The notes under the pieces were generated by a model. It saw only the letters and a list, made by a program, of their open reading frames with translations, ran no database searches and had not been told where the DNA came from. DNA of 64,000 bases from a bacterium (GTDB lineage Bacteria > UBA8248): assembly GCA_963692865.2 (NCBI GenBank), contig OY843592.1:1920001-1984000 (forward strand), in the 5' to 3' direction. How positions within the stretch are numbered: the first letter of the stretch is position 1; every line of letters starts with the position of its first letter. Shown here piece by piece: positions 1 through 64,000 of the stretch. The position numbers were made by a program, and so were the translations under genes.

Positions 1-1393
1 CCGTCGTTCCCAGGGCGGCCGCGCCGGTCGCGGCGGCTATCGCCCTCCAGACGGCGGCCTTGAGCGGCCTGCCGCTCAAGGCCATATTGCCCGAGTGAAA
101 GATCACCCTGCCGTCGAGGGAAATGGTGGCGGCGTAGGTGGCGCCGGACTTCCAGGGGCCCTCATGCCTGAAGAGGCACCTGCTGTACGTCAATTCCGGC
201 CCCACGCGGACGCTCGCCAGATACTGTTTCCCCGCCAGGGCGAAATTCTTCAGGTTCTCCGCGCTCCCCGCCGCCTGGGCGGCCGTGACGTCCGGGGTCT
301 CCAGCGTATTCACCGCCACGCCCGCCGGGCGCGGGCAGACGGCCTCGGACACCGCGCCCGGGTCCCTGTAGATCCCCGCGCCGATGATGAATGAATTTCC
401 AGTAACTTCATTCCTGAGACTGCGGGCGAAGGTCACCTTCGGCACGTCGGCGCTGTCCGTGTCGTCGTCGGGGTTGTCGAAATAGTACTGCACGAAGCCG
501 CCGCCGGGTTTCTTCGCCGCCTCGATGATCTGCGGCAGGATGAGCTTGCCGGTGACGACGTCCCGCAAGGTGTCCGTGGGGGTGGCGAGTTCGTATCGCC
601 CCGGATCCCCCCCGTGAAAGAACGTGTAGCCGCTTTCATCCATCAGGAACAGGTAGATTTCGCCGTGCCTCCAATGCTCGGTCCTGAAGACGCTCCTCAG
701 TTTTGAAAAGGTGTTGCTGGGGTCACGGAAGAAGTTTCCCATGAAAGTCCTCGCCCCGTTCACGAAGGCCTCGAGCGTCGCGCGGTCCACCACGTCCCTG
801 GCCGTTACGGCCGGGATGGCGCCCGGGTCGAGGACTTCCTCCATCAGGCTGGATTCCTGGATATCGAGGCCGGCCACCACGATGTGCGGGAAGTTGGAAA
901 GGCCGTCTATATAACCGACCGCATGCCCGCCTCCCGGCAAAGCGCCGCCGTCCGGATTGCTGAAACCCCTTTGAGTCAAACCGGCCGCGCCGGCGATCTG
1001 TCCCCAAAGGGCGGGGTTGAGCCGCCTGCCCCCGAGATTCGCATTGTTCGGGTGAAAGAGCAGTCTCCCGTCCGGAGTCAGGCCCGTGACGTAGATGGAG
1101 CCGGAATTCCAGTTCGGATGATTCTTGAAAAGACACAAAACGTATGAATTCGCAGGAAACGTCCTGGAACTCGCTATCAGGTCTTTCCCCGCCAGGGCGA
1201 AGGCCTTGAGGTTCGCGGCCGTGGGGTTCGCCGCCGCCTGGGCGGCCGTGACGCTCGGGGTCTCCAACGGATTCGGGTCGACGCCCGACGGGCGCGGGCA
1301 GGACGCCTGCGCGAAGGCGGCGGGCGCGCCGGACAGAACGCCGGCCAGCGCAAGGATGAGCGCGGTCAAAACCATTCGTCTCGGAAATTTCAT
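1..1393 (-). CDS. Exported tandem-repeat Cache-domain-like protein (3' part beyond window edge)
   Basis: Not in the ORF track because it runs off the edge. Translated by hand from ATG 1393: signal peptide MKFPRRMVLTALILALAGVLSGAPAAFAQA, Cache-like segment W..GEIYLFLMDESG..FFHG...GGGFVQYYFDNP....PKVTFA...IIGAGIY, and a unit that restarts 963 nt later. Confidence 0.75.
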   Translation of the reverse strand, partial: MKFPRRMVLTALILALAGVLSGAPAAFAQASCPRPSGVDPNPLETPSVTAAQAAANPTAANLKAFALAGKDLIASSRTFPANSYVLCLFKNHPNWNSGSIYVTGLTPDGRLLFHPNNANLGGRRLNPALWGQIAGAAGLTQRGFSNPDGGALPGGGHAVGYIDGLSNFPHIVVAGLDIQESSLMEEVLDPGAIPAVTARDVVDRATLEAFVNGARTFMGNFFRDPSNTFSKLRSVFRTEHWRHGEIYLFLMDESGYTFFHGGDPGRYELATPTDTLRDVVTGKLILPQIIEAAKKPGGGFVQYYFDNPDDDTDSADVPKVTFARSLRNEVTGNSFIIGAGIYRDPGAVSEAVCPRPAGVAVNTLETPDVTAAQAAGSAENLKNFALAGKQYLASVRVGPELTYSRCLFRHEGPWKSGATYAATISLDGRVIFHSGNMALSGRPLKAAVWRAIAAATGAAALGTT

Positions 1394-1694
1394 CGTGGGG
1401 CCTCCTGAGCCGAGCCCGCTTCATCGGGGCGGGAGCGGGACACGCTGTTTTCTTTCCAGAAGCGGAAAAGCGAGCGCGATAGTATGTCAACAAATTCGAA
1501 TGCGTTCAGATTACGCCAGAGAGCGCGTGGAGGCAAGTTTTTTCGGAAGTGGGCCGCGAGGGTGGTGCGAGCGCAAATAATCCCATGATATGGCATGATC
1601 GGACGATCAAAAGCGCAATATGTTGTGGTTGCGCTTGACATGTTCTTCGGGATGGGAGAAAGTGCGCTTTCAGGCCCATACACGAGGACCCCCC

Positions 1695-3590
1695 ATGACG
1701 AAAGAGACCCGCATACGCATACTGCCCGAGTCGCTCGCGAACCGGATCGCCGCGGGCGAGGTGGTGCAGCGCCCCGCCTCCGCCTTGAAGGAACTGGTGG
1801 AGAACAGCATCGACGCGGGCGCCTCCCGCGTGGAAATCGACCTGGAATCCGGCGGCGCCGCGCGCGTGCAGGTCGTCGACGACGGCCACGGCATGAGCGA
1901 GGACGACGCGCTGTTGTGTCTCGAGCGCCACGCGACGAGCAAGATAGCCACGGATTGGGACCTGGACCGCATCTCCACCCTGGGCTTCAGGGGCGAGGCG
2001 CTGCCGAGCATCGCCGCCGTTTCGAAGATGACCATCACCACGAGGAGGCCGGGAGACGCCTTGGGGACCGAGGTGCGCGTGGAGGGCGGCAAACTGCAGC
2101 GCGTCACCGAGATGGGCGCGGCGCCCGGCGCAAGGGTCGAGGTGCGCTCGTTGTTCTACAACGTGCCCGCGAGGCGCAAATTCCTGAAACGAAAAGAGAC
2201 CGAGCTCGTCCGCTGCCTGGAAGTGGCGAACCAGGCGGCCATGGCGAACCCGAACGTTTCGTTCGTCCTGCGCCACGGGCGGAGGACGCTGCTCGACCTG
2301 GACGGCTCCGGAGGGCTCCTGGCCCGAGCCGCCCAACTCGTGGGCGAGGCGGCGGCCTCTCATCTACTCAAGATTCCCCGCGCCGCGGCGGAGAACATAA
2401 CGTTCGGCGGCTGGGCGGGCGCGCCGGGGCTCAACCGCTCCACGCGCGACGCGCAGTATCTCTTCGTGAACGGACGCCCCATCCGGGACCGTCTTTTCGT
2501 CCACGCGGCGTATGCGGCCTACCGCAGCTTCCTGCCGGTGAAGCGTCACCCCGTCTTCATCCTCTTTCTGGACATGCCGCCCGAGGACGTGGACGTGAAC
2601 GTCCACCCCGCCAAGCAGGAGGTGCGCTTCCGCTTCGCGTCGGGCGTCTACGACCTCGTGCGCGAGAGCGTCGCCGCCGTGCTGGGCGCGCGGCCCGAGC
2701 GGGCGCGGCGCGATTTTGCCCACCAGGGCGCAGGCCGCGCGGCGGGGAACGCTACGCATTCGGAGGCGGCCGGTCCCGCCGGGGAGGAATCTTCCATCCC
2801 GCCGTCGACGCCCGCTTTGCTGGGCGGCGGGGGATATTTTGGAGACCGCTCCGCCGCCGGGGGGTACGGCGTCTCGGAGGCGGAGCCCGCGGCCGGCGTC
2901 GAAGGGTCGGCCTCCGCTCCGCCCCCGCCTGCGAGTTCCCCGCCCGAATCCCAGGCGCCCTCGCCGATTGAGCGTATGCTCGAACCCCCCCATCCGTCCG
3001 ATCCGGTCGTTCTCTCCGAATGCCGCTACCTCGGCCAGTGGGAGGAATGCTTTTTGCTGTTCGCCTCCCCGCAGGGGCTGGTGCTCGTCGATCAGCACGC
3101 CGCGCATGAGCGCGTGCTCTACAACCGCTTCCGCGACCAGTTCCGGGAGGGCCGCGTGGACAGCCAGGCGTGCCTGGTGCCCGAGGAGATACGGCTCCGC
3201 CCCGAGGAGGCGCTCGGCATCGAGGCGCACCACGAGGATCTGCTGCGCTCGGGCTTCGAACTCGAGTGCGCGGCTCCCGGGGAATACCGGATTCGCGCCG
3301 TGCCCGCGCTCCTCGCGGACAGGGATCCCGCAGGCGCGGTGCGTCAGGTCGCGGAGGGTCTGGCGGATATGGAGCAGCCCGTGAGCTTCGCGGATCTCAT
3401 CGACGGCATCATCGCGAGGATGAGTTGCAAGGGCGCGGTGAAGGCGGCGCAGGCCATGCGCCCCGAGCAGGCGGCCGCTCTCGTCGAGGAGCTCGAAAAG
3501 ACGCCGGGCAGGTGGACGTGCCCGCACGGGCGGCCCGTTATGCTCGTGATGGGCGCAGACCCCGTGAAGAGGCGCTTTCTCAGGAGTTGA
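1695..3590 (+). CDS. mutL: DNA mismatch repair endonuclease MutL
   Basis: IAAGEVVQRPAS, ELVENSIDAG, HATSK, LGFRGEAL, DVNVHPAK; C-terminal DQHAAHER, SCK and CPHGRP endonuclease motifs. Confidence 0.97.
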   Translation: MTKETRIRILPESLANRIAAGEVVQRPASALKELVENSIDAGASRVEIDLESGGAARVQVVDDGHGMSEDDALLCLERHATSKIATDWDLDRISTLGFRGEALPSIAAVSKMTITTRRPGDALGTEVRVEGGKLQRVTEMGAAPGARVEVRSLFYNVPARRKFLKRKETELVRCLEVANQAAMANPNVSFVLRHGRRTLLDLDGSGGLLARAAQLVGEAAASHLLKIPRAAAENITFGGWAGAPGLNRSTRDAQYLFVNGRPIRDRLFVHAAYAAYRSFLPVKRHPVFILFLDMPPEDVDVNVHPAKQEVRFRFASGVYDLVRESVAAVLGARPERARRDFAHQGAGRAAGNATHSEAAGPAGEESSIPPSTPALLGGGGYFGDRSAAGGYGVSEAEPAAGVEGSASAPPPPASSPPESQAPSPIERMLEPPHPSDPVVLSECRYLGQWEECFLLFASPQGLVLVDQHAAHERVLYNRFRDQFREGRVDSQACLVPEEIRLRPEEALGIEAHHEDLLRSGFELECAAPGEYRIRAVPALLADRDPAGAVRQVAEGLADMEQPVSFADLIDGIIARMSCKGAVKAAQAMRPEQAAALVEELEKTPGRWTCPHGRPVMLVMGADPVKRRFLRS

Positions 3591-3623
3591 GCCGATTTTT
3601 CGCGCAAGGAGCCGGTAACGCTC

Positions 3624-3652
3624 TTGACACCCGCGCCCGCGCGCAACACAAT
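3624..3652 (+). promoter_or_regulatory. Sigma70-type promoter upstream of guaB
   Basis: TTGACA-17 bp-CACAAT. Confidence 0.6.
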
Positions 3653-3708
3653 GGCGAGGCAAGAAAAAGGGGGTCATCGAGGGAATCTTTGATGCCGCAT
3701 CCTTTTGA

Positions 3709-5388
<1,680 letters not shown>

Positions 5389-5626
5389 TTGACGGAGCGT
5401 CGTCCGGGCCGATGCCCGGCGGCGCCGGAGAGGGCATGCGCCTGCGGACGAGCGCCTGCCCCGCGTGGAAAGTCGCCCGGTGCCCGTGAGAACGGACGCG
5501 CCGGATCGTCGGGGGATCATGGGGGTTCCGATTCGTCCGGCGCCGGGGTTGTCGGCCGATTGCCCGCCTTGAGAGCGGGCCTTAAAGTGGAGGGGGGAGG
5601 GGCGGTTCGTTCCGCTTTGTCCTGAA

Positions 5627-7162
5627 ATGAAGATGCGCGATCAGATACTCATCCTCGATTTCGGCTCCCAGTACACGCAGCTCATCGCCCGGCGCGTGCG
5701 GGAGTTGAACGTGTACTGCGAGATTCACCCGTGCACCCGCGACTGGCGCGAGGTGACGGGTCCGCACACCAGGGGCGTCATCCTGTCGGGCGGGCCGAGC
5801 AGCGTGTACGAGAACGGCTCCCCCTCGGTCGACCCCGCGCTGTTCGAGAGCGACCTCCCGGTTCTGGGCATCTGCTACGGCATGCAGCTCATGACCCACC
5901 TCCTCGGCGGGAAGGTCGGCCCCTACGCCAAGAGGGAGTTCGGACGCGCCGAGGTGGTGGTCGAGGAGCCCGTCGGCATCTTTCTCGGTTCGGGCGGCGC
6001 GGAGACCGTCTGGATGAGCCACGGCGACACGATAGAGGCGCCGCCGCCCGGCTACAGGCCGCTCGCGCGCTCGGAGGGCTCCCCGGTGGCGGCGATGATG
6101 TCCGACGACGGGCGGCGCTACGGCATACAGTTTCACCCCGAAGTGGCCCACACCCCGAGAGGCAAGGAGATTCTGTACAACTTCGTGCGCAGGGTTTGCG
6201 GATGCGCGGGCGACTGGACGATGCGCTCCTTCATCGAGGAGGCGGTCGAGCGCATCAGGCGCCAGGTGGGGGACAGGCGCGTGGTGTGCGGCCTCTCGGG
6301 CGGTGTGGATTCCTCCGTCACGGCGATGCTCGTCAAGGAAGCGATAGGCGAGCGGCTCACCTGCATCTTCGTGGACAACGGCCTGCTCCGCAAGAACGAG
6401 GCCGCACAGGTGGTGGAGACCTTCGGCGGGAGGCTCGACCTCGTGCACGCGGACGCGAGCCGGGATTTTTTGAACGCGCTGCGCGGCGTCACGCACCCCG
6501 AGGCCAAGAGGAAGAGGATCGGCGAGATGTTCATCCGGGTGTTCGAGCGCGAGGCGAGGAAGCTGGGCGACGTGAAGTTCCTGGCCCAGGGAACGCTCTA
6601 CCCCGACGTCATCGAGAGCGTCTCGTTCAAGGGGCCTTCGGCGACCATCAAGAGCCACCACAACGTGGGCGGGCTGCCCAAATGGATGCGGTTCGCGCTC
6701 ATCGAACCCCTGCGCGAGTTGTTCAAGGACGAGGTGCGCGAGGCGGGCGAGGCGTTGGGACTGCCCCGCGAGATGCTCTGGCGCCACCCGTTCCCCGGGC
6801 CGGGCCTCGCCGTGCGCGTCCTGGGCGAGGTGACGGAGAAGCGCGTGCAGACCCTCCAGGAGGCGGACGCCATCTTCATCGAAACGCTCCACAAGCACGA
6901 TTGCTACTACAAGGTCTGGCAGGCGTTCGCCGTGCTGCTGCCCGTGAACACCGTGGGCGTGATGGGCGACGCGAGGACGTATGAGAACGCCCTCGCGCTC
7001 CGGGCCGTCACCAGCCAGGACGGGATGACGGCGGACTGGGCCAGGCTGCCCCCCGATTTGCTGGCCGAGGCCTCATCGCGCATCATCAACGAGGTGCGCG
7101 GGGTGAACCGCGTGGTCTACGACGTCTCCTCCAAGCCGCCGGGCACGATTGAGTGGGAGTGA
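5627..7162 (+). CDS. guaA: GMP synthase (glutamine-hydrolysing)
   Basis: [52 protein letters not shown]. Confidence 0.98.
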
Positions 7163-7198
7163 TTAAAACCCTTATAAATCAATAGTTTGGAGAACGGA

Positions 7199-7948
7199 CT
7201 ATTTTTTCTTCTTTTCCACCAGCCTGATTTTGTCGATATCCAGAATGGAGATTCTCTCGCCGGCCGCCCCTTCATCGCCGGGCCGGTAAATCCCGAACTT
7301 GAAATGCGGCTCTCCGCATGACTCCACATCAAAAGTTGATTCGTCCATAATTTTTTCGTCATCAAGATACAGGTTGTATTTCGAGTTTGAAAAATTAAAC
7401 TCCAGCTTTACGTCAATCCATTTCCCGATAACCTCATTGATGCTCACCTTCCTTTTCAAGCGCTTATGCCGATGTCTGGCCGTCAAGCGCCCATTCGAAA
7501 ATTTGAACATCATGGGAGGGCCGACTCTGCAACCTTGTACGCCTTGGTGCATTTGAAAAAAGTCTTCTCTTTCGAAGGCAAATCCTTTTACGAATCTGGC
7601 CCTGAAGGTCAGCGTATAGCCTGCATCTTTTTTCAAAGTACTCGCCTGTTTTATCTCCGCGCGCTCCCAATACGGCGCGCCGTGCCTGGCGATGCCGTCG
7701 GAACTGCATCCTCCTACCTGCTTGTTTTTGAGCGTAAAGCGCAGGAACGTCTCTTTTCCTTCCGTCGCCCATCGTACGGAATTAGAATCCGGGAGGGCGC
7801 AATTTTCGTAAAACTCGATGTTCCAGTCGCTGTCCTGGTAGGTTGTCCTGCTACCTGTGTCGAAATACCCTGCGGGTGAAATCATGTCCGATGAAGTTTT
7901 ACATCCCGCCAAAAAGACGATAATAATCAGAAGAAGAAAGTTGCGCAT
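7199..7948 (-). CDS. Lipoprotein, polysaccharide lyase-like (heparin lyase I-like beta-sandwich)
   Basis: Lipobox FLAG-C; ERAEIK, FFQMHQ, GKWID, HFKFGIYR motifs; markedly lower GC than the flanks. Confidence 0.6.
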   Translation of the reverse strand: MRNFLLLIIIVFLAGCKTSSDMISPAGYFDTGSRTTYQDSDWNIEFYENCALPDSNSVRWATEGKETFLRFTLKNKQVGGCSSDGIARHGAPYWERAEIKQASTLKKDAGYTLTFRARFVKGFAFEREDFFQMHQGVQGCRVGPPMMFKFSNGRLTARHRHKRLKRKVSINEVIGKWIDVKLEFNFSNSKYNLYLDDEKIMDESTFDVESCGEPHFKFGIYRPGDEGAAGERISILDIDKIRLVEKKKK

Positions 7949-8142
7949 TTTCCCCCCGGATTTCATTGAGTATTTGGAATGGGGCGCTTGCCTGAAATTT
8001 AGATGTCTTGGATAACAAAAGCAAATAAATGGGGCAGCGCAAGGTTTCATGCTTTTGAATCAGGTAATTGCAATGGGTCTGTCCGTTTTTCCAGCGTAAA
8101 GCTCGCCGCCGCGTCTGAAATTTTCTTCGGGAGCCGCCAGAA

Positions 8143-8691
8143 ATGTATCGCAAGTTGAATACCTCGCTCGCAGTGATTCCGCTCTTTTTGCTTGGCTTGC
8201 TTCTCGCAGGAGCGGGCGCCCATGCCCATGAGGCGAATTATCCCCACCTGCACGTCGCCCAGAGCGGCCACGGGGAGAAAGGGCACGGGCATCATACGAA
8301 AAGGCCCGCCGGGGTGAAGAAGGGCCACGGAGGGATGAAGCATTCCGTCAAAGTGGTTCCCGCCGATTACAAGAACCCGCCGAGCGTGAAGATACGCCTG
8401 GAAAGAGATGCGCACACTAAAGCCGCGCTCAATCTGTTCCTCGAACTCAGGAATTTCCGTTTCGCGCCCGAGGAGGTCAACAGGACTTCCAAAATCAACG
8501 AGGGCCACGCGCACCTGTACCTGAACGGGGAGAAGCTGACGAGACTCTATGCGGCTTCCTATTTCATGGACAAGCTGCCGAAGGGGAATCTGGAGATAAG
8601 GGTTACGCTGAACACGAACACCCATGAAGACCTGACCTACAAGGGAAAGCCCGTTCAGGCCGTCGTGGTGATCGAGGATTTCAACAACTAG
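8143..8691 (+). CDS. Exported His-rich hypothetical protein, possibly metal-binding
   Basis: Signal peptide ending AHA, His-rich N-terminus, EGHAHLYLNG...LNTNTH. Confidence 0.6.
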   Translation: MYRKLNTSLAVIPLFLLGLLLAGAGAHAHEANYPHLHVAQSGHGEKGHGHHTKRPAGVKKGHGGMKHSVKVVPADYKNPPSVKIRLERDAHTKAALNLFLELRNFRFAPEEVNRTSKINEGHAHLYLNGEKLTRLYAASYFMDKLPKGNLEIRVTLNTNTHEDLTYKGKPVQAVVVIEDFNN

Positions 8692-8709
8692 GGGCGGAGA
8701 GACGAAACT

Positions 8710-9075
8710 TTGCTGATATGGACGCATTTCATTCTGGCGGTGCTGGCGATAGGCCTCGGCGCCGTCAATCTCGCGTCGGCGAAGGGAACGCCCAGGCACC
8801 GCGTCATCGGCTGGTGCTGGATGGTCGTGATGACCTACGTCACGGTCTCGTCGTTCTGGATACGTGAACTCAACGACGGCGCGTTCAGCTGGATTCATAT
8901 TCTCACGGTCTGGACGATTTTCTGCATGGTGATGGCCGTGGTCTCGATACGGCGGGGAAACGTGCGGCGGCACGCGGCGTTCATGACGGGCACGATGATA
9001 GGCGCCCTCATCGCGGGCGGGTTCGCCATGATGCCCGGCAGGTTCATCAGCGGGCTTTTCGGATACGGCGGGTGA
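8710..9075 (+). CDS. DUF2306-like membrane protein
   Basis: KGTPRHRVIG, FSWIHIL, VRRHAAFM, PGR motifs; four hydrophobic helices. Confidence 0.75.
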   Translation: MLIWTHFILAVLAIGLGAVNLASAKGTPRHRVIGWCWMVVMTYVTVSSFWIRELNDGAFSWIHILTVWTIFCMVMAVVSIRRGNVRRHAAFMTGTMIGALIAGGFAMMPGRFISGLFGYGG

Positions 9076-9233
9076 CCCGCCGGAAGCGCGAATGCGCCCG
9101 GTGAAGCAAGGAAGATGACGGCGGCGGGCCCCAAGCGGTAAACTGAAAGCGTCGCGCCGGCTACAGGGGCTGCACGAAAAGCCGTATTCTAAAAGAGTAC
9201 GCCAGTATCAAATACCGCCCTCGGGGAATCGAC

Positions 9234-12200
9234 ATGCCGTCTCCATTCGTTCATCTGCATCTACACTCCCAGTACAGCCTGCTCGACGGCACCACGCGAA
9301 TCGGCGATCTGGTGCAGCGCGCCGCCGAACTCGGCCAGCCGGCCGTGGCCCTCACCGACCACGGGAACATGTTCGGCGCGGTGAAGTTCTACGAGGCGGC
9401 GCGGAGGGCGGGCGTCAAGCCCATCATCGGCTGCGAGGTGTATGTCGCCCCCGGCAGCCGGCTCGACAAGGGCGCGACGAACGGCGGGGGACGCGCCTAC
9501 CACATGCTGCTGCTCGCCCAGAACCAGACGGGCTACAACAACCTGTGCGAGCTGGTCACGCGGGGCTTTACCGAGGGCATGTACTATTTCCCGAGAATCG
9601 ACCGCGAGCTTCTCGCCGGTCACGCCGAGGGCCTCATCTGCACGTCCGCCTGCCTGCGCGGGGAGGTGAACGACCATCTCCTGCACGGCCGCGAGGAGGC
9701 GGCGCGCGAGGCGGCCGGGTTCTACAAGGACCTCTTTCCGGGGCGCTACTACCTCGAACTCCAGGATCACGGCATGGAGGAGGACAAGCGGGTCATCCCG
9801 AGGGTCATCGCCCTCTCGAAGGAGATGGGCCTGCCCCTCGTCGCCACCAACGACGTGCATTATCTCGACAAGGGGGACCACGGCGCCCAGGAGGTGCTCA
9901 TCTGCATCCAGACGGGCAAGACGCTCAACGACCCCAACCGCATGAAGATCAAGAGCGAGGAGTTTTATCTCAAAAGCGCCGAGGAGATGGAGGCGCTCTT
10001 CGGCGAGGTCCCCGAAGCCCTCGCCAACACGCTCGCCATCGCCGAGCGATGCGATTTCGAGTTCACCTTCGGCGCGGCCCATTACCCGGATTTCGAGACC
10101 CCGGACGGCGCCGACAAGAAAGAATACCTGAGGCGCACCGCCGAGGAAGGGCTGGCGCGCAGGCTCTCGCAGTTCGGAATCGAGGGCGCCGAGGCGGAGC
10201 GCTACCGCGAGCGGCTCGATATGGAGCTCGAAGTCATCAACAGCCAGAACTACGAGGGTTACTTCCTCATCGTGTCCGATTTCATCCGCTACGCCAAGGA
10301 GCAGGGCATTCCCGTGGGCCCGGGCCGGGGCTCGGCGGCGGGCAGCCTGGCCGCCTACGCGCTGGGCATCACGGGCATCGACCCGCTCAGGTACTCCCTT
10401 CTCTTCGAGCGCTTCCTGAACCCCGAGCGCATCAGCCCGCCCGACGTGGACATCGACTTCTGCATGGACCGGCGCGACGAGGTCATCCGCTACGTGCAGG
10501 AGAAGTACGGACGCGAGAACGTGTGCCAGATCATCACCTTCGGGAGCATGCTGGCGAAGGGCGTCCTGCGGGACGTGGGCCGCGTGATGGACATGCCCTA
10601 CGGCGAGGTGGACCGCATCGCCAAGCTGGTGCCCAACGAACTCAAGATCACCCTCGACGACGCGATGAAGAAAGAACCGCGCCTGCGCGACACCGTGGCG
10701 CGCGACCCGAAGGTGGGCGAGTTGATGGGCACGGCCCGGAAACTCGAGGGCAACATCCGCCACGCGGGAACGCACGCGGCCGGCGTGGTCATCGCGCCGT
10801 CGAAGCTCACCGACTTCGTGCCGCTCTACAAGGCGTCGGGCGGGGAGATGATGACCCAGTTCGACATGAAGGACATCGAGGAGATCGGCCTCCTCAAGAT
10901 GGATTTCCTGGGTCTCAAGACGCTCACGGTGCTCGAGCGCGCCGTGAACCTCGTGCGCGACGGCGGCGGAGAGCTCGATTTGGAAACACTGACCCTGGAC
11001 GATGCGGCGACCTACCGCCTGCTCGCCGAGGGCAAGACGACCGGCATTTTCCAGCTCGAAAGCCGGGGCATTCGCGAGTATCTGAGGAAGCTCGTCCCCA
11101 CGACGTTCGAGGACCTGATCGCGATGGTGGCGCTCTACCGGCCCGGCCCGCTGGAGAGCGGCATGGTGGATGCCTTCATCAACAGAAAGCACGGGCGCGA
11201 GGAGATCGATTATTTCTTCGATGAACTCCAGACCATCCTCGAGGGCACCTACGGCGTCATGGTGTATCAGGAGCAGGTCATGCAGATATCGAACGCGCTC
11301 GCGGGCTTCTCCCTGGCGCGCGCGGACGTGCTGCGCAAGGCGATGGGCAAGAAGAGCCAGAAGCTCATGGCCGAGCAGCAGGCCGACTTCGTCGACGGGG
11401 CCGCCGCGCGCGGCCACGACAGGAGAAAGGTACAGTCCCTGTGGGATCAGATCGACAAGTTCGCGGGCTACGGCTTCAACAAGAGCCACAGCGCGGCCTA
11501 CGCCCTCATCGCCTACCGCACCGCCTACATGAAGACGCACCATCCGCGCGAGTTCATGTCGGCGCTTCTCACGTGCGACCGGGAGAACGCGGATAAGGTC
11601 ATCAAGGACATCGCCGAGTGCCGGAGCATGCAGATCGCCGTGCTCCCGCCGGACGTGAACGCCAGCCAGAAGGATTTCACGGTCGAGCGGGAGGCCATCC
11701 GCTTCGGTCTGGCCGCCGTGAAGAACGTGGGCGAGGGGCTGGTGGACGCCGTGCTGGCCGGCCGGAACGAGGAGGGTCCGTTCAGGGACCTGGGTGATTT
11801 CTGCAGGCGCGTGGAGCATCGGCATCTCAACCGGCGGGCGCTGGAGAGCCTCATCAAGGCGGCCGCCTTCGACTCTCTGGGCGTGGGACGCGCGCAGGCG
11901 ACGGCTTCTTTGGACATCGTGCTCGAAGCCGCTGTTCGCGAACAGAAAAGCGCCGCCGTGGGGCAGGGCTCCCTCTTCGGCGGGGACGAGGCCGCGAGGA
12001 ACGCGCTTCACCTGCCCGAGGTGGCCGAGTGGGAGGACGGGATGCGTCTGGCCAGCGAGCGCGAGGTGCTGGGCTTTTACGTTTCAGGACACCCGCTGGA
12101 TGATCACAAGGAAATCGTCGAGCGCTTCGCCAACATCGACACGCTGCGCCTCGCCGACGTCACGAGCGCGCGCAAACTCATGATGGCCGGCCTCATCCGC

Positions 12201-12665
12201 TCCTCCAGGCTGCGCACCACGCGCTCGGGTCGGCGGATGGCGAACTTCGTCCTGGAGGATCAGGTCGGCACGGCGGAGATGACGCTGTTTCCCGACGTGT
12301 TCGAGGAATGCCATGAAATCCTCGAGAGCGAGGAGCCCGTTCTCGTCGAAGGCGTGGCCGAGGTGTCCGACGACGGGGTGCAGGTGGTGGTGCGCGCCAT
12401 CGAGCCTTTGTCCGGCGTGGAGGTGAAACGCGCGAGCAGGGTGCTGGTCGATCTGGAGCCCGGGTGCCGCACGCCGAACCGCCTGCAATCCATCCGCGAC
12501 GTGCTGGCCCGGCATCCGGGCAACTGCGCCGTGCTCTTCACGCTCAGGTTCCCCGAACAGGAGGTGCGCATCGAGGCGGGCGGGGAATTCGTGGTGGCGC
12601 CGACGGCGGAACTGACCGGGGAACTGGGTGATCTGGTGGGCGCGGGAGCCGTTCGTTTTGAGTAA
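9234..12665 (+). CDS. dnaE: DNA polymerase III alpha subunit
   Basis: HLHLHSQYSLLDG PHP domain, GPGRGSAAGS, PPDVDIDF, YGFNKSHS. Confidence 0.98.
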   Translation: MPSPFVHLHLHSQYSLLDGTTRIGDLVQRAAELGQPAVALTDHGNMFGAVKFYEAARRAGVKPIIGCEVYVAPGSRLDKGATNGGGRAYHMLLLAQNQTGYNNLCELVTRGFTEGMYYFPRIDRELLAGHAEGLICTSACLRGEVNDHLLHGREEAAREAAGFYKDLFPGRYYLELQDHGMEEDKRVIPRVIALSKEMGLPLVATNDVHYLDKGDHGAQEVLICIQTGKTLNDPNRMKIKSEEFYLKSAEEMEALFGEVPEALANTLAIAERCDFEFTFGAAHYPDFETPDGADKKEYLRRTAEEGLARRLSQFGIEGAEAERYRERLDMELEVINSQNYEGYFLIVSDFIRYAKEQGIPVGPGRGSAAGSLAAYALGITGIDPLRYSLLFERFLNPERISPPDVDIDFCMDRRDEVIRYVQEKYGRENVCQIITFGSMLAKGVLRDVGRVMDMPYGEVDRIAKLVPNELKITLDDAMKKEPRLRDTVARDPKVGELMGTARKLEGNIRHAGTHAAGVVIAPSKLTDFVPLYKASGGEMMTQFDMKDIEEIGLLKMDFLGLKTLTVLERAVNLVRDGGGELDLETLTLDDAATYRLLAEGKTTGIFQLESRGIREYLRKLVPTTFEDLIAMVALYRPGPLESGMVDAFINRKHGREEIDYFFDELQTILEGTYGVMVYQEQVMQISNALAGFSLARADVLRKAMGKKSQKLMAEQQADFVDGAAARGHDRRKVQSLWDQIDKFAGYGFNKSHSAAYALIAYRTAYMKTHHPREFMSALLTCDRENADKVIKDIAECRSMQIAVLPPDVNASQKDFTVEREAIRFGLAAVKNVGEGLVDAVLAGRNEEGPFRDLGDFCRRVEHRHLNRRALESLIKAAAFDSLGVGRAQATASLDIVLEAAVREQKSAAVGQGSLFGGDEAARNALHLPEVAEWEDGMRLASEREVLGFYVSGHPLDDHKEIVERFANIDTLRLADVTSARKLMMAGLIRSSRLRTTRSGRRMANFVLEDQVGTAEMTLFPDVFEECHEILESEEPVLVEGVAEVSDDGVQVVVRAIEPLSGVEVKRASRVLVDLEPGCRTPNRLQSIRDVLARHPGNCAVLFTLRFPEQEVRIEAGGEFVVAPTAELTGELGDLVGAGAVRFE

Positions 12666-13359
12666 ACCATCCATCAGGGCCGCCTTCCTGGGGCGGGTGG
12701 CGTTCGGCGAGGCCTGGGACCTGCAAAAGCGCCTGTGGACGGAGCGCGCCGAGGGCGGCCTGAAGCAGGACGTTTTTCTCTTTCTGGAGCACGACCCGGT
12801 CATGACGCTGGGCAGGGGGGGGAGCGAGGCGAACGTGCTTCTGAGGCGCTCGCCCGTCGATGGCGCTGAGGTTCCCCTCGTGCGGATCAACCGGGGCGGG
12901 GAGGTGACCTTTCACGGTCCGGGCCAGTTGATGCTCTACGCCATATGCGACCTCCGCGAGCGGGAGCGCGACGTGCACCTTCACTGCAGGCGGCTGGAGG
13001 AGGTCTTTCGGCGCTATCTGGAGAAGAGGGGGTTTCGCGCCGAGAGAAAGCCGGGAAATCCGGGCCTCTGGGTGGGCGGTGAGAAAATTCTCGCCCTGGG
13101 CGTGGGCGCGAGGCGCTGGGTGACGATGCACGGGGTTTCGTTCAACGCATCGCCCGATCTTCGATATTTCGAGATGATGCACCCCTGCGGCGAGGTGGGC
13201 GGACGCACGACTTCCCTCGAAAAGCTCCTGGGGGATTCACCGCCGCTGCCGGAACTCGCACAGGATTTGATGCCCATCTGCGCGGACGTGTTCGATGCGC
13301 GCGTCGTGATGGAAGCCGACCCGGCGCGGGTCGCAGGAGCTCTCCCCGGTGTTTCATGA
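12658..13359 (+). CDS. lipB: Lipoyl(octanoyl) transferase
   Basis: LEHDPVMTLG, RGGEVTFHGPGQL, KILALG, TMHG, PCG; probable TTG start overlapping the dnaE stop. Confidence 0.92.
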   Translation: MSKPSIRAAFLGRVAFGEAWDLQKRLWTERAEGGLKQDVFLFLEHDPVMTLGRGGSEANVLLRRSPVDGAEVPLVRINRGGEVTFHGPGQLMLYAICDLRERERDVHLHCRRLEEVFRRYLEKRGFRAERKPGNPGLWVGGEKILALGVGARRWVTMHGVSFNASPDLRYFEMMHPCGEVGGRTTSLEKLLGDSPPLPELAQDLMPICADVFDARVVMEADPARVAGALPGVS

Positions 13360-14173
13360 ACTGAAAAATTCAACAAGCGGGAAGTGGGCCTTCGCGGTGA
13401 GTCTGGCGGGCGTCTTGGCGCTGCTCGCCGCGGCGCAGGCTTCCGCGGCCATGAGTTTCGCCGAATGGGGCTTTACGGCCAGGGCTTGGGAACTCCTGAA
13501 GAAGGGGGGGTACACGATGATCCCCCTGGGGCTGTGCTCGGTCGTCGCGCTCATGGTGACGCTCGAACGCCTCGTTTCTCTCCGGCGAAAGAAAGTCCTG
13601 CCTGACGCCTTGGTGAGTGCTTCCGAGAGATATTGGAGGAGCGGTGATTTCGAGGCGGCCGCCGGTATCTGCGAGCGGTTCGACTCGCCGCTCGCCCGCG
13701 TTTTGCAGGCGGGTCTGGCGAGGCGGAGGCTGGGGCTTGGCGAGATGGAGCGCGCCATGGTCGGCGCGGGCCGGCACGAATCGAGCGTCTTGTCGCGCAA
13801 CCTGCGCGGTTTGGGCGTCATCGCGAACCTGGCGCCGATGCTGGGCCTGTTCGGCACCGTCGTGGGGATGATTCGCGCCTTCGACGTCATCAGCCGCGCC
13901 GGGACGGGGAACCCGAACCTCGTGGCCGAGGGGATATCCGAAGCGCTTCTGACGACGGCGGCGGGCCTTTTGATAGGCATTCCCGCCCTCGCGGCGTATC
14001 ATTTTTTCCGTTCGCGCAGCGGCCGCCTCCTGTTCGAGATGGAATCGGTGGCTCTGGCTCTGCTGCAGAACCTTGCGGCGCAATCCGGTGAACCCGGCGA
14101 AAACACCGATGATGCGCTCCACGACGAGGCGCATGGCTTGGAGAGCCTGAGTCCGCGGCGCGAGGATATGTGA
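13349..14173 (+). CDS. MotA/TolQ/ExbB proton channel protein
   Basis: APMLGLFGTVVGMI, GISEALLTTAAGL; start codon uncertain. Confidence 0.9.
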   Translation: MFHELKNSTSGKWAFAVSLAGVLALLAAAQASAAMSFAEWGFTARAWELLKKGGYTMIPLGLCSVVALMVTLERLVSLRRKKVLPDALVSASERYWRSGDFEAAAGICERFDSPLARVLQAGLARRRLGLGEMERAMVGAGRHESSVLSRNLRGLGVIANLAPMLGLFGTVVGMIRAFDVISRAGTGNPNLVAEGISEALLTTAAGLLIGIPALAAYHFFRSRSGRLLFEMESVALALLQNLAAQSGEPGENTDDALHDEAHGLESLSPRREDM

Positions 14174-14575
14174 ATGCGCTTTCAGGGCGATTCGGAAGAG
14201 GATTACAGCCTCCAGCTCACCTCGCTCATAGACGTCGTCTTCTTGCTCCTCATTTTTTTCATGGTTTCGACATCTTTCGTGGATTTCACCCGCAGGCTCG
14301 ACATCGAACTGCCCGAGGCGAAGTCGAGCGCCGAAATTGTGGAGAAAAAATCGTTTCTCATCGAAGTCGGCGCGGAGAAGCGAATCTCCCTGAACGGAAA
14401 GACGGTGCCGCTCGATGATTTGGAAAGCGAGTTGAAGGCGGGGGTCGAGAGCGGGAAGTTCAAACCCACCCTCACGATCAAGGCGGACAAGCGCCTCGAC
14501 TACGGCTACGTGATCAAGGTGATGGGTCTCATCTCCCAAGCGGGCGTTCGGGACATCTCGCTGGCCACGAAATAG
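14174..14575 (+). CDS. ExbD/TolR biopolymer transporter
   Basis: LTSLIDVVFLLLIFFMV, IKADK...YG..IKVM. Confidence 0.92.
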   Translation: MRFQGDSEEDYSLQLTSLIDVVFLLLIFFMVSTSFVDFTRRLDIELPEAKSSAEIVEKKSFLIEVGAEKRISLNGKTVPLDDLESELKAGVESGKFKPTLTIKADKRLDYGYVIKVMGLISQAGVRDISLATK

Positions 14576-14680
14576 CGCTGAAACGGGTTTCAAGCGGTCA
14601 AGCGGGGCGTGAAACATCCGGCCTGTTTTTCATGTTGGAGAAAAAGCGTGAACTCAAGGCGGGCCGATTCCACGGTTTCC

Positions 14681-15310
14681 ATGCCGCGCAAGGCCGAAAC
14701 CACGACGCGCGTTTTTCTGCTCAGGCACGGCGCGGCCGAGGGCTCGAAAGAGGGGTTTTTCTACGGCAGCACCGATGCGCCGCTCCTCGCCGAGGGCGAG
14801 GCGCAGGTTCGTGAAGCGGCGGCGCGCGTCCGGGGCTGGCTCATGGAGAGCGAAACCGCCCTTTACGCCAGCTCGCTCACCCGCTCCGTGAAGACGGCGG
14901 AAATTCTGTCCGACATGATGGGGTTGGGACTAAAACCCATCATCGTTCCCGATATTTCAGAACTTCACCTGGGCGATTGGGAGGGTGAAACGCACGCCAC
15001 TCTCGAGGAAAAAGACCCCGAGCGCCTGGACGCGCATTACGAGAATTTCGTGCACTCCAAACCGCCAGGCGGCGGGGAATCCGTGGCCGAACTCGCCGCG
15101 CGCGTCTTGCCCGCGTATCAAGGCATCTGCGAGAGGGAGAAGAACAAGAACGTCATCGTCTGCGCCCATGCGGCGGTGAACCGGGTGATTCTGTGCGACG
15201 CGCTGGGCGCCCCGCTAGAGAGCTTTTTCCGGCTGGAGCAGGATTTTGCGGCTTTGAACGTAATCGACCTGGACGAAGACACGCCCCTCGTCCGCGCGAT
15301 GAACATTTGA
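14681..15310 (+). CDS. Histidine phosphatase family protein (CobC-like)
   Basis: LLRHG, GDWEG, GGES, HAAVNR. Confidence 0.85.
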   Translation: MPRKAETTTRVFLLRHGAAEGSKEGFFYGSTDAPLLAEGEAQVREAAARVRGWLMESETALYASSLTRSVKTAEILSDMMGLGLKPIIVPDISELHLGDWEGETHATLEEKDPERLDAHYENFVHSKPPGGGESVAELAARVLPAYQGICEREKNKNVIVCAHAAVNRVILCDALGAPLESFFRLEQDFAALNVIDLDEDTPLVRAMNI

Positions 15311-15374
15311 CGCGCCGCACGCCTTGGGTGCAGGCATTGCATGGCACAACCCCAACGACGCTTACCGCGAAAAA

Positions 15375-15800
15375 TCACTCGGGATTTTCTTTTCCCGCCG
15401 CTTCGGCCATGGCCGATAGGATGTCCGTCTGAGAGAAATCATTGCCCTTGAACAAGAGCGGGGCATCCAGATACTTGGCCAAGGCGTAGGAAAAGCAGTC
15501 GCCATAGTTCAGGGCGCCGCCGTGGCCTGTTCCCTTCCCGAAGCGCCTGTAAGCGTCGAAGGCAATATCGGCGATTCGAGGCGATACTTCCATGACGGTC
15601 GTGCCGCTCTTCTGGAAATAAGCGTCCAACGCCAAGATTGCGCTGTCATCGAAACGGGCGAACAAAATCATGCGGGTTTCAAGCAGATTGGCGGCGCTGA
15701 TGCAGGTGACCGCAGCTTTTTCAATCAGTTCATTGAAGGCGCGTCTTTCGGGTTCATCGCCCATAATGGCGATGAGCGCAGATGTGTCGATGACAATCAC
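15375..15800 (-). CDS. vapC: VapC toxin (PIN-domain ribonuclease)
   Basis: VIDTSALIAI, LNYGDCFSYALA, LLFKGNDF. Confidence 0.93.
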   Translation of the reverse strand: MIVIDTSALIAIMGDEPERRAFNELIEKAAVTCISAANLLETRMILFARFDDSAILALDAYFQKSGTTVMEVSPRIADIAFDAYRRFGKGTGHGGALNYGDCFSYALAKYLDAPLLFKGNDFSQTDILSAMAEAAGKENPE

Positions 15801-16054
15801 GCGGGCAAGCCGCTTTCGTCATACCCGATAATATCATCACCGCTTCGCTCATCTCGCCTCGGGAGCTTGGCGCAATAGAGGGCGATGCGGTCCAGTTCAT
15901 CGGCAAGCGGAGTCCCGCCCTGCATTTTCTCCACTTGGGCCAGCTTCTCCTGTATGGCGCGCTTTACAGCCTTGGCCATGGATTCCCCTGTGAGACTCGC
16001 GAGCCTTTTCGCCAGCGCGTGGGTGTCGTCGTCTTTGATATTGAGTGGCATCAT
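15797..16054 (-). CDS. vapB: VapB antitoxin (Rv0623-like)
   Basis: LNIKD...LAKRLA..TGES...AV; C-terminal GYDESGLP; 4-nt overlap with vapC. Confidence 0.9.
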   Translation of the reverse strand: MMPLNIKDDDTHALAKRLASLTGESMAKAVKRAIQEKLAQVEKMQGGTPLADELDRIALYCAKLPRRDERSGDDIIGYDESGLPA

Positions 16055-16056
16055 TT

Positions 16057-16100
16057 ATTCCTCCATCAGATAATTATAGGAGGAATGGAGGAAAAGTCAA
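16057..16100 (-). promoter_or_regulatory. vapBC promoter with overlapping inverted-repeat operator
   Basis: Minus strand TTGACT(16100-16095)-16 bp-TATAAT(16078-16073); IR ATTCCTCC 16057-16064 / GGAGGAAT 16079-16086. Confidence 0.7.
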
Positions 16101-16160
16101 TCCTGCTTCAAAATTCATATGAAAGCCCAAATCATCTCACCGCAGGAAGCTCCCGAATCC

Positions 16161-17129
16161 TTACTTCCCCCTGAAGGCCTTGATGATCGCGGCGCCATCC
16201 TCGCCTGCGGCCCTGATCCATTCGGCGGACATGGTTTCGCCGATTCTGGCGAGATCGGCGGCGAGGCGCTTCCCCGGCCGCTGCACGCTCATGCCGTTGG
16301 CGGCGAGTTGTTCGAGATAAAAGCCGGTCAACTCGCGCGCCCGCGCGGTTCCCGCCGCTTCGGCCGGCAGCGCCGCCGAGCGCAGGCAGTTTCGGGCATG
16401 GGCGTCGAGCGCCTCGAAGGCGCGCTTGTTCGCGAACACGTAGTTGCGCGGCAACCAGGCGCGCAGATCGTAGAAATGGCTCACGTGTCTCCAGAGTTTG
16501 AGCTCATAGGCGGCAGCGCTCGAGGAGGCGAAGGCCTCCACCGCGCCGCTCGCAAGCGCCGGTTTGAGCTCGGCGAATTCGATGTGGACTGAAGGCATTC
16601 CGACGAGCTGCGCCAACCGCGCCGTGGCGGCGTTGTAGGCGCGGAACTTGATTCCCCGCATGTCGGCGACGCCGCCTATCGCGCGTTTGAAATACATCCC
16701 CTGCGGCGGCCAGGGGACGGAGTAGAGCAGCACGAGGTTCTGCGCGGCGAGAATCTTCGCCAGCCGGCTTCTGGCCGACCGCCAGAGTCTATCGGACGCC
16801 TCGAAGGACGTGGCCAGCAGCGGCACGGAATCGAACCCGAAGACGGCGTTTTCGGTCTCGTGCGCGCTCAGCAGCCGCTCGCCGATGGGCGCCTTCCCGC
16901 TTTGTACGGCGCGCTTGATCTCCCCGCCCTTGATGAGAGAACCGCCCCCATGCACCACGATGTCGAGCTTCCCCCCGGTGCATACGCCCACCGCCTCGGC
17001 GAAGAGTTTTGCGTTTTGCGTTTGATAGCTGGCGTCTCCATACGCCGTCGGCATGTTCCATTTCTCCGCCGCATGGGCCGCGCCCGCCCAAAGGAGCAGG
17101 CCCGCGGCCAGTCCCGTCAGCCATTTCAT
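16161..17129 (-). CDS. TRAP transporter substrate-binding protein (DctP family)
   Basis: Signal peptide, WNMPTAY, EIKRAVQSG, VPWPPQG, GIKFRAY; no dctQM adjacent. Confidence 0.88.
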   Translation of the reverse strand: MKWLTGLAAGLLLWAGAAHAAEKWNMPTAYGDASYQTQNAKLFAEAVGVCTGGKLDIVVHGGGSLIKGGEIKRAVQSGKAPIGERLLSAHETENAVFGFDSVPLLATSFEASDRLWRSARSRLAKILAAQNLVLLYSVPWPPQGMYFKRAIGGVADMRGIKFRAYNAATARLAQLVGMPSVHIEFAELKPALASGAVEAFASSSAAAYELKLWRHVSHFYDLRAWLPRNYVFANKRAFEALDAHARNCLRSAALPAEAAGTARARELTGFYLEQLAANGMSVQRPGKRLAADLARIGETMSAEWIRAAGEDGAAIIKAFRGK

Positions 17130-17258
17130 GCTCGAATCCCCCGTGGTGTGGATACAGTGATAATCGTCGTTTTTATCGAGATGTGCGCTCATATTTTTCG
17201 TTATTCTATACTACAATCCTTATCCGAGGACCCTCATATCTTCCCTTTGGAGGGTCCC

Positions 17259-18557
17259 GTGCAACTCATCGAGAAAATCAGAAAAAAACAGGCAATCGTA
17301 TGCGTGATGGGTTTGGGGCACGTCGGACTCCCGCTCACGCTCGAATTCGTGCGCGCGGGCTACCGGGTCGCCGGTCTGGACACGGACCCCCGCCGCGTTC
17401 GCGGCCTGCGAGTGGCGAAGAGCCACATTCTGGATGTCTCCTCTCAAAATCTGGCTGACGCGTTGGGGACGAACCGGCTGGCGTTCACCTGCGATCATCG
17501 AGCGCTTGCGGAGGCCGACGCGATCAGCATTTGCGTCCCCACGCCGTTGGACAAGGCCGGCGACCCGGATTTGTCATTCGTTCAATCCGCGTTCGAGAGC
17601 ATCCGGCGGCACGGGCGGCGAGGGCAACTCTACGTGCTCGAGAGCACCACCTATCCGGGAACGACCGAGGAAATCGTTCTGCCCTTCTTGTCGGAAAAGG
17701 GCTGGGAGGCAGGCAAGGATTTCTACCTCGCTTTCTCGCCCGGGCGCGTCGATCCCGGAAACGAGCGCTACGCCACGAGGCGCATACCAAAAATCGTGGG
17801 CGGCATGACGCGGGAGTGCGCCGATTTCGCCTGCGCCTTGTATGAGTGCGCCGTCGAGCAAGTCGTGCGGGTCGCCTCGCCCAGGGTCGCGGAGATGGCG
17901 AAAATGCTCGAAAACACCTTTCGCAGCGTCAACATCGCCCTGGTGAACGAGGTGGCGAAGATATGCCGTGTCCTCGACCTGGACGTCTGGGAGGTGATCG
18001 AGGCGGCGAAGACGAAGCCTTTCGGCTTCATGCCTTTCTACCCCGGGCCGGGCCTGGGAGGGCATTGCCTTCCCGTGGACCCCGTTTACCTGTCATGGAA
18101 GGCGCGCCAGGCGGGATTCGAGGCGAAGTTCATCGAACTGGCGGATGAGGTGAACAAATCGATGCCTCATTTCGTCGTGGAACTCACGGCCAGGGCTCTG
18201 AGCGAGACGGGCAAGACGATCAAAGGCGCGAGGATTCTGCTGGCGGGGGTGACGTATAAGGCGGACGTGTCCGATATCCGGGATAGTCCCGCGCTGGACG
18301 TCTGGCTCGGTCTGGAGCGTTTGGGAGCGGGCGTCTTTTATTCAGACCCCAATGTGCCGGACATCGACGCTCCTCCGATAAGAGCGCATTCGCGGCCCGT
18401 CAGCGCCGATTCGCTGCGTGAATACGATTGCGTGGTCGTGCTCGCGAACCACAAATCGCTGGACAGAGAGAGCATCCACGCCCATGCGAACTGCATCGTG
18501 GATACGCGCAACGCCTTCGCGGATTTCGGGCCTAACGAGCGTTTGTTCAAACTTTAG
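17259..18557 (+). CDS. Nucleotide-sugar (UDP-GlcNAc-type) dehydrogenase
   Basis: GLGHVGLP, ICVPTP, LESTTYPGTT, KMLENTFR, GLGGHCLPVDP; GTG start after GGAGG. Confidence 0.92.
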   Translation: MQLIEKIRKKQAIVCVMGLGHVGLPLTLEFVRAGYRVAGLDTDPRRVRGLRVAKSHILDVSSQNLADALGTNRLAFTCDHRALAEADAISICVPTPLDKAGDPDLSFVQSAFESIRRHGRRGQLYVLESTTYPGTTEEIVLPFLSEKGWEAGKDFYLAFSPGRVDPGNERYATRRIPKIVGGMTRECADFACALYECAVEQVVRVASPRVAEMAKMLENTFRSVNIALVNEVAKICRVLDLDVWEVIEAAKTKPFGFMPFYPGPGLGGHCLPVDPVYLSWKARQAGFEAKFIELADEVNKSMPHFVVELTARALSETGKTIKGARILLAGVTYKADVSDIRDSPALDVWLGLERLGAGVFYSDPNVPDIDAPPIRAHSRPVSADSLREYDCVVVLANHKSLDRESIHAHANCIVDTRNAFADFGPNERLFKL

Positions 18558-18758
18558 GGCGCTCTCTTTGTGGCGAGGAATTTGCGTTGATGCGGTGTGT
18601 CGCCTTAAGAATATAAAAAACAATGAGGTGTGTGGTTTTCTGTCTTCCGCGAAAATTCCACCCGAGGTGGTTGACATCGTCCGTCCATCTGGGGTTTATA
18701 TACACCTTCGTCTTCTCCAGAGAAGATTCTTTGTAGGCCGAACGAGAGAAAAGAACCG

Positions 18759-19208
18759 ATGAGAATGTACAGCAAGACAGTCAGCCTCACGAAAGAGCAG
18801 GCCAACGCCCGGCGCGGCTGGGTGCTGGTGGATGCGAAGGATCAGACCTTGGGGCGTCTTTGCACGCGCGTGGCGACGCTCCTGCGCGGAAAGCACAAAC
18901 CCGACTGGACGCCGCACGTCGACAACGGCGAATACGTCGTCGTCATCAATGCGGAGCGCATCGTGCTCACGGGCCGCAAACTTTCGGATAAAAAGTATTA
19001 CCGCCACTCCGGCTACCCGGGGCATCTCAAGGAAGTGAACGCGGGGCGCATGCTGGAAACGCATCCCGAGCGCGTGATAGAGCACGCCGTGCGGGGCATG
19101 TTGCCCAAGAACAAGCTGGGGCGTTCCTTATTGCAAAAGCTCAAGGTATATGCGGGCGACAAACATCCGCATGAAGCGCAACAACCCGAAGCGATTCGGC
19201 TGGACTGA
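18759..19208 (+). CDS. rplM: 50S ribosomal protein L13
   Basis: [33 protein letters not shown]. Confidence 0.98.
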
Positions 19209-19233
19209 ACTCCGAGAGGTTTTTGAAATCGAC

Positions 19234-19629
19234 ATGGCCACGATACCGAAACACTACGCCACGGGAAAACGCAAGACGGCCGTCGCGCGCGTCTGGATAG
19301 AGCCGGGCGACGGCAGGATTCTGGTGAACAACACGCCGGCGGACGAATATTTTCTCCGCGACACTTCGCTCATGGTGATAAAGCAGCCCTTCGAGTTGAC
19401 CGAGACCTGGGGCAGCTACGACGTGCGCGCCACCGTGAAGGGCGGGGGGCTCACCGGTCAGGCGGGCGCCGTTCGCCACGGCATTTCAAAGGCCTTGTTG
19501 AGCGTGGATCCCGCATTTCGGACGATCCTCAAGAAAGCGGGCCTCATCACGCGCGATTCCCGTGTGAAAGAGCGTAAAAAATATGGTTTGAAAGGCGCGC
19601 GCAAGAGCTTCCAGTTCTCCAAGCGCTAA
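19234..19629 (+). CDS. rpsI: 30S ribosomal protein S9
   Basis: [31 protein letters not shown]. Confidence 0.98.
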
Positions 19630-19649
19630 CCACTGCGGTGGTCGATTCG

Positions 19650-19677
19650 GGGGCTGGCTTTGCCGGCCCCTTTTTTT
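19650..19677 (+). terminator. Intrinsic terminator after rpsI
   Basis: GGGGCTGGC-TTT-GCCGGCCCC followed by T7. Confidence 0.85.
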
Positions 19678-19758
19678 GTGCGAAAAAACGGATTGTGGCG
19701 AATGTCCGCTCCGATGAGGGTGTGATGCGAATCGCCGAGGATTCTGGAGGATAAGGAG

Positions 19759-20796
19759 ATGCCGAAAATCGCCGTGGTGGGCGCCACGGGATACACGGGT
19801 TTTGAGTTGTTGAGGCTCCTCGGGTCCCACGGGGGTGTGGAAGTGATGGCCCTTACTTCCGAGACCTATGCCGGCAAGAAGGTGGACGAGGTGTTTCCGG
19901 CCTTGGCTTCCGTTCACGGCGGCGAGCTCGTGAAGTTCGAACCCGCCGTTTGCGAGGGAGCCGACGCCGTATTCTGCTGCCTGCCGCACAGGGTGGCGAT
20001 GAACACGGTGCCTACCTTGCTGGATGCCGGTCACCGCGTGGTGGATTTTTCGGCCGACTACCGCCTGCGGGATTTTGGCGTATATGAGGCCTGGTACAAG
20101 ACGGAGCACACCTCGCCGGAAAGAATAGCGGACGCGGTCTACGGGGTGCCCGAGCTATACCGCGAGGAGATAAAAAAAGCGCGCCTCGTCGCGAACCCGG
20201 GTTGCTACCCCACGGGGGCGATTCTGGCTCTGGCCCCGCTTTTAAGGGCCGGGCTGATCAAGCCGGACTCCATCATCGTGGATGCGAAATCGGGCGTTTC
20301 AGGTGCTGGCAGAAAGGCGGACTTGAGCATTCAGTTCAGCGAGGTGAACGAGGGCTTCAAGGCCTATGGCGTGGGGACACATCGCCATACGCCCGAAATC
20401 GAGCAGGAGCTTTCAGTCGCCTTGGGCGAGGCCGTGCGGGTTTCCTTTACCCCGCATCTGGCGCCCATGACCCGGGGCATTCTCTCGACCATCTACGCCG
20501 AGGGGGAGGGCGCCGCCGACGCCTCGGCGGTTCGGGCGGCGTTGCGCGACGCTTATGCGGATGAGCCTTTCATCCGCCTGATGCCGGAGGGGGCGTTTCC
20601 CAACGTGACGCAGGTGGCCGGCTCGAACTACGTGGACATCGGTCTGACGCACGATGCCCGGACCTCGCGCTTCATCATCGTCGCGGCGATAGACAATCTG
20701 GTGAAAGGCGCGTCGGGAGCGGCGGTGCAGAACATGAACCTGATGCTGGGGCTTCCCGAGACGCAAGGTCTCCTCCACCCGGGGTTTTGGATGTAA
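19759..20796 (+). CDS. argC: N-acetyl-gamma-glutamyl-phosphate reductase
   Basis: GATGYTG, ANPGCYPT, SGVSGAG, HRHTPEI, DNLVKGASG. Confidence 0.97.
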   Translation: MPKIAVVGATGYTGFELLRLLGSHGGVEVMALTSETYAGKKVDEVFPALASVHGGELVKFEPAVCEGADAVFCCLPHRVAMNTVPTLLDAGHRVVDFSADYRLRDFGVYEAWYKTEHTSPERIADAVYGVPELYREEIKKARLVANPGCYPTGAILALAPLLRAGLIKPDSIIVDAKSGVSGAGRKADLSIQFSEVNEGFKAYGVGTHRHTPEIEQELSVALGEAVRVSFTPHLAPMTRGILSTIYAEGEGAADASAVRAALRDAYADEPFIRLMPEGAFPNVTQVAGSNYVDIGLTHDARTSRFIIVAAIDNLVKGASGAAVQNMNLMLGLPETQGLLHPGFWM

Positions 20797-20819
20797 GCGA
20801 AAAAGAAGGGGTTTTGGAC

Positions 20820-22034
20820 GTGAACGACCAAGAATTCATACAGGCGATTGAGGGTGGTGTTTGCGCGGCAGAGGGTGTCCGCGCCGCTTCGGTGACGGCG
20901 GGCATCAAGCCCTCGGGCAAGCCGGATATGGTGCTGCTCGCCTTTGACCCCCCGGCCGCGGCTGCGGGCGTATACACCCGGAACAAGATGTGCGCCGCTC
21001 CCGTCACCCTGTGCAGGGAGCGGGTCGGCAAATCACCCTTGCGGGCGTTCCTCGTCAACAGCGGAAACGCGAACGCCTGTACGGGCGAGCGGGGCTATCA
21101 GGACGCCGTGCGCCTTTGCGGCGAAGTCGCGGATGCGCTCGATTGCCCGGAAGCGCAGGTCGCCATGTCTTCCACCGGGCTCATCGGCGCTCCGCTCCCG
21201 ATGGATATCATGGAGGCCCAAATCGCCAATCTGGTATCCGGTCTTTCCTCGGAGGGCGGCCACGAGGCTGCTGTGGGCATCATGACGACCGACACGCGGC
21301 CCAAGGAGTACGCCGTTCAGGTGAAAGAACCAGAGGGCGTTTACCGCATCGGCGGCATCACCAAGGGAGCCGGCATGATCGCCCCCGACATGGCGACCAT
21401 GCTCGCATACGTCGCCACCGACGCCTTGGTTGCGCAAGCCGATCTTCAGGCTATTCTGCGGGCCGTGGTGCGGAAAACGTTCAACTGCGTGACGATTGAC
21501 GGCGACACGTCGACGAACGACACGGTGATTCTCGCCGCCACGGGCGCTTCCGGCGTGGCCCTCGAATCGGCGGAAGCCCTGGAGCGGTTCGAGTCGGGGC
21601 TTTACCGGGTTTGCAAGGAACTGGCCCTGTCCATCGTTCGCGATGGGGAGGGGGTGAACAAGGTGGTGGAGGTGAAGATTACCGGCGCGGCCAGCGAGGA
21701 GCAGGCGCACCTGGCCGCGAAGTCGGTTTCCGAGAGCCTGCTGGTGAAGACGGCCATTCATGGTGAGATGCCCAACTGGGGCCGGATGTTCGCGGCGGCC
21801 GGTTACAGCGGCGCGGACGTGGCGCCCGAGAAGATGTCGCTCAAAATCGAGGGGGTGCAGGTGATGCGCGACGGCGCGCCCGTCCCGGGCTGGTCCGAAG
21901 CCCTGGCGCCCTTGCTCAAACGGCCCGAGTACGGCCTCGAACTGGGTCTGGGAGCCGGTGATGCGGAGGCCGTATTCTGGACGACGGATTTGAGCGCGGA
22001 ATACGTGCGGTTCAACGCCGATTACAAGACGTGA
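20820..22034 (+). CDS. argJ: Bifunctional ornithine acetyltransferase
   Basis: NSGNANACTG, IMTTDT, KGAGMIAPDMATML, DGDTSTNDT, NADYKT. Confidence 0.97.
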   Translation: MNDQEFIQAIEGGVCAAEGVRAASVTAGIKPSGKPDMVLLAFDPPAAAAGVYTRNKMCAAPVTLCRERVGKSPLRAFLVNSGNANACTGERGYQDAVRLCGEVADALDCPEAQVAMSSTGLIGAPLPMDIMEAQIANLVSGLSSEGGHEAAVGIMTTDTRPKEYAVQVKEPEGVYRIGGITKGAGMIAPDMATMLAYVATDALVAQADLQAILRAVVRKTFNCVTIDGDTSTNDTVILAATGASGVALESAEALERFESGLYRVCKELALSIVRDGEGVNKVVEVKITGAASEEQAHLAAKSVSESLLVKTAIHGEMPNWGRMFAAAGYSGADVAPEKMSLKIEGVQVMRDGAPVPGWSEALAPLLKRPEYGLELGLGAGDAEAVFWTTDLSAEYVRFNADYKT

Positions 22035-22230
22035 AGGCTTTTGATTCGGCGACTTGAATCGTCCGGGTTCTTGTGAGACATTCCATGCGCCGAGCGGTGG
22101 CGGACGCTGCGGCGGCGGAGCCGATCGGCGAATTAACCGAATAAAATCAAATGTTTGAAAATTCGGCCTCATCCGCCATGAGGCCGGCAGGGCCCCCCTC
22201 GATGAAAGGCGGGGCAATAGGAGTGTACCC

Positions 22231-23028
22231 GTGAACCCGATTACATTGAGAGAACTGCTGGAAGCCGGCGCCCACTTCGGGCACCAGACCATCCGATGGA
22301 ACCCCAAGATGCGCCCTTATATTTTCGGCGCGCGGAACGGGATTTACATCATCGACCTCCAAAAAACCCTCAAGTTGTTCAACGCGGCCCGCGAAGTGAT
22401 TCGCGACATCGCTGCGAAGGGCGGCAAGGTGCTTTTCGTAGGCACGAAACAACAGGCCCAGGAGATCGTGATGGAAGAGGCCCGCAACGTGGAGATGCCC
22501 TTCGTCACCCAGCGCTGGCTCGGCGGGACGCTGACGAACTTCTCGACCATCAAGAATTCCATTGCGCGCCTCCTCGATCTGGAATCAATGAAGAATGACG
22601 GCACCTTCGAGCTTCTGGCGAAAAAAGAGGCCGTCAGGCGCGAGAAGGACATGGCGCGGCTCGAGAAGTTCCTGGGCGGCATCAAGCATATGGACAAGCT
22701 GCCGCAGGCCATGTTCGTCATCGATACGGGTCATGAGTACAACGCCATTCGAGAGGCGAGGAAACTGGGTATTCCCGTCATCGCGGTGGTGGACACGAAT
22801 TCCGACCCCGACGGGGTGGATCACGTCTTGCCGGGCAATGACGACGCCTTGCGTTCGATTCGCTTTTTCGTGTCGCGGGTAGCGGAGGCCATCGCCGAGG
22901 GCGTCACCCTGCGCAAAGAGACGGGCGCCGAGGACGTCGAAGCCGTCGTCGCGTCGGGCGACACGGTGGCGGCGGAGATGATGGCGGCGGCCGCGGCAAG
23001 CGAAGCGGGAACGAAGGCGAAAGGGTGA
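22231..23028 (+). CDS. rpsB: 30S ribosomal protein S2
   Basis: [31 protein letters not shown]. Confidence 0.98.
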
Positions 23029-23077
23029 TCGTTACTTTTTTATCGACAGCCGGATTTTATGGGGAGAGGTTCAGGGC

Positions 23078-23947
23078 ATGGAAGTTACCGCTCAGATGGT
23101 CAAGGAGTTAAGAACCCGCACCGGTGCGGGCATCATGGATTGCAAGGAAGCCCTCAAGGAGAATGAGGGAGATTTTGAAGAGGCGGTGCGCTATTTGCGG
23201 GAAAAAGGGCTTTCCAGCGCCGCCAAGAAGGCGGGACGGGCGGCGAGCGAGGGTCAGATATACGCTTCTCTTGGAGAAGACGGTCGCATGGGCGCCATCG
23301 TCGAGGTGAATTGCGAGACCGATTTCGTGGCCCGCACGGAGGATTTTCAGGCGCTTCTCGAAACCGTCGCCGGCCACGTGAAGGGCAATGGAGGGGATGG
23401 CCTCGCCGAGGCGCTCAAAGAGGTGACCACGGAGTCCATCGCCAAACTGGGCGAGAACATCGTCCTCGCCCGCGGGGAGCGTCTCGCCTTGGGAGACGAT
23501 GGCTCGGGCAAGGTGGTTTCCTATATTCACCCGGGCGGGCGGATCGGCGTCTTGCTTGAGGTGGGCTGTGAAACGTGCCAGAAGGCGGGTGATGCCGCAT
23601 TTGCCGAAACCGCGCGCGATCTGGCGATGCACATCGCGGCGAGCAGCCCACAGTTCCTCTCCGAGGATCAGGTGCCGGAGGTGGTTCTCCAGAGCGAGCG
23701 CGAGATTCTTCTGGCCCAGCAAAAGGATTCCGGAAAGCCCGAGAACATTCTGGAGAAAATCGTCGAGGGGCGCATCAAGAAATACAAGAAAGAAATTTGC
23801 CTGCTCGATCAGCCGTTCGTCAAGGACCCCGACAAGACCGTTCAGGTCTATCTGAAAGACAGAAGCGCGGAATTGGGCGAGGAAATCCGGGTTTCTTCCT
23901 GGACTCGTTTTCAACTCGGTGAGCTTTCCGCGTCGGAGGAAGGGTAA
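23078..23947 (+). CDS. tsf: Elongation factor Ts
   Basis: [29 protein letters not shown]. Confidence 0.98.
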
Positions 23948-24003
23948 GCACCTCCGCCGCATCATTCGCACCGCCCGTTGTCATAGGCTTGAAATTTCTG
24001 GGG

Positions 24004-24738
24004 ATGTCCATGCACGGCGACCTGCGATTCAAGAGAATCCTGCTCAAACTCTCAGGCGAAGCCCTGGGGGGAGAACTCAAGTACGGGATCGACCACAACG
24101 TTGTTGACGACATAGCGCAGGAAATCAAAGAGATCCGCCAGATGGGAGTCGAAGTCACCATCGTGGTGGGCGGCGGGAACATTTTCCGGGGCGCCGCCGC
24201 CGCCGAGGCGGGAATGGAGCGCACCAACGCCGACTACATGGGCATGCTCGGCACGGTCATCAATGCGCTGGCCCTTCAACACGCGCTCGAAAAGGCGGAC
24301 CTCGCCACGCGCGTACAGAGCGCCATCCACATGGCGGAGTTGTGCGAACCCTACATCAGAAGGCGCGCGATACGCCACATGGAAAAGGGCCGGGTCGTCA
24401 TTTTCGCCGGCGGCACCGGGAATCCCTACTTCACGACGGACACCACAGCAAGCCTCAGGGCCATCGAGGTGGGCGCGGAGTGTATTCTCAAGGCCACGAA
24501 CGTGGACGGCGTCTTCTCCGCCGATCCGAATCGGGACGATACGGCCGAGTTCATCAATCAGTTGACGTATATCGAGGTGCTGAATCGCCAACTCGCCGTC
24601 ATGGACACCACCGCCGTCAGCTTGTGCATGGACAACAATTTGCCCATTATTGTCTTTAACCTGCTCAAGCCCGGCAACATCCGCCGCGTGGTGGAGGGCG
24701 AGCAGGTGGGGACTTTGGTGAAAGCAGCCGAGGCCTGA
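24004..24738 (+). CDS. pyrH: UMP kinase
   Basis: [28 protein letters not shown]. Confidence 0.98.
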
Positions 24739-24836
24739 TGCAGCGCGTGTCGCGCCTGCCCGGATTCGGGACGCGCGGGGTTATCGCGAGGGTAGTGAAA
24801 TGACGATTTTGAACTTCCAACCGGGAGAGATGGTCG

Positions 24837-25391
24837 ATGGATGAGGTTCTTGCCGCGTTAAGGAAAAGAATGCAGGCCACGGTGGAATCATACAAGGCCG
24901 AAATAGCCCGCGTGCGAACCGGGCGCGCTTCCACGAATCTCATCAGTGGCGTGCTGGTTGACTACTATGGAACCTCCACGCCGCTGAATCAACTCGCCAC
25001 GCTGAACGTACCCGAGCCCCAACTCATCATCGTTCAGCCTTTCGACATCAACTCGTTGGGCGACATCGAAAAGGCGATTCAATCGGCCGAATTGGGCCTG
25101 AACCCCTCGAACGACGGCAAGATCATCCGCGTGCCGGTGCCGGCGCTCACCGAGGAACGCCGCAGGGAGATGGTGAAACTGCTCAAGAAAATGACCGAGG
25201 AGCACAAGGTCGCGCTTCGCAACATTCGACGCGACGGCAACGATGACATGAAAAACCTCGAGAAGAGCAAAGAGATTACCGAAGATGACCTCAGGAAAGG
25301 ACAGGGAGATGTCCAGAAGCTGACGGATCAGTTCGTCTCCGATTTGGATGACTTGCTTTCAGCCAAAGAGAAAGAGATTCTGGAGGTCTAG
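24837..25391 (+). CDS. frr: Ribosome recycling factor
   Basis: RTGRAS, YYG..TPLNQ, PALTEERR. Confidence 0.98.
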   Translation: MDEVLAALRKRMQATVESYKAEIARVRTGRASTNLISGVLVDYYGTSTPLNQLATLNVPEPQLIIVQPFDINSLGDIEKAIQSAELGLNPSNDGKIIRVPVPALTEERRREMVKLLKKMTEEHKVALRNIRRDGNDDMKNLEKSKEITEDDLRKGQGDVQKLTDQFVSDLDDLLSAKEKEILEV

Positions 25392-25409
25392 TTTTTCACC
25401 GGAGCGCGT

Positions 25410-26168
25410 ATGGAATCTCGCATCGACCTACGCATCGATCTTGAACGGCTCCCCCGCCATATCGGCATTATTATGGATGGCAACGGCCGTTGGGCCCAGA
25501 AGCGGTTTCTTCCCAGGGTCGCCGGCCACCGCGAGGGCGTGAAGTCGGTCGACAAGGTGGTGGCGCATGCGCGCCGCATCGGCGTCAAGGCCCTCACGCT
25601 GTACAGCTTTTCCCTGGAGAACTGGAACAGACCCAAAGACGAAGTGGACGCGCTCATGGACATTCTGGCGGATTATCTCGAGCGCGAACTTCAGAGGATG
25701 CTCAGAGAAGGCATCCGTTTCAATATGATTGGGCACGAAGAGGACTTGCCCTTGTTTGCGCGTGAGATCGTTCAGCGCGTGAAGGAGCAAACGGCAGGTC
25801 AGGACGGAATGGTCTTGACCCTGGCGCTGAGTTACGGAGCGCGGCGCGAAATCACCGACGCGGCGAGGGCCATATCCAGGGAAGTTCAAAAGGGAATTCT
25901 TCAACCCGAGGAAATCGATGAAAGTGACATTGAGCGTCACCTATATACGGCGGATTTGCCAAAGCTTGATCTCCTGATTCGAACCAGCGGCGAACTGAGG
26001 CTCTCGAACTATCTGCTCTGGCAAGCGGCGTATGCGGAGTTGTATTTCACCGATATCAAATGGCCGGAATTCGGAGAACGCGAACTCGAAGACGCCATTC
26101 TTGCTTATCAGTCCCGGGTGCGGAAATTCGGTCTCACCGAGGAGCAGTTCACGACTCGGGGAAACTAG
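25410..26168 (+). CDS. uppS: Undecaprenyl diphosphate synthase
   Basis: HIGIIMDGNGRWA, FSLENWNRP, IRTSGELRLSNY. Confidence 0.97.
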   Translation: MESRIDLRIDLERLPRHIGIIMDGNGRWAQKRFLPRVAGHREGVKSVDKVVAHARRIGVKALTLYSFSLENWNRPKDEVDALMDILADYLERELQRMLREGIRFNMIGHEEDLPLFAREIVQRVKEQTAGQDGMVLTLALSYGARREITDAARAISREVQKGILQPEEIDESDIERHLYTADLPKLDLLIRTSGELRLSNYLLWQAAYAELYFTDIKWPEFGERELEDAILAYQSRVRKFGLTEEQFTTRGN

Positions 26169-26171
26169 GTC

Positions 26172-26963
26172 TTGACCCGCCTCCTCAGCGCCCTGGTGCT
26201 TGCGGCGCCCATTCTCGGCGTTTTGTTTTTCACCTCCTCAGTCGTATTTCTCTGTGTGGTGTTTATACTCGTTTTTCGCGCGGGGTGGGAATTTCAAACC
26301 CTGATCAACCTTTGCGGCTGGCGCGTGAGAGCATGGGAAGGAGCTCTGGATGCCTGTGCATTTGTGCTCGCCCTTTGGGTGGGCGGCGTTTTGCCGGCAT
26401 TGGTCCTGGCTATCATTCTGCTTCGTGTCTTCCTCAAGGCGTTTTCGAGAGAGACTTTCCGGGAGAGCCTTTCCTTGACGAGCGTATCGCTTCTCGGTGT
26501 GATTTGGGTGGGCGGCGCCGGTGGCTTGATCGCGCTCATCAGAACTTTCCCGGGTGGTATGGAGGCCACTTTCTTTTTGTTGGTCGTTGTCTGGGCGAAC
26601 GATATCGCGGCGATGTTCACCGGCAAGACGCTGGGAGAAAGAAAATTGGCGCCTAAAATCAGCCCCGGAAAAACGGTGGAAGGGGCAATCGGAGGAATCA
26701 TCGCTGGTATCCTCGTGGGCGTCCTCACGACGTTCTACGTGGATGTTCCCGGAATTGACCCGTGGCTCGCGATTCCTGTTTCGGTATGTATCGGGCTATT
26801 CGCGCTGATGGGGGATTTGGGTGAATCGATCTTAAAGCGAGCGGCCGGGGAGAAAGACGCGTCCGACATCATCCCGGGCCACGGGGGGCTGCTCGATAGA
26901 ATTGATGGTTTGCTCGTGGCGGGTCCTGCGTTTTACTGTTACTTGTACTGGGTACGGTTCTAA
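26172..26963 (+). CDS. cdsA: Phosphatidate cytidylyltransferase
   Basis: ISPGKTVEG, GDLGESILKR, PGHGGLLDRID. Confidence 0.96.
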   Translation: MTRLLSALVLAAPILGVLFFTSSVVFLCVVFILVFRAGWEFQTLINLCGWRVRAWEGALDACAFVLALWVGGVLPALVLAIILLRVFLKAFSRETFRESLSLTSVSLLGVIWVGGAGGLIALIRTFPGGMEATFFLLVVVWANDIAAMFTGKTLGERKLAPKISPGKTVEGAIGGIIAGILVGVLTTFYVDVPGIDPWLAIPVSVCIGLFALMGDLGESILKRAAGEKDASDIIPGHGGLLDRIDGLLVAGPAFYCYLYWVRF

Positions 26964-26980
26964 GTCGCCGCGAATCGGGA

Positions 26981-28162
26981 GTGAGCCGGAAAATGGAGCC
27001 GCGAAAAATCGCCATATTGGGCTCTACGGGCAGCATCGGAGTAAATGCCCTCGATGTCGTGGCGCAATTTCCCGAAAAAATTGATGTGGTGGCGCTTGCC
27101 GCCGGAAAAAATTGGAAGCGGCTCGTGGAGCAGGCGAGGCGGTTTCGGCCTGATATTGTATCCGTCGCCGAAGAGGCGGACGCGGCGCGTATTCAGGATG
27201 CGCTCCATCCCGAGACCAGGGTGCTTTCGGGTGAGGAAGGTTTGCGGGAGGTAGCAGCGGGTGCGGGTGCGAGCCTGGTGGTCTCCGCGTTGGTTGGCGC
27301 GGCGGGACTCCCGCCGACGCTGGCCGCCATCGATGCAGGCGCCTGGATCGCGCTTGCAAACAAAGAAGTACTCGTCATGGCGGGAGAGTTGGTCACGTCG
27401 CGCGTTTCGGAACGGGAAGTCGAACTGCTCCCCGTAGACAGCGAGCATGCGGGCGTGGCGCAAGCGCTGGCCGACAGGCCGCAGTCCCAGGTGGAGCGGA
27501 TTGTGCTGACGGCGTCGGGCGGCCCTTTTCGGAACCATTCGATTGAGGCGATGAAGAATGTGTCCTTGGAAGAGGCGTTGAACCACCCGAACTGGAAGAT
27601 GGGGCCGAAGATTACGATTGATTCCGCGTCCATGATGAACAAGGGCCTTGAAATCATCGAGGCCAGGTGGCTGTTCGGTTTCAGACCCGAGCAAGTGGAC
27701 GTGCTGGTTCACCCGCAGAGCATCGTGCACGCCATGGTGGAGTTCGTGGACGGAAGCTACGTAGCGCAAATGAGCATGCCCGACATGCGGATTCCCATCG
27801 CGCAGGCCATTTTCTCTCCGGAGAGGTTGCCCATCGAAGCGCCTAGGCTCGATTTAGCGCAGGTCGGCTCCCTTACATTTGAAGCGCCGGATCCGAATCG
27901 TTTTCCATGTCTCGTTCATGCGAAAGATGCGCTTCGCGAAGGAGGGACGGCGCCCGCCGTCCTCAACGCGGCGAACGAGGTGGCCGTCGCCTCGTTTTTG
28001 TCGGGCGCGTCGCAATTTATGGATATTCCCGGTGTGGTGGGGGCTACGTTGGAAGCGCACGAGAAGATGGAGGCGACCGAACTGGAGACGATCCTGGAGG
28101 CGGACCGCTGGGCGAGAGAGTACGCCTCCGCCCGACTGAACGGAACCGCCGCAAGCCGCTGA
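26981..28162 (+). CDS. dxr: 1-deoxy-D-xylulose-5-phosphate reductoisomerase
   Basis: LGSTGSIG, LANKE, PVDSEH, HPNWKMGPKITIDSA. Confidence 0.97.
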   Translation: MSRKMEPRKIAILGSTGSIGVNALDVVAQFPEKIDVVALAAGKNWKRLVEQARRFRPDIVSVAEEADAARIQDALHPETRVLSGEEGLREVAAGAGASLVVSALVGAAGLPPTLAAIDAGAWIALANKEVLVMAGELVTSRVSEREVELLPVDSEHAGVAQALADRPQSQVERIVLTASGGPFRNHSIEAMKNVSLEEALNHPNWKMGPKITIDSASMMNKGLEIIEARWLFGFRPEQVDVLVHPQSIVHAMVEFVDGSYVAQMSMPDMRIPIAQAIFSPERLPIEAPRLDLAQVGSLTFEAPDPNRFPCLVHAKDALREGGTAPAVLNAANEVAVASFLSGASQFMDIPGVVGATLEAHEKMEATELETILEADRWAREYASARLNGTAASR

Positions 28163-28166
28163 GTCA

Positions 28167-28637
28167 ATGAGCCACCGAGACGAGTGCGAGGCCTTGCCCC
28201 GGCTTGTCGCTACGTTGGGCGGCCTTGGGCTGGTTCCTCTGGCCCCCGGTACGGTCGCTTCTTTCATCGCCGTTCCGGCGTATTTTCTGCTCTATCAGAT
28301 CAACGCCTATGTTCCCCTCTTGATTTTGATTTTCCTGATACCCATCGCCATATGGGGCTCCGGCAAGTATGAAGCGAGCACGAATCGACGAGATCCACCG
28401 GAAATCGTCGTGGATGAATGGGTGGGCCAGTTCATCTGCTTCATCGGGGTCGAGCCGAGCCCAAGCGCTTTGGCGGCGGGCTTTTTCCTTTTTCGTATTT
28501 TTGACATTATCAAGTTGCCGCCGGTTCGTCGTCTGGAAAGGCTCTCTGGCGGCGTGGGCGTCGTGGCGGACGACATCGCCGCGGGAATCATCGGCTGGGC
28601 AATCTTGTTCGTTCTGTCGCAATGGGGAGTCGTCTGA
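28167..28637 (+). CDS. pgpA: Phosphatidylglycerophosphatase A
   Basis: APGT, DPPEIVVDEWVG, FRIFDIIK, DDIAAG. Confidence 0.93.
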   Translation: MSHRDECEALPRLVATLGGLGLVPLAPGTVASFIAVPAYFLLYQINAYVPLLILIFLIPIAIWGSGKYEASTNRRDPPEIVVDEWVGQFICFIGVEPSPSALAAGFFLFRIFDIIKLPPVRRLERLSGGVGVVADDIAAGIIGWAILFVLSQWGVV

Positions 28638-28657
28638 CTTCGGGGGAGCAAAGAGGA

Positions 28658-29149
28658 ATGGCGGAGTCCGTAGAAGAGTGGCTTGGGGCGTATCTAAGTG
28701 ATAAGGGCTGGCGCATCGCCACGGCGGAGAGCTGCACGGGCGGCCTCATCGCCAGCCGCATCACGGATGTTTCCGGCAGTTCCGCTTATTTCGAGCAGGG
28801 CTTCGTCACCTACAGCAACGAGGCGAAAATGGCGCTTCTGGGCGTTTCAAAAGATATCGTGGCGACCGAGGGCGGACCGGGAGCGGTGAGCGAAGCCTGC
28901 GCGCGCGCGATGGCGCAGGGCGTTCGCGCAGCGGCGGGGAGCGAAGTCGGACTCTCCGTCACGGGCATCGCCGGTCCCACGGGTGGCAGCGCCGGGAAGC
29001 CGGTGGGCACGGTGTACATGTCCGTCGCCACGCCTTCGGGCGCCATCTGCCGGCATCACCTGTTCGAGGGTTCCCGTCTGGAGGTCAAGGCCCAGGCGGC
29101 GCAAGCCGCGCTCGATATGGCGCGTGATGCCCTGGAGGCGTCGGACTGA
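28658..29149 (+). CDS. cinA: CinA C-terminal domain protein (NMN deamidase PncC-like)
   Basis: TAESCTGG, GSSAYF, TGIAGPTGG, KPVGTV. Confidence 0.92.
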   Translation: MAESVEEWLGAYLSDKGWRIATAESCTGGLIASRITDVSGSSAYFEQGFVTYSNEAKMALLGVSKDIVATEGGPGAVSEACARAMAQGVRAAAGSEVGLSVTGIAGPTGGSAGKPVGTVYMSVATPSGAICRHHLFEGSRLEVKAQAAQAALDMARDALEASD

Positions 29150-29239
29150 CGATACGGATACGCGAGAGTGCGCATTCCCTCATGAACGGGCATTCTCATG
29201 CTTCGGGAGATGTCGTCGGCCCTGCGAAGGAGATTCTCC

Positions 29240-29815
29240 ATGCGCGCGTTTTTGGCGATTCCATTCAGCCCGGATGAGCACAAAATGCTGGAATCGCTTC
29301 AAGAATCGCTCGCCACCATGCCGGCTCTTGATGATTTCCGCTGGGCGAGGCCCGAGAACATTCACATCACCCTGCGATTTCTGGGTGATATTGAAGAGGA
29401 ACAGTCCGAAGCCGCCGCAGAGGCGCTGCGCCGAGCGGGCGAGGGCGCGCCCGCTTTCGATATTTCCATAGATCGCTTCGGCGTCTTTCCGCATCTCAAG
29501 CGCCCCAACGTGCTCTGGGCGGGTCCCTCGGAAACGCCGGAACCTCTGGCGGAATTCGAGGCGAATCTTTCTCGTCATCTTTCCGAAGCGGGGTTTTCCT
29601 GCAGAGAGGGCGCTTTCCGCCCGCATTTAACAATTGCGAGGCGCCGGCCCCGCGACCGTCCACTGGCAGGACTCGAAGGAGAGCTTGAAGTCGCCGAGCA
29701 GCGATGGCTGAAGCCCCCTCTCGTCTGCCGCGCGCGCGAGGCGGTTTTGTTCAGAAGCGAGCTCAATCCCTCGGGGGCCATACACACCGCGCTGGAAAGA
29801 GTGACGCTTGTCTAG
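29240..29815 (+). CDS. thpR: RNA 2',3'-cyclic phosphodiesterase
   Basis: Two HxT motifs (HITLRFLG, PHLTIAR). Confidence 0.92.
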   Translation: MRAFLAIPFSPDEHKMLESLQESLATMPALDDFRWARPENIHITLRFLGDIEEEQSEAAAEALRRAGEGAPAFDISIDRFGVFPHLKRPNVLWAGPSETPEPLAEFEANLSRHLSEAGFSCREGAFRPHLTIARRRPRDRPLAGLEGELEVAEQRWLKPPLVCRAREAVLFRSELNPSGAIHTALERVTLV

Positions 29816-30254
29816 GCAACGCCAGGATCATCGATTTCGCAGTGTCCGGTACGGCGCGGAGATTTGGGTGCTGAAAATTCGCTCGCCTGTGTGAAGTCTT
29901 CCACTGTGGAGTGGAAGGGGGACCTCAACGATGCAAAAAGTCTGCTGCGCGAACGTCTTTTGCTCATAAATTAGCCTGTTTCGCTCTGTTTTCTTGAGAA
30001 AATGAACTTTCTTGAATATGTTTTCGCTTTTTATACTTGATTCTGAACATATTTTCGCGTATGTTTAGCGAAAATTAACCGCCGCTGCCGTTGGGGATTA
30101 TGGATAGACAAGAGGATGGGGTTTTCTCAACGGAGGCCCTTTTGTGAGTGACGGCGTTTGCCGTATTGCGGAAAACGGGTCGATACCCTACATTCAACCT
30201 ATGTCCGCCATCGCCCGAACCGGTGCGCATTCCTCCATCCAAGGGAGTTTTCCG

Positions 30255-31349
30255 ATGAACCTCAAGAACGGGTCACCCTCCGAGAAATCCGAGAACCCGC
30301 AAGGGCGTGAGCGCCGCGAGAAGGCGCTGGACATGGCTTTCAACCAGATCAACCGCCAATTCGGCAAAGGCTCCATCATGCGCCTGGGCGAAGGGCCGGG
30401 CGTGGAGGCGATTCCGGCCATTTCTACGGGTTCGGTATCGCTCGACGCCGCCTTGGGCTGCGGCGGCGTGCCGCGCGGGCGCATCGTGGAGATTTTCGGG
30501 CCCGAGTCCTCGGGCAAGACGACCATCGCGCTGCAAATTATCGCGCAGGTACAGCGGGGCGGCGGAATGGCCGCCTTCGTGGACGCGGAGCACGCGCTGG
30601 ATCCGCTTTACGCCAAGGCGCTCGGGGTGCAGACGGACAACCTCATCGTCTCCCAGCCCGACACGGGCGAGCAGGCCCTGGAGATCGCCGAGATTCTGAC
30701 GAGCAGCGGCTCGCTCGACGTGGTCGTCATCGACTCCGTGGCCGCTCTGGTGCCCAAGGCGGAACTCGAAGGAGACATGGGGGATCACCACGTCGGCCTC
30801 CAGGCGCGGCTCATGAGCCAGGCGCTCCGCAAGCTCACGGGCGTGGTGCACCGCAGCAATACGTGCTTTATCTTCATCAACCAGATTCGCATGAAGATCG
30901 GCGTGATGTTCGGCAACCCGGAAACGACTTCGGGCGGAAACGCGCTCAAATTCTACTCCTCCGTGCGCCTGGACATCCGGCGAATCGCCTCCATCAAGGA
31001 AGGCGAGAACAACGTGGGAAACAGGACGCGGGTGCGCGTGGTGAAGAACAAGCTCGCGCCTCCGTTCCGCACGGCGGAGTTCGACATCATGTTCGGGCGC
31101 GGCGTCTCCAGAGAAGGCGACGTGCTCGATTTGGCGGTCGAGAAAGGCATCGTCGCCAAGACGGGGGCGTGGTATTCCTACGGCGAGGAGCGCATCGGCC
31201 AGGGGCGCGAGAACGTCAAGCGTTTCTTGAGCGAGAACGCGGATCTGTTTGCGGAAATCGACGCCCAGGTGCGCGCCGCCGTCGGAATCGGCGCGCCGAA
31301 AGCGGCGCCGAAGACCGAAGAGGCGCCCCGGGCGGCGGCGCCGAAATAG
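30255..31349 (+). CDS. recA: Recombinase RecA
   Basis: [36 protein letters not shown]. Confidence 0.99.
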
Positions 31350-31799
31350 GGCCTGAAACGGCGTAACCTAATAAGTATCAAATATATAAGCTTTCGGAAA
31401 TTTATCGAAAAACGTCGTGAATTTATACGATTTTATCCATATTTTCAGGAATTCGAAGCCGGGTATTTCCGCTCTGCGCCGGGGATGTCCCATCGTTTCG
31501 ACATCCTCGTTTCCGTCGTCCTGTCACCGCGCCGCATGAGTCCACGAGAACGCCTCCTCGCGGCGGATTCTGCCGCGTCCCGGGAGCGGACCGATAACGG
31601 CAAATGCGGGCAAATGCGCGCCGCTCCGGGGCGGGGGAGAAAGAGAGGGCGTTTGGAAGTGGGAGAGTGCGCGTCCGATCGGCAAGCGCCTTGGCTCTTT
31701 TTTTGCTTCCGCGAAAGCGTAATCCCTCATTTTCCTCGGGACGTTCATCCTCCGGCAGGGATAACCATTCCCCATTTGTTCGGGGCAATCTCTCTCCTT

Positions 31800-32528
31800 G
31801 GGCTGTTGAAAAACCCCTCTCTGCCTCATCCTGAGTAGCGGCGAAGCCGCGTATCGAAGGATGCCCTCTCGCTCCGGCGCAAGGCGTTCGACTCCCCTCG
31901 CCCTTCGATATGCCGCCTTCGGCGGCTACTCAGGGTGAGGAAAGAGGCGTTGGCGGTTCGCAGGGGTCGCAGACGGGGGTTTTGCAACAGCCCCTCGTCA
32001 GGGGTCAATTTCGAGCGATGAGCGAGAAATTGCGGGCCGATGTGTTTCTCATCCATGGCTTATGCAAACGCTCGTTCCTCGGGGCTGTTGAAAAACCCTG
32101 TTCCGGGGTCGGGCGGACACACGGGTCCGCCCCTACGTTTCGTTTCGCAGAGGTTGGCAGGTGGCGGCTCCTCCCTCTTTGGTCGGAACCGACTCCTCGG
32201 GAGCGCCCCACGCATATCATGCGACCCGTATTGTGAAGGCGAAAAGGCAGGGCCGCATGATATGTCAGACATATATGTCTGACATACGGTGAGATCCCGA
32301 CCGGCCCGCAAGGGCTTTTTCAACAGCCCCTCCTCACTCGCGTTTGACCCCTGACGAGGGGGATAGGGGGGGGCGCCTTTACGGGGCGGCGCTCCGGATA
32401 AGACCACCGCGCAACCCGCCGGACGCCCCCTGCGAAACAAGGCTTTTCAACGACCCCCTCAAGGGGGGAGTGAAATTCAAAAGTGTGCGCGCAACCCAAA
32501 ATCGCTTCCTGGACTTTTTCAACAACCC
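31800..32528. mobile_element. TIR-bounded composite non-autonomous cassette A with REP-like cargo
   Basis: Left TIR GGGCTGTTGAAAAA at 31800, right TIR ending 32528, flanking direct repeat CTCCTT (31794-31799 / 32529-32534); internal TIR copies at 31976, 32081, 32311 and 32441. Confidence 0.75.
31824..31940. repeat. Inverted REP-like doublet (CCTCATCCTGAGTAGC...GCTACTCAGGGTGAGG)
   Basis: Two ~38-nt arms that are reverse complements, each with an internal GCGGC-GAA-GCCGC type hairpin. Confidence 0.8.
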
Positions 32529-32644
32529 CTCCTTAATCGAGATTGATCCCGAGAATTTGCTTCCCCGCTCCGGATGGGTTACATGATGAAAAACCGGCTC
32601 GGCGGTCGAGCCGGCTTCGCGTCCGTTTCATTCGGGAATCTCCG

Positions 32645-33154
32645 ATGGCCGTCCTGGAAATCCTCAAGTATCCGGCCCCCGCCCTTCGCCGGAAGTGCCC
32701 GCCCGTCGAGCGCGTCACGGAGCGGACCGGGGAACTCGCGCGCGCGATGCTCGCCACCCTGCACGATGCGCCCGGCGTCGGCCTCGCCGCCCCCCAGGTG
32801 GGGGAGAGCGTCCGGCTCATCGTGGTGGACGTCTCGGTCGGAAAAGACCCCAAGCAGGTCCATTTCCTCGTCAACCCCGAGATCGAGAGCGCGGACGGCG
32901 AGCGGGTCGTGGAGGAGGCCTGCCTCTCGCTGCCGGGCGTGAGCGAGAAAATCCGCCGCCACGAGTCGGTGCGCGTGCGCGCGCTGAACCTGGAGGGCGA
33001 GGAAGTAATTCTCGACGCGCGCGAGGTTCTCGCCTTCGTCCTCCAGCATGAAATCGACCATCTGGACGGAAAACTCATCCTGGACCGCCTCAACAAGACG
33101 AAGCGCGAGCTCGTGAAGCGCCGCCTCAAGAAACAGGCCAGGGCCGCCTCTTAG
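32645..33154 (+). CDS. def: Peptide deformylase
   Basis: GVGLAAPQVG, EACLS, QHEIDHLDG. Confidence 0.96.
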   Translation: MAVLEILKYPAPALRRKCPPVERVTERTGELARAMLATLHDAPGVGLAAPQVGESVRLIVVDVSVGKDPKQVHFLVNPEIESADGERVVEEACLSLPGVSEKIRRHESVRVRALNLEGEEVILDAREVLAFVLQHEIDHLDGKLILDRLNKTKRELVKRRLKKQARAAS

Positions 33155-33244
33155 AAAACCCCGTTTCGCCCGTGCTATATTTTCACGGCTGGTTCTCGCG
33201 CGGTCTCAAGAGTGGTCGATGCGCGTTTTTCCCGGGAGGAATCC

Positions 33245-34192
33245 ATGCGGGCGGTCTTTTTCGGCACATCCGAATTCGCCGTGCCTGCGCTTCGGGCGCT
33301 GATCGCCTCGCCGGTCGAGGTGGCGGCCGTCTTCACGCAGCCGGACAGGCCCGCGGGCAGGGGCCGCAGGCTCACGCCGTCGCCCGTCAAGGCGTGCGCG
33401 CTCGAGGCGGGCCTTCCCGTGCTGCAGCCCGAGCGAATCCGCTCGACCGACGTCGCGGAATTCCGGCCCGACTTAGGGATAGTGGCGGCCTACGGGCAGA
33501 TATTAAGCGCAAAGCTGCTGGGCGTCCCCCGGCTGGGACTGGTGAACCTGCACCCCTCGCTTCTTCCGCGCTGGCGGGGCGCGGCGCCGATACAGCGCGC
33601 CCTCCTGGAGGGAGACGCCGAAACGGGTGTCTGCGTGATGCGGGTCACGCCCGAACTGGATGCGGGCGCGGTGCTCGCGCGGCGTTCGCTTCCCATCGGG
33701 TCGCGGGACACTTCCGCCGATCTGCACGACAAGCTGGCGGAACTCGGAGCCGGGCAGGTGGTGGCGACGCTGCTCGCGCTCGAAAGAGGCGAGGTCGCCG
33801 AAGAACCGCAGGATGAATCCCTGGTCACCTACGCCGAAAAACTCCGCAAAGATGAAGCGAAACTCGATTGGCGTCTGACCGCCGGCCGCCTCGACAGGCT
33901 GATCCGGGGCCTCAACCCCTGGCCGGTGGCGGAGACCGCCTGGCCGGACATAACCGGCGGCCCGGTGCGGATTTGGCGCGCGTGGCCGGTGGCGGAGGGC
34001 TCGGGCGGGGCGGCGGGCGAGATTCTGGGGTCTGCAGATTCGCCCGAGGGTGCGGGAATCCGCGTGGCGACGGGCGAGGGGGATCTGGTGCTCCTCGAAA
34101 TTCAGCCGCCCGGCAAGAAGAAGATGGACGGGGGCGCGTTCGCCAGGGGATATCCTTGCCGGCCCGGCCTCGTCATCGGAGAGGGCGCGTGA
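33245..34192 (+). CDS. fmt: Methionyl-tRNA formyltransferase
   Basis: TQPDRPAGRG, NLHPSLLPRWRGAAPI, LDAG. Confidence 0.97.
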   Translation: MRAVFFGTSEFAVPALRALIASPVEVAAVFTQPDRPAGRGRRLTPSPVKACALEAGLPVLQPERIRSTDVAEFRPDLGIVAAYGQILSAKLLGVPRLGLVNLHPSLLPRWRGAAPIQRALLEGDAETGVCVMRVTPELDAGAVLARRSLPIGSRDTSADLHDKLAELGAGQVVATLLALERGEVAEEPQDESLVTYAEKLRKDEAKLDWRLTAGRLDRLIRGLNPWPVAETAWPDITGGPVRIWRAWPVAEGSGGAAGEILGSADSPEGAGIRVATGEGDLVLLEIQPPGKKKMDGGAFARGYPCRPGLVIGEGA

Positions 34193-35559
34193 GCCGGAAC
34201 CTCGCGGTGAGCGGGAAAAGCGCGCGCTCCGCCGACCTCGTTCGCCGGGCGGCGCACGCCGCTCTCCTTTCTTTCGGAAAAACCCCCGTCGCGGCGGATA
34301 TTCTGGTCGAGCGGTTCGCCTCAAAGGACTTCGACGCGCGCGACCGCGCGTTTTTGCGCGAACTGGTCTATGGCGTCCTCAGGCGGCGGGGGCGTCTCGA
34401 TTTCGTTTTCGGCCATTTTCTCAAAAAACCGAAACTTGCCCCTCCCGTGCGCGAAGCGCTGCGGCTGGGCGCATATCAGCTCTTGTTCATGGATCGCGTG
34501 CCCGCGCACGGCGCGGTGGACGGCGCGGTTTCCTTGCTGGATCGCAAGAATCTGGATTGGGCGAGGGGCCTGGTGAACGCGGTGCTGCGCAAGGTGGCGG
34601 CGCATGACGTAGCGCCGCCCGATGAGATCGAGGATTACCTCACGATTTGGGAGTCCCACCCGCGTTGGCTCGTGAAGCGCTGGATGCGCGCGCTCGGCGA
34701 TGAGGAGGCGCTCAGAAGGTGCCGGGCGAACAACGAGGAGGCCCCCGTCGTGTTCCGCGTGAACACTCGGGCGTCGGACGCCCGGAGTCTGGCGGCCGAA
34801 CTTGAGAGCGAGGGCGTTGCGACGCGGCCCGGATGCGCCGACCCCGATTGTCTGGTGTTCCTGCCGGATGACAGCGCGGCAGGCGCGCGCTTCAGCGATA
34901 CGGCGGCCTGGCGCGAGGGTAAATTCATCGTCATGGACGAGAGTTCGAGCCTGGTGTCGCGCTTCGCCGGCGCCGCTCCCGGCGAGAGCGTTCTCGACGC
35001 CTGCGCGGCGCCCGGCGGGAAAACGGCCTGCCTCTCCTGGGCGGCGGGAGAGGGCGGGAGCGTCTTCGCCGGCGATACGTCGCCTCGCCGCCTCGCTCGC
35101 CTTGAGCGCAATTGTGTTAGGATTCGGGCGGACGCGCGGCTCTTGCGGATGGATGCGATGAGGCCGCCTTTTCATGAAGCATTCGACCTCGTCCTCGTGG
35201 ATGCGCCGTGCAGCGGGACCGGCGTGTTCCGGCGGCATCCCGATGCGAGGTGGCGACTGAGAGAGGAAGACCTGGGGGCGCAGGCGAAGCGGCAGAAGGC
35301 GCTCCTGCGCGGCGCGGCCTGCGCGGTGCGCCCCGGCGGCAGGCTGGTCTATTCGGTTTGCGCGAACGAGCCCGAGGAGACCGAAGAGGTGGCGGCTTCG
35401 TTTCAAGTTCCCGGCTTCGTTCCCATTCGCGGTGGAGGCGCGCTGCCCGAGTGCGCAAGGGATTTTCTTGAGCCGGACGGGAGCTTGCGGATCACGCCGG
35501 GAGACGGGCTTGACGGCTTTTTCGCCATGAGTTGGCGCAAAGAGGGCGGAAGATGCTGA
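34189..35559 (+). CDS. rsmB: 16S rRNA m5C967 methyltransferase
   Basis: NusB-like N-terminus (VNAVLR), DACAAPGGKT, DAPCSGTG, YSVC. Confidence 0.93.
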   Translation: MSRNLAVSGKSARSADLVRRAAHAALLSFGKTPVAADILVERFASKDFDARDRAFLRELVYGVLRRRGRLDFVFGHFLKKPKLAPPVREALRLGAYQLLFMDRVPAHGAVDGAVSLLDRKNLDWARGLVNAVLRKVAAHDVAPPDEIEDYLTIWESHPRWLVKRWMRALGDEEALRRCRANNEEAPVVFRVNTRASDARSLAAELESEGVATRPGCADPDCLVFLPDDSAAGARFSDTAAWREGKFIVMDESSSLVSRFAGAAPGESVLDACAAPGGKTACLSWAAGEGGSVFAGDTSPRRLARLERNCVRIRADARLLRMDAMRPPFHEAFDLVLVDAPCSGTGVFRRHPDARWRLREEDLGAQAKRQKALLRGAACAVRPGGRLVYSVCANEPEETEEVAASFQVPGFVPIRGGGALPECARDFLEPDGSLRITPGDGLDGFFAMSWRKEGGRC

Positions 35560-36491
35560 AAGGGATATTGAAGGGCGTTTTCTGGTTTGCGCTCCTGATG
35601 GCGCTCGGCGGCGCCGGGGGCGCCGTGGGCCTCTACGTCTTCAGGGGGGGAGAGGGCGTCTTCCTGCCCCAAGTGGCGGGCCTCGACGTGGTTCGCGCGC
35701 TGGAGCTGCTTGGAGAGAAGGGGATTCCCATGCAGGTCTCCGGGCGCGAGTTCAGCAATGAAGTGTCCATGAACCACGTCGTGAGCCAGAATCCTCCGGG
35801 AGGGCGCCGGATCCGCAAGGGGAGGATCGTGTCGCTCGTTCTCAGCAACGGCCCGCGCGACGTGGCGGTGCCCGCGGTGGTGGGGGAGAACCTCAGCCGC
35901 GCGGAGTCGCTCATCCGCCTGGAGGGTCTTCGCGTCCGTCTGGTGGAGCGGTTGTACGACCCCGGTCGGCCCATCGGCCAGGTTCTGGGCGTCTGGCCGG
36001 GGGAAGGTGAAAACGTCAGGCGCGGCGAAGGCGTGGTTCTCGTCGTCAGCCAGGGCGCCCGCGAACGGGCGTACGTCATGCCCGCCCTGATCGGGGAACC
36101 CGTCAACGACGCTCTCGACAAGGTTCGCGCGCTCGGCCTGACGGTCGGGCGCGTGCGCTACGTGGACCGCCCGGGCTCGCTCAGGGGCTCCGTCGTTTCT
36201 CAACTGCCGTCCCACGGGCGGCGTGTTCTGGCGGGCCACCACGTGCACGTTGACGTGGCGCGCGGCGCGGACCAGATGGCGGGGAACTTCATCGTCCTGC
36301 GCTACCGCGTGCCGGGTGGGAAACCCCGGCGCGCGCTCCGCGTGGAACTCGAATCGGACGGCGTGACGCGCGAGGAACTCTCCCGCGAGGTGAGCGCGGG
36401 CGAGGAGATTCACCTGCTGGTGCGGGTGAAGGGCGTGGCGCGCGCGCGTATTTTCCTGGACGGCCTTCTGGTCGAAGAACAGACGCATTAG
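35553..36491 (+). CDS. Membrane-anchored PASTA-domain protein (three PASTA repeats, no kinase domain)
   Basis: N-terminal TM; repeats beginning LPQVAG, VPAVVG and MPALIG with VVSQ.P. Confidence 0.85.
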   Translation: MLKGILKGVFWFALLMALGGAGGAVGLYVFRGGEGVFLPQVAGLDVVRALELLGEKGIPMQVSGREFSNEVSMNHVVSQNPPGGRRIRKGRIVSLVLSNGPRDVAVPAVVGENLSRAESLIRLEGLRVRLVERLYDPGRPIGQVLGVWPGEGENVRRGEGVVLVVSQGARERAYVMPALIGEPVNDALDKVRALGLTVGRVRYVDRPGSLRGSVVSQLPSHGRRVLAGHHVHVDVARGADQMAGNFIVLRYRVPGGKPRRALRVELESDGVTREELSREVSAGEEIHLLVRVKGVARARIFLDGLLVEEQTH

Positions 36492-36504
36492 GGAAGGAAT
36501 CGAC

Positions 36505-37182
36505 ATGCCGAAGCCCGATATGGCGCCCGGCGAAATCCGGGTCGCACCCTCTTTGCTCTCGTGTTCTTTCGAGAGAATGGGCGAGGAGATAGCGGCGGTG
36601 CGCGAAGCCGGGGCGGACTGGCTGCATTTCGACGTGATGGACGGGCATTTCGTGCCGAACATATCCGTGGGGCCTCTGGGCGTCGAGGCGGCCAGGCGGG
36701 CCGCGCCGGGCATGGCGCTCGACGTGCACCTGATGATCGCGGATCCGGATCGCTACGTCGAGGCGTTCGCCGATGCGGGCGCGGACATCCTGACGGTGCA
36801 CGTGGAGGCGCCGACGCACGTCCACCGGACTCTCCAGAGCATACGCGCGCGCGGTTTGGGCGTCGGGCTGACGCTGAACCCCGGAACGCCGCTTTCGGCG
36901 GTGGAGGGCCTGCTCCCGGAGGTGGACATGGTCCTCGTCATGAGCGTCAATCCGGGCTTCGGGGGCCAGAAGTTCATACCGGCTTCGCTGGAGCGGATTC
37001 GCCGTCTGAGAGGGATGATCGAGGCGGGAGGACTGTCGGTTCTGATAGAGGTCGACGGCGGCGTCACGCCGCGCAACGCGGCGGAGATACGCGCGGCGGG
37101 CGCGGAAGTACTGGTGGCCGGTTCCGCCGTGTTCGGCGCGCAAGACTACGCCGAGGCCGTACGCGGCATCAGGGGCGGATGA
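36505..37182 (+). CDS. rpe: Ribulose-phosphate 3-epimerase
   Basis: HFDVMDGHFVPN, DVHLM, MSVNPGFGGQ, VDGG. Confidence 0.97.
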   Translation: MPKPDMAPGEIRVAPSLLSCSFERMGEEIAAVREAGADWLHFDVMDGHFVPNISVGPLGVEAARRAAPGMALDVHLMIADPDRYVEAFADAGADILTVHVEAPTHVHRTLQSIRARGLGVGLTLNPGTPLSAVEGLLPEVDMVLVMSVNPGFGGQKFIPASLERIRRLRGMIEAGGLSVLIEVDGGVTPRNAAEIRAAGAEVLVAGSAVFGAQDYAEAVRGIRGG

Positions 37183-37538
37183 GGCTTGATTCGGGCTGTT
37201 GAAAAAGTCCTCATGAATGAGGGTTTGACGCATCCGATGAAAGAGCAAGAAACACTCCCCCCTTGAGGGTCGGGCTTCCCGAGGGGAAAGCCCAACGGTG
37301 AAGCCGAGCGTTTTTTGCGAAGGCTAAACCGGTGGGGGGAGATTTACTCTGTGGCATGTCCCCCCACCAACTCGCCTGCGGGCTTCGCCCTTGCCTCATC
37401 GTCGGCCTTCCCGAGGAGGAAAGATGGGGTAATCGGGTTGGTCTGCGAACTACCGCGTGTGGCGGATGTTCCTCTGCCTTATGATTCGAGGCGAGGCCGG
37501 GATGGTCCGGTCTCTACGCGCCCGCAGGAGGAGCAGTC

Positions 37539-38579
37539 ATGAACTACTTTGCAGGACTCGACGTGTCGTTGGAGTGGACGAGTGTGTGCGTGGTGGACGC
37601 GGAGGGCGGGATCGTCCGGGAGGCGAAGGTCGCGAGCGAACCCGCGGCCCTCGTGGCGTTCTTCACCGGACTGGCCTTCGGCGTAACGCGCATCTGCCTG
37701 GAGGCGGGGCCGCTGTCACAGTGGCTCCATGACGGTCTGGCCGAGGCCGGGTTCCCGGTGGTTTGCGCCGAGACGCGGCAACTGAAGGCGGTGCTCTCGG
37801 CGACGGTGAACAAGAGCGACCGCGACGACGCGCGCGGCATCGCCCAGTTGGTTCGCGCGAACCTGATTCGCCCGGTGCACGTGAAGACGGTGTCGAGCCA
37901 GGAAAAACGCATGCTCCTCGCCAACCGCAGGTTCATGCTGAAGCAGTTGTGCGACGCCGAGGCCCACATCCGGGGCACGCTGCGCAACTTCGGGCTGAAG
38001 ATGGGCAAGGTCACCCGTCGCGGTTTGGAGGCGCGTGTAGGGTGTCTGGTCGCGGAGCGCCCGGAGTTGGCGCGCCTGGTGGCGCCGATGCTGCGGGCTC
38101 GCTCTGCGCTGCTGGCGGAATACGTCCGGCTGCACAGGATGATGCTGGAGGCGGCGCGAGCCGATCCGGTCTGCCGGCGCCTGATGACGGTTCCCGGCGT
38201 GGGTCCGGTGACGGCGCTCACCTTCCGGGCGAGCGTCGACGTGCCATCGCGTTTTGCGCGCTCGCGCTCGGTGGGCGCGCACTTCGGGCTTGTGCCTCGC
38301 AAATGGCAATCCGGAGAGGTCGACCGCACGGGAAGCATCTCCAAATGCGGCGACGCGATGATGCGCGCGGCGCTCTACGAAGCCGCCAACGTCTTGCTCG
38401 GGCGCACGACGCGGTGGTCATGGCTGAAAGCCTGGGCGATGGGTGTGGCGAAGCGTCGCGGCAAGTCGCGCGCGAAGGTTGCGCTCGCCCGCCGGCTCGG
38501 CGTCATCATGCACCGCATGTGGATGGATGGCAGTGAGTTCCGCTGGAAGCGCGACGGCGCGGATGCTTCGGCTGCCTGA
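37539..38579 (+). CDS. IS110-family DEDD recombinase/transposase
   Basis: GLDVS, LEAG and KSDRDDA (DEDD), VPGVGP, GLVP..QSG serine motif, VALARRL; RBS AGGAGG. Confidence 0.97.
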   Translation: MNYFAGLDVSLEWTSVCVVDAEGGIVREAKVASEPAALVAFFTGLAFGVTRICLEAGPLSQWLHDGLAEAGFPVVCAETRQLKAVLSATVNKSDRDDARGIAQLVRANLIRPVHVKTVSSQEKRMLLANRRFMLKQLCDAEAHIRGTLRNFGLKMGKVTRRGLEARVGCLVAERPELARLVAPMLRARSALLAEYVRLHRMMLEAARADPVCRRLMTVPGVGPVTALTFRASVDVPSRFARSRSVGAHFGLVPRKWQSGEVDRTGSISKCGDAMMRAALYEAANVLLGRTTRWSWLKAWAMGVAKRRGKSRAKVALARRLGVIMHRMWMDGSEFRWKRDGADASAA

Positions 38580-38877
38580 GGTCGAGACACTGAAGAAGGA
38601 GGACCACAGACAAACCCTGTAGCTTCCGCCTCGGCGGGGGATGCTCCCGTGGGGACGAGGGACGAAGTGAGTACGCTGTCGGCCTAGCCCCGCTGCGTCG
38701 GTGACGATGCGAGGGCGCAGGAAAGATTGTTCCACTTCGTTCTCCGATCCCATCCTGTTGACGGCCCCCGGCTCGGGAGTCGATCACGAAGAGAAGCGAG
38801 ACCCCCATGGAGCGTCATCTGCAGCCAAAGGCGGAACAGGTCTGACAGAACCAGGGGAGAGGAACTTGACTTGCCCT
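38580..38877 (+). ncRNA. Predicted bridge/seek RNA of the IS1111-type element (ends approximate)
   Basis: Two stem-internal loop-hairpin modules (38662-38740, 38741-38801) whose loop strands match the target and the donor junction. Confidence 0.8.
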
Positions 38878-38993
38878 ACCCGATTAGAGAAGACCGACCC
38901 TCAAAGGGGGAGTGGTTCCATACTGCGTGTTAATCGGTATTGCTCGCGAGGAGGGAGTGAACCTCAAGACCATCGAGGTCGAACGCGGGCGGT

Positions 38994-39079
38994 GTAGGGG
39001 CCGCATATCATGCGGCCCGCCGCCGGAGGGGCGAAAAGGCCGGGCCGCATGATATGTCGGACATATATGTCTGGCCTAC
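38994..39079. repeat. GTAG-type REP doublet (REPIN-like)
   Basis: GTAGGGGCCGCATATCATGCGGCCC ... GGGCCGCATGATATG...CCTAC; related copies at 51444-51516 and 51819-51889, partial copy at 32211-32287. Confidence 0.8.
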
Positions 39080-39161
39080 AAAACCGTATTCCCTGCATGA
39101 CGACCGTGGGGGCGCTTCACGAAGGCCCCCACGGGAACATCCCTTTGAGAGATCAAAGTGC

Positions 39162-39380
39162 CCGTCATTCCGGCGAAAGCCGGAATCCATTTTCGCCTTT
39201 GTCTTTGGCCCTTCGCTTAGACGTCCTCGTTCCCGGCCGGGGAAGATACGGACACCGCCATATGTATCCACCTTATCCGTTTCGGACTCGGGCGCGGCGC
39301 CCCCTCCCGCGAGTCGGAATCAAATGCAAAAACGAAGGTAAAAATCATAAAATGGATTCCGGCTTTCGCCGGAATGACGG
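39162..39380. repeat. CGTC-type REP doublet
   Basis: CCGTCATTCCGGCGAAAGCCGGAATCCATTTT and its perfect reverse complement about 155 bp away. Confidence 0.85.
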
Positions 39381-39592
39381 TGGTTGTCCCGCATTGAGGG
39401 GGTTTTTCAACAACCCCGAGGAGGGAGCGTTCGCTGCCCTTGGCAGGGCTTTTTCAACAGCCCCGAGAGGGCGGCCCGCTCCATTCGCGGTTGACACCTT
39501 GCGCATAAAATCCTTATAAGTTTGGTTTCCTCACCCGGCGTTGCGGGTGGAAAATCGAAAACATATTGAATATCAATCAGTTGGGGTGCCCG

Positions 39593-40927
39593 ATGTTTGA
39601 CGGCTTGAAAGAGCGCCTGGGCGGAATCTTCAAGGATTTGAGAAGCCGGGGCGTTTTGGGTGAAAAAGAGGTCGATTCCGCGCTTCGCGAGATTCGCCTG
39701 GCCCTGCTCGAAGCCGACGTGAACTTCCGGGTCGCCAAGGATCTGGTGGCGAAAATCCGCGAAGATCTCCTCGGCGTCGAGCGCGTCGCGCACCTCGATC
39801 CCTCTCAACAGGTCATCAAGGCGGTCCAGGGGCGTCTCATCGAACTCATGGGGGCGAAGAACGCGCCGCTCGAGCGCGCCTCGAGCGGCGTCACCACCGT
39901 GATGCTCGTCGGTCTGCAGGGTTCGGGAAAGACGACGACGGCCGGCAAGATCGCCCTGAAATTAAAGAGCAAGGGACTGCGCGTTCTTCTCGTGCCCGCG
40001 GACGTGGCGCGGCCCGCCGCCATCGCCCAGCTCAAGCGGCTGGCCGAGCAGACGGGCGCGGAAGCGTTCGATTCAGAAGGAATGCCGGACCCCGTGGAGA
40101 TCGTCCGTCGGGCCGGCGAAAGAGCCCGGATCGAGCATTTCGATTACTGCATCGTGGACAGCGCGGGCAGGCTGCACGTCGACGACGCCCTGATGGACGA
40201 GTTGAAACGGATGAAAGAAGCGGCGCGGCCCGAGGAGGTGCTCCTGGTCGCGGACGCCATGACGGGCCAGGAAGCGGTGAACTTAGGCGCCGCGTTTTCC
40301 GAGCGCATCGGCATCACGGGCGTCGTGCTGACGAAGCTGGACGGCGACGCCAGGGGCGGCGGCGCCCTCTCGCTGCGCTCGGTGACGGGCGTGCCCGTCA
40401 AACTGGTCGGCGTGGGCGAGAAGCTCGACGCGATCGAGGAGTTTCACCCCGAGCGAATGGCTTCGCGGGTTCTGGGCATGGGAGACGTCATGTCCCTCAT
40501 CGAGAAGGCCGAGGCCGCCATCTCGGCGGATGACGCGAAGTCCATGGTGGAGTCCCTCGGCAAGGGTTCGTTCACCCTCGCGACGATGAAGGAGCAGATT
40601 CTCCAGATGCGGAAGATGGGTTCGATGGGCGACGTCTTGTCCATGATACCGGGGCTGGGAAGCCGGATGCCCGACGTGGATATCGACGAGACCGAACTCT
40701 CGCGCACGGTGGCCATCATCGATTCGATGACGCCCGCCGAGCGCGCGAAGCCCGAGATCATCAAGGGCAGCCGCAGGAAGCGCATCGCCGCCGGTAGCGG
40801 AACCCGGGTGCAGGACGTGAACCGGCTGCTCAAGCAGTTCGCGCAGACACAGAAACTGATGAGGCAATTTTCAAAGGGCGGGAAGAAAAAACAGATGCAG
40901 AGAATGCGTCAAATGCTTAATTTCTAG
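39593..40927 (+). CDS. ffh: Signal recognition particle protein
   Basis: [36 protein letters not shown]. Confidence 0.98.
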
Positions 40928-40938
40928 GGAGACACGCT

Positions 40939-41184
40939 TTGGCCGTAAAAATCAGACTTGCCCGTGGAGGCATGAAAAAGGCGCCGCGCTACCGCGTCGT
41001 CGTGCAGGATGAGCGCATGCCGCGCGATGGACGCTTCATCGAGAGCATCGGCCGCTACGACCCGTCGGAGGACCCCGCGTTCGTCCATATCGACCTCGAG
41101 AAGGCGAAGGCCTGGATGGAGAAGGGCGCCATCCCGACCCGGACGGTCAGGAACCTTCTCGACAGGGCGGGCATCAACGATTAG
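40939..41184 (+). CDS. rpsP: 30S ribosomal protein S16
   Basis: [24 protein letters not shown]; TTG start. Confidence 0.97.
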
Positions 41185-41193
41185 GCAAACCCC

Positions 41194-41700
41194 GTGAGCG
41201 GCAGGGTGGCCGTGGGCGTCGCGGTCAGGCCCCACGGCGTCAGGGGAGCCGTCCGGGTGGAGCCCTGGCTCGACGATTTGGGCGTCTACGGGCGGATCGA
41301 GGAGGTTTTCTCCCGCGATGAACCCGGGAAGAGATTCGAGGTGGCGGCCTGCCACCGGGGCGGCAAGGGCGCCGTCGTCTGGAAGTTCGAGGGAATCGAC
41401 ACCCCCGAGGCCGCCGAGGCGCTGCGGGGGATCGTTTTTCTGGCGGACAGGAAATTCCTGGGCGGCCCCGAAGAGGGTGTTCTCTATTTCGAGGATTTCG
41501 AGGGCTGCGAAGTCATCGACGAGGCGGGCAGCCTCTTGGGGCGCGTGGTGGACATGTTGGGCGCCGGCGGCAACGACGTCATCGTCATCCGCACGCCCGA
41601 TGGTGAGGAGTTGCTCGCGCCCGCCACGCGCGAGGTCGTCCTGCGGCGCGAGGGGGAGCGCTGGATATTCCGAATGCCGAAATTCGATGACGAGGACTGA
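41194..41700 (+). CDS. rimM: Ribosome maturation factor RimM
   Basis: PHGVRG, GIDTPEAAEALRG, GGNDV; operon position. Confidence 0.9.
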   Translation: MSGRVAVGVAVRPHGVRGAVRVEPWLDDLGVYGRIEEVFSRDEPGKRFEVAACHRGGKGAVVWKFEGIDTPEAAEALRGIVFLADRKFLGGPEEGVLYFEDFEGCEVIDEAGSLLGRVVDMLGAGGNDVIVIRTPDGEELLAPATREVVLRREGERWIFRMPKFDDED

Positions 41701-41709
41701 GGAGGCGCC

Positions 41710-42438
41710 ATGCGCATCGACGTTCTATCCGTTTTGCCCCGCATGGTGGAAGAAGCGTTCCGGGAGGGCGTCGTGGGGCGCGCGATCGAGGCGGGCGTTA
41801 TCGAACTGAAAGTCTGGAGCCTGCGCGATTTCGCCGAGGGGAAATACCAGCAGACCGACGACGCTCCCTTCGGCGGCGGCGCGGGCATGGTCATGAAGCC
41901 CGAACCCATCTGGCGAGGTGTCCGGGCGATTCGAGAAGACGCCGAAGGCGAGCCGCTCAAGGCGCTGCTCACGCCCCAGGGGAGGCTGTTCGATCAGGCC
42001 GCCGCCCGGAGGTTCGCAGAAGCGCCCCGGCTGCTCTTGATCTGCGGGCGCTATGAGGGCGTGGACGAGCGCGTGAGCGAGTTGTGCGTGGACGAGGAGG
42101 TCTCGGTCGGCGATTACGTGCTCTCGGGGGGGGAGATTCCGGCCATGGCCGTGATCGACGCGGTCGGCAGGCTCGTTCCCGGCGTCCTGGGGAACGACGC
42201 TTCCGCCGCCCAGGAGAGCTTCACCGGCGGCCTTCTCGATCACCCCCACTACACGCGCCCGGCGGAGTTCGAGGGGGTCCGCGCGCCGGACGTGCTCCTC
42301 TCCGGCGACCACGAGGCGGTTCGCCTCTGGCGGAGGCGCCGGGCGCTCGAAAGAACGCGCGAGAGGCGGAAAGACTTGTTCGAGCGGGCCGAATTGAACG
42401 ATGAGGATTTGAGACTCCTGGAATCTTTCAGGAATTAG
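41710..42438 (+). CDS. trmD: tRNA (guanine-N1)-methyltransferase
   Basis: DDAPFGGGAGMVM, CGRYEGVDER, GDYVLSGGE, HYTRP. Confidence 0.98.
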   Translation: MRIDVLSVLPRMVEEAFREGVVGRAIEAGVIELKVWSLRDFAEGKYQQTDDAPFGGGAGMVMKPEPIWRGVRAIREDAEGEPLKALLTPQGRLFDQAAARRFAEAPRLLLICGRYEGVDERVSELCVDEEVSVGDYVLSGGEIPAMAVIDAVGRLVPGVLGNDASAAQESFTGGLLDHPHYTRPAEFEGVRAPDVLLSGDHEAVRLWRRRRALERTRERRKDLFERAELNDEDLRLLESFRN

Positions 42439-42452
42439 AGGGGCCGGGGGTA

Positions 42453-43025
42453 TTGGGCAACGTCTATCTCGCGCTGATTCACCATCCGGTGCTCAACCGC
42501 GAGGGCGGCGTGGTGACCTCTTCGGTCACGAGCCTCGATTTGCACGATCTCGCCCGCGTGGGCCGCACCTATGGCGTCTCGGGCGTATTTGTGGTACATC
42601 CTTCTGCTCCGCAGCGGGCCTTCGTCGAGCGGGTGATTGGGCATTTCACGGAAGGTCCGGGCCGCGCGCTGCACCCGCAAAGAGGCGAGACGCTCGAGTT
42701 CCTGGAAGTGCTGCCCTCTCTGGATGCGCTCATCGAGGGGGTGGAGCGAAAGGAATCGAAAAGGCCGCGCCTCGCCGCCACGACGGCCAGGCGGGCGCCC
42801 GGCGCCGCAGGGTATGAAGCGCTGCGCCGCGAGGTGAGGGAGACGGACGCCCCGCTCGTCATCCTGTTCGGCACGAGCTGGGGTCTGGCGGATGAGGTTT
42901 TGGAGATGTCCGACGTTGTACTGTTGCCCGTGGAAGCGGAGGCCGATACGGGGTTCAACCACCTGTCGGTTCGCGGCGCTTCGGCGATAGTGGTGGATCG
43001 CATTTTCGGCAAAAGAGAGGTATAG
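42453..43025 (+). CDS. SPOUT-class RNA methyltransferase (TrmD-associated family)
   Basis: [36 protein letters not shown]. Confidence 0.88.
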
Positions 43026-43056
43026 TGCCGGTTTTTTCAGGACAAGGAGCAGGCGG

Positions 43057-43404
43057 GTGAACATTATCGACAAGATCGAGCGCGAGGGCATGCGCAAGGA
43101 CGTTTCCGAATTCGAGCCGGGAGACACGGTGCGCGTTCACGTGAAAATCGTGGAGGGCGACAAGGAGCGCATCCAGGTCTTCGAGGGCGTCGTCATCGGC
43201 AGGCAGGGCGGCGGGCTTCGCGAGAGGTTCGTCGTTCGCAAACTCTCCTACGGAATCGGTGTGGAGCGCATATTCCCGGTGCATTCCCCCAGAGTCGACA
43301 AGATAGAAGTTACCCGCAAAGGCCGCGTTCGCCGCGCGAAGCTCTACTACCTGAGGGACCGCAAGGGCAAGGCCGCCCAGGTGAAGGAGAAGCGCTGGAG
43401 GTAG
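43057..43404 (+). CDS. rplS: 50S ribosomal protein L19
   Basis: [27 protein letters not shown]. Confidence 0.98.
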
Positions 43405-43423
43405 GGAGTTTTAGCTTCAAAAC

Positions 43424-43462
43424 AAAAAAGCCCCGGGGCAAAGTCCCGAGGCTTCTTTCTTG
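43424..43462. terminator. Bidirectional terminator between rplS and the convergent hydrolase gene
   Basis: A-tract, AAGCCCCGGG..CCCGAGGCTT stem, T-rich tail. Confidence 0.7.
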
Positions 43463-43472
43463 TTCTCTCCGC

Positions 43473-44462
43473 TCAACCTTCCAGAAAATTCTGCACCTCG
43501 CTGTAGAGGGCCTCGCGGCACCATTCGTACTGGGCGAAGTGCGTGGCGTCTCCCAGCGTGATGGAGCGCTTCCCGCGGCTGTTCGCGAGCGCGCGGTAGA
43601 CGGCGGCGAAGACGGGGTCGGTCGAGCTTCTGTCGTGGTCTCCCCGGATGGTCAGGACCGGGCAGGTGATCCTGCCCGCGTCGTAGAGCGGCTTGTTGCG
43701 CGCGCGGTCGTAGCTGTCCGCCATGGCGCCGTTGGGCACGCGGACGGCGGGCGTTTTCCGCTTGGCGCCCTCGGGGTCGAACTTCTGCTGTTCGCTCCAG
43801 AAGCGCTTGATGGCCGCCTCCGTCCGCCACTTCGCGTGCCGGCCCTTCGGGATGCTCCCGTCCCAGCGCTCGCGCTGGTAGCTTTCAGTCACCCAGCGCC
43901 ATGCCCCCTTGCGGGGGTCCCAGCGTCCGGGCCGCGCGGGGTCCTCTTGGAGCGCCGCCGCCTGCGGGTTGTCGTAGGCGTAAAAAGGCGCGTAGAGCGC
44001 GAGGCGGCGGACTCTTGCCTGCTTCCCGGCGGTGAAGGCGGCCGTCGTCGTCGTGCCCCACGACCAGCCGAGGAGGTTGAGCTTCCCGATGTCGTTTTGC
44101 CCGCAGATGAACCTGACGGCGGCGTCGATGTCGCGCACCGCGGTGATTCCCCGCACGGCCGGCGGCCGGCCGGCCGGGCTTCTGAGCATCTCGGGCGGGC
44201 GCGTGGAGGGGCCGTAGCCCCGGATGCACAGCGCGTAGACGTGAAAGCCGCGGGAGGCGGCGAAGTCCATCCACGAGTAGCCGGGGAGCGGCAGGTCGAA
44301 GGCGACGGGCGCGGGCGTGCTTTGCCCGTGCGCCATGAGCAGCGTGCCGGCGGCTTCGGACTTCTCCATCCCGCGCGGTTTTTTCTCTCTCAGGTGCAGC
44401 TTGACGCCTTCGTCGTGCGAATCGATGAGGTGGTCTTTTCGGAACAGCTTGGGTTTGGCCAA
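43473..44462 (-). CDS. Alpha/beta hydrolase
   Basis: HG oxyanion motif, RGYGPS, GWSWG nucleophile elbow, C-terminal D and H. Confidence 0.88.
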   Translation of the reverse strand: MAKPKLFRKDHLIDSHDEGVKLHLREKKPRGMEKSEAAGTLLMAHGQSTPAPVAFDLPLPGYSWMDFAASRGFHVYALCIRGYGPSTRPPEMLRSPAGRPPAVRGITAVRDIDAAVRFICGQNDIGKLNLLGWSWGTTTTAAFTAGKQARVRRLALYAPFYAYDNPQAAALQEDPARPGRWDPRKGAWRWVTESYQRERWDGSIPKGRHAKWRTEAAIKRFWSEQQKFDPEGAKRKTPAVRVPNGAMADSYDRARNKPLYDAGRITCPVLTIRGDHDRSSTDPVFAAVYRALANSRGKRSITLGDATHFAQYEWCREALYSEVQNFLEG

Positions 44463-44544
44463 CGTATCTTCTCCAGTCGGTGTTTACTCGGGTTCGAGGA
44501 ATGTCCCCATATTCTCAGATTTTCAGGCCGCCCCCAAGCCCAAA

Positions 44545-44854
44545 GGTTGTTGAATAACCCCAATCAGTGAGGAACTACTCCCCCCTTGAGGGGGAGTCGA
44601 AGAGGCCGAGTCCTTCGGACGAAGGCCGATTCAGTGGGGGGAGCTTTTGACTTTGTTAGAATTGTCCCCCACCGATTCGGTTTCGGGTTTTCACCCTCAC
44701 CTCATCGACTCCCCCTCAAGGGGGGAGTGATTTTTAATGCCACAAGAGGGTAGCACACCCCTCTCCCCGGTCGGGTTCAACCCCCAACCCTCTTGTCCCC
44801 CCTTGTCGGGGGGTAGAAGCCATGACCCCCCGACGGGGGTTTGTCAACAATCCC
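44545..44854. mobile_element. TIR-bounded composite cassette C
   Basis: GGTTGTTGAATAACCCC ... GGGGTTTGTCAACAATCCC enclosing two palindromic repeat families; no flanking direct repeat seen. Confidence 0.6.
44577..44728. repeat. ~150-bp palindromic repeat with ACTCCCCCCTTGAGGGGGAGTC terminal arms
   Basis: Inverted arms with internal GTGGGGG/CCCCCAC stem; related copies at 37253-38904 (interrupted by the IS) and 51596-51785; fragments at 32454, 45994 and 51382. Confidence 0.8.
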
Positions 44855-44931
44855 GCGGATGGCGGGTTTGCCTTGAGAACTCTCCTGTTCACCGATATAT
44901 TGGGGCAATCCACCGCCCATAATGGTCTTTC

Positions 44932-45534
44932 ATGTATTCCATCGAACGCGAACTCGTGGGCGAAGGCGCCTCGCCCGTCGCAGGCGTGGACGAGGCCGGT
45001 CGCGGCCCCCTGGCGGGGCCGGTGGTGGCCGCCGCCGTGGTGCTGGACCCGGAGAATCCCGTCGACGGCCTTGCCGACAGCAAGAAACTGTCTGCGCGGC
45101 AGAGGGAGGCGCTCTTGCCCGAGATTCTCGCCAAGGCGCGCGCCGTCGCCCTGGCGGCGGCGGGGCCGCGCGAGATCGAGAGGATCAACATCCTGCAAGC
45201 CTCCCTTCGCGCCATGGCGACCGCCGTGGAGGGGCTTGGAGTAGCGCCCGCGCACGTCCTCGTGGACGGCAACAGGAAGATTCCCATAAATCTCCCGCAG
45301 ACCCCCCTCGTGAAGGGCGATTCGCGCTGCGCCTGCATCGCCGCGGCGAGCGTGGTCGCCAAGGTGTACCGGGACCGGGTGATGGCGCGCATGGAGGAGC
45401 GTTTTCCGGTCTATGGCTTCGGCAAACACAAGGGTTATCCCACGCGCGAGCATCTCGCCGCTCTGGAGCGGTTCGGCCCCTGCCGCATCCACAGGCGCAC
45501 TTTCCGGGGCGTTCCCGCCGTAGTCGGAGCGTGA
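44932..45534 (+). CDS. rnhB: Ribonuclease HII
   Basis: GVDEAGRGPLAGPV, DSKKL, AAASVVAKV.RD, HKGY.T. Confidence 0.97.
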   Translation: MYSIERELVGEGASPVAGVDEAGRGPLAGPVVAAAVVLDPENPVDGLADSKKLSARQREALLPEILAKARAVALAAAGPREIERINILQASLRAMATAVEGLGVAPAHVLVDGNRKIPINLPQTPLVKGDSRCACIAAASVVAKVYRDRVMARMEERFPVYGFGKHKGYPTREHLAALERFGPCRIHRRTFRGVPAVVGA

Positions 45535-45541
45535 GGACGCC

Positions 45542-45901
45542 ATGAGCCGCGAGAGCGGAAAGATCGGCGAAGACGCCGCCGTGAAGTTCCTGCGCCGCCA
45601 TGGGTATGAAATCATCGAGCGGAACTACCGGGGTACGCGCTACGAGGTGGACATCATCGCGCGCGAGGGCGGGGTGTTGTCGTTCATCGAGGTCAAGACC
45701 CGCGCGCCGGGCAAGTCGCTCAGCGGGGCCGAAGCCGTGGGCCGCGAGAAACAGCGCAGAATCGCGCAGGCCGCGCAGCACTACCTGATGACGCATCCCG
45801 GGGAGCAATCGTCCGTCTGCCGTTTCGACGTGGTGCTGCTCGAAGCCGAGCCTGGGAGAAAGCCGGAGGCGAAAGAGTTGATTCGGAATGCGTTCCAGTA
45901 G
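45542..45901 (+). CDS. YraN family (UPF0102) protein
   Basis: GEDAA, EVDII, FIEVKTR, RFDVV. Confidence 0.93.
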   Translation: MSRESGKIGEDAAVKFLRRHGYEIIERNYRGTRYEVDIIAREGGVLSFIEVKTRAPGKSLSGAEAVGREKQRRIAQAAQHYLMTHPGEQSSVCRFDVVLLEAEPGRKPEAKELIRNAFQ

Positions 45902-45927
45902 CGCTACTTTGCGGCCGCATCCCTTCG

Positions 45928-46095
45928 GGCTTGCTGAATAAGCCCCGAAAAACAGGGAATGGATTTCTCTTTAGACCATCCGCTTATGAAATGACTTCCC
46001 CTTTGAGGGGGTTGTTGCCCCCTCCAATCGAGGGTATTCACCGTCATGACGGCAGGGGTCGATTCCGATCGAAAAAGGGGGTTTTTCAACGGCCC
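45928..46095. mobile_element. TIR-bounded cassette D (168 bp)
   Basis: GGCTTGCTGAATAAGCCCC ... GGGGTTTTTCAACGGCCC; flanking direct repeat CCCTTCG (45921-45927 / 46096-46102). Confidence 0.75.
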
Positions 46096-46128
46096 CCCTT
46101 CGACGGGACGGCCGCCTCTCGGTGCGGT

Positions 46129-46908
46129 TCAGGGATTTCGCTCGGCGATCAGGCGCAGGCCCAGAAGGGTCAGGTCGGGGTTGATCAGGTCGAAAACTCC
46201 GTTTTCCTCACCAAAGGCCAGGCTCTGCCCGCCCGTTGCGACGACCTTGGCGCCGCCGCCGAGTTCCGCTTTCATGCGCTCCACGATTTCCCGCACCAGG
46301 CCCCTGTACCCGTAGGCGATGCCGGACTGGATGCTGTGCACCGTGTTTTTCCCGATGACGGAGGGCGGCAGGGCGGTTTCGACCCGCGGGAGGCGGGCCG
46401 TTTTGTCGATGAGCGCCTCAAGAGCGATGCCCAGGCCGGGCGAAATGGCGCCGCCCAGGTATTCTCCCGCAGCGGAAATCGCGTCGAAGGTGATGGCGGT
46501 TCCGAAATCGACGATCACCAGGGGCCCGCCGTAGAGGTGGTGGCCCGCGACGGCGTTCACGATTCTGTCCGCCCCCACCTCGCGGGGGTTCTCGTACTTG
46601 ATGGAGATTCCCGTCCGTATGCCCGGGCCGACGACCAGCGGCTTCACGCCGAAATAGCGTATCGCCATCTCTTCGAGGTTCGGCCCCAGGGGGGGCACGA
46701 CGCTCGCGATGACCACGCGGCCCACGTCCGGCATCCGGTGCTCCCCGAGCCGGAACAGGCCCTCCATGAGGATGGCGAGTTCGTCCGTCGTGCGGCGGGC
46801 CACGGAGCCGAGCCGCCAGCTAGAGAGAAGTTCTTCGCCCTCGAAAAGCCCCACGACGGTCTGCGTGTTGCCCACGTCGATGGCCAGCAAACGGGAGCCC
46901 TGGTTCAT
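46129..46908 (-). CDS. coaX: Type III pantothenate kinase
   Basis: DVGNT, VGADR, DFGTAIT, GGAISPG, ATGG. Confidence 0.96.
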   Translation of the reverse strand: MNQGSRLLAIDVGNTQTVVGLFEGEELLSSWRLGSVARRTTDELAILMEGLFRLGEHRMPDVGRVVIASVVPPLGPNLEEMAIRYFGVKPLVVGPGIRTGISIKYENPREVGADRIVNAVAGHHLYGGPLVIVDFGTAITFDAISAAGEYLGGAISPGLGIALEALIDKTARLPRVETALPPSVIGKNTVHSIQSGIAYGYRGLVREIVERMKAELGGGAKVVATGGQSLAFGEENGVFDLINPDLTLLGLRLIAERNP

Positions 46909-47672
46909 GGGAGTTCCACCTCGCCCGAAGTTATCCTCTCAATCGTGCCGTCCGCTTTTTCGAGCAGCAGGCGGCCCGCCTCGTCTATGCCCTTGTTCTT
47001 TCCAATCAGCGTTTCATCCGCCGCGCGGACGGAGACGCTCTCGCCCAGATTGTCGCACAACCCGAGCCACCGCTCCCGCACGGCGTCGAAACCGCCCGAT
47101 TCATATTCCTTGTACCAGAATGCGATGCGCTCAAGAAGGAGGCGGAGAAGACCCTCCGCGTCGGGAGTCTCTCCTCCCGAGAGAAGAACCGAGGACGCCG
47201 ACTCGCGCAGTTCGGGGGGAAAGTCGGTTTCCCGCGTCGCGAGGTTCACGCCCAACCCTGCGACGACGGCGGGTGGGTGATTCGGGGGTTCCAGGTATTC
47301 GCAGAGGATTCCGCCGATTTTTTTGCCCCTCACCCTCAGGTCGTTCGGCCATTTGAGCCCGACACGAAGCCCCGTCGCCCCGGAAAGTCCCTCCGCCGCG
47401 GCGACGCCGACCAGGAGCGTCAGGCGGGGCGAGGTTTCCGCTTCGCCGCCCGTGGGGAGCAGGACGGAGAAATAGAGTCCGCTCTCGGGTGGCGAGAACC
47501 ACGAACGCCCCCTTCTTCCTCGTCCTTTTGTCTGGGAAATGGCGCGTATCACGAGGCCGCAGGGTTCGCCCCCCCGCGCGCGGGCGGAGACCAGATCGTT
47601 GGTGGAGCCGGCTTCGTCAATCGTTTCGACGCGCCAGGAGAGCGTCTTCTCCTCGGCGCGGGCGGGGCCCAT
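46905..47672 (-). CDS. birA: Biotin-[acetyl-CoA carboxylase] ligase (no HTH domain)
   Basis: GSTN, QTKGRGRRGRSW, KWPND, KIGGILCE. Confidence 0.95.
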   Translation of the reverse strand: MGPARAEEKTLSWRVETIDEAGSTNDLVSARARGGEPCGLVIRAISQTKGRGRRGRSWFSPPESGLYFSVLLPTGGEAETSPRLTLLVGVAAAEGLSGATGLRVGLKWPNDLRVRGKKIGGILCEYLEPPNHPPAVVAGLGVNLATRETDFPPELRESASSVLLSGGETPDAEGLLRLLLERIAFWYKEYESGGFDAVRERWLGLCDNLGESVSVRAADETLIGKNKGIDEAGRLLLEKADGTIERITSGEVELP

Positions 47673-50294
<2,622 letters not shown>

Positions 50295-50297
50295 AAC

Positions 50298-51071
50298 TTA
50301 TTCTCCGCGTTTGATTTTCTCGATTTCTCGAATGACGATTTGCTCTACGATATCGGGGAGTCGTTGCGCCACGACCTCTTCGATGTGGCTGAGCAACGTG
50401 GGGGCGATCTTTTCCGCCGCTTCTTCCAGATGTTTCTCGATGACGGGAGCGAGTGTTTCGCTATCGAGGACGGGCGGGGCGTCGGAAGAGGGTACTTGCT
50501 CCTCATCGTTCCTGGATTCCGCGTCTCCTGCCTCGGCGGGAGCCGCTTCCATTTCTCCGGGCGTTTCTTCCGCAGCCGTGGCGGAAGGAGTTTCAACGGA
50601 TTCCCCTGTGGGGTCTCCTGAAGAGGAGGGCGGTTCCGCCATCCCGGCTTCCGGGGAATCAGGTTCCACCTGCGCTTCGGACTCCGGCGTCGACGCGATA
50701 TGCCCGGGACCGATGATGCGCTCCACTTCGTCGGTAAATACCACCGGCTTGAACGGTTTTTCGATGTTTGCCGTCGCGCCCACTTCCTGGATTTCCTCAT
50801 CGCTGACGCTGTTGCGCGTGCTCGTTAAAACGAGGAGATGTACCTGGGATAAATCCGGTTGTTCGCGCAGGCGGCGGCAAAACCCCAGGCCGTCTGAATG
50901 CTCCATGTCCAGGCTGGCTACGACGATGTCCGGCGGCGCATTTTGCGCGATTTCAAGCGCTTCGTCCGCATTCTCCGCTATCTGGACGTCGACTCCTTTA
51001 TCCCTGTAGGCCAATTCCACGACGCGTTGCACCAGGAGGCTTTCATCGAGGAGAAGCAATTTGGTCGCCAT
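50298..51071 (-). CDS. Pseudo-receiver protein with acidic Pro-rich linker and helical C-terminus (RomR/PopZ-like)
   Basis: Receiver fold with KPF, but PDIVVAS lacks the usual acceptor Asp; P/E/S-rich linker; C-terminal RLPDIVEQIVIREIEKIKRG. Confidence 0.75.
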   Translation of the reverse strand: MATKLLLLDESLLVQRVVELAYRDKGVDVQIAENADEALEIAQNAPPDIVVASLDMEHSDGLGFCRRLREQPDLSQVHLLVLTSTRNSVSDEEIQEVGATANIEKPFKPVVFTDEVERIIGPGHIASTPESEAQVEPDSPEAGMAEPPSSSGDPTGESVETPSATAAEETPGEMEAAPAEAGDAESRNDEEQVPSSDAPPVLDSETLAPVIEKHLEEAAEKIAPTLLSHIEEVVAQRLPDIVEQIVIREIEKIKRGE

Positions 51072-51234
51072 GTGTTCTGTTCCTCGTCCGGGCGTTCGCT
51101 GGATGAGCCGAGTGGAGGATAAGAATCAGGAGTCTGCGCTCAAATATCTTTAGAGTTATCACATTTTCTTGCGCCGGATCACCGATTGACAATCATGCCA
51201 CTACCATAATTCCGGGGTCAACCTGTCTCTATTT

Positions 51235-51991
51235 GGGGTTGTTGAAAAAGCCCCGTCGACATCGCCTTTACCCCTCTGACAAGGGGGGACGGGGGGGTTG
51301 CAGTGACAACTCCGAGGGGGTGTTGAAAAAGTCCTGATTTCTAGATTTATCGTATATAACCGACCGACGAGAGAGGAAAACCACTCCCCCCTTGAGGGGG
51401 TAGTTGAAAAACCTATCCCTCTCGCATCAACCACGTTTTACCCGTAGGGGTCGCATATCATGCGACCCGGCCTTTTCGCCTCTCCGGCGGCGGGCCGCAT
51501 GATATGCGGCCCCTACACCGCCCGTGTTCGACCTCGATGGTCTTGAAATTCACTCCCTCCTCGCGAGCAATACCGATTAACACGCAGTATGGAACCACTC
51601 CCCCCTTGAGGGTCGGTCTTTCCGCCTCGGGAAGACCGACGGCAAGACGAGGACGAAGCCCGAAGTCGCGCCGGTGGGGGGAGTTTTTTATTTTAGAATC
51701 GTTCCCCCCACCGAATCGGCCTTCGCACAAACCGCTCGGCCTCTTCGTCGGGCTTTCCCCTCGGGGAGCCCGACCCTCAAAGGGGCTGTTGAAAAACCCG
51801 GAGAGAGACAGTTTGTTTGTAGGGGCCGCATATCATGCGGCCCGCCTTGTGGAGGCGAAAATCAGGGCCGCATGATATGCGGCCCCTACAATGCCATCGC
51901 GTTTTGCGTAGCAGGACAGACACGGAGACCTGTCCCTACGGGATCATCACGTCGCCGACCGAGGGGATACATGGCCTTTTTCAACAATCCC
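51235..51991. mobile_element. TIR-bounded composite cassette E
   Basis: Left-type TIRs at 51235, 51316, 51397 and 51782; right TIR ending 51991; flanking direct repeat CTATTT (51229-51234 / 51992-51997). Confidence 0.75.
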
Positions 51992-53059
51992 CTATTTGCG
52001 CTGGTATTGGTTCACGGCGCGGCGGTGTTCGCGGTACGTGCGCGAAAATCGATGGCCGCCGTCCTTGGTGGCCACGAAGTACAGATATTTCACCTTGGCG
52101 GGATTCAGGGCCGATTTGATGGATTCCAGCCCCGGGCTGGCGATGGGCCCCGGGGGGAGACCCCGGTGTAGATAGGTGTTATAGGGCGAATCGTACCGCA
52201 AATCCTTTTTGGTGATGTTTCCATCGAAATGGGGCAGCCCGTATATGACGGTGGGGTCGCTCTGGAGGCGCATTCTTCGCTTGAGCCGGTTGATGAACAC
52301 GGCGGCGATGAGCGGACGCTCGCTGCCGAGGGAAGTTTCTTTTTCGATTATCGAGGCGAGAGTGAGCGTCTGGTGCATGGTGAATCCCATCGCTTTCGCC
52401 TGTTCTCTGAGAGCGGGCGAGAATTTCTTGCGCATCGTGCGAACCATGAACTCCAGGATTTTCTTCGACGAGGCGCCCACCGGGAAATGATACGTGTCGG
52501 GGAATGGATATCCCTCGATGGATGCCGCGGGAATATCGAGTTCTCGAAGAAAAGACGGCTCCCGGGAGAGTCTGAGAATTTCCGCTTCATCGGCGAGCTT
52601 GGCGCGCCGGATCGTTCGCGCGATTTCCCGGACGTTGTAGCCCTCGGGAATGGTGAACGTGCGCCGGGCGACCCGGCCCTCCGACAAACGCCGGTATATC
52701 TCTCGCGGCGGCATGGACGCTTTGAGCGCATAGACGCCGGCCTGAATGCTTTTGGCGCCGCCCCTGAGCCTGGCCTGGAGGTGGAAGGACCAGGGGTTTT
52801 GAATCAACCCCTTTTTCTCGAGCAATTCCAGGATTTGGACGAAGGACATACCCGATCGGATGTGGATGTGTTTTGTTTCACCTGCCTGCGGATTCGCGGG
52901 CCGATTGAATTCGGTTTCGAGATATTGATAGCCCATGAAAGCGGCCAGGACGATGGAGGAGAAAAGCGCGACGAGGATTTTCCCGAGCCGCCGCTTGCTG
53001 GAAGGAGGCGATGTTTCCGGCGCATCGGATTCTTCGGGGGGATTTTCTTTTTCAGTCAT
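51992..53059 (-). CDS. mltG: Endolytic transglycosylase MltG
   Basis: TM anchor, TIPEG, EGYPFPDTY, LASIIEKET, LQSDPT, SPYNTY, LPPGPI. Confidence 0.96.
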   Translation of the reverse strand: MTEKENPPEESDAPETSPPSSKRRLGKILVALFSSIVLAAFMGYQYLETEFNRPANPQAGETKHIHIRSGMSFVQILELLEKKGLIQNPWSFHLQARLRGGAKSIQAGVYALKASMPPREIYRRLSEGRVARRTFTIPEGYNVREIARTIRRAKLADEAEILRLSREPSFLRELDIPAASIEGYPFPDTYHFPVGASSKKILEFMVRTMRKKFSPALREQAKAMGFTMHQTLTLASIIEKETSLGSERPLIAAVFINRLKRRMRLQSDPTVIYGLPHFDGNITKKDLRYDSPYNTYLHRGLPPGPIASPGLESIKSALNPAKVKYLYFVATKDGGHRFSRTYREHRRAVNQYQRK

Positions 53060-53495
53060 GGGAAATCGGGCGTTTCATGTTCTGACGGTCGAGGTACGCC
53101 TGCAGTATGAGTTGCGCCGCGATGACGTCGCGCTTTTTCATCTTCCGGCTCCGCTTGACTTCCGTTTCGTTCATTACCCGGTCCGCCTGGGTCGTGCTGA
53201 GGCGCTCGTCCCATTTTTCGACGGGAATTTCGAGGTTGTTCCGCAAAAAATTAATGAGCTTTCTGGTGCGCTTCGCCCTCGACGTGTCCTGGTTCGAGAG
53301 GCCGATGGGGTGTCCCACGACCAGCAGACCGACGCCGCGTTCACGGATGATGCCGCTCATCTCGTCAAGCAGTTGCGCATCACTGCGCCTTTCGATGAGG
53401 CCGAGCGGCTGGGAGGTCAGGCCGAGTGAGTCGCTGATGGCGAGGCCTACCCGTTTCTCGCCGAAGTCCATTCCCAGGATTCGGGGGTGATTCAT
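53052..53495 (-). CDS. ruvX: RuvX/YqgF pre-16S rRNA nuclease
   Basis: GMDFGEKRVGLAISD, VVGHP, WDERLST, D..AA.LILQ. Confidence 0.95.
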   Translation of the reverse strand: MNHPRILGMDFGEKRVGLAISDSLGLTSQPLGLIERRSDAQLLDEMSGIIRERGVGLLVVGHPIGLSNQDTSRAKRTRKLINFLRNNLEIPVEKWDERLSTTQADRVMNETEVKRSRKMKKRDVIAAQLILQAYLDRQNMKRPISHD

Positions 53496-55123
53496 TTTTG
53501 GGGTGTTTTGGCCTTGGCCTCGCCGGGGTAAGACATTTCGATCTGGAATCGATCCAGCGTGGAATGCGTCGCCCTATCCAATGAAGCGAGGGATTTTTGG
53601 TAGTCGATGAGCGCCCGGGTTTCCTGCGTCAGCGCGTTGGCCAGCCTTTCCTGGTCTTCAAGAATGTTTCTGCTCGTCGAGAGGCCGACCCTGAATTTCT
53701 TCTCCTGGGCGTCGAGGCGCTCTTCCGCCAGCCTTCTGGCCACGCGGGTGGCCTCGATTCTTTTTACGTTGACGCGAACCCTGCGCGCGTTGCGGCGCAC
53801 TTCCTCCATGATGGCTTGCTGCGTTTTATGGAAGGAGGCTACCGTTTGGGCGTGCCTGAGCCGCGCCTGGCGGTAGTCCGCCTTTCCTCGCCTGTTTCCG
53901 ATGGGGATGCGGAACGAGACCCCGCCGGAGAAGGTGTATCTCTCGTTTTTGAATTGCTCCTCGAAGGCCTCCCCCTGATCGTCCGCGAGAGCGTTGTTGG
54001 ACGCGGACGCGTTCAGATTGACTTCGGGCAGAAGGTTTTGTCTCGCCACCTTCATGTCGATTTTTCTTTTGTCGATTTCGATGCGGGCGCTTTCCAGCGC
54101 CGCATGCTTGCGCAGGGCGTCGAGCGTGAGTTGCATCTCGTCCACATGCGCCCCCTTGAACTCCGGTTTGTCGCTGGGCTGGATCCTGATGCCCCAGGAG
54201 GAGGGTTTGTCCGCGACGTTCAGCAGCATTTTCAAAGTGTCTTCCCTGTCCTTGACTTCGCGCTCCGCCACGAGAAGGGCTTCTTCGCGGGAGGCGACGG
54301 TGGCTTCCGCCTCCGTTATCTCTATCGGGGCGAGGGTGCCGACCTCTACCTGAATCTTGTTTCGGCGCAACAGGTCCTTCGCGAGATCGAGAGACTGTCG
54401 CCTGAACTCGAGATTCTGGATGGAGAAGACGAGATCCCAGTAGGCTTGCTCCACCGCGTCCACCGTCTGGATGACCTTGCTTCGGTAAGCGTGAAGCGTT
54501 TGTTCTTTCGTGGCCATGGCCACCTTGATTCTGGCCTGGTTGATGTCGATGCCGAAATTCTTGAGCAGGGGCTGTTCGATGGTGAAGGCGAGGCTGGTTT
54601 GATAGCTCGGGTCGAACGTGTTTTGCGGGGAATTCGTGGATTCCCGGATGTTACGCAAGATGAGCGAATACTCGGCGCCCGTGATGATTTTTTGGCGAAC
54701 GCCGGCCGCTATCCCGAGGGTATCGGTTTCGCGTATTCCCCCGGTTGCGTTGAACGCGCTGCTCGCCGATCCGAGTTTGGATTTGCCGACCTCCGTTTCC
54801 ACGAAGGCCTGGGGATCGAAGGCGGAGCGTTCCCTGACGACGTTGCTCTCCGCGATGCCCGGATCGAACCCGGCGATGGTGATGTCGAAATTGCGCGCAA
54901 GGGCGATGCTCACGGCCTCTCGTATGGAGAGCGCAAGGCGAGGCCCCTGGACGGCGGGCGGCGGCACGTTGCTTCGCGGGCGCTCGAAGGAGGTTTCCGC
55001 GGACATGCCGGATTGTGCGGCCGAGGCGGCGTCCGTGAGGCAGGAAGCGGACAGAAACAAGAAAAGCACACCAATGCAAAGAGAAAACGATCTGGGCGGT
55101 CTCATGAACAGTCTTTGCTCCAC
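53492..55123 (-). CDS. TolC-family outer membrane protein
   Basis: Signal peptide, QPLL, VEQAYWDL, two OEP-like repeats. Confidence 0.9.
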   Translation of the reverse strand: MEQRLFMRPPRSFSLCIGVLFLFLSASCLTDAASAAQSGMSAETSFERPRSNVPPPAVQGPRLALSIREAVSIALARNFDITIAGFDPGIAESNVVRERSAFDPQAFVETEVGKSKLGSASSAFNATGGIRETDTLGIAAGVRQKIITGAEYSLILRNIRESTNSPQNTFDPSYQTSLAFTIEQPLLKNFGIDINQARIKVAMATKEQTLHAYRSKVIQTVDAVEQAYWDLVFSIQNLEFRRQSLDLAKDLLRRNKIQVEVGTLAPIEITEAEATVASREEALLVAEREVKDREDTLKMLLNVADKPSSWGIRIQPSDKPEFKGAHVDEMQLTLDALRKHAALESARIEIDKRKIDMKVARQNLLPEVNLNASASNNALADDQGEAFEEQFKNERYTFSGGVSFRIPIGNRRGKADYRQARLRHAQTVASFHKTQQAIMEEVRRNARRVRVNVKRIEATRVARRLAEERLDAQEKKFRVGLSTSRNILEDQERLANALTQETRALIDYQKSLASLDRATHSTLDRFQIEMSYPGEAKAKTPQK

Positions 55124-55403
55124 GTGACTGGCGGCTTGTGTCGCAAACCGGTTTTACCATGAATCTAAATTGCATTTTCGAAGTCAGGCGCCTGCAACTC
55201 GGGAGACATATTACTCGCATCAAGGCGAAAAGGGAAATGCGATTCTGCTTCTGCGGCGATAGCTCCTTGTAAATGAGGGGGATAGAGCGATTCCCTTTCA
55301 TTCTTGCGCAAGTGCGCGGCGCTCTGCTAGAAAGATTTCCGGTGGAAGCCTACGGTTCGAAGTCGCTACGCGCAAGGCGCGATTCTTTCGAGGTGAGCGA
55401 GCG

Positions 55404-56336
55404 GTGGAAGTCTTTGAGGGAGTGGACGCCTATGATTCTGAGGATTCTCCCTCGGTTTTGAGCATCGGGAATTTCGACGGCGTTCATCTCGCGCATCGGG
55501 AGATTTGCCGCTTCATCAATCAAGAGGCCGCCCGGCGCGGCGGCCGGAGCGTCATATTGACGTTCGAGCCGCACCCGCTCTCCGTGGTCGCCCCCGAAAG
55601 GCGGCCTCCTCTCATGACGACCCTGGAAGAGAAGCTGGCCCGCCTGGAAGACCAGAACGTCCACGCCGTGGTGGTACAGAAATTCACGCCCCGTCTCGCG
55701 CAAACCGGGGCGCGGGAGTTCGTGCGGCGGATTATCGGCGAGGGCTTGAAAGCCTCGCTGGTGGCGATCGGCTTCAACTTCCGTTTCGGAAAAGGCCGCA
55801 CGGGGAACGTCGAACTCTTGCAAGACGAAGGAGCGAACGCAGGCTTCGAAACGCACGTGCTGGAGCCGTACATGTTCGAGGGCAGGCGGGTCAGCAGCAC
55901 GGAAATACGAAAACTGCTGCTGGGCGGAGCGGTGGAGGAAGCCGCACGCCTGCTGGGGCAGCATCATATGATAGAAGGGCGTGTGGTTCGCGGCGACGGG
56001 CGGGGCCGCCGGATCGGAATCCCGACGGCCAACGTGGATTACCCGCCCGTCCTGATTCCCGAAAACGGGGTGTACGCCTGCCGGGTGCAGATAGACGGCA
56101 GGGAGGGTCTCCGTTATCCCGCCGTGACGAACATCGGAAACCGCCCCACGTTCGACAAGAAGGAAGTGACCCTCGAAACCCACCTGCTGGATTGGGATGG
56201 GGATTTGTATGAAAAATCCATCCGGGTGGAGTTCGTCTCCCGCCTGCGCGAGGAGAAGAAGTTCTCGGGTCCCGAAGAGCTCGTGCGGCAAATTCGCCTG
56301 GATATCGAAAACGGGCGGAAAAAGTTGAGCGTCTAG
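55404..56336 (+). CDS. ribF: Bifunctional riboflavin kinase/FAD synthetase
   Basis: IGNFDGVHLAH, TFEPHP, SSTEIR, GIPTAN, NIGNRPT. Confidence 0.97.
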   Translation: MEVFEGVDAYDSEDSPSVLSIGNFDGVHLAHREICRFINQEAARRGGRSVILTFEPHPLSVVAPERRPPLMTTLEEKLARLEDQNVHAVVVQKFTPRLAQTGAREFVRRIIGEGLKASLVAIGFNFRFGKGRTGNVELLQDEGANAGFETHVLEPYMFEGRRVSSTEIRKLLLGGAVEEAARLLGQHHMIEGRVVRGDGRGRRIGIPTANVDYPPVLIPENGVYACRVQIDGREGLRYPAVTNIGNRPTFDKKEVTLETHLLDWDGDLYEKSIRVEFVSRLREEKKFSGPEELVRQIRLDIENGRKKLSV

Positions 56337-56959
56337 GCCAGAATCCCCGTCAGCCCGTCGTAGACGAAAAACACCCCGAAGCCCAGCATCACCCAGGCGC
56401 AGCCCTGCTCGATTCTCCTCCACCCGGTTTCGCCGATCATGCGGCTCCCCTGGTTCGACGACCACGTGACGAAAACGGCCCACACGGCGTCCGCCGAAAG
56501 GTGAACGACCGTCATGCCCACGAGACCGGCGAGCCACCCGAATTCGCTCGTTCGCGCGATGAGGCTCGCGCCGATGGTGAGCCACCACAACACCCAGTAG
56601 GGGTTCAGCAACGTGAGCAGGACGCCGCCGGTGATAGAGTTGCATTCCAGGACGCTCTTTTGTTCGGTATCTGAGGGCCGGAAATTCCGGAACACGCCGC
56701 TTCCCAGGTAAATCAGCACGCCCCCGCCCAGCAGGGAGACGCCCTCGCGTATTCCCTGGATCTCGAAGATAGGCTGAAGCCCGGCGTACAAGGCGATGAT
56801 GAGCGGGACTTCGGCCAGGGCGTGGCCGAGGGTCACCCAGGCGCCCGCCCAAGGGCTTTCCCTGCCGCGCGCGATGAGGAACGCCGTGAGCGGCCCGGGC
56901 GACATGACGCCGCTCAGGGAGATGACGGTGATGAATCCGTAAAAGGCGAGCAGGTTCAT
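56333..56959 (-). CDS. LysE-family transporter
   Basis: SPGP, GH..AE, LNPYW..WW; hydrophobic. Confidence 0.85.
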   Translation of the reverse strand: MNLLAFYGFITVISLSGVMSPGPLTAFLIARGRESPWAGAWVTLGHALAEVPLIIALYAGLQPIFEIQGIREGVSLLGGGVLIYLGSGVFRNFRPSDTEQKSVLECNSITGGVLLTLLNPYWVLWWLTIGASLIARTSEFGWLAGLVGMTVVHLSADAVWAVFVTWSSNQGSRMIGETGWRRIEQGCAWVMLGFGVFFVYDGLTGILA

Positions 56960-57201
56960 GAGTTTGGTCGTGTTTCATCGAGCAGGCGGCGCAGCCGATC
57001 GACGTTCAGGTGATACTTGAATACCTTGGTTTTTCCCAGAAAACCGACGGGCGCCTCCTCGCCGTAGAGGCGGGCGAGTTCCGGGTCCGTATCCACGTCG
57101 ACCTCATCAATGGCGAGGTCCGGAAAATGGCGCATCATCGCCTCTTTCGCATCGTCGCATAAATGGCACTCGTTTCGCGTATAGAGCGTAATTTTGGGCA
57201 T
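56956..57201 (-). CDS. Glutaredoxin-like protein (DUF836-type)
   Basis: LYTR..CHLCD.AK, EVDVD.D..L...YG. Confidence 0.85.
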   Translation of the reverse strand: MPKITLYTRNECHLCDDAKEAMMRHFPDLAIDEVDVDTDPELARLYGEEAPVGFLGKTKVFKYHLNVDRLRRLLDETRPNS

Positions 57202-57298
57202 ATCTTCCTGCACTCTTGTCGGGTTCGGATTCTGGGTCGTTACGCCTTCTGCCAACTATATCAAATGACGAGATAGTTTGATTCATCGGCGCGAATCC

Positions 57299-57327
57299 TT
57301 GACAACGCATTCTCCCCCCGATATAGG
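57299..57327 (+). promoter_or_regulatory. Promoter of tRNA-Leu
   Basis: TTGACA-17 bp-TATAGG. Confidence 0.6.
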
Positions 57328-57347
57328 AAATGACTACCAATCTTCTC

Positions 57348-57434
57348 GCCGGAGTGGCGGAACTGGTAGACGCGCTAGATTCAGGTTCTAGTGGGCTTCG
57401 GCTCGTGGAGGTTCAAGTCCTCTCTCCGGCACCA
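57348..57434 (+). tRNA. tRNA-Leu(CAG)
   Basis: GCCGGAG/CTCCGGC acceptor stem, anticodon arm CTAGA-TTCAGGT-TCTAG, long variable arm, GTTCAAGT T-loop, encoded CCA. Confidence 0.97.
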
Positions 57435-57489
57435 ATAAAAATCAAATCGTTCGGGGGAAGGCGCGCCCTTTCCCCGCTCGGGAGGCTTC

Positions 57490-58743
57490 ATGAAGATCGT
57501 CGAGGATAAACTTTCGAACGGGGTTCGCGTCGTGACGGCCGAACGCGCCGAATCGGCGGCCGTGGCGTTCCATATCTATTTCGGTTGCGGCGGCCGCCAT
57601 GAGCGCGACGAAGTGGTGGGCGTCTCCCATGCGCTGGAGCATATGGTCTTCAAGGGCACGCCTTCGAGAACGACGCTCGACATCGCGCGCGAGATGGAAG
57701 GCAACGGCGCGTCCATCAACGCGAACACCGCGCCCGAGCGCACTTGCTATCACTTCACGGCGCCGGCCGATGCGTTCGCCACCGTCCTGGAAGTCTATGC
57801 GGACGCGGTGAACAACTGCCTGCTGGACAAGGACGAGTGGCATCGGGAGCGGATGGTCATCCTCGAAGAATTGAAGATGTATGAGGACATGCCGCGGATC
57901 TGGGTGTCGGACATGCTGGAGACCACGGTCTACAACCTGCAGATGGGCGTCATCGGGGACCGCGATACCATCAACGCGATAGAGCCCGAAGACATGCGTG
58001 AACTGATCGAGAGATGGTACGTTCCCGGCAACACGGTGATCTCCGTGGCGGGCGGCGTGAAGCACGAAGAGGTGGTGGCGCTCTCCGAGCAGTACTTCGG
58101 GGAGCGAAGCGGAAGCCGAGAGAAGCCCCGGTCCCCGGGATTGCCGGGGGAGAGCAAGGCCAAAATCGTGGATCAGGCCCGCCAGACGGATCAGGTGAAC
58201 CTCGCGCTCGGCTTCCGCGCCTTCGGCCTGAATCACGAAGACGCGGCCCCCCTCCGGGTGATGTGCAACATACTGGGCGGAAAGATGAGCAGCAGGCTGT
58301 TCACCGAAGTGCGCGAGAAGCGGGGGCTCGCCTACAGCGTGGGCGCCGCGCCGCATCGCTACACCGATACCGGCATGGTGGAGCTCAAGGCGGGCGTGGC
58401 GCTCGAAAAGGCGGTGGAGGCGACCGAGGTGATGCTCTCCGAAACGGGAAAGTTCAAAAGCGAACCCGTTACAGAGGATGAACTCGCCGAAGCGAAACGA
58501 TACATCAAGGGAAATATCCAGATACGCGAGAGTTCGGAATATCACGCGGGCCGAAACGGCTCGAACCTCATGCTCAGGGGCAGGGTGTACTCCGTGGAGG
58601 AGGAATTGGCCGAAGTCGACTCCGTGGACGAGGAGGACATTCAGCGCGTGGCGGGCGCAGTCTTTCAGGAAGAGGGACTCACGGCCGCCGTCATCGCGGA
58701 GCGCGAACTCGGCTCCGAACTCGAAGCGGTCCTCAAGATTTAG
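57490..58743 (+). CDS. M16 family zinc peptidase
   Basis: HALEHMVFKGT (HxxEH), SSRLF.EVREKRGLAY. Confidence 0.95.
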   Translation: MKIVEDKLSNGVRVVTAERAESAAVAFHIYFGCGGRHERDEVVGVSHALEHMVFKGTPSRTTLDIAREMEGNGASINANTAPERTCYHFTAPADAFATVLEVYADAVNNCLLDKDEWHRERMVILEELKMYEDMPRIWVSDMLETTVYNLQMGVIGDRDTINAIEPEDMRELIERWYVPGNTVISVAGGVKHEEVVALSEQYFGERSGSREKPRSPGLPGESKAKIVDQARQTDQVNLALGFRAFGLNHEDAAPLRVMCNILGGKMSSRLFTEVREKRGLAYSVGAAPHRYTDTGMVELKAGVALEKAVEATEVMLSETGKFKSEPVTEDELAEAKRYIKGNIQIRESSEYHAGRNGSNLMLRGRVYSVEEELAEVDSVDEEDIQRVAGAVFQEEGLTAAVIAERELGSELEAVLKI

Positions 58744-58768
58744 TTTTCTGCGTCTTTTACCGGAAAAG

Positions 58769-60649
58769 CTAGCGAGCCGCCCCTTCCACCGCCGGTCGGG
58801 GGCTGCTGAGCAGGATGACGGTTCGCCTGTTCTTGGCGCGGCCTTCTTCGGAGTCGTTGCTCGCCACGGGACGGTAAAACGAATGTCCCGTCGCCGACAT
58901 GCGCGCGGGCGATATGTTTTTCGATTCCAGAAACTTGACGATGGCGACGGCGCGCGCGAACGAGAGTTCCCAGTTCGAGGGATAGAGGTCAAGCAGATTG
59001 TTTTTGATCGGCTGATCGTCGGTGTGCCCTTCGATGCGGATCATCTTGTCTTTTTGTTTCTGGAGAAAATCCGCGATGTTTGAAAGCGTCTCGAAACTTT
59101 TTTCCCTGAGCGTGGCGCTGCCGGAATCGAACAAGAGGCTGTTCACGATGGTCACGCGGAGTTGGTCCTTCGTCTGCTCCAGATTGACGGTCTGTTTTTT
59201 CAGTTGGGCGTCCAGCTGGCTCAGGTCCGCTTCCAGCCTTTTGGCCCGTTCGGCCTCCTCAAGCGCTCTTTTCTCCAGCACTTTCGAGCGCGCGATCGCC
59301 AGCGTGTGTTTTTTGATCGTTTCCGCCAGGCTCAGGTTCGTCTGATCCAGCTTGTTCTTGATGAGCTCGGCCACGGAAGTTTTCTCGGCGATGAGTTGGC
59401 TCATCTCCTGAATCTGCGCCTGTTGAAGCTCCCTGGATTTCGTAAGGCGTCCCACCTCTTCGGCTCTTATTCTCGCGAGTTCGGCGTTTCGCGCGCTTGC
59501 TTTTTCAGCCTTCGCCCGGTTTTTGCGCTCGTTATCGAGGGATGTGCGGATTTGATTGAGCGAGAGTTGGAGGTTTTGCGCTTTCGTTTTCTCGCGCGCC
59601 ATGCCGGCGTTTTTCTCCGCAATCAGCCGCCCCATTTCCTGAACCTGGGTTTTGAGGAGCGCTCTTGAATTTTGAAGGCGTTTCAATTCTTCGGCCTGGT
59701 TTCTCGCAAGCATTGCGTCTTGCGCATTCGCTTTTGCCGCCTTGGCGTTCGACTTTCGTGAGTTTGCTTTTTTCCGCGCGGAAGCGATAAGTTTGTCCAC
59801 CCTCTGAAGCTGGGCTTCAAGTGATCCCTGAAATCTTTCGAGGCGCTTTATCTCTTTGACTTGAGTCGCCGCGAGTTCGAGGCTTTGTTTGGTTAATTTT
59901 TCGACCAGCGACTGTGTTTTGCGGTCGCTCTTGAGGTTCGCCTGGATTTGTTTGAGGGTGGTTTCAAATTTTCGCGCCTTTGCTTTTTCCTGATCGATAG
60001 CGGCGTTTTTCTCCTCGATGAGCCGGCTCGTCTCTTTGGCCTGCGCTTCGAGGTTCTTTATCGCTTCGGCCCGGCCTGCGGCGAGTTCGATGTTTTGCGT
60101 ATTCGCTTTTTCCGCCTCGGCGCGCGCCTTGCGCTCGTTGTCGAGGGAGCCGCTGAGGATGTCGAGCGTAACCTTGAGATTTCGGACTTTGGCTTTTTCC
60201 TGCTTCATGCCGGCGTTTTTCTCTGTGATTAGTCGGCTCGCTTCTTTGGCCTGTGCTTCCAGGCGCTTTATCTCTTCGGCGCGCGCCTTGCGCTCGTTAT
60301 CGAGGGTAGTCTGGTTTTCTTCGAGAGCGGTCGCGAGGGCTAGAAGTTTGGTTTTTTCCTGCAGGATAGCCGCGTTTTTCTCCTCGACGAGCCGGCTCAA
60401 CTCTTCCATCCGCGTCTGCGCAGAGGAACTCACGTTTTTGAACCGCGACTCCAGGTCCTTCATCTTTTGATCCAGGTTTTTGAAACGGAGGATGTCGCTT
60501 TTGAGCTTTGCGGTGCTCTCTTTTTCCTTCGAGAGCTCGGTCTCTCGTTGTTGGAGCAGACTTTTCGTCGTTTGTGTTTGCTGGGCGAAGTATCCTGTTC
60601 CGGCGAGAAGGACTGCGATAATCGCCCCTATGGAGATCCGAAGACCCAA
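58769..60649 (-). CDS. Membrane-anchored long coiled-coil protein with C-terminal OmpA/MotB peptidoglycan-binding domain
   Basis: N-terminal TM, ~470 aa helical repeats, LFDSGSA..IEGHTD..SNWELSFARA..NRR. Confidence 0.88.
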   Translation of the reverse strand: MGLRISIGAIIAVLLAGTGYFAQQTQTTKSLLQQRETELSKEKESTAKLKSDILRFKNLDQKMKDLESRFKNVSSSAQTRMEELSRLVEEKNAAILQEKTKLLALATALEENQTTLDNERKARAEEIKRLEAQAKEASRLITEKNAGMKQEKAKVRNLKVTLDILSGSLDNERKARAEAEKANTQNIELAAGRAEAIKNLEAQAKETSRLIEEKNAAIDQEKAKARKFETTLKQIQANLKSDRKTQSLVEKLTKQSLELAATQVKEIKRLERFQGSLEAQLQRVDKLIASARKKANSRKSNAKAAKANAQDAMLARNQAEELKRLQNSRALLKTQVQEMGRLIAEKNAGMAREKTKAQNLQLSLNQIRTSLDNERKNRAKAEKASARNAELARIRAEEVGRLTKSRELQQAQIQEMSQLIAEKTSVAELIKNKLDQTNLSLAETIKKHTLAIARSKVLEKRALEEAERAKRLEADLSQLDAQLKKQTVNLEQTKDQLRVTIVNSLLFDSGSATLREKSFETLSNIADFLQKQKDKMIRIEGHTDDQPIKNNLLDLYPSNWELSFARAVAIVKFLESKNISPARMSATGHSFYRPVASNDSEEGRAKNRRTVILLSSPRPAVEGAAR

Positions 60650-60808
60650 GGCTATTCTCCTGCGAGGGCGATGGTGGGTGTTGCGTCTTTCATAATTCCA
60701 ATTATATCACTCATTGCAGGGAAATTGAACAAGTGGACGCAATACGTTGCCACTATGACAAAGCCGGGGCCCGGGCCCCGGCTTCGTGGATGGATACGTT
60801 CGCCTTGC

Positions 60809-61519
60809 TCATTCGCGAGACGCGCCCAGCAGATGCGTGAGGTAGATGAACATCATGATGAAATCGAGATAGAGTTCGAGCGCCGCCATGATGGAGGCGC
60901 GCCTGCCCGTTTCGTTGTCCGTGTCCTGGGAGTAGGCGTATTCCTTCATCTTCTGGGTGTCATAGGCGGTCAGGCCCGCAAAGATGAGAACGCCCAGGAC
61001 GCTGATGGCGAAGTGGACGGCGGAACTGCCCACGAAGATGTTGACGACGCTGGCGAGGATGATGCCGATGAGACCCACCATGCAGAAGTTGCCCACGCCC
61101 GATAAATCTTTTTTCGTCACGAACGCGAAGAGGGTCAATCCGCCGAACGCGCCGCCGGTGACGAAAAACGCCTGGGCTACGGAGGTGAGCGTGTAGCGCA
61201 GGAGCAGGGTGGAAACGGTGACGCCCAGCGTGGCGCTGTAGAGCAGGAACAAGAGCGCGCCCGCTTGCCAGCCTTTGCTGCGCATCACGGGTCTGATCGA
61301 GAAAACCAGCGCGAGTTGAACGCCGATGACCAGAAATACCGAGATGGAGCTTCCAAAAATGAACTGGATGGCGGCGGGGCTGGATGCGACGTAGAGCGCG
61401 CTGAAACCCGTAATAAAAAGCCCGAGTGTCATCCATCCGTAGACGCGCTGCATGAACGCGGCGGCGTCTTGCGCGATGACGCGTTGCCCGGTCGAGCGGG
61501 TGAAGTCTTGAGAGCGCAT
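60809..61519 (-). CDS. Bax inhibitor-1/YccA family membrane protein
   Basis: VYGWM, TKKDLS, GLTAYDTQK, ALELYLDF. Confidence 0.93.
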   Translation of the reverse strand: MRSQDFTRSTGQRVIAQDAAAFMQRVYGWMTLGLFITGFSALYVASSPAAIQFIFGSSISVFLVIGVQLALVFSIRPVMRSKGWQAGALLFLLYSATLGVTVSTLLLRYTLTSVAQAFFVTGGAFGGLTLFAFVTKKDLSGVGNFCMVGLIGIILASVVNIFVGSSAVHFAISVLGVLIFAGLTAYDTQKMKEYAYSQDTDNETGRRASIMAALELYLDFIMMFIYLTHLLGASRE

Positions 61520-61737
61520 TTGAGAAATCCTCCTGGATTGTCCAATCGTTCGTATCTTGGGCGAAGCGGCCAAAGTTTATTCAGGCTTCAGTAAATTCTC
61601 ATATCCTCTACTTTAGAGGATATCACCATACACTCGCTAATATATCCCATTTGATGAATGTTTCAAGACCCGAAAATGTGGTTTCTTGTGACGGCGCCAT
61701 ATACAGCCCTCGAGAAACATCCGTGCGGGCGCACTGG

Positions 61738-61777
61738 TTGACTTGGATTGTAAGGCTCCATATAATTAGGCCCCATA
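61738..61777 (+). promoter_or_regulatory. Promoter and tandem operator of the MarR operon
   Basis: TTGACT-17 bp-TATAAT; pseudo-palindromes TAAGGCTCCATA (61751-61762) and TTAGGCCCCATA (61766-61777). Confidence 0.75.
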
Positions 61778-61799
61778 GCATTTATTTTCGGAGAAATCC

Positions 61800-62342
61800 A
61801 TGTTCTACATGAAAGAACTGCCCAGCGAGGAAGATTTCAGGCCCCTCGTGCCGGAGTATTCCTCTCTGGATACTTCTTCGGTCATGCTTTTTTATCTTTT
61901 CTTGCAGGTCGGCAGCGACATGCTCACCGCCTTCGAGACTTATCTGGCCGATCACGGCGTATCGCAGGGCAGGTTTATCGTTTTATTGTTGCTGCTGCGC
62001 TCACAAATGAGAAACAACGACTCGGGCCTCAGTCCGTCGGAGTTGGCCGGGCAGGCCGGGGTCACCCGCGCGACGATGACCGGGTTGATGAAGGGCCTGC
62101 AACGCGACGGACTCATCGAGCGTTTCGGCAACAACGATGACGGTAGAAAGATCATCGTGCGTCTGACGCCCAGGGGAAAAGAGAGCCTGAACGCCATTTT
62201 CCCCGATTATTACTCGCGAATTGCGGAACTCATGAATGACTTGGAGGACGATGAAAGGGAGAAACTCTCCATGCTCCTCCATAAAGTGAAGAAAAAAATG
62301 AATTCATCGAAACAGGCGCCGGCCGCCGGCGCCCGAGGATGA
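61800..62342 (+). CDS. MarR family transcriptional regulator
   Basis: SPSELA..GVTRATMT, GLIER, DGR...VRLT..G. Confidence 0.93.
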   Translation: MFYMKELPSEEDFRPLVPEYSSLDTSSVMLFYLFLQVGSDMLTAFETYLADHGVSQGRFIVLLLLLRSQMRNNDSGLSPSELAGQAGVTRATMTGLMKGLQRDGLIERFGNNDDGRKIIVRLTPRGKESLNAIFPDYYSRIAELMNDLEDDEREKLSMLLHKVKKKMNSSKQAPAAGARG

Positions 62343-62375
62343 AACAAACCTCTGTCGAGGAAGGAGAACAAGGCG

Positions 62376-63620
62376 ATGGCGAAACCCAAAGTGATCATCC
62401 AGCTATACCCCATGCTGCCGACGGAAAGCCGGGAGGAGCGAGAGCAGAAAAGGCCCCTGGCGAGGGACAAGGATCTGTATCATCACGTGCTTCACGAATG
62501 GGTTGACATCGTGAAAGCCGCCGACGAGATGGGCGTTTGGGGCATCAGCACCATCGAGCACCACCTGCATTCGGAGGGTTACGAGGTAGGCCCCAACCCG
62601 GGCGTTCTCAACTCGTGGTGGGCCGCTCATGTGAAAAACGCGCGGGTCGGCGCGCTCGGTTACGTCATGGCGACGCAAGATCCGATTCGCGTGGCCGAGG
62701 AGACGGCCATCCTCGACCACATCACCAAGGGCAAGTTCTTCTGTGGCCTGGCGCGCGGGTATCAGTCGAGATGGTCGAACGTCCTGGGGCAGTTCAGCGA
62801 CACCCGGGCCACCGTCTCCGACGCCCTCGGCGGGGCCGACGACGTGAAGAACCGCGACATCTTCGAAGAGCGCGTCGAGATGCTGCTGAAATTCTGGCAG
62901 GAAGATTCGGTGGAAGTGAAGGGGAATTACTACGAGATTCCCTACCCGTATGAGGACGGCATCGATTACCCGGCCTGGAAGAGCGCCCGGGACGCGGGCG
63001 CAATCGGCGAGATCGGCGACGACAATCGGGTGCGAAGGGTGAGCGTCGTGCCGAAACCCTATCAGGAGCCTTATCCGCCCGTGTTCCAGGCCGTGAGCGC
63101 GAGCCCGGATTCCATCAAATTCGCCGCGAGAAACGGGTTCCGGCCCGTGTATTTCACCAAGCTGGAAAAGATGGAGGAATTCTCGCACCTCTACGTTGAG
63201 GAAGCAGCAAAGGCGGGACACAACTTCGCGCATGGCGAGCGGCAGTGCGTCTGCCGGTGGATCCATGTGACGGACACCGAAGAGGAGTACGACGAGAAGC
63301 TCAGGAAATACGATCAGGACATCTACCAGAACTTCTACGTGCCATTCTTCCCCCAGTTCCCGGACGATACGGAGAGCATCGACTGGATTCAGAACATCAA
63401 GGAAAGCGGCATCTTCCTGGGCGGTCCGGTGGACAAGCTCAAGCGCGAGTGGGAGGAAACGTATGAGAAAGTGCCTTCGGAGTTCATCACTCTCATCTGG
63501 CACTACGCGCAATGCCCCAAGGAAGAGGTGATTTACGAGTTGGAGACGTTCATGACGAAGATATGGCCCGACCTCGAATGTCCGGTGTCGAACGGCGTCA
63601 CGGTGGGCGGCGTCGCCTGA
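62376..63620 (+). CDS. LLM-class (luciferase-like) flavin-dependent oxidoreductase
   Basis: EHH.HSEG, DPIRVAEE.A.LDH, GLARGYQ, PKPYQ.P.PP. Confidence 0.9.
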   Translation: MAKPKVIIQLYPMLPTESREEREQKRPLARDKDLYHHVLHEWVDIVKAADEMGVWGISTIEHHLHSEGYEVGPNPGVLNSWWAAHVKNARVGALGYVMATQDPIRVAEETAILDHITKGKFFCGLARGYQSRWSNVLGQFSDTRATVSDALGGADDVKNRDIFEERVEMLLKFWQEDSVEVKGNYYEIPYPYEDGIDYPAWKSARDAGAIGEIGDDNRVRRVSVVPKPYQEPYPPVFQAVSASPDSIKFAARNGFRPVYFTKLEKMEEFSHLYVEEAAKAGHNFAHGERQCVCRWIHVTDTEEEYDEKLRKYDQDIYQNFYVPFFPQFPDDTESIDWIQNIKESGIFLGGPVDKLKREWEETYEKVPSEFITLIWHYAQCPKEEVIYELETFMTKIWPDLECPVSNGVTVGGVA

Positions 63621-63634
63621 TTTTTGTTTGCGAT

Positions 63635-63666
63635 GAAGCCCCCGCATCCACGCGCGGGGGTTTTTC
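63635..63666 (+). terminator. Hairpin/terminator between LLM and cyclase genes
   Basis: AAGCCCCCGC-loop-GCGGGGGTTTTT. Confidence 0.55.
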
Positions 63667-63690
63667 GGATTGTTTTACGAGGAGACGAGC

Positions 63691-64000
63691 ATGTATGAGA
63701 TCATCGATCTGAGCCAGGAGATCTACACCGGCGCGCCCAGGTTTCCCGGGCATCCGGCCACCGAAATAGAGTACGTCGCCCGGCACGAGGACGCGGCCAA
63801 TGCGCCGATCAAACCCAAGGACATCACGTATGCGGCCATGATGCTCCACATGTGCGATCACGGGCCGACGCATACCGATTCGGTCAGCCACATCGACGAG
63901 CGCGAAACGGCGCCCAATATCGATCAGGCGCCGCTGGAGTGGTTCATCACCCGGGCGATTGCGCTCGATTTCACGGGCAAGGTGGAGCCGATGGAGGAGA
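63691..64000 (+). CDS. Cyclase/kynurenine formamidase family protein (partial)
   Basis: Hand translation MYEIIDLSQEI...PGHP...HGPTHTDSVSH; RBS GAGGAG; runs off the edge. Confidence 0.85.
   Translation, partial: MYEIIDLSQEIYTGAPRFPGHPATEIEYVARHEDAANAPIKPKDITYAAMMLHMCDHGPTHTDSVSHIDERETAPNIDQAPLEWFITRAIALDFTGKVEPMEE

Follow-up and report, generated by a model that had tools for sequence, protein, structure and literature searches.

Intergenic mosaics of several palindromic motifs, with GTAG inverted doublets among them, are characteristic of the REPIN/RAYT systems and of enterobacterial BIMEs. Among insertion sequences (IS) of the IS1182 family, ISPse1 of Paracoccus is listed as 1,653 bp long with an inverted repeat of 16/16 and a direct repeat (DR) of 4 (PMC3281130), and the tabulated elements of Methanosarcina acetivorans include IS1182-derived MITEs with ISMac2 as their partner, i.e., a 160-bp form with 14 copies and DR 4 as well as a 169-bp form with 7 copies (PMC3852290). 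Certain IS1182-family elements target palindromes, according to a review cited in PMC4923244; the staphylococcal IS1272/TnSha1 is described as targeting inverted repeats that form hairpins, with little specificity for primary sequence, and IS1272 as inserting with part of the stem deleted and no duplication of the target (PMC4923244, PMC5678879).

The window analysed here, a stretch of 64,000 nucleotides, contains five intergenic loci that an earlier note had described, from the sequence alone, as cassettes bounded by inverted ends and holding about 18 copies of a common end motif. Both statements held: all five loci start with a plus-strand copy and finish with a minus-strand copy of a 19-bp motif, GGGGYTGTTGAAAAASCCC, with the ends of loci 3 and 4 being degenerate (2-3 mismatches), and 18 matches to the 19-mer with at most 3 mismatches were found in the window, 17 inside the five loci and a single weak one at 52793. 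Near 32443 there is an additional, degenerate copy that lacks 1 nt, and a 14-mer allowing at most 1 mismatch matched 15 times in the window as compared to 0.03 expected. The 4.15-Mb genome carries about 1,000 copies (1,001 matches to the 19-mer after de-duplication versus 4 in a reversed-genome control), and conservation is far higher within the 19-mer than in the neighbouring sequence. Genome-wide, the copies are mainly arranged as inward-facing pairs, frequently nested, in line with the pairing and orientation that the earlier note had assumed; the commonest clusters are +- (117), ++- (36), +-- (27), and ++-- (16), and adjacent +- ends (290, median 260 bp) are more numerous and closer than adjacent -+ ends (131, median 1,319 bp). 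Of 18 sampled genomes of the same genus, 14 contain between tens and hundreds of copies of the motif, and the other four have none. When the motif was sought in literature text, the matches listed all concerned unrelated matters such as primers.

The source of this motif lies outside the window. Two intact copies of an IS, 1,514/1,514 identical and in opposite orientations, are located on the chromosome (G000:C1:1499149-1500662 and 1724374-1725887), and the genome has fragments as well; each intact copy consists of a single 480-aa transposase open reading frame between perfect 19/19 terminal inverted repeats, and both ends are perfect copies of GGGGCTGTTGAAAAACCCC, which equals the 19-bp consensus of the small pairs described below. 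The transposase scored 345.5 bits against the IS1182 model NF033551 of NCBIfam (cut-off 270) and fell under the cut-offs of the other IS5, IS4, and ISNCY models, with domain-level Pfam matches to DUF772, DDE_Tnp_1_6, and DDE_Tnp_1; IS1182-family elements measure about 1.3-2 kb, a range that includes the 1,514-bp IS. The two copies are flanked by 5-bp target duplications, TTGAG and CTCAA. Related genomes contain 38 full-length copies, of which 12 have unlike flanks and 26 are flanked by a 5-bp repeat, most often CTCAA (11), followed by TTGAG (4) and TTGTC (3). An ordinary IS1182-family IS and its small non-coding derivatives thus have the end motif as their terminal inverted repeat, and the proposal that a DDE transposase with IS1182-type ends, encoded elsewhere, serves these loci in trans is borne out as to the existence of such a source, with the same 19-bp repeat and 5-bp duplications.

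The derivatives, several hundred small non-coding inverted-repeat pairs, are non-autonomous MITEs in that their ends match an autonomous element of the same genome, their target duplication has the length of that of the partner IS (5 bp in both), and they are small, multi-copy, and missing from the corresponding sites in relatives; the 312 pairs of up to 1 kb make up 2.06% of the genome. Likeness to the IS is confined to the tip, as matches end within 25 nt at 239 of 244 left and 244 of 246 right ends, and the interior is hence not a deletion product of the IS in the strict "type I" sense, the inverted repeat alone being common to both. Exact 5-bp direct repeats flank 66 of 328 stack-parsed pairs versus 5.4 expected with shuffled partners, a 12-fold excess over chance, and a further 31 have one mismatch (10.3 expected), so that a duplication at fixed offset with at most one mismatch accompanies about 30% of pairs (97/328); the remaining pairs are decayed, slipped by 1 nt, mispaired by the parser, or rearranged. 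Exact duplications are more frequent in the three largest subfamilies (11/15, 6/12, and 8/10), and the commonest sequences are TTGAG (10), GACAA (8), TTGTC (5), and CTCAA (5). Apparent duplications of 8-9 bp from a first pass with free offset represent the 5-bp duplication plus a CC..GG target that matches the GGGG/CCCC tips. Inverted instead of direct flanks, as expected under purely palindromic "onion" growth, occur in only 4 of 328 pairs, and that model was set aside.

These features can be followed in the window, where the flanking repeats previously given as CTCCTT, CCCTTCG, and CTATTT are real, although they are 5 bp long (TCCTT, CCTTC, and TATTT) rather than 6-7 bp. In locus 1, TCCTT (31795-31799 and 32530-32534) flanks a whole cluster, which begins with a 195-bp MITE unit (31800-31994; modules M3/M7, subfamily sub6) with a CTCATCCTGAGTAGC-type inner palindrome, a left inverted repeat one G short (31800-31817), and a right one at 31976-31994. 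A 250-bp MITE (32081-32330; modules M8/M5) with a GTAG REP-like doublet inside occupies the loop of a hairpin repeat, CAAACGC..GCGTTTG, and is flanked by TCCTC (32076-32080 and 32331-32335), and the right-most inverted repeat (32511-32529, minus strand; module M4) is followed by TCCTT. Locus 4 is a 170-bp MITE (45927-46096) between copies of CCTTC (45922-45926 and 46097-46101). Locus 5 is a 757-bp layered cluster (51235-51991) with plus-strand ends at 51235, 51316, 51397, and 51782 and a minus-strand end at 51973-51991; its duplication, TATTT (51230-51234 and 51993-51997), overlaps the mltG stop codon. A matching duplication was sought but not found for loci 2 and 3 and for the unit at 31800-31994; locus 3 is a degenerate 312-bp element (44543-44854) with an F1-type palindrome and ends with 3 and 2 mismatches.

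Locus 2 starts 10 bp past the rpe stop codon with a plus-strand inverted repeat with 2 mismatches (37192-37210), followed by a long palindromic repeat of the CACTCCCCCCTTGAGGG type (F1; 37253-38914), a GTAG REP-like doublet (38994-39079), an inverted doublet of the CGTCATTCCGGC type (F3; 39163-39379), and two perfect right-hand inverted repeats on the minus strand (39399-39417 and 39446-39464). The F1 repeat is split by a 1,476-bp IS of the IS110 family (37417-38892, plus strand), whose transposase gene (37539-38579; 346 aa) matches DEDD_Tnp_IS110 and Transposase_20 in Pfam. Five of its six genomic copies occupy an identical position within F1 repeats, and a 1,476-nt metagenome unitig shares its ends; this IS is a passenger in locus 2 and not a driver of the inverted-repeat elements. 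The earlier reading of the 2.3-kb interior had overlooked it, and a transposase is thus encoded in the window after all.

Comparisons with relatives revealed the empty alleles that mobility of these elements predicts. Locus 5 is empty in 9/9 relatives, with a single CTATTT-like copy, locus 4 is empty in 7/9, the site of locus 3 is about empty in 9/9, and relative G031 has an empty site for locus 1, where TCCCT occurs once at the homologous position; locus 2 is occupied in all 9 relatives compared. Contigs C2-C8 are variants of chromosome regions (96-99% identical, about 209 kb), and their comparison with chromosome C1 for presence or absence of MITE-sized segments revealed repeat stretches that had been replaced or rearranged, but not a single clean insertion or excision; these contigs thus do not demonstrate very recent movement of MITEs. 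Metagenome contigs from four runs have many repeat-spanning joints with respect to positions 32050-52049 of the window, and one of them omits 32076-32330 with 5 ambiguous letters; the sides of these joints, including this one, measure 20-28 nt and could stem from other repeat copies.

Both the IS and the MITEs prefer the loops of CC-N5-GG hairpins that belong to other palindromic repeat families. Inverted-repeat identity, duplication length, and targets together suggest that the IS1182-family transposase most likely moves the MITEs in trans, and we infer the mover to be the transposase identified here rather than a lost relative. The transposase would act on short pairs that bear its 19-bp ends. 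Their insertion duplicates 5 bp and favours the loop of a short CC(CC)-N5-GG(GG) hairpin; such hairpins come mainly from other palindromic repeat families, in part carried within the MITEs themselves. Since MITEs carry some of the target repeats, elements pile into each other and yield nested + + - - layers. We regard this explanation as highly probable as a whole, i.e., the identity of the motif as an IS1182-family terminal inverted repeat, likely movement of the MITEs in trans, and nested layers through hairpin-loop insertions that duplicate 5 bp. A more tentative extension, possible although doubtful, is that the IS1182-family DDE transposase drives a repeat ecosystem that feeds itself: its MITEs would bring along the hairpins favoured as targets, insertions would thereby supply further targets and build up nested palindromic "onions", and GTAG REP-like doublets, ordinarily served by HUH/RAYT enzymes, would persist and travel as passengers of the MITEs in a lineage lacking RAYT.

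The interiors bear on how the mosaics arose. The inner palindrome families that had been noted in the window recur genome-wide (GTAG REP-like, 243; CACTCCCCCCTTGAGGG, 326; CTCATCCTGAGTAGC type, 100; CGTCATTCCGGC type, 210; controls, 0). Subterminal modules are re-used (746/1,000) and recurrent subfamilies account for a minority of pairs, so that the variable cargo of the earlier note is not arbitrary. Among 308 pairs of up to 800 bp, 194 are singletons (at 90% length and 80% identity), such that much of the interior diversity is unexplained in detail. The same pairs show 178 different left/right module combinations, which would also be expected if any two inward ends mobilised the intervening repeats as a composite, with nested insertion playing a minor part; for Tn3-derived TIMEs such composite mobilisation has been documented (PMC4133298). 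In its favour, three subfamilies whose ends enclose palindromes, REP-like or other (sub0, sub1, and sub2), have spread as units with duplications, and the common ++- and +-- clusters make non-cognate ends available. However, none of the composites that contain inverted repeats internally was found at two independent loci, the sole candidate (sub11, 2 copies) being one locus that both the chromosome and a strain-variant contig carry. Moreover, for 35 of 63 insertions with clean duplications on C1 the rebuilt target has at least 2 uninterrupted look-alikes elsewhere by BLAST (at least 10 for 27 of the 63), so that mosaics form by insertion into other repeats without capture, and 49-69% of the matches of each inner family lie outside inverted-repeat pairs. 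We thus consider capture unlikely as the leading process, and the earlier proposal of captured and shuffled composites stands with regard to DDE ends served in trans but explains less of the mosaics than was claimed. The mosaics are best understood as the product of nested insertion combined with new pairings of subterminal modules, some composites having spread as units, and not as random cargo; new left/right combinations would have arisen when nested copies recombined or the DNA between them was deleted, or when non-cognate ends were used.

The remaining alternatives fare considerably worse. Spread of REPIN-like units by a RAYT (HUH/Y1), with the outer motif as an extended part of the REPIN, draws on the abundance of the GTAG inverted doublets, which are central in the largest interior group (83/277 pairs) and part of its consensus. 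The earlier note had linked these doublets to HUH/RAYT enzymes, but only the doublets themselves were recovered: a search of the 97.4%-complete genome for RAYT (Y1_Tnp, PF01797) gave no match, and across the genus the search gave only weak or partial matches, and around the four best loci no GTAG repeats were found over a distance of about 1.5 kb. In addition, three other interior families are without GTAG repeats, and the ends of the units are the same as those of a DDE IS and are flanked by 5-bp duplications, which makes this explanation very improbable; the GTAG REP-like doublets probably now spread as passengers of the MITEs. It is just as improbable that the motif is a host-selected functional site (protein-binding site or terminator, in BIME-like mosaics) kept by selection and not by transposition. 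Such a site could account for the conservation of the 19-mer relative to its flanks, its persistence in most sampled species of the genus, and the occupation of locus 2 in every relative, yet the motif forms the ends of an intact IS with target duplications, is missing from orthologous sites in relatives and from four congeners, and shows the end-only conservation that transposase recognition predicts; it may have a secondary host role. Least credible of all are Tn3-family TIMEs, suggested by the GGGG tip and the 5-bp duplication, which we take to be Tn3-like, since Tn3-derived TIMEs have Tn3-type inverted repeats of about 38 bp and a Tn3-family transposase partner, whereas the conserved end here is 19 bp long and exactly matches an IS1182-family IS.

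Apparently exotic "cassettes" are thereby reduced to a tractable case with one transposase, an end of 19 bp, a duplication of 5 bp, and a target defined by structure. The genus, for which all genomes used here are metagenome-assembled, represents a possible natural system for the recognition of hairpin loops by DDE transposases, and could also serve to study how repeat families interlock. For annotation, the elements amount to about 2% of the genome; they are responsible for differences in intergenic length between species of the genus and for breaks of short-read assemblies at repeats, as illustrated by the accumulation of motif matches at contig ends in G018, a genome of the same genus.

Compared to described systems, the scale is unusual while the mechanism is not new. 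An IS1182-family IS on a Sinorhizobium fredii plasmid (60% aa identity, about 1.5 kb, GGGGCTGTTGAAGAA tips, 5-bp duplication ACCCG) shares the single IS1182-model DDE transposase and the inverted-repeat tip; beyond this IS and ISPse1, both from Alphaproteobacteria, the present genome has about 1,000 non-autonomous ends and a marked preference for hairpin loops of other repeats. Hairpin targeting is common to IS1272 as described and to the elements here, in which, however, the stem is retained and the 5-bp loop becomes duplicated. The REPIN/RAYT systems differ in that no RAYT gene was found in this genome and that the inverted repeats and duplications are of DDE type. The tabulated MITEs of M. 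acetivorans are likewise small, non-coding, and multi-copy, with IS1182-family inverted repeats, but have about 30-fold fewer ends, and modular interiors or nesting do not appear in the table of PMC3852290. Finally, the account of Tn3-derived TIMEs in PMC4133298 provides a parallel in that non-autonomous ends can mobilise intervening DNA and thus create mosaics, with a transposase family and end sequence that differ from those found here.

The 14-mer that the earlier note had described as a repeated end has 15 matches in the window at no more than one mismatch, against 0.03 expected, and outward alignment of all genomic copies reveals a longer conserved core, the 19-mer GGGG-Y-TGTTGAAAAA-S-CCC. 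With up to three mismatches allowed, this 19-mer has 1,001 de-duplicated matches in the 4.15-Mb genome versus 4 in the reversed sequence; 18 matches are in the window, 17 of them inside the five intergenic loci where the motif had been noticed (loci 1 to 5, at 31800-32528, 37193-39464, 44545-44854, 45928-46095, and 51235-51991). Among the 1,001 matches, 48 are on small contigs that represent strain variants of the chromosome. All seven of these contigs (C2-C8) are 96-99% identical to chromosome regions, with 57-100% of each contig covered, which means that two or more strains are mixed in the assembly and that approximately 5% of motif counts are duplicates. The observation made in the earlier note is confirmed, and the ends do occur as inward-facing pairs; neighbouring matches no more than 3 kb apart occur 290 times in +- order (median span, 260 bp), versus 131 widely spaced -+ neighbours (median 1,319 bp), and whole clusters form nested brackets (117 +-, 36 ++-, 27 +--, and 16 ++--). 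At locus 5, + ends at 51235, 51316, and 51397 are spaced exactly 81 bp apart, each followed by a different subterminal module (i.e., a cluster of sequence just inside the ends). Tens to hundreds of motif copies are found in 14 of 18 congeners sampled, while outside the genus the motif occurs only as one or two single-mismatch matches in 2 of 12 genomes. The host is an uncultured lineage, represented here by metagenome-assembled genomes alone. A literature text search with the motif sequence yielded nothing relevant among the matches listed.

Two of the pairs with exact flanking repeats are 1,514 bp long, mutually identical, and in opposite orientation. Each is bounded by perfect 19-bp terminal inverted repeats and contains a single ORF encoding a 480-aa protein, which scores 345.5 bits against the NCBIfam IS1182 model (cut-off 270) and contains the Pfam domains DUF772, DDE_Tnp_1_6, and DDE_Tnp_1. 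The central inference of the earlier note, a DDE transposase acting in trans on ends of IS5/IS1182 type, is thus correct, and this IS1182-type ORF, bracketed by the same ends, most likely encodes that transposase; the genome contains two intact copies of the insertion sequence (IS) as well as fragments, and the closer intact copy is 194 kb from the window. When the short pairs are compared with the IS, matches from the IS ends cease within 25 nt (239/244 and 244/246) and only the tip is common; the short pairs are MITEs in the broad sense of sharing the same ends, rather than deletion derivatives of the IS. An IS on a Sinorhizobium fredii plasmid has identical tips, a 5-bp duplication, and a protein 60% identical to the one encoded here, which places the autonomous element within a known alphaproteobacterial clade.

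For analysis of target duplications, ends were matched up like nested brackets, yielding 328 pairs, and expectations were obtained from shuffled partners. An exact 5-bp direct repeat lies directly outside the tips of 66 pairs, compared to 5.4 expected, and a 5-bp repeat with one mismatch is found in 31 pairs, compared to 10.3 expected; flanks are inverted in only 4 of the 328. Exact duplications are found in 11/15, 6/12, and 8/10 members of the three most homogeneous subfamilies, and around 70% of all pairs have no clean duplication at the fixed offset. A free-offset scan of the flanks initially gave apparent 8-9-bp repeats. Position-specific composition revealed GGGG/CCCC tips and a preferred target of CC(CC)-N5-GG(GG), which shows that only the 5 bp in the middle are truly duplicated; the 8-9-bp length was rejected, as the extra bases reflect the likeness of the CC..GG target to the tips. 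The flanking repeats initially reported as CTCCTT, CCCTTCG, and CTATTT are real, but the true unit in each is the contained 5-mer (TCCTT, CCTTC, and TATTT, respectively), a one-base ambiguity being due to a variant tip or to a short run of G. The inner element of locus 1 at 32081-32330 is flanked by a fourth duplication, TCCTC. The locus 5 insertion lies directly after mltG/YceG (ORF at 51992-53059, minus strand), and its duplication (51992-51997) takes in the stop codon of this gene.

Comparison of the five loci with the syntenic region from nine relatives identified the empty sites that mobility of these elements had led the earlier note to anticipate. Locus 5 is empty in all nine relatives, where CTATTT-like sequence is present just once; locus 3 is also about empty in all nine; locus 4 is empty in seven, the other two carrying a different insert of approximately 505 bp with its own ends; and locus 1 is cleanly empty, with a single TCCCT, in one relative (G031), the remaining relatives being uninformative. 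Locus 2, with a length of between 48 bp and 1.3 kb across relatives, is an old, repeatedly struck site adjoining the rpe stop codon. The site is occupied in 9/9 relatives compared, and in several of them (equivalent position in G008, G014, G031, and G011) a + end is seemingly fused to the stop-codon region. The rpe 3' end (GGGGCGG.TGA; 37170-37210) resembles the inverted-repeat tip, and the site looks like a hot spot that may owe its origin to a chance likeness to the element end. No very recent MITE movement was seen between the chromosome and the strain-variant contigs.

The IS and the MITEs use the same target sites. The most frequent MITE duplications (TTGAG, GACAA, TTGTC, and CTCAA) are the loops of CACTCCCCCCTTGAGGG- and CCCCCCTTGTCAGGGGGG-type hairpins, and the two local IS copies are flanked by TTGAG and CTCAA. 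Among 38 IS copies in related genomes, 26 have a 5-bp repeat, led by CTCAA (11), TTGAG (4), and TTGTC (3), and 12 have unlike flanks. The target was also rebuilt for 63 clean insertions on the chromosome and look-alikes were sought elsewhere; uninterrupted look-alikes number two or more for 35 rebuilt targets (ten or more for 27) and zero for 26, and over half of datable insertions therefore hit copies of other repeat families.

The palindrome families that the earlier note listed for the interiors are genuine and genome-wide, and the interiors are not arbitrary. Grouping of 277 adjacent pairs at 70% coverage gives four large groups, namely the GTAG REP-like doublet (83 pairs), the long CACTCCCCCCTTGAGGG-type palindrome (F1; 30), the CTCATCC type (26), and the CGTCATTCCGGC type (23); at 90% length and 80% identity, 308 pairs fall into many small subfamilies (15, 12, 10, 6, and fewer members) and 194 singletons. 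Pairs of up to 1 kb total 85.5 kb (2.06% of the genome) and hold 51% of GTAG, 31% of F1, 46% of CTCATCC-type, and 36% of CGTCATT-type matches; the inner families therefore also exist independently. The 45 nt inside each end are re-used modules (88 clusters of two or more, the five largest comprising 66, 49, 49, 44, and 42 members, and 254 singletons) that show preferred left/right pairings (M8-M5, 15 times; M0-M1, 10; M3-M7, 8; M6-M4, 7) as well as frequent re-pairing (178 combinations overall). At locus 1, for example, the outermost ends are both flanked by TCCTT and carry modules M3 and M4, which are not usual partners. The proposal that segments are captured and shuffled has largely to give way to nested insertion into hairpin loops together with re-assortment. 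The mosaic impression therefore has three sources, namely (i) insertion of MITEs and the IS into other repeats, which the rebuilt targets demonstrate, (ii) spread of certain composites as units, demonstrated for the duplication-carrying subfamilies, and (iii) re-assortment of half-elements, which is seen and for which we infer that the route could be recombination at common central palindromes, loss of the DNA separating ends of like orientation in nested copies, or action of the transposase on non-cognate ends.

In many copies, a small perfect palindrome (GTCAGACATATATGTCTGAC type; 32262-32281 and 39057-39076 in the window, and also in subfamily consensuses) takes the place of an arm in the GTAG REP-like hairpin; it is either a further nesting layer or a REP variant. 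In addition, the bin at 38720-39386, with a CGTCATTCCGGC-type doublet, had a summed contig depth that exceeded that of neighbouring genes 100-500-fold in each of the four metagenome runs; this repeat is far commoner in the samples than its genomic copy number alone implies, perhaps through sharing with other organisms.

Locus 2 also contains, as a passenger, a 1,476-bp IS110-family IS (37417-38892; transposase gene at 37539-38579). Five of its six genomic copies (97-100% identity) occupy the same position inside F1 palindromes, which suggests site-specific targeting of this palindrome. A search for Y1_Tnp/RAYT gave zero matches in the window's own genome (97% complete) and only weak or partial matches in 11 of 23 genomes of the genus, the best being in G006 (40 bits) and G008 (35 bits, with an internal stop codon); no GTAG repeats were found near these matches at four loci examined.

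Elements comparable to those found here have been described, including, in Paracoccus, IS1182-family elements whose inverted repeats are short and whose duplications are 4 bp long (PMC3281130), IS1182-derived MITEs in Methanosarcina (PMC3852290), and Tn3-derived TIMEs, which are non-autonomous elements that form mosaics (PMC4133298). IS1272, another member of the IS1182 family, is described as using hairpins as targets, with deletion of the stem and no duplication (PMC4923244; PMC5678879); by contrast, the elements described here produce a 5-bp duplication. Compared to these known kinds, the family stands out by the presence of GTAG doublets that ride in MITEs of DDE type in a genome with no detectable RAYT gene, by its scale (approximately 1,000 ends), and by insertion that is specific to the hairpin loop and retains the stem.

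Follow-up and report, generated by a model that had tools for sequence, protein, structure and literature searches.

An IS1111-group insertion sequence with a predicted guide RNA in the end hairpin of a MITE-like repeat

The insertion sequence and the repeat it interrupts

The window (the 64,000-nucleotide stretch of DNA that was analysed) contains a 1469-bp insertion sequence (IS) with an intact transposase gene, lying within a MITE-like repeat (Table 1). The left junction joins ...GTCGGCCTTCCCGAGGAGGAAAG to ATGGGGTAATCGGG, and the right junction joins ...ACCCGATTAGAGAAG to ACCGACCCTCAAAGGGGGAGTG. Both junctions share AG (AAG in this genome), with no further duplication seen. An earlier sequence-only reading had set the limits at 37425-38893. 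As an A stands directly 3' of both junctions in the window copy, those limits and 37424-38892 are equivalent, and the same insertion is described.

By its sequence, the element is an intact, autonomous member of the IS110 family, IS1111 group, and the earlier assignment to the IS1111 type is borne out by its domains, sub-terminal repeats, 3' non-coding region, C-terminal motif and guide order. The transposase matches PF01548 with 49 bits (cut-off 29), PF02371 with 76 bits (cut-off 21.3) and the NF033542 model 'IS110 family RNA-guided transposase' with 237 bits (cut-off 140). It also matches the transposases of ISCro4 and IS621 (E about 1e-14) and is ~25-26% identical to elements annotated as IS5075/IS4321-family, while its best named protein match, at 87% identity, is annotated Nitrospinae/Nitrospinota. 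Transposases of the IS1111 group are described as 330-350 aa long with a C-terminal GL-P----S(t)G motif (PMC11187229), and the sequence GLVPRKWQSG in this protein fits GL-P----SG. The sub-terminal inverted repeats of the group are usually 11-13 bp and perfect or nearly so (PMC11187229, PMC11208160); those found here are 12 bp, with 11/12 positions pairing and one mismatch, and the related element L020 carries the same G>T change in both arms. A long non-coding region 3' of the transposase gene is a further hallmark of the group (PMC11187229, PMC11208160), and in the window copy 313 nt are non-coding after the gene (38580-38892) versus 115 nt before it (37424-37538). Terminal extensions in IS1111 elements are reported to be asymmetric, the left one measuring 7 (or 6) bp and the right one 3 bp (PMC11187229). 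Here, 12 nt in total lie outside the sub-terminal repeats, which can be divided as 6+6 when the core is assigned to the right end or as 9+3 when AAG is assigned to the left end.

The host repeat is ~190 bp long and non-coding, and has inverted termini reading CACTCCCCCCTTGAGGG, all of which are MITE-like features. Its left part also holds the 5' arm and loop of the right hairpin, ending ...GAGGAGGAAAG. The family is large: 364 terminal modules occur in the genome, and in 61 of 114 pairs of ends the spacing is 140-199 bp. No direct repeat (target-site duplication) flanks the repeat copies listed, and a search for the parent transposase of the repeat found only an element with unrelated ends. 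This larger element, which is present twice and carries a 485-aa ORF, was rejected as the parent since its ends differ, being of the TTTTTCAACA type. In the genus, the rpe-ffh spacer is hypervariable, and IS-free repeats of the family are present there in 4 of the 10 loci examined (L031, L032, L035, L038); as the sequence on the left side of the repeat is repetitive too, single repeat copies cannot be called orthologous. A SAM-VI Rfam match in the neighbouring REP-like palindrome was put down to chance (22 bits versus a gathering score of 57.5).

Table 1. Features of the interrupted repeat, the insertion sequence and the uninterrupted paralogue, in window coordinates
Feature	Position	Strand	Remarks
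Left part of interrupted MITE-like repeat	37253-37423	+	Left terminal module CACTCCCCCCTTGAGGG with hairpin; central G6/C6 hairpin
Insertion sequence	37424-38892	+	One shared AG core copy counted at right end
Left sub-terminal inverted repeat TAATCGGGTTGG	37430-37441	+	Preceded by 6-nt extension ATGGGG (37424-37429)
Transposase gene	37539-38579	+	Intact, 346 aa; DEDD/RuvC-like N-terminal and PF02371 C-terminal domain
Predicted seekRNA/bridge-RNA region	38640-38830	+	Inside 313-nt 3' non-coding region; consensus fold of 7 related elements
'T' guide block	38676-38685	+	5' side of first internal loop
'B' guide block AGGAAAG	38719-38725	+	3' side of first internal loop
Candidate donor-side guide CCCATC	38749-38754	+	5' side of second loop; reverse complement of G+ATGGG
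Candidate donor-side guide AGAGAAG	38790-38796	+	3' side of second loop; identical to last 7 nt of IS right end
Right sub-terminal inverted repeat CCTACCCGATTA	38875-38886	+	Followed by extension GAGAAG (38887-38892)
Right remainder of interrupted repeat ACCGACCCTCAAAGGGGGAGTG	38893-38914	+	Hairpin 3' arm and terminal module
81-bp spacer and palindromic REP-like element	38915-39056	+	Accompanies repeat in 5 genomic copies; outside IS target
Uninterrupted paralogous repeat copy	51596-51785	-	Different interior subfamily
Near-cognate empty site CGGAAAG/ACCGAC	51612-51624	-	Insertion point (slash) equivalent between 51618 and 51617

Predicted guide RNA and the sites it would read

The consensus fold of the predicted RNA comprises 60 pairs, 3 of them with compensatory changes, and places the T and B blocks on opposite sides of one internal loop. 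A single-sequence fold of the 3' region was no better than shuffles (z = -1.15), no Rfam family matched the predicted RNA region in a scan of 37200-39100 at E <= 1, and a promoter scan found no sigma-70-like site for the RNA. Within the T block, GTCGGCCT (38678-38685) is the reverse complement of the core AG plus the right flank GCCGAC. The B block has the sequence of the left flank's final 7 nt, core AG included, and is complementary to the bottom strand. The two matches overlap on AG, and at the DNA level the top-strand match lies 5' of the bottom-strand match; the same order of segments, overlapping in the target, is described for the IS1111 seekRNA (PMC11187229). In the second loop, the G+ATGGG paired by CCCATC corresponds to the core G and the left end of the IS. 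Because both blocks of this loop are invariant in the alignment of related elements (A1, below), we can only infer that they are donor-side guides, and in L020 they mismatch that element's own ends.

Related elements, 85-96% identical, occur in five same-genus genomes. Alignment A1 holds 8 related elements, and the guide statistics are based on 7 sequences after dropping L019. In A1, the guide blocks stand out as variable islands, with 13/17 guide columns varying versus 43/174 others (one-sided Fisher p = 3.4e-5 for the 7 sequences, a value that is generous because the sequences are kin). In 6/7 guide variants the blocks fit their own insertion site best, with off-diagonal scores mostly 3-6. 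The window element fits its site at 7/7 positions of B and 8/10 of T; the corresponding values are 7/7 and 7 plus 1 wobble for L008, 7/7 and 7/10 for L009, 6+1 and 10/10 for L011, 7/7 and 10/10 for L012, and 6/7 and 9/10 for L020. The guides of L010 do not fit its flanks at all (2+2 of 7 and 4 of 10). Relative to the other lineages, the right-flank guide of L011 and L012 is shifted by one base in its pairing and leaves the core A uncovered. Six closely related elements of one genus thus have six different guide pairs. As a reprogramming series they are tighter than ISEc11 and ISXne4, the pair with 72% identical transposases described in PMC11187229. As the same-genus relatives target five other sites, none of them in this repeat, the repeat specificity looks like one recent reprogramming. 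The sequence-only reading had pictured three nested parasitic layers; these five non-repeat targets speak against a long partnership of that kind.

The genome carries 6 copies of the IS, 100% identical and of the same length and sequence. Their outer flanks all differ and, outside the repeat, are unrelated on both sides. Four of the six lie in the repeat hairpin, at exactly one position and in one orientation, and a 96%-identical copy in another genome is placed likewise, which upholds the earlier proposal that the element aims at a hairpin arm at the end of a dispersed repeat. That proposal had been made to depend on the contexts of the other copies, and here the outcome is divided: the four hairpin copies agree with it, but the copy at C1:1823985 lies in unrelated, non-hairpin, AT-rich DNA and that at C1:3895393 has the left half-site only, with a right flank unrelated to the target. 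At C1:1823985 the left guide nevertheless matches at 6/7 positions and the octamer matched by the right guide forms 6 Watson-Crick and 2 G.T pairs (7 Watson-Crick and 2 G.T over the 10-column T block). That so unrelated a site fits the guides speaks for recognition of sequence by an RNA guide and against recognition of the repeat itself. None of the 7 relatives' loci that were examined has the right flank of this copy, and the ~100 nt closest to the IS show no conservation. At C1:3895393, the ~370 nt adjoining the IS consist of repeats or unique sequence, and the relatives' loci offer no explanation for the right flank. A reciprocal recombination linking this copy with the orphan half-repeats at C1:868900 and C1:3113738 was considered and dropped, as the sequences do not fit together. 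In assembled contigs of 4 public runs of one study, the depth of the IS contig is ~4-8x that of neighbouring single-copy contigs, which fits several copies. Among the 15 of 57 joints listed, none crosses 37423/38893 or lies at 51617/51618; the contigs break at every repeat and are uninformative on empty or occupied alleles.

Jointly, the guides define the 13-nt site AGGAAAG/GCCGAC. Three perfect sites exist in the genome and all are occupied; an empty perfect 13-mer is absent from it, where base composition would predict 0.18. In this genome the site is nearly confined to one rare variant of the repeat hairpin, and the variant used by the IS makes up about a dozen of the ~364 repeat ends. There are also 11 empty 1-mismatch sites in the genome. 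As these are empty while the window copy itself occupies a 1-mismatch site, match count alone does not predict occupancy. The ~40 commonest near-matches among repeat ends are all empty, and hundreds of same-shape hairpins of other sequence are unoccupied. The earlier suggestion that the repeat cassettes spread safe landing sites for the IS is therefore tenable only for a small minority, about a dozen of ~364 ends.

The uninterrupted copy in the window had been read as an empty target. Removing the IS restores a 35-mer that matches the uninterrupted sequence at 51640-51606 (minus strand) at 33/35 positions, and similarity runs ~140 bp beyond the repeat on the right. The resemblance of the two loci is not due to chance. 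The site is thus homologous and uninterrupted, but it is near-cognate only: it matches 11/13 guide-read positions, with C rather than A at position -7 and A at +1 where the guide expects G.

A probable RNA-guided insertion and its rivals

Very probably, these observations reflect the insertion of an RNA-guided IS of the IS1111 group into the right-end hairpin of a MITE-like repeat. Insertion would have been simple and orientation-specific, with no duplication beyond the shared core. The DEDD transposase would be partnered by a transcript of the 3' non-coding region, and the two short guides would lie in one internal loop of this RNA. The 5' guide block would pair with the top strand of core and right flank, and the 3' block with the bottom strand of left flank and core. 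The guides would overlap on the AG core, where strand exchange would join the circularised IS to its target, while the second loop (CCCATC and AGAGAAG) would read the IS ends. The limits of the element, its copy number, insertion sites, domains and sub-terminal repeats, and the co-variation of guide blocks with targets are seen in the sequences themselves; transcription of the RNA, its binding by the transposase, a circular intermediate and this role of the second loop we infer. On this explanation, the perfect 13-nt sites would by now all be filled, with near-cognate ones such as 51612-51624 still empty.

The repeat and IS could instead have been moved as one unit by the repeat's own transposase, the occupied copies being copied composites. 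This is unlikely, although in the window, C1:1780176 and C1:11683 the ~150 bp of repeat interior next to the IS are 100% identical, and no empty member of that interior subfamily was found among 94 end-like matches. Such identity would equally be explained by gene conversion from identical IS copies into the adjacent repeat. Further, the three composites are not alike in their terminal ~25 bp: in the arm of the left hairpin they have TCGGG, TTGGG or TCTGG, one of the three is without the CACTCC terminus, and on the right side there is A or G at +1 and AAAGGGGG or AAGGGGGG. These differences are unexpected had 1.66-kb units been copied recently. Neither a target-site duplication of the repeat nor a parent transposase was found. 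Identical IS copies are also present in a second repeat subfamily and outside repeats, from which it follows that the IS moves alone. The sequence-only reading had raised the idea of the IS as cargo of the cassettes; no positive evidence for it emerged, given the differing ends of the three most similar occupied repeats and an IS that moves alone. Still, because one subfamily carries the perfect 13-nt site and all three copies are occupied, there is a small chance that the 1.66-kb composite is copied as a unit by the repeat's machinery, alongside an IS lineage that switched both guide halves at least 5 times in the genus. If true, an RNA-guided IS would have a further way of spreading that does not depend on its guides, and the genus would be a natural series on how guide and flanks, both needed for excision, change together.

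Recognition of hairpin shape is known from REP-associated and IS200/IS605-type enzymes, and a protein-only, structure-specific transposase reading the hairpin would make the matches in the 3' region coincidental. The usual target is indeed a hairpin arm, the guide matches are short (7 and 8 nt) and the RNA is a predicted one. However, the guide blocks change with the target in 6/7 lineages, five of whose targets lie outside this repeat, the hundreds of same-shape hairpins of other sequence stand unoccupied, and one copy lies in non-hairpin AT-rich DNA that matches the guides. As the family is also experimentally RNA-guided (PMC11187229, PMC11208160), a shape-reading enzyme is very unlikely. 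A segmental duplication, in which blocks of IS plus flank are copies of a larger duplicated segment rather than independent transpositions, is extremely improbable. The ~140 bp shared by the window's two loci beyond the repeat, that is, the spacer and REP-like element present in 5 copies, might suggest it, but the shared spacer accompanies empty repeats too (4/5 copies are without the IS), and the unrelated flanks of the six IS copies on both sides outside the repeat contradict it.

Known relatives and significance

A close parallel is offered by ISPa11, an IS1111-group element of Pseudomonas aeruginosa that takes REP sequences as its target and for which a seekRNA has been demonstrated (Siddiquee et al. 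2024, PMC11187229). As described there, it shares with the window element a DEDD transposase, sub-terminal inverted repeats, a non-coding region after the gene, a top-strand match 5' of the bottom-strand match, a folded dispersed-repeat target and insertion without duplication. Whereas ISPa11 targets REP, the window element targets a rare hairpin variant in the terminal module of a ~190-bp MITE-like element, and its RNA is predicted. ISPpu9 and ISPpu10 of Pseudomonas putida KT2440 likewise insert in REPs (Tobes & Pareja 2006, PMC1525189), and ISPpu9 forms several modular circles (Pares-Guillen et al. 2025, PMC12288879). Several identical copies in one dispersed palindromic repeat are common to these elements and the window IS, and the question of riding modules is raised in those papers too (PMC1525189, PMC12288879); unlike in ISPpu9 as described in PMC12288879, no extra module such as ssr9 was seen in the six identical copies. 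ISKpn4 and ISPst6, also of the IS1111 group, target one end of integron attC hairpins (PMC11187229). They, too, are directed to a defined point in another mobile system's recombination site, which may fold, but their target and host element differ from those of the window IS.

Within the IS110 group, the bridge RNA of IS621 as described by Durrant et al. (2024, PMC11208160) has two internal loops with two guide halves each that overlap on a core dinucleotide, an architecture that is predicted here. The transposase is homologous to the IS621 recombinase (PDB 8wt6, E = 3e-14 over the C-terminal half). However, IS621 in that description has its RNA before the gene, the order of guide halves reversed and no long sub-terminal repeats, in all of which it differs from the window IS.

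Targeting of another mobile element has a precedent in the group. IS4321 and IS5075 reportedly target the inverted repeats of transposons, so that they, too, exploit another mobile element at its terminal inverted repeat, in a nested parasitism. Their hosts are large plasmid resistance transposons, whereas the host of the window IS is a small non-coding chromosomal repeat.

Overall, the element is a clean but ordinary example of a known mechanism described in 2024, which it leaves unchanged. From an uncultured environmental lineage, it adds a natural and well-resolved case of targets chosen by RNA guidance. Further, the saturation of the genome, with every perfect site filled and near-cognate sites with differences at -7 or +1 mostly empty, gives a natural read-out of the guide positions that matter. 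Since excision of ISEc11 is reported to require target-derived flanks (PMC11187229), the two IS copies in flanks that do not match the guides are probably stranded.

Insertion site and genomic copies

The inserted block spans 37424-38892, with ATGGGGTAATCGGG at its left end and CCCGATTAGAGAAG at its right, as read directly from the window sequence, and interrupts ...GTCGGCCTTCCCGAGGAGGAAAG / ACCGACCCTCAAAGGGGGAGTG (slashes mark insertion points). This agrees with the insertion described by the sequence-only reading, whose limits of 37425-38893 are equivalent because an A follows both junctions of the window copy. An uninterrupted paralogue lies at 51640-51606 on the minus strand and differs from the restored 35-mer at only two positions (33 of 35 identical, counted by eye). 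The IS has split the hairpin at the right end of a repeat that is ~190 bp long and bounded by inverted termini CACTCCCCCCTTGAGGG. Across the whole assembly (G000; 4.15 Mb, 8 contigs, 61% G+C), the 15-mer CTCCCCCCTTGAGGG with up to two substitutions was found in 191 copies of one orientation and 173 of the opposite one, and 61 of 114 repeat end pairs are 140-199 bp apart.

G000 harbours six copies of the IS, all 100% identical. In four of these (the window copy and those at C1:1780176, C1:833910 and C1:11683, in G000 contig coordinates) position and orientation are the same, ...GAGGAGGAAAG / (G or A)CCGACCCTCAAGGGGGGAGTG, with unrelated DNA beyond the repeat. The expectation that all copies occupy the repeat hairpin thus held for four of six: at C1:3895393 only the left flank is repeat (GAGGAGGGAAG), the right flank being unrelated (CGCCCCTACGGG...), and around the copy at C1:1823985 the DNA is AT-rich and non-repeat, ...CGAAAGGGAAG / GTCGATAC.... 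The dinucleotide AG is common to both junctions of every copy (AAG within G000, only AG across related genomes) and behaves as a core dinucleotide would be expected to. Further, in four public runs from one study, which cover the locus as contigs broken at repeats, the IS is at roughly 4-8x single-copy depth, indicating a multi-copy element.

Group membership and the predicted guide RNA

By every sequence feature tested, the IS belongs to the IS1111 group of the RNA-guided IS110 family. Its transposase scores 237 bits against NCBIfam NF033542 'IS110 family RNA-guided transposase' (cut-off 140 bits) and is related by sequence to the transposases of ISCro4 and IS621, whose structures are solved (E about 1e-14, C-terminal half). 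Database matches at E <= 1e-20 exceed 8000 proteins; the closest of these with a name (87% identity, from a Nitrospinae/Nitrospinota bacterium) is annotated only 'IS110 family transposase', and the transposases of plasmid elements annotated as IS5075/IS4321-family are only about 25-26% identical. The features that separate the IS1111 from the IS110 group in Siddiquee et al. (PMC11187229) and Durrant et al. (PMC11208160) were found here: sub-terminal inverted repeats with short extensions outside them, a long non-coding region 3' of the transposase gene (313 nt, versus 115 nt before it), a transposase length inside the group range of 330-350 aa, and the C-terminal motif GL-P----SG, present as GLVPRKWQSG. 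The extensions are split 7+3 in PMC11187229; those of the IS read 6+6 or 9+3, depending on where the two or three bases common to both junctions are placed.

Features of the IS (window coordinates)
Feature	Position	Description
Transposase gene	37539-38579	sole long ORF; 346 aa; PF01548 and PF02371 matches
Sub-terminal inverted repeats	37430-37441; 38875-38886	12 bp, one mismatch
Right-flank guide block	38678-38685	GTCGGCCT; reverse complement of AG+GCCGAC (core and right flank)
Left-flank guide block	38719-38725	AGGAAAG; identical to left flank including core
Candidate donor-side guides, second loop	38749-38754; 38790-38796	CCCATC; AGAGAAG; match IS left and right ends in the same 5'/3' arrangement

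Published IS1111 seekRNAs carry the complement of the top strand 5' of that of the bottom strand, with overlap of these two segments in the target (PMC11187229). The predicted guide blocks in the IS 3' region show the same order and overlap. In an alignment of the 3' non-coding regions of related elements (A1), mean column identity is 89% and both guide blocks are islands of variation. Within 38640-38830, 13 of 17 guide columns vary, versus 43 of 174 others (seven sequences, leaving out L019 as a duplicate lineage; one-sided Fisher p = 3.4e-5, which overstates the evidence because the sequences are kin). In a consensus fold computed from seven elements (60 pairs, 3 with compensatory changes), the blocks face each other across a single internal loop whose closing stems are conserved. 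A single-sequence fold of the IS 3' region was no better than shuffles, an Rfam search of the IS region returned no family matching the predicted guide RNA, and a promoter scan for this RNA gave no promoter-like site. The second-loop blocks CCCATC and AGAGAAG may read the IS ends; since both are invariant in A1, we only infer this donor-side role.

Switching of predicted guides and occupancy of target sites

The main points of interest are a within-genus series of guide switches and the saturation pattern of sites. Among 41 genomes including G000, full-length relatives with 85-96% DNA identity were found in five other genomes of the genus, and some match in 10 of 22 other same-genus genomes and 0 of 18 outside it. 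The variation of the guide blocks tracks the insertion targets, and cross-combinations of guides and sites score mostly 3-6. The fit fails for L010 (G005:C144:660-2122), a full-length relative; this copy may have inserted off target or been rearranged, or else the rule is incomplete. As sister elements are aimed at five further sites that are not repeats, the preference of the IS for the repeat looks like one recent reprogramming.

Guide blocks of the IS and its relatives scored against their own sites
Element	DNA identity	Site	Left block	Right block
Window			7/7	8/10 (canonical site)
L008	96%	same repeat hairpin as window	7/7	7 + 1 wobble
L009	92%	CACGGAAG/ATCGGCTTGC	7/7	7/10
L011 / L025	92%	GACGAGAG/AGCCGACAGG	6 + 1 wobble (L011)	10/10 (L011)
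L019	92%	ATATAAGAG/AGCCGAGAG...		
L012	90%	GATGCGAG/GGCAGGAAGTCG	7/7	10/10
L020	85%	CACGAAAG/GCTGGATTCG	6/7	9/10
L010	92%	AGAAGAAG/CGGAAATCC	2 + 2 of 7	4/10

In L011 and L012 (A1 columns 103-112), pairing of the right-flank guide is shifted by one base relative to the others, with 10 contiguous pairs from the core G and the core A unpaired; the candidate donor guide CCCATC of the window copy has this same register. On its right flank L019 (G013:C2:559198) adjoins a tandem array of AGCCGAG heptamers, each unit resembling the right half-site of its guide.

Together the blocks define a 13-nt site, AGGAAAG/GCCGAC. Perfect sites in G000 number three, each filled by an IS copy and with G at +1, and no empty perfect site was found in this genome (0.18 expected from base composition). 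The window copy, with A at +1, has one mismatch. The site of the C1:1823985 copy has three differences, of which two would be G.T pairs with the guide (flanks read by eye); the left block scores 6/7 there, and the right block, over 10 columns, has 7 Watson-Crick and 2 G.T pairs. It still fits the guides, so this copy, although in an unrelated context, counts for sequence-guided targeting and not against it. Empty one-mismatch sites number 11, versus 6.8 expected, and 3 of the 11 fall within ends of the repeat. Two-mismatch sites include about 40 hairpins at the left end of the repeat (GGGAAAG/CCCGAC), none of them occupied. The proposed empty target in the window is indeed a homologous uninterrupted site, but it reads CGGAAAG/ACCGAC at 51624-51612, with mismatches at -7 and +1. 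The repeat copy that holds it is of a different interior subfamily, with 0 of 4 copies occupied among the matches listed.

Nesting, traces and neighbouring repeats

Nested parasitism, as the arrangement had been called, is a fair description although not unprecedented: the literature describes targeting of attC sites by ISKpn4 and ISPst6 (PMC11187229) and of REPs by ISPa11, ISPpu9 and ISPpu10 (PMC11187229; PMC1525189; PMC12288879). IS4321 and IS5075 are reported to target the inverted repeats of transposons. The accompanying idea that cassettes spread landing sites applies only to the rare hairpin variant targeted by the IS, about a dozen of ~364 repeat ends. The only hint that the repeat carries the IS as cargo is that three occupied repeats have an identical interior, with no empty sibling among the matches listed. 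However, the termini of these three differ, and the identical IS also resides in non-repeat DNA and in a repeat of a second subfamily; the cargo proposal is not supported. Further, gene conversion spreading from identical IS copies would explain the identical interiors equally well.

One locus looks like the scar of a lost IS. At C1:3606990-3607035 the right hairpin of the repeat reads GTCGGCCTTCCCGA-TTAGAGAAG-GCCGAC; here 9-14 nt from the very end of the IS on its right side (CCCGA-TTAGAGAAG) replace the left half-site at C1:3606998, leaving the length unchanged. The loss may have occurred by deletion between two CCCGA pentamers, one in the flank, the other within the right inverted repeat.

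Two orphan half-repeats (C1:868900-868935 and C1:3113738-3113795) break exactly at the IS insertion point, and both are joined to a copy of an abundant REP-like palindrome, GGGGCCGCATATCATGCGGCCC; for neither could a reciprocal partner be identified. Besides the repeat targeted by the IS, a second and much commoner palindromic REP-like element (GTAGGGGCCGCATATCATGCGGCCC ... GGGCCGCATGATATG) occurs at window 38998-39056 and 51450-51520 and in about 220-300 copies genome-wide; SAM-VI, the sole Rfam hit of the region (22 bits), was rejected as a chance match in this element. An 81-bp spacer (window 38915-38995, 96-100% identical) joins the repeat to the REP-like element at five G000 loci, so the repeats also form part of a bigger composite. 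An element of ~1.6 kb that contains a 485-aa ORF is present in two copies, 99.6% identical, at C1:1499136-1500838 and C1:1724298-1725900; its N-terminal sequence suggests that it may be IS1182/IS5-like. Ends of its type, CTGTTGAAAAA / TTTTTCAACAG, are scattered in G000 intergenic regions, including window 37190-37205. The spacer containing the IS (window 37183-39565; loci L028-L038 in related genomes) lies between what are presumably ribulose-phosphate epimerase-like (rpe) and ffh-like genes, named from their translations; it is hypervariable across the genus and holds at least four repeat families.

What the first reader, a model, noticed from the sequence alone, without database searches (positions are those of the whole stretch)
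38580..38893. Readable bridge/seek RNA: both guide loops match the target and the donor
Seen, module 1: stem ACGAAGTG(38662-38669)/CACTTCGT(38733-38740) with an inner hairpin. Its loop strands carry GTCGGCCT (38678-38685; 7/8 match to the reverse complement of target AGACCGAC) and AGGAAAGA (38719-38726; identical to the left target flank 37417-37424). Seen, module 2: loop strands carry CCCATCCT (38749-38756; 7/8 match to the reverse complement of junction AAGATGGG) and AGAGAAG (38790-38796; identical to right end 38886-38892). Established: IS110-family recombinases use a bispecific non-coding RNA, which lies downstream of the ORF in the IS1111 group. Inference: this is an intact RNA-guided recombinase with AAGA junction microhomology whose specificity can be read directly, so it is a candidate programmable tool.
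Basis: partly seen in the sequence, partly recalled or inferred. Interest (0 to 1): 0.8.

Follow-up and report, generated by a model that had tools for sequence, protein, structure and literature searches.

The report
IS1111-type element with readable bridge RNA
This is a small jumping gene whose own RNA carries short readable stretches that match both its landing site and its own ends, as in the already known bridge/seek RNA systems, so it is a sound but ordinary new example.

Summary

**What it is.** The region is the 3' non-coding part of a 1469-bp IS110-family element of the IS1111 group (window 37424-38892). The genome holds six identical copies, inserted at an AG inside the 3' arm of a REP-like hairpin.

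**Comparative evidence.**
- In 72 elements with defined ends, the two target-loop strands change in step with the flanks. With 35 target classes, 0 of 20000 permutations reached the observed match for either strand.
- The donor-loop strands follow variant element ends in several lineages. One relative has core AC instead of AG, and its guides appear to follow.
- Helices flanking the loops show compensatory changes, and the guides lie outside them.

- The shared core is AG, not AAGA.
- GTCGGCCT is a perfect match to the genome's consensus site.
- The single-sequence match alone is only modestly unlikely (51 of 5000 shuffles).

**Not shown.** Expression and activity were not shown.

**Verdict.** This is a new member of a known kind (bridge RNA / seekRNA), of modest interest.

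The parts
37401..37423 (+). Left part of the REP-like hairpin target (GTCGGCCTT...GGAAAG), ending in the core AG at 37422-37423.
   Evidence: The left flank is shared by 5 of 6 copies. Uninterrupted hairpins of the same type are in the genome.
37424..38892 (+). The insertion sequence, 1469 bp, counting the core AG once at its right end.
   Evidence: Six copies have no internal difference. A 1476-nt repeat contig spanning 37417-38892 is in run X1.
37424..37429 (+). Left terminal extension ATGGGG. This is the 'right donor' read by the donor loop's 5' strand.
   Evidence: Conserved in most relatives. The variants and whether the guide follows them are listed.
37430..37438 (+). Left subterminal inverted repeat TAATCGGGT.
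   Evidence: The best inverted repeat between the upstream and downstream regions. The same position holds in relatives.
37539..38579 (+). Recombinase/transposase gene, 346 aa.
38625..38638 (+). Small 5' hairpin (P0), weakly supported.
   Evidence: Helix 1: 69.1% of cells paired, and 1 of 5 pairs has a double change.
38647..38654 (+). P1 5' strand (CCGTGGGG). It closes the whole RNA domain with 38803-38810.
   Evidence: Predicted by RNAalifold. Helix 2: 6 of 8 pairs have double changes.
38659..38674 (+). P2 5' strand, the base of the target arm.
   Evidence: (helix 3: 87.1% paired, 7 of 13 pairs with double changes)
38678..38685 (+). Target guide GTCGGCCT. It pairs with the top strand AG+GCCGAC to the right of the cut. 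It corresponds to the RTG of IS621 nomenclature and the 'T' match of seekRNA.
38687..38716 (+). P3 (GCC/GGC) and the inner hairpin that cap the target loop.
   Evidence: Helix 4 is 89.1% paired. The inner hairpin (helix 5) is only 53.3% paired in this alignment.
38719..38725 (+). Target guide AGGAAAG. It is identical to the left flank including the core, so it pairs with the bottom strand. It corresponds to LTG, the 'B' match. The next base, A38726, matches only the window's own site.
38729..38743 (+). P2 3' strand.
38748..38756 (+). Donor guide TCCCATCCT. CCCAT pairs with ATGGG of the left end. CT, complementary to the core, follows after one extra C. It corresponds to RDG.
38757..38761 (+). 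P4 5' strand GT(T)GA. It pairs with TCAC at 38784-38787.
   Evidence: Helix 6: 88.9% paired, and 3 of 4 pairs have double changes.
38784..38787 (+). P4 3' strand TCAC.
38790..38796 (+). Donor guide AGAGAAG. It is identical to the last 7 nt of the element, so it pairs with the bottom strand. It corresponds to LDG.
   Evidence: The last 7 nt of the element's own right end are present in this region in 71 of 72 elements. Variants follow in L048, L058 and L099/L108 and in L066.
38803..38810 (+). P1 3' strand CCCCATGG.
38866..38871 (+). TTGACT, a possible -35 box of a promoter completed only at the circle junction (inferred).
   Evidence: TTGAC lies 20-22 nt from the right end in 18 of 24 elements. 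The hexamer across the junction at 17-18 nt spacing is GAAGAT in 16 of those 18. No promoter-like site was found inside the integrated element.
38878..38886 (+). Right subterminal inverted repeat ACCCGATTA.
38887..38892 (+). Right terminal extension GAGA plus the core AG.
38893..38914 (+). Right part of the interrupted REP-like hairpin (ACCGAC) and the adjoining repeat.
51454..51620 (-). Inverted copy of the 167 nt to the right of the element, about 96% alike. It carries an uninterrupted hairpin (..CGGAAAG ACCGAC..) and so shows the empty form of the right junction.
   Evidence: (L007)

Best explanation
Window 37424-38892 is an IS110-family insertion sequence of the IS1111 group. Its 3' non-coding region (about 38645-38812) encodes a bispecific guide RNA (bridge RNA / long seekRNA).

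**Fold.** The RNA forms a three-way junction closed by P1.

**Arm A (38659-38743, about 85 nt) holds the target loop.**
- Its 5' strand GUCGGCCU pairs with the top strand AG|GCCGAC.
- The two matches overlap at the core AG.

**Arm B holds the donor loop.**
- CCCAU(C)CU pairs with AG|ATGGG of the left end.

**Target.** The target is the 3' arm of a minor variant of the genome's REP-like hairpin.

**Shown here.**
- The element boundaries, the six identical copies and the empty sites.
- The helices and their covariation.
- The covariation of all four guide segments with flanks or ends.

**Inferred from experiments on ISEc11, ISPa11, ISKpn4 and IS621.**
- The element excises as a circle joined at AG.
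- A junction promoter transcribes the gene and the RNA.
- The RNA is processed and bound by the recombinase.
- Ser258 and the DEDD domain exchange strands at the core.
For: **Protein.**
- PF02371 E 3.2e-21 and PF01548 E 7.3e-13.
- NF033542 'IS110 family RNA-guided transposase', 237.2 bits against a cut-off of 140.
- Distant sequence matches to the solved ISCro4 and IS621 proteins, E about 1e-14.
- D8, E55, D94, D97, G250, L251, P253 and G259 are invariant and S258 is nearly invariant in 12 relatives.

**Element.**
- Six copies have no internal difference.
- The subterminal inverted repeat is 9 bp.
- The non-coding stretch is 115 nt before the gene and 313 nt after it.
- Uninterrupted hairpins GTCGGCCTTCCCGAGG[A/C]GGAAAG|GCCGAC are in the same genome.

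**Target guides.**
- In 16 target classes from genomes, permutation of the flanks (core excluded) reached the observed score 0 of 20000 times for the 5' strand and 1 of 20000 for the 3' strand.
- With metagenome loci added (65 loci, 35 classes), it was 0 of 20000 for both.
- The order, top-strand match 5' of bottom-strand match with overlap at the cut, is the one reported for IS1111-type seekRNAs (PMC11187229, section 9, read).

**Donor guides.**
- The last 7 nt of the element's own right end are present in the 3' strand region in 71 of 72 elements.
- The variant ends ACAGAAG (L048), AAAGAAG (L058) and ACGGAAG (L099, L108) are each mirrored in the RNA.
- Variant left ends are largely mirrored: L048 (5 of 6), L058 (5 of 6), L108 (5 of 6) and L064 (6 of 6 aligned).
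- In L066 the core is AC at both ends. By eye, the two strands identical to the DNA end in AC and the two complementary strands carry GT.

**Structure.**
- RNAalifold leaves the target guides unpaired between P2 and P3.
- On 19 sequences, my 41-pair structure has 80.1% of cells paired against at most 51.9% when slid. Of the 41 pairs, 21 show double changes, and at most 3 of 500 shuffles reached the observed value on any of the five measures.
Against: **No evidence of transcription or protein binding.**
- The two RNA runs held only short pieces of relatives. No circle-junction joint was seen.

**Weak single-sequence folding signal.**
- z = -1.15 for the 314 nt; 14 of 100 shuffles fold as well.
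- z = -2.31 for the 191 nt; 4 of 200 shuffles fold as well.

**Limits of the structure evidence.**
- RNAalifold found only 22 pairs (-8.84 kcal/mol) and did not predict the donor arm beyond a 2-bp hairpin.
- P4 and my structure were drawn from these same sequences, which favours them in the slide control.

**Guides that do not fit.**
- 19 of 65 loci fall below my score of 6 for the 5' target strand. 21 of 65 fall below 4 for the 3' strand.
- L034, L035, L086 and L140 do not match their own flanks.
- The window copy itself has a C.A mismatch. Two of the six genomic copies sit in poorly matching sites.
- Single substitutions in the left end are not mirrored in L036, L043, L093, L096, L120 and L129.
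- The CT that should pair with the core in the donor 5' strand is displaced by one base here. It is replaced by AT in many relatives.

**Published result that bears on the donor arm.**
- For ISEc11, an 82-nt RNA holding only the target matches sufficed for transposition (PMC11187229, section 10, read). The donor arm may therefore not be required.

**Database.**
- No Rfam family matched.
Confidence: 0.88

Rival explanations
1. Only arm A is a working guide (the seekRNA model in the strict sense). The element ends would be recognised by the protein through the subterminal inverted repeats. The 'donor guide' matches would then be a by-product of conserved sequence or serve another role, such as processing or protein binding.
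For: - The short 82-nt seekRNA of ISEc11, which carries only the target matches, supported transposition better than the long form (PMC11187229, section 10, read).
- A 2026 review draws the IS ends as recognised by the transposase (PMC13604230, legend of its Fig. 2, passage seen).
- Left-end substitutions in L036, L043, L093, L096, L120 and L129 are not mirrored.
- The donor ends are nearly constant in the family, so most of the 71-of-72 agreement is uninformative.
Against: - Wherever a lineage changed the last 7 nt of the right end at positions 2-7, the RNA changed likewise: L048, L058 and L099/L108, and L066.
- The multi-base changes of the left end in L048, L108 and L064 are mirrored.
- P4, which frames the loop, covaries.
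- Durrant et al. report donor-complementary nucleotides in a multi-loop for IS1111 orthologues (PMC11208160, passage seen).
Confidence: 0.1
2. The matches are chance or reflect a DNA-level feature, and the region is an ordinary 3' untranslated or terminator region with no guide role.
For: - A 7-mer identical to the purine-rich site turns up in 2454 of 5000 shuffles.
- The pair of matches, in order, turns up in 51 of 5000.
- There is no Rfam hit and no expression evidence.
Against: - Permutation tests gave 0 of 20000 across 35 target classes.
- Helices show compensatory base-pair changes.
- The guide order and the overlap at the cut are as published for this group (PMC11187229, section 9).
Confidence: 0.01
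3. The RNA and the guides are real, but the element in this genome is no longer mobile. The six copies would have spread by duplication of the host repeat rather than by transposition.
For: - Three copies share at least 190 bp of identical left flank.
- No circle-junction joint was seen in the contigs laid.
- No perfect empty 13-nt site remains in the genome: 0 exact and 11 with one mismatch.
Against: - All six copies are identical, with an intact reading frame and conserved catalytic residues.
- Two copies lie in unrelated, non-repeat flanks.
- The right flanks beyond the hairpin differ among the three copies that share a left flank.
Confidence: 0.05

Closest known systems
ISPa11 (IS1111 group, Pseudomonas aeruginosa) and its seekRNA / predicted bridge RNA
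   Same: - IS1111-type element with the RNA downstream of the gene.
- Targets a REP hairpin.
- The top-strand match lies 5' of the bottom-strand match.
- Short (96 nt) and long (172 nt) RNA forms were reported, comparable with arm A (about 85 nt) and the P1-closed domain (about 165-185 nt) here.

Sources: PMC11187229 sections 8-9 and PMC13604230 Table 1, passages read.
   Different: - Different target, ends and cut site.
- RNA lengths here are predicted, not measured.
ISEc11 / ISXne4 (IS1111 group) seekRNA
   Same: - Natural retargeting by change of the two target-matching stretches while the stems stay conserved, as seen here among relatives.
- A junction promoter (Pjunc) is described for ISEc11.

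Source: PMC11187229 sections 8 and 10, read.
   Different: - For ISEc11 the 82-nt form sufficed and no donor loop was assigned.
- Here a second arm with end-matching strands covaries with the ends.
IS621 bridge RNA (IS110 group, E. coli)
   Same: - Two loops, each with one strand pairing to the bottom strand on the left and one to the top strand on the right.
- A core dinucleotide is included in all four pairings.
- The target is a REP.
- The recombinase has the DEDD plus Ser-Gly arrangement.

Sources: PMC11208160 section 7, passage read.
   Different: - In IS621 the RNA lies upstream of the gene, and the order of the two strands in each loop is the reverse.
- Its core is CT (recalled from memory) against AG here.
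- Its two loops are arranged as simple internal loops, as I recall, whereas here they sit on two arms of a three-way junction.
- The protein is only distantly alike: E 3e-14 over the C-terminal half.
ISPpu9 / ISPpu10 (IS110 group, Pseudomonas putida)
   Same: - Insert into REP sequences.
- Recombine at an invariant AG dinucleotide.

Source: PMC12288879, passages read.
   Different: - IS110 group, without subterminal repeats.
- The bridge RNA lies upstream of the gene.
- ISPpu9 has its own strong promoter and extra small RNAs.

Membership tests
IS110 family (RNA-guided DEDD recombinases) | N-terminal RuvC-like DEDD domain | tested here: met
   PF01548 E 7.3e-13. D8, E55, D94 and D97 are invariant in 12 relatives.
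IS110 family (RNA-guided DEDD recombinases) | C-terminal domain PF02371 with the G(L)-P----S/T-G motif | tested here: met
   PF02371 E 3.2e-21. GLVPRKWQSG is at 250-259. G250, L251, P253 and G259 are invariant and S258 is nearly so.
IS110 family (RNA-guided DEDD recombinases) | Curated family model above its cut-off | tested here: met
   NF033542 equivalog, 237.2 bits against 140.
IS1111 group | Subterminal inverted repeats of 7-17 bp, set in from the ends | tested here: met
   TAATCGGGT at 37430-37438 and ACCCGATTA at 38878-38886, each 6 nt from the end. The length range comes from PMC11208160, passage read.
IS1111 group | Longer non-coding region downstream of the gene; protein of 330-350 aa | tested here: met
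   115 nt upstream against 313 nt downstream; protein of 346 aa. The criteria come from PMC11187229 section 6, read.
IS1111 group | Site-specific, orientation-specific insertion | tested here: met
   Five of 6 copies have the REP left arm at their left junction. Four of 6 have the matching right arm ([G/A]CCGAC) at their right junction.
IS1111 group | Circular intermediate with a junction promoter | tested here: inconclusive
   A conserved TTGAC sits at a fixed distance from the right end. The -10-like hexamer GAAGAT across the junction is weak. No joint was seen in the contigs laid.
Bridge RNA / seekRNA | [quoted passage not shown] | tested here: met
   38678-38685 and 38719-38725 overlap at AG. 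Both are unpaired in the consensus fold.
Bridge RNA / seekRNA | Guide stretches change with the target among relatives | tested here: met
   Permutations: 0 of 20000 and 1 of 20000 with 16 classes; 0 of 20000 for both strands with 35 classes. 46 of 65 and 44 of 65 loci pass my score thresholds.
Bridge RNA / seekRNA | Second loop matching both element ends (bispecific) | tested here: met
   The match follows the ends in L048, L058, L064, L066 and L099/L108. It does not follow the single substitutions in L036, L043, L093, L096, L120 and L129.
Bridge RNA / seekRNA | RNA is made, processed and bound by the recombinase, and is needed for recombination | not testable with these tools
   Contigs of two RNA runs gave only short pieces of relatives.
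Rfam families | Match to a curated covariance model | tested here: not met
   No family at E <= 1 over 37000-39300, apart from a chance SAM-VI hit outside the element (22 bits against a gathering score of 57.5).

The most novel reading that the evidence does not exclude
In this IS1111-type clade the second arm is a true donor-reading loop, and nature has re-coded it along with the element ends. Right ends ACAGAAG, AAAGAAG and ACGGAAG are each mirrored in the RNA. In one lineage (L066) the core dinucleotide itself is AC instead of AG, with all four guide strands appearing to follow.

If this holds, donor recognition and the core are RNA-specified in the IS1111 group too. The seekRNA experiments left this open, because the short RNA alone sufficed there.
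Probability: 0.6. Interest if true: 0.45.

Novelty: new member of a known kind. Interest (0 to 1): 0.3.

Why it matters
It adds a cleanly decodable IS1111-type recombinase and guide RNA pair. The element comes from a genome whose closest element relatives are in MAGs labelled Nitrospinota.

The set of 72 natural relatives reads like a mutational series: different target guides, several re-coded donor ends and one changed core. This is useful as comparative support for the rules of guide design in the less studied IS1111 group, and as one more candidate for recombinase screening.

It does not change how these systems are understood.

Tried and rejected
**Searches and scans that gave nothing**
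- Rfam 15 over 37000-39300 found no family for the RNA.
- The promoter scan of 37250-39050 found no sigma-70-like site. Of the three terminator-like hairpins, none follows the RNA on the + strand.

**Sequencing runs**
- The two RNA runs (X22, X23) held only short contigs 88-99% alike, over parts of the gene. One 47-nt piece lay over 38776-38822.
- No joint across the circle junction was seen.
- This says nothing about expression either way.

**Folding**
- The single-sequence folding signal was weak.
- RNAalifold did not recover the donor arm.

**Scoring that I replaced**
- My first scoring of the 5' target strand used fixed alignment columns. It was out of register in several loci: own mean 4.17 against cross mean 2.55.
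- I replaced it with a windowed ungapped score applied alike to own and foreign flanks.

**An idea considered and dropped**
- I considered that the window copy's mismatched hairpin arms (left GGCC type, right GACC type) record a rearrangement between two copies.
- I dropped this because the right flank belongs to a multi-copy repeat (L007, L009-L011).

**Rows dropped from the genome scan (52 loci)**
- 11 partial matches were left out.
- 7 were dropped for premature stops (L057, L065, L068, L069, L070, L072, L073).
- Of the 34 remaining, ends were defined in 24 by motif or by hand.
- L059 then dropped out because 5 nt of its right end are missing. This left 23 loci plus the window.
- The other 10 and L059 were read by eye only.

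**Rows dropped elsewhere**
- For alignment A1, 19 of those 24 rows were given. L033, L034, L038, L053 and L055 were left out as near-duplicates.
- Of 80 metagenome loci, 2 lacked a long frame and 30 gave no end pair by my rule. This left 48.
- 7 of the 72 combined rows lacked enough flank.

**Could not be consulted**
- ISfinder and the papers' supplements, including Supplementary Table 5 of PMC11208160 and the supplementary figures of PMC11187229. They may already list this element or close relatives.
Full report
**The observation**

- the stem ACGAAGTG / CACTTCGT (38662-38669 / 38733-38740);
- GTCGGCCT (38678-38685) and AGGAAAGA (38719-38726);
- CCCATCCT (38749-38756) and AGAGAAG (38790-38796);
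- the flank and end strings at 37417-37424 and 38886-38892.

Taken alone, the matches are only modestly improbable. In 5000 dinucleotide-preserving shuffles of the non-coding region, a complementary 8-mer and an identical 7-mer to the site, in the right order and within 80 nt, occurred 51 times. The purine-rich 7-mer alone occurred in 2454.

**The element**

The reading frame 37539-38579 encodes a 346-aa protein.
- It matches PF02371 and PF01548.
- It scores 237.2 bits against NCBIfam NF033542, 'IS110 family RNA-guided transposase', cut-off 140.
- It is distantly alike to the solved ISCro4 and IS621 recombinases.
- D8, E55, D94 and D97 and the motif GLVPRKWQSG (250-259) are conserved among 12 relatives.

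The genome holds six copies with no internal difference. They run from ATGGGG (37424) to GAGAAG (38892). The 9-bp subterminal inverted repeats TAATCGGGT / ACCCGATTA lie 6 nt inside each end. The long non-coding stretch follows the gene: 313 nt against 115 nt before it.

These are the marks of the IS1111 group as described in PMC11187229 (section 6, read) and PMC11208160 (passages read).

**The target**

The left flanks of five copies end in GTCGGCCTTCCCGAGGAGG[A/G]AAG. The right flanks are GCCGAC in three copies, ACCGAC in the window copy, and GTCGAT and CGCCCC in the other two.

Uninterrupted hairpins GTCGGCCTTCCCGAGG[A/C]GGAAAG GCCGAC exist in the genome. One with ACCGAC lies in the window itself at about 51454-51620 on the minus strand. 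So the element sits in the 3' arm of a REP-like hairpin.

Across 24 elements with ends defined, the two bases shared by the left flank and the right end are AG. GTCGGCCT is a perfect complement of AG+GCCGAC, the consensus site, and mismatches the window's own site by one C.A.

**Do the target guides covary with the targets?**

I fetched 52 loci from genomes and 80 from metagenomes. I defined ends through the subterminal repeats in 24 and 48 elements respectively. The rows dropped are listed under Tried and rejected.

In a MAFFT alignment of the non-coding regions, two blocks stand out.
- The block aligned with 38675-38685 is the reverse complement of AG plus the right flank.
  - L036 and L041: 9 of 9.
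  - L032/L033: 10.
  - L056/L061: 10.
  - L040: 9, with one G.U.
  - L085, L095, L096, L127, L154 and L161 follow their own differing flanks.
- The block aligned with 38719-38725 repeats the left flank.
  - Examples are ACGGAAG, ATGAGAG, TCAAAAAG, CCAATAG, TGACCAG, TTTTCAG, TCTTCAG and CCAACAG.

I scored only the flank bases, not the constant core, and shuffled which flank goes with which RNA.
- With 16 target classes, the observed sum was reached 0 of 20000 times for the 5' strand and 1 of 20000 for the 3' strand.
- With 35 classes, it was reached 0 of 20000 times for both.
- Not all loci fit. 46 of 65 and 44 of 65 pass my thresholds, and L034, L035, L086 and L140 do not match their flanks at all. 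These may be off-target insertions or assembly chimeras.

The order, top-strand match first with overlap at the cut, is that reported for IS1111-type seekRNAs (PMC11187229, section 9). In IS621 terms the 5' strand is an RTG and the 3' strand an LTG, in reversed order (PMC11208160, section 7).

**Do the donor guides covary with the ends?**

The ends are nearly constant in the family, so most agreement is uninformative. The RNA holds the last 7 nt of its own right end in 71 of 72 elements. The informative cases are the variants.

Right ends:
- ACAGAAG (L048), AAAGAAG (L058) and ACGGAAG (L099, L108) are each mirrored in the RNA.

Left ends:
- ATCCCG (L048), ATGAGG (L058), ATGCCG (L108) and ATGCGG (L064) are mirrored in 5 of 6 or better.
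- L062 and L063 are partly mirrored.

In L066 both ends carry AC where the others carry AG. By eye:
- the 3' target strand reads TTTCAAC;
- the 3' donor strand reads AGAGAAC;
- the 5' target strand ends in TGT;
- the 5' donor strand reads CCCAT-C-GT, the same one-base offset as CCCAT-C-CT in the window.

This is one locus, read by eye.

Against the donor-loop reading:
- single substitutions in the left end of L036, L043, L093, L096, L120 and L129 are not mirrored;
- many relatives carry AT where CT would pair with the core.

**Structure**

RNAalifold on 19 sequences (alignment A1) predicts P1 (38647-38654 with 38803-38810), P2 and P3. It leaves both target guides unpaired between P2 and P3. 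It does not predict the donor arm.

Folding the donor arms one by one showed a 4-bp helix, P4, that changes in step: GU(U)GA/UCAC, GGGA/UCCC, GGAA/UUCC, GCGG/CCGC, GUGG/CCAC, GAGG/CCUC and GCAG/CUGC.

My 41-pair structure, counted on A1, gave the following.
- 80.1% of cells are paired, against at most 51.9% for slid partners.
- 21 pairs show double changes.
- At most 3 of 500 shuffles reached the observed value on any of the five measures.
- The structure was drawn from these same sequences, which favours it in the slide control.

The picture is a three-way junction. P1 closes it, arm A (about 85 nt) carries the target loop, and arm B carries the donor loop. This fits two published observations:
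- the 'multi-loop' noted for IS1111 orthologues (PMC11208160, passage read);
- the short (82-96 nt) and long (about 150-170 nt) RNAs co-purified with IS1111-type transposases (PMC11187229, sections 8 and 14).

**How it most likely works**

By analogy with the tested relatives, and not shown here:
1. The element excises as a circle joined at AG.
2. A conserved TTGAC lies 20-22 nt from the right end in 18 of 24 elements. It would face the hexamer GAAGAT across the junction at 17-18 nt.
3. No promoter-like site lies inside the integrated copy, so gene and RNA would be transcribed mainly from the circle.
4. The RNA is cut out and held by the recombinase. It then pairs with both strands of the target and donor around AG.

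No perfect empty 13-nt site is left in the genome, and 11 sites have one mismatch. The main REP family (GGGAAAG|CCCGAC) differs from the target at two positions.

**Known or new**

Bridge RNAs and seekRNAs of IS110/IS1111 elements have been described and reprogrammed (PMC11208160, PMC11187229; review PMC13604230). Structural-model predictions are reported to cover 93.0% of ISfinder IS1111 elements (PMC11208160, passage read).

This element is therefore a new member of a known kind. I could not check ISfinder or the supplementary tables, which may already list it. The most useful by-product is the natural series of re-coded donor ends and the AC-core relative. It bears on whether donor reading is RNA-guided in the IS1111 group.

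Noticed in passing
window 37253-37423 and 38893-38914; G000 copies L002, L003: Three of the six copies share at least 190 bp of identical left flank. That unit begins with CACTCCCCCCTTGAGGGTCGG, and the right flank ends with its inverted counterpart CCGACCCTCAAGGGGGGAGTG. The host repeat therefore looks like a MITE-like unit of about 230 bp with terminal inverted repeats, and the element sits in its right end.
   Followed up: partly
G000:C1 about 3606968-3607035 (L013/L014): A REP copy reads GTCGGCCTTCCCGATTAGAGAAG|GCCGAC. The left arm of the hairpin is fused, at the shared CCCGA, to the last 14 nt of the element's right end. It looks like a scar of an imprecise loss of the element.
   Followed up: partly
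window 38890-39056 and 51454-51620 (-): The 167 nt to the right of the element recur inverted 12.5 kb away, at about 96% identity, next to an uninterrupted hairpin. Shorter copies occur elsewhere in the genome.
   Followed up: partly
window 38683: The guide base C is T in the 97%-identical element L030 and in a contig of run X5. The T form pairs perfectly with ACCGAC sites and by G.U with GCCGAC sites. It is a one-base natural variant of the target guide.
   Followed up: partly
L040, L088, L105, L114, L126 and other soil metagenome loci: 23 of 65 loci share the right flank CGGACAT while their left flanks and 3' guide strands vary. In 14 of 60 loci the reverse complement of core plus right flank (an exact 7-mer) lies within 43 nt upstream, against 28 of 2070 mismatched controls. 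Many targets in other clades are therefore also hairpins cut two bases into the 3' arm.
   Followed up: partly
L059 about 3815-3830; L046, L047, L054: Decayed relatives. L059 lacks 5 nt (AGAAG) of its right end. L046, L047 and L054 are cut off or interrupted inside the non-coding region.
   Followed up: no
window 39004-39058: A long inverted repeat gives a weak SAM-VI riboswitch hit (22 bits, gathering score 57.5, E 0.35). This is most likely chance, and it lies outside the element.
   Followed up: no
L049, L051-L055: In this clade both target strands deviate at the core. The 3' strand ends in TG instead of AG, and the 5' strand ends in TT instead of CT, which gives a G.U. The targets themselves still have AG.
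   Followed up: no
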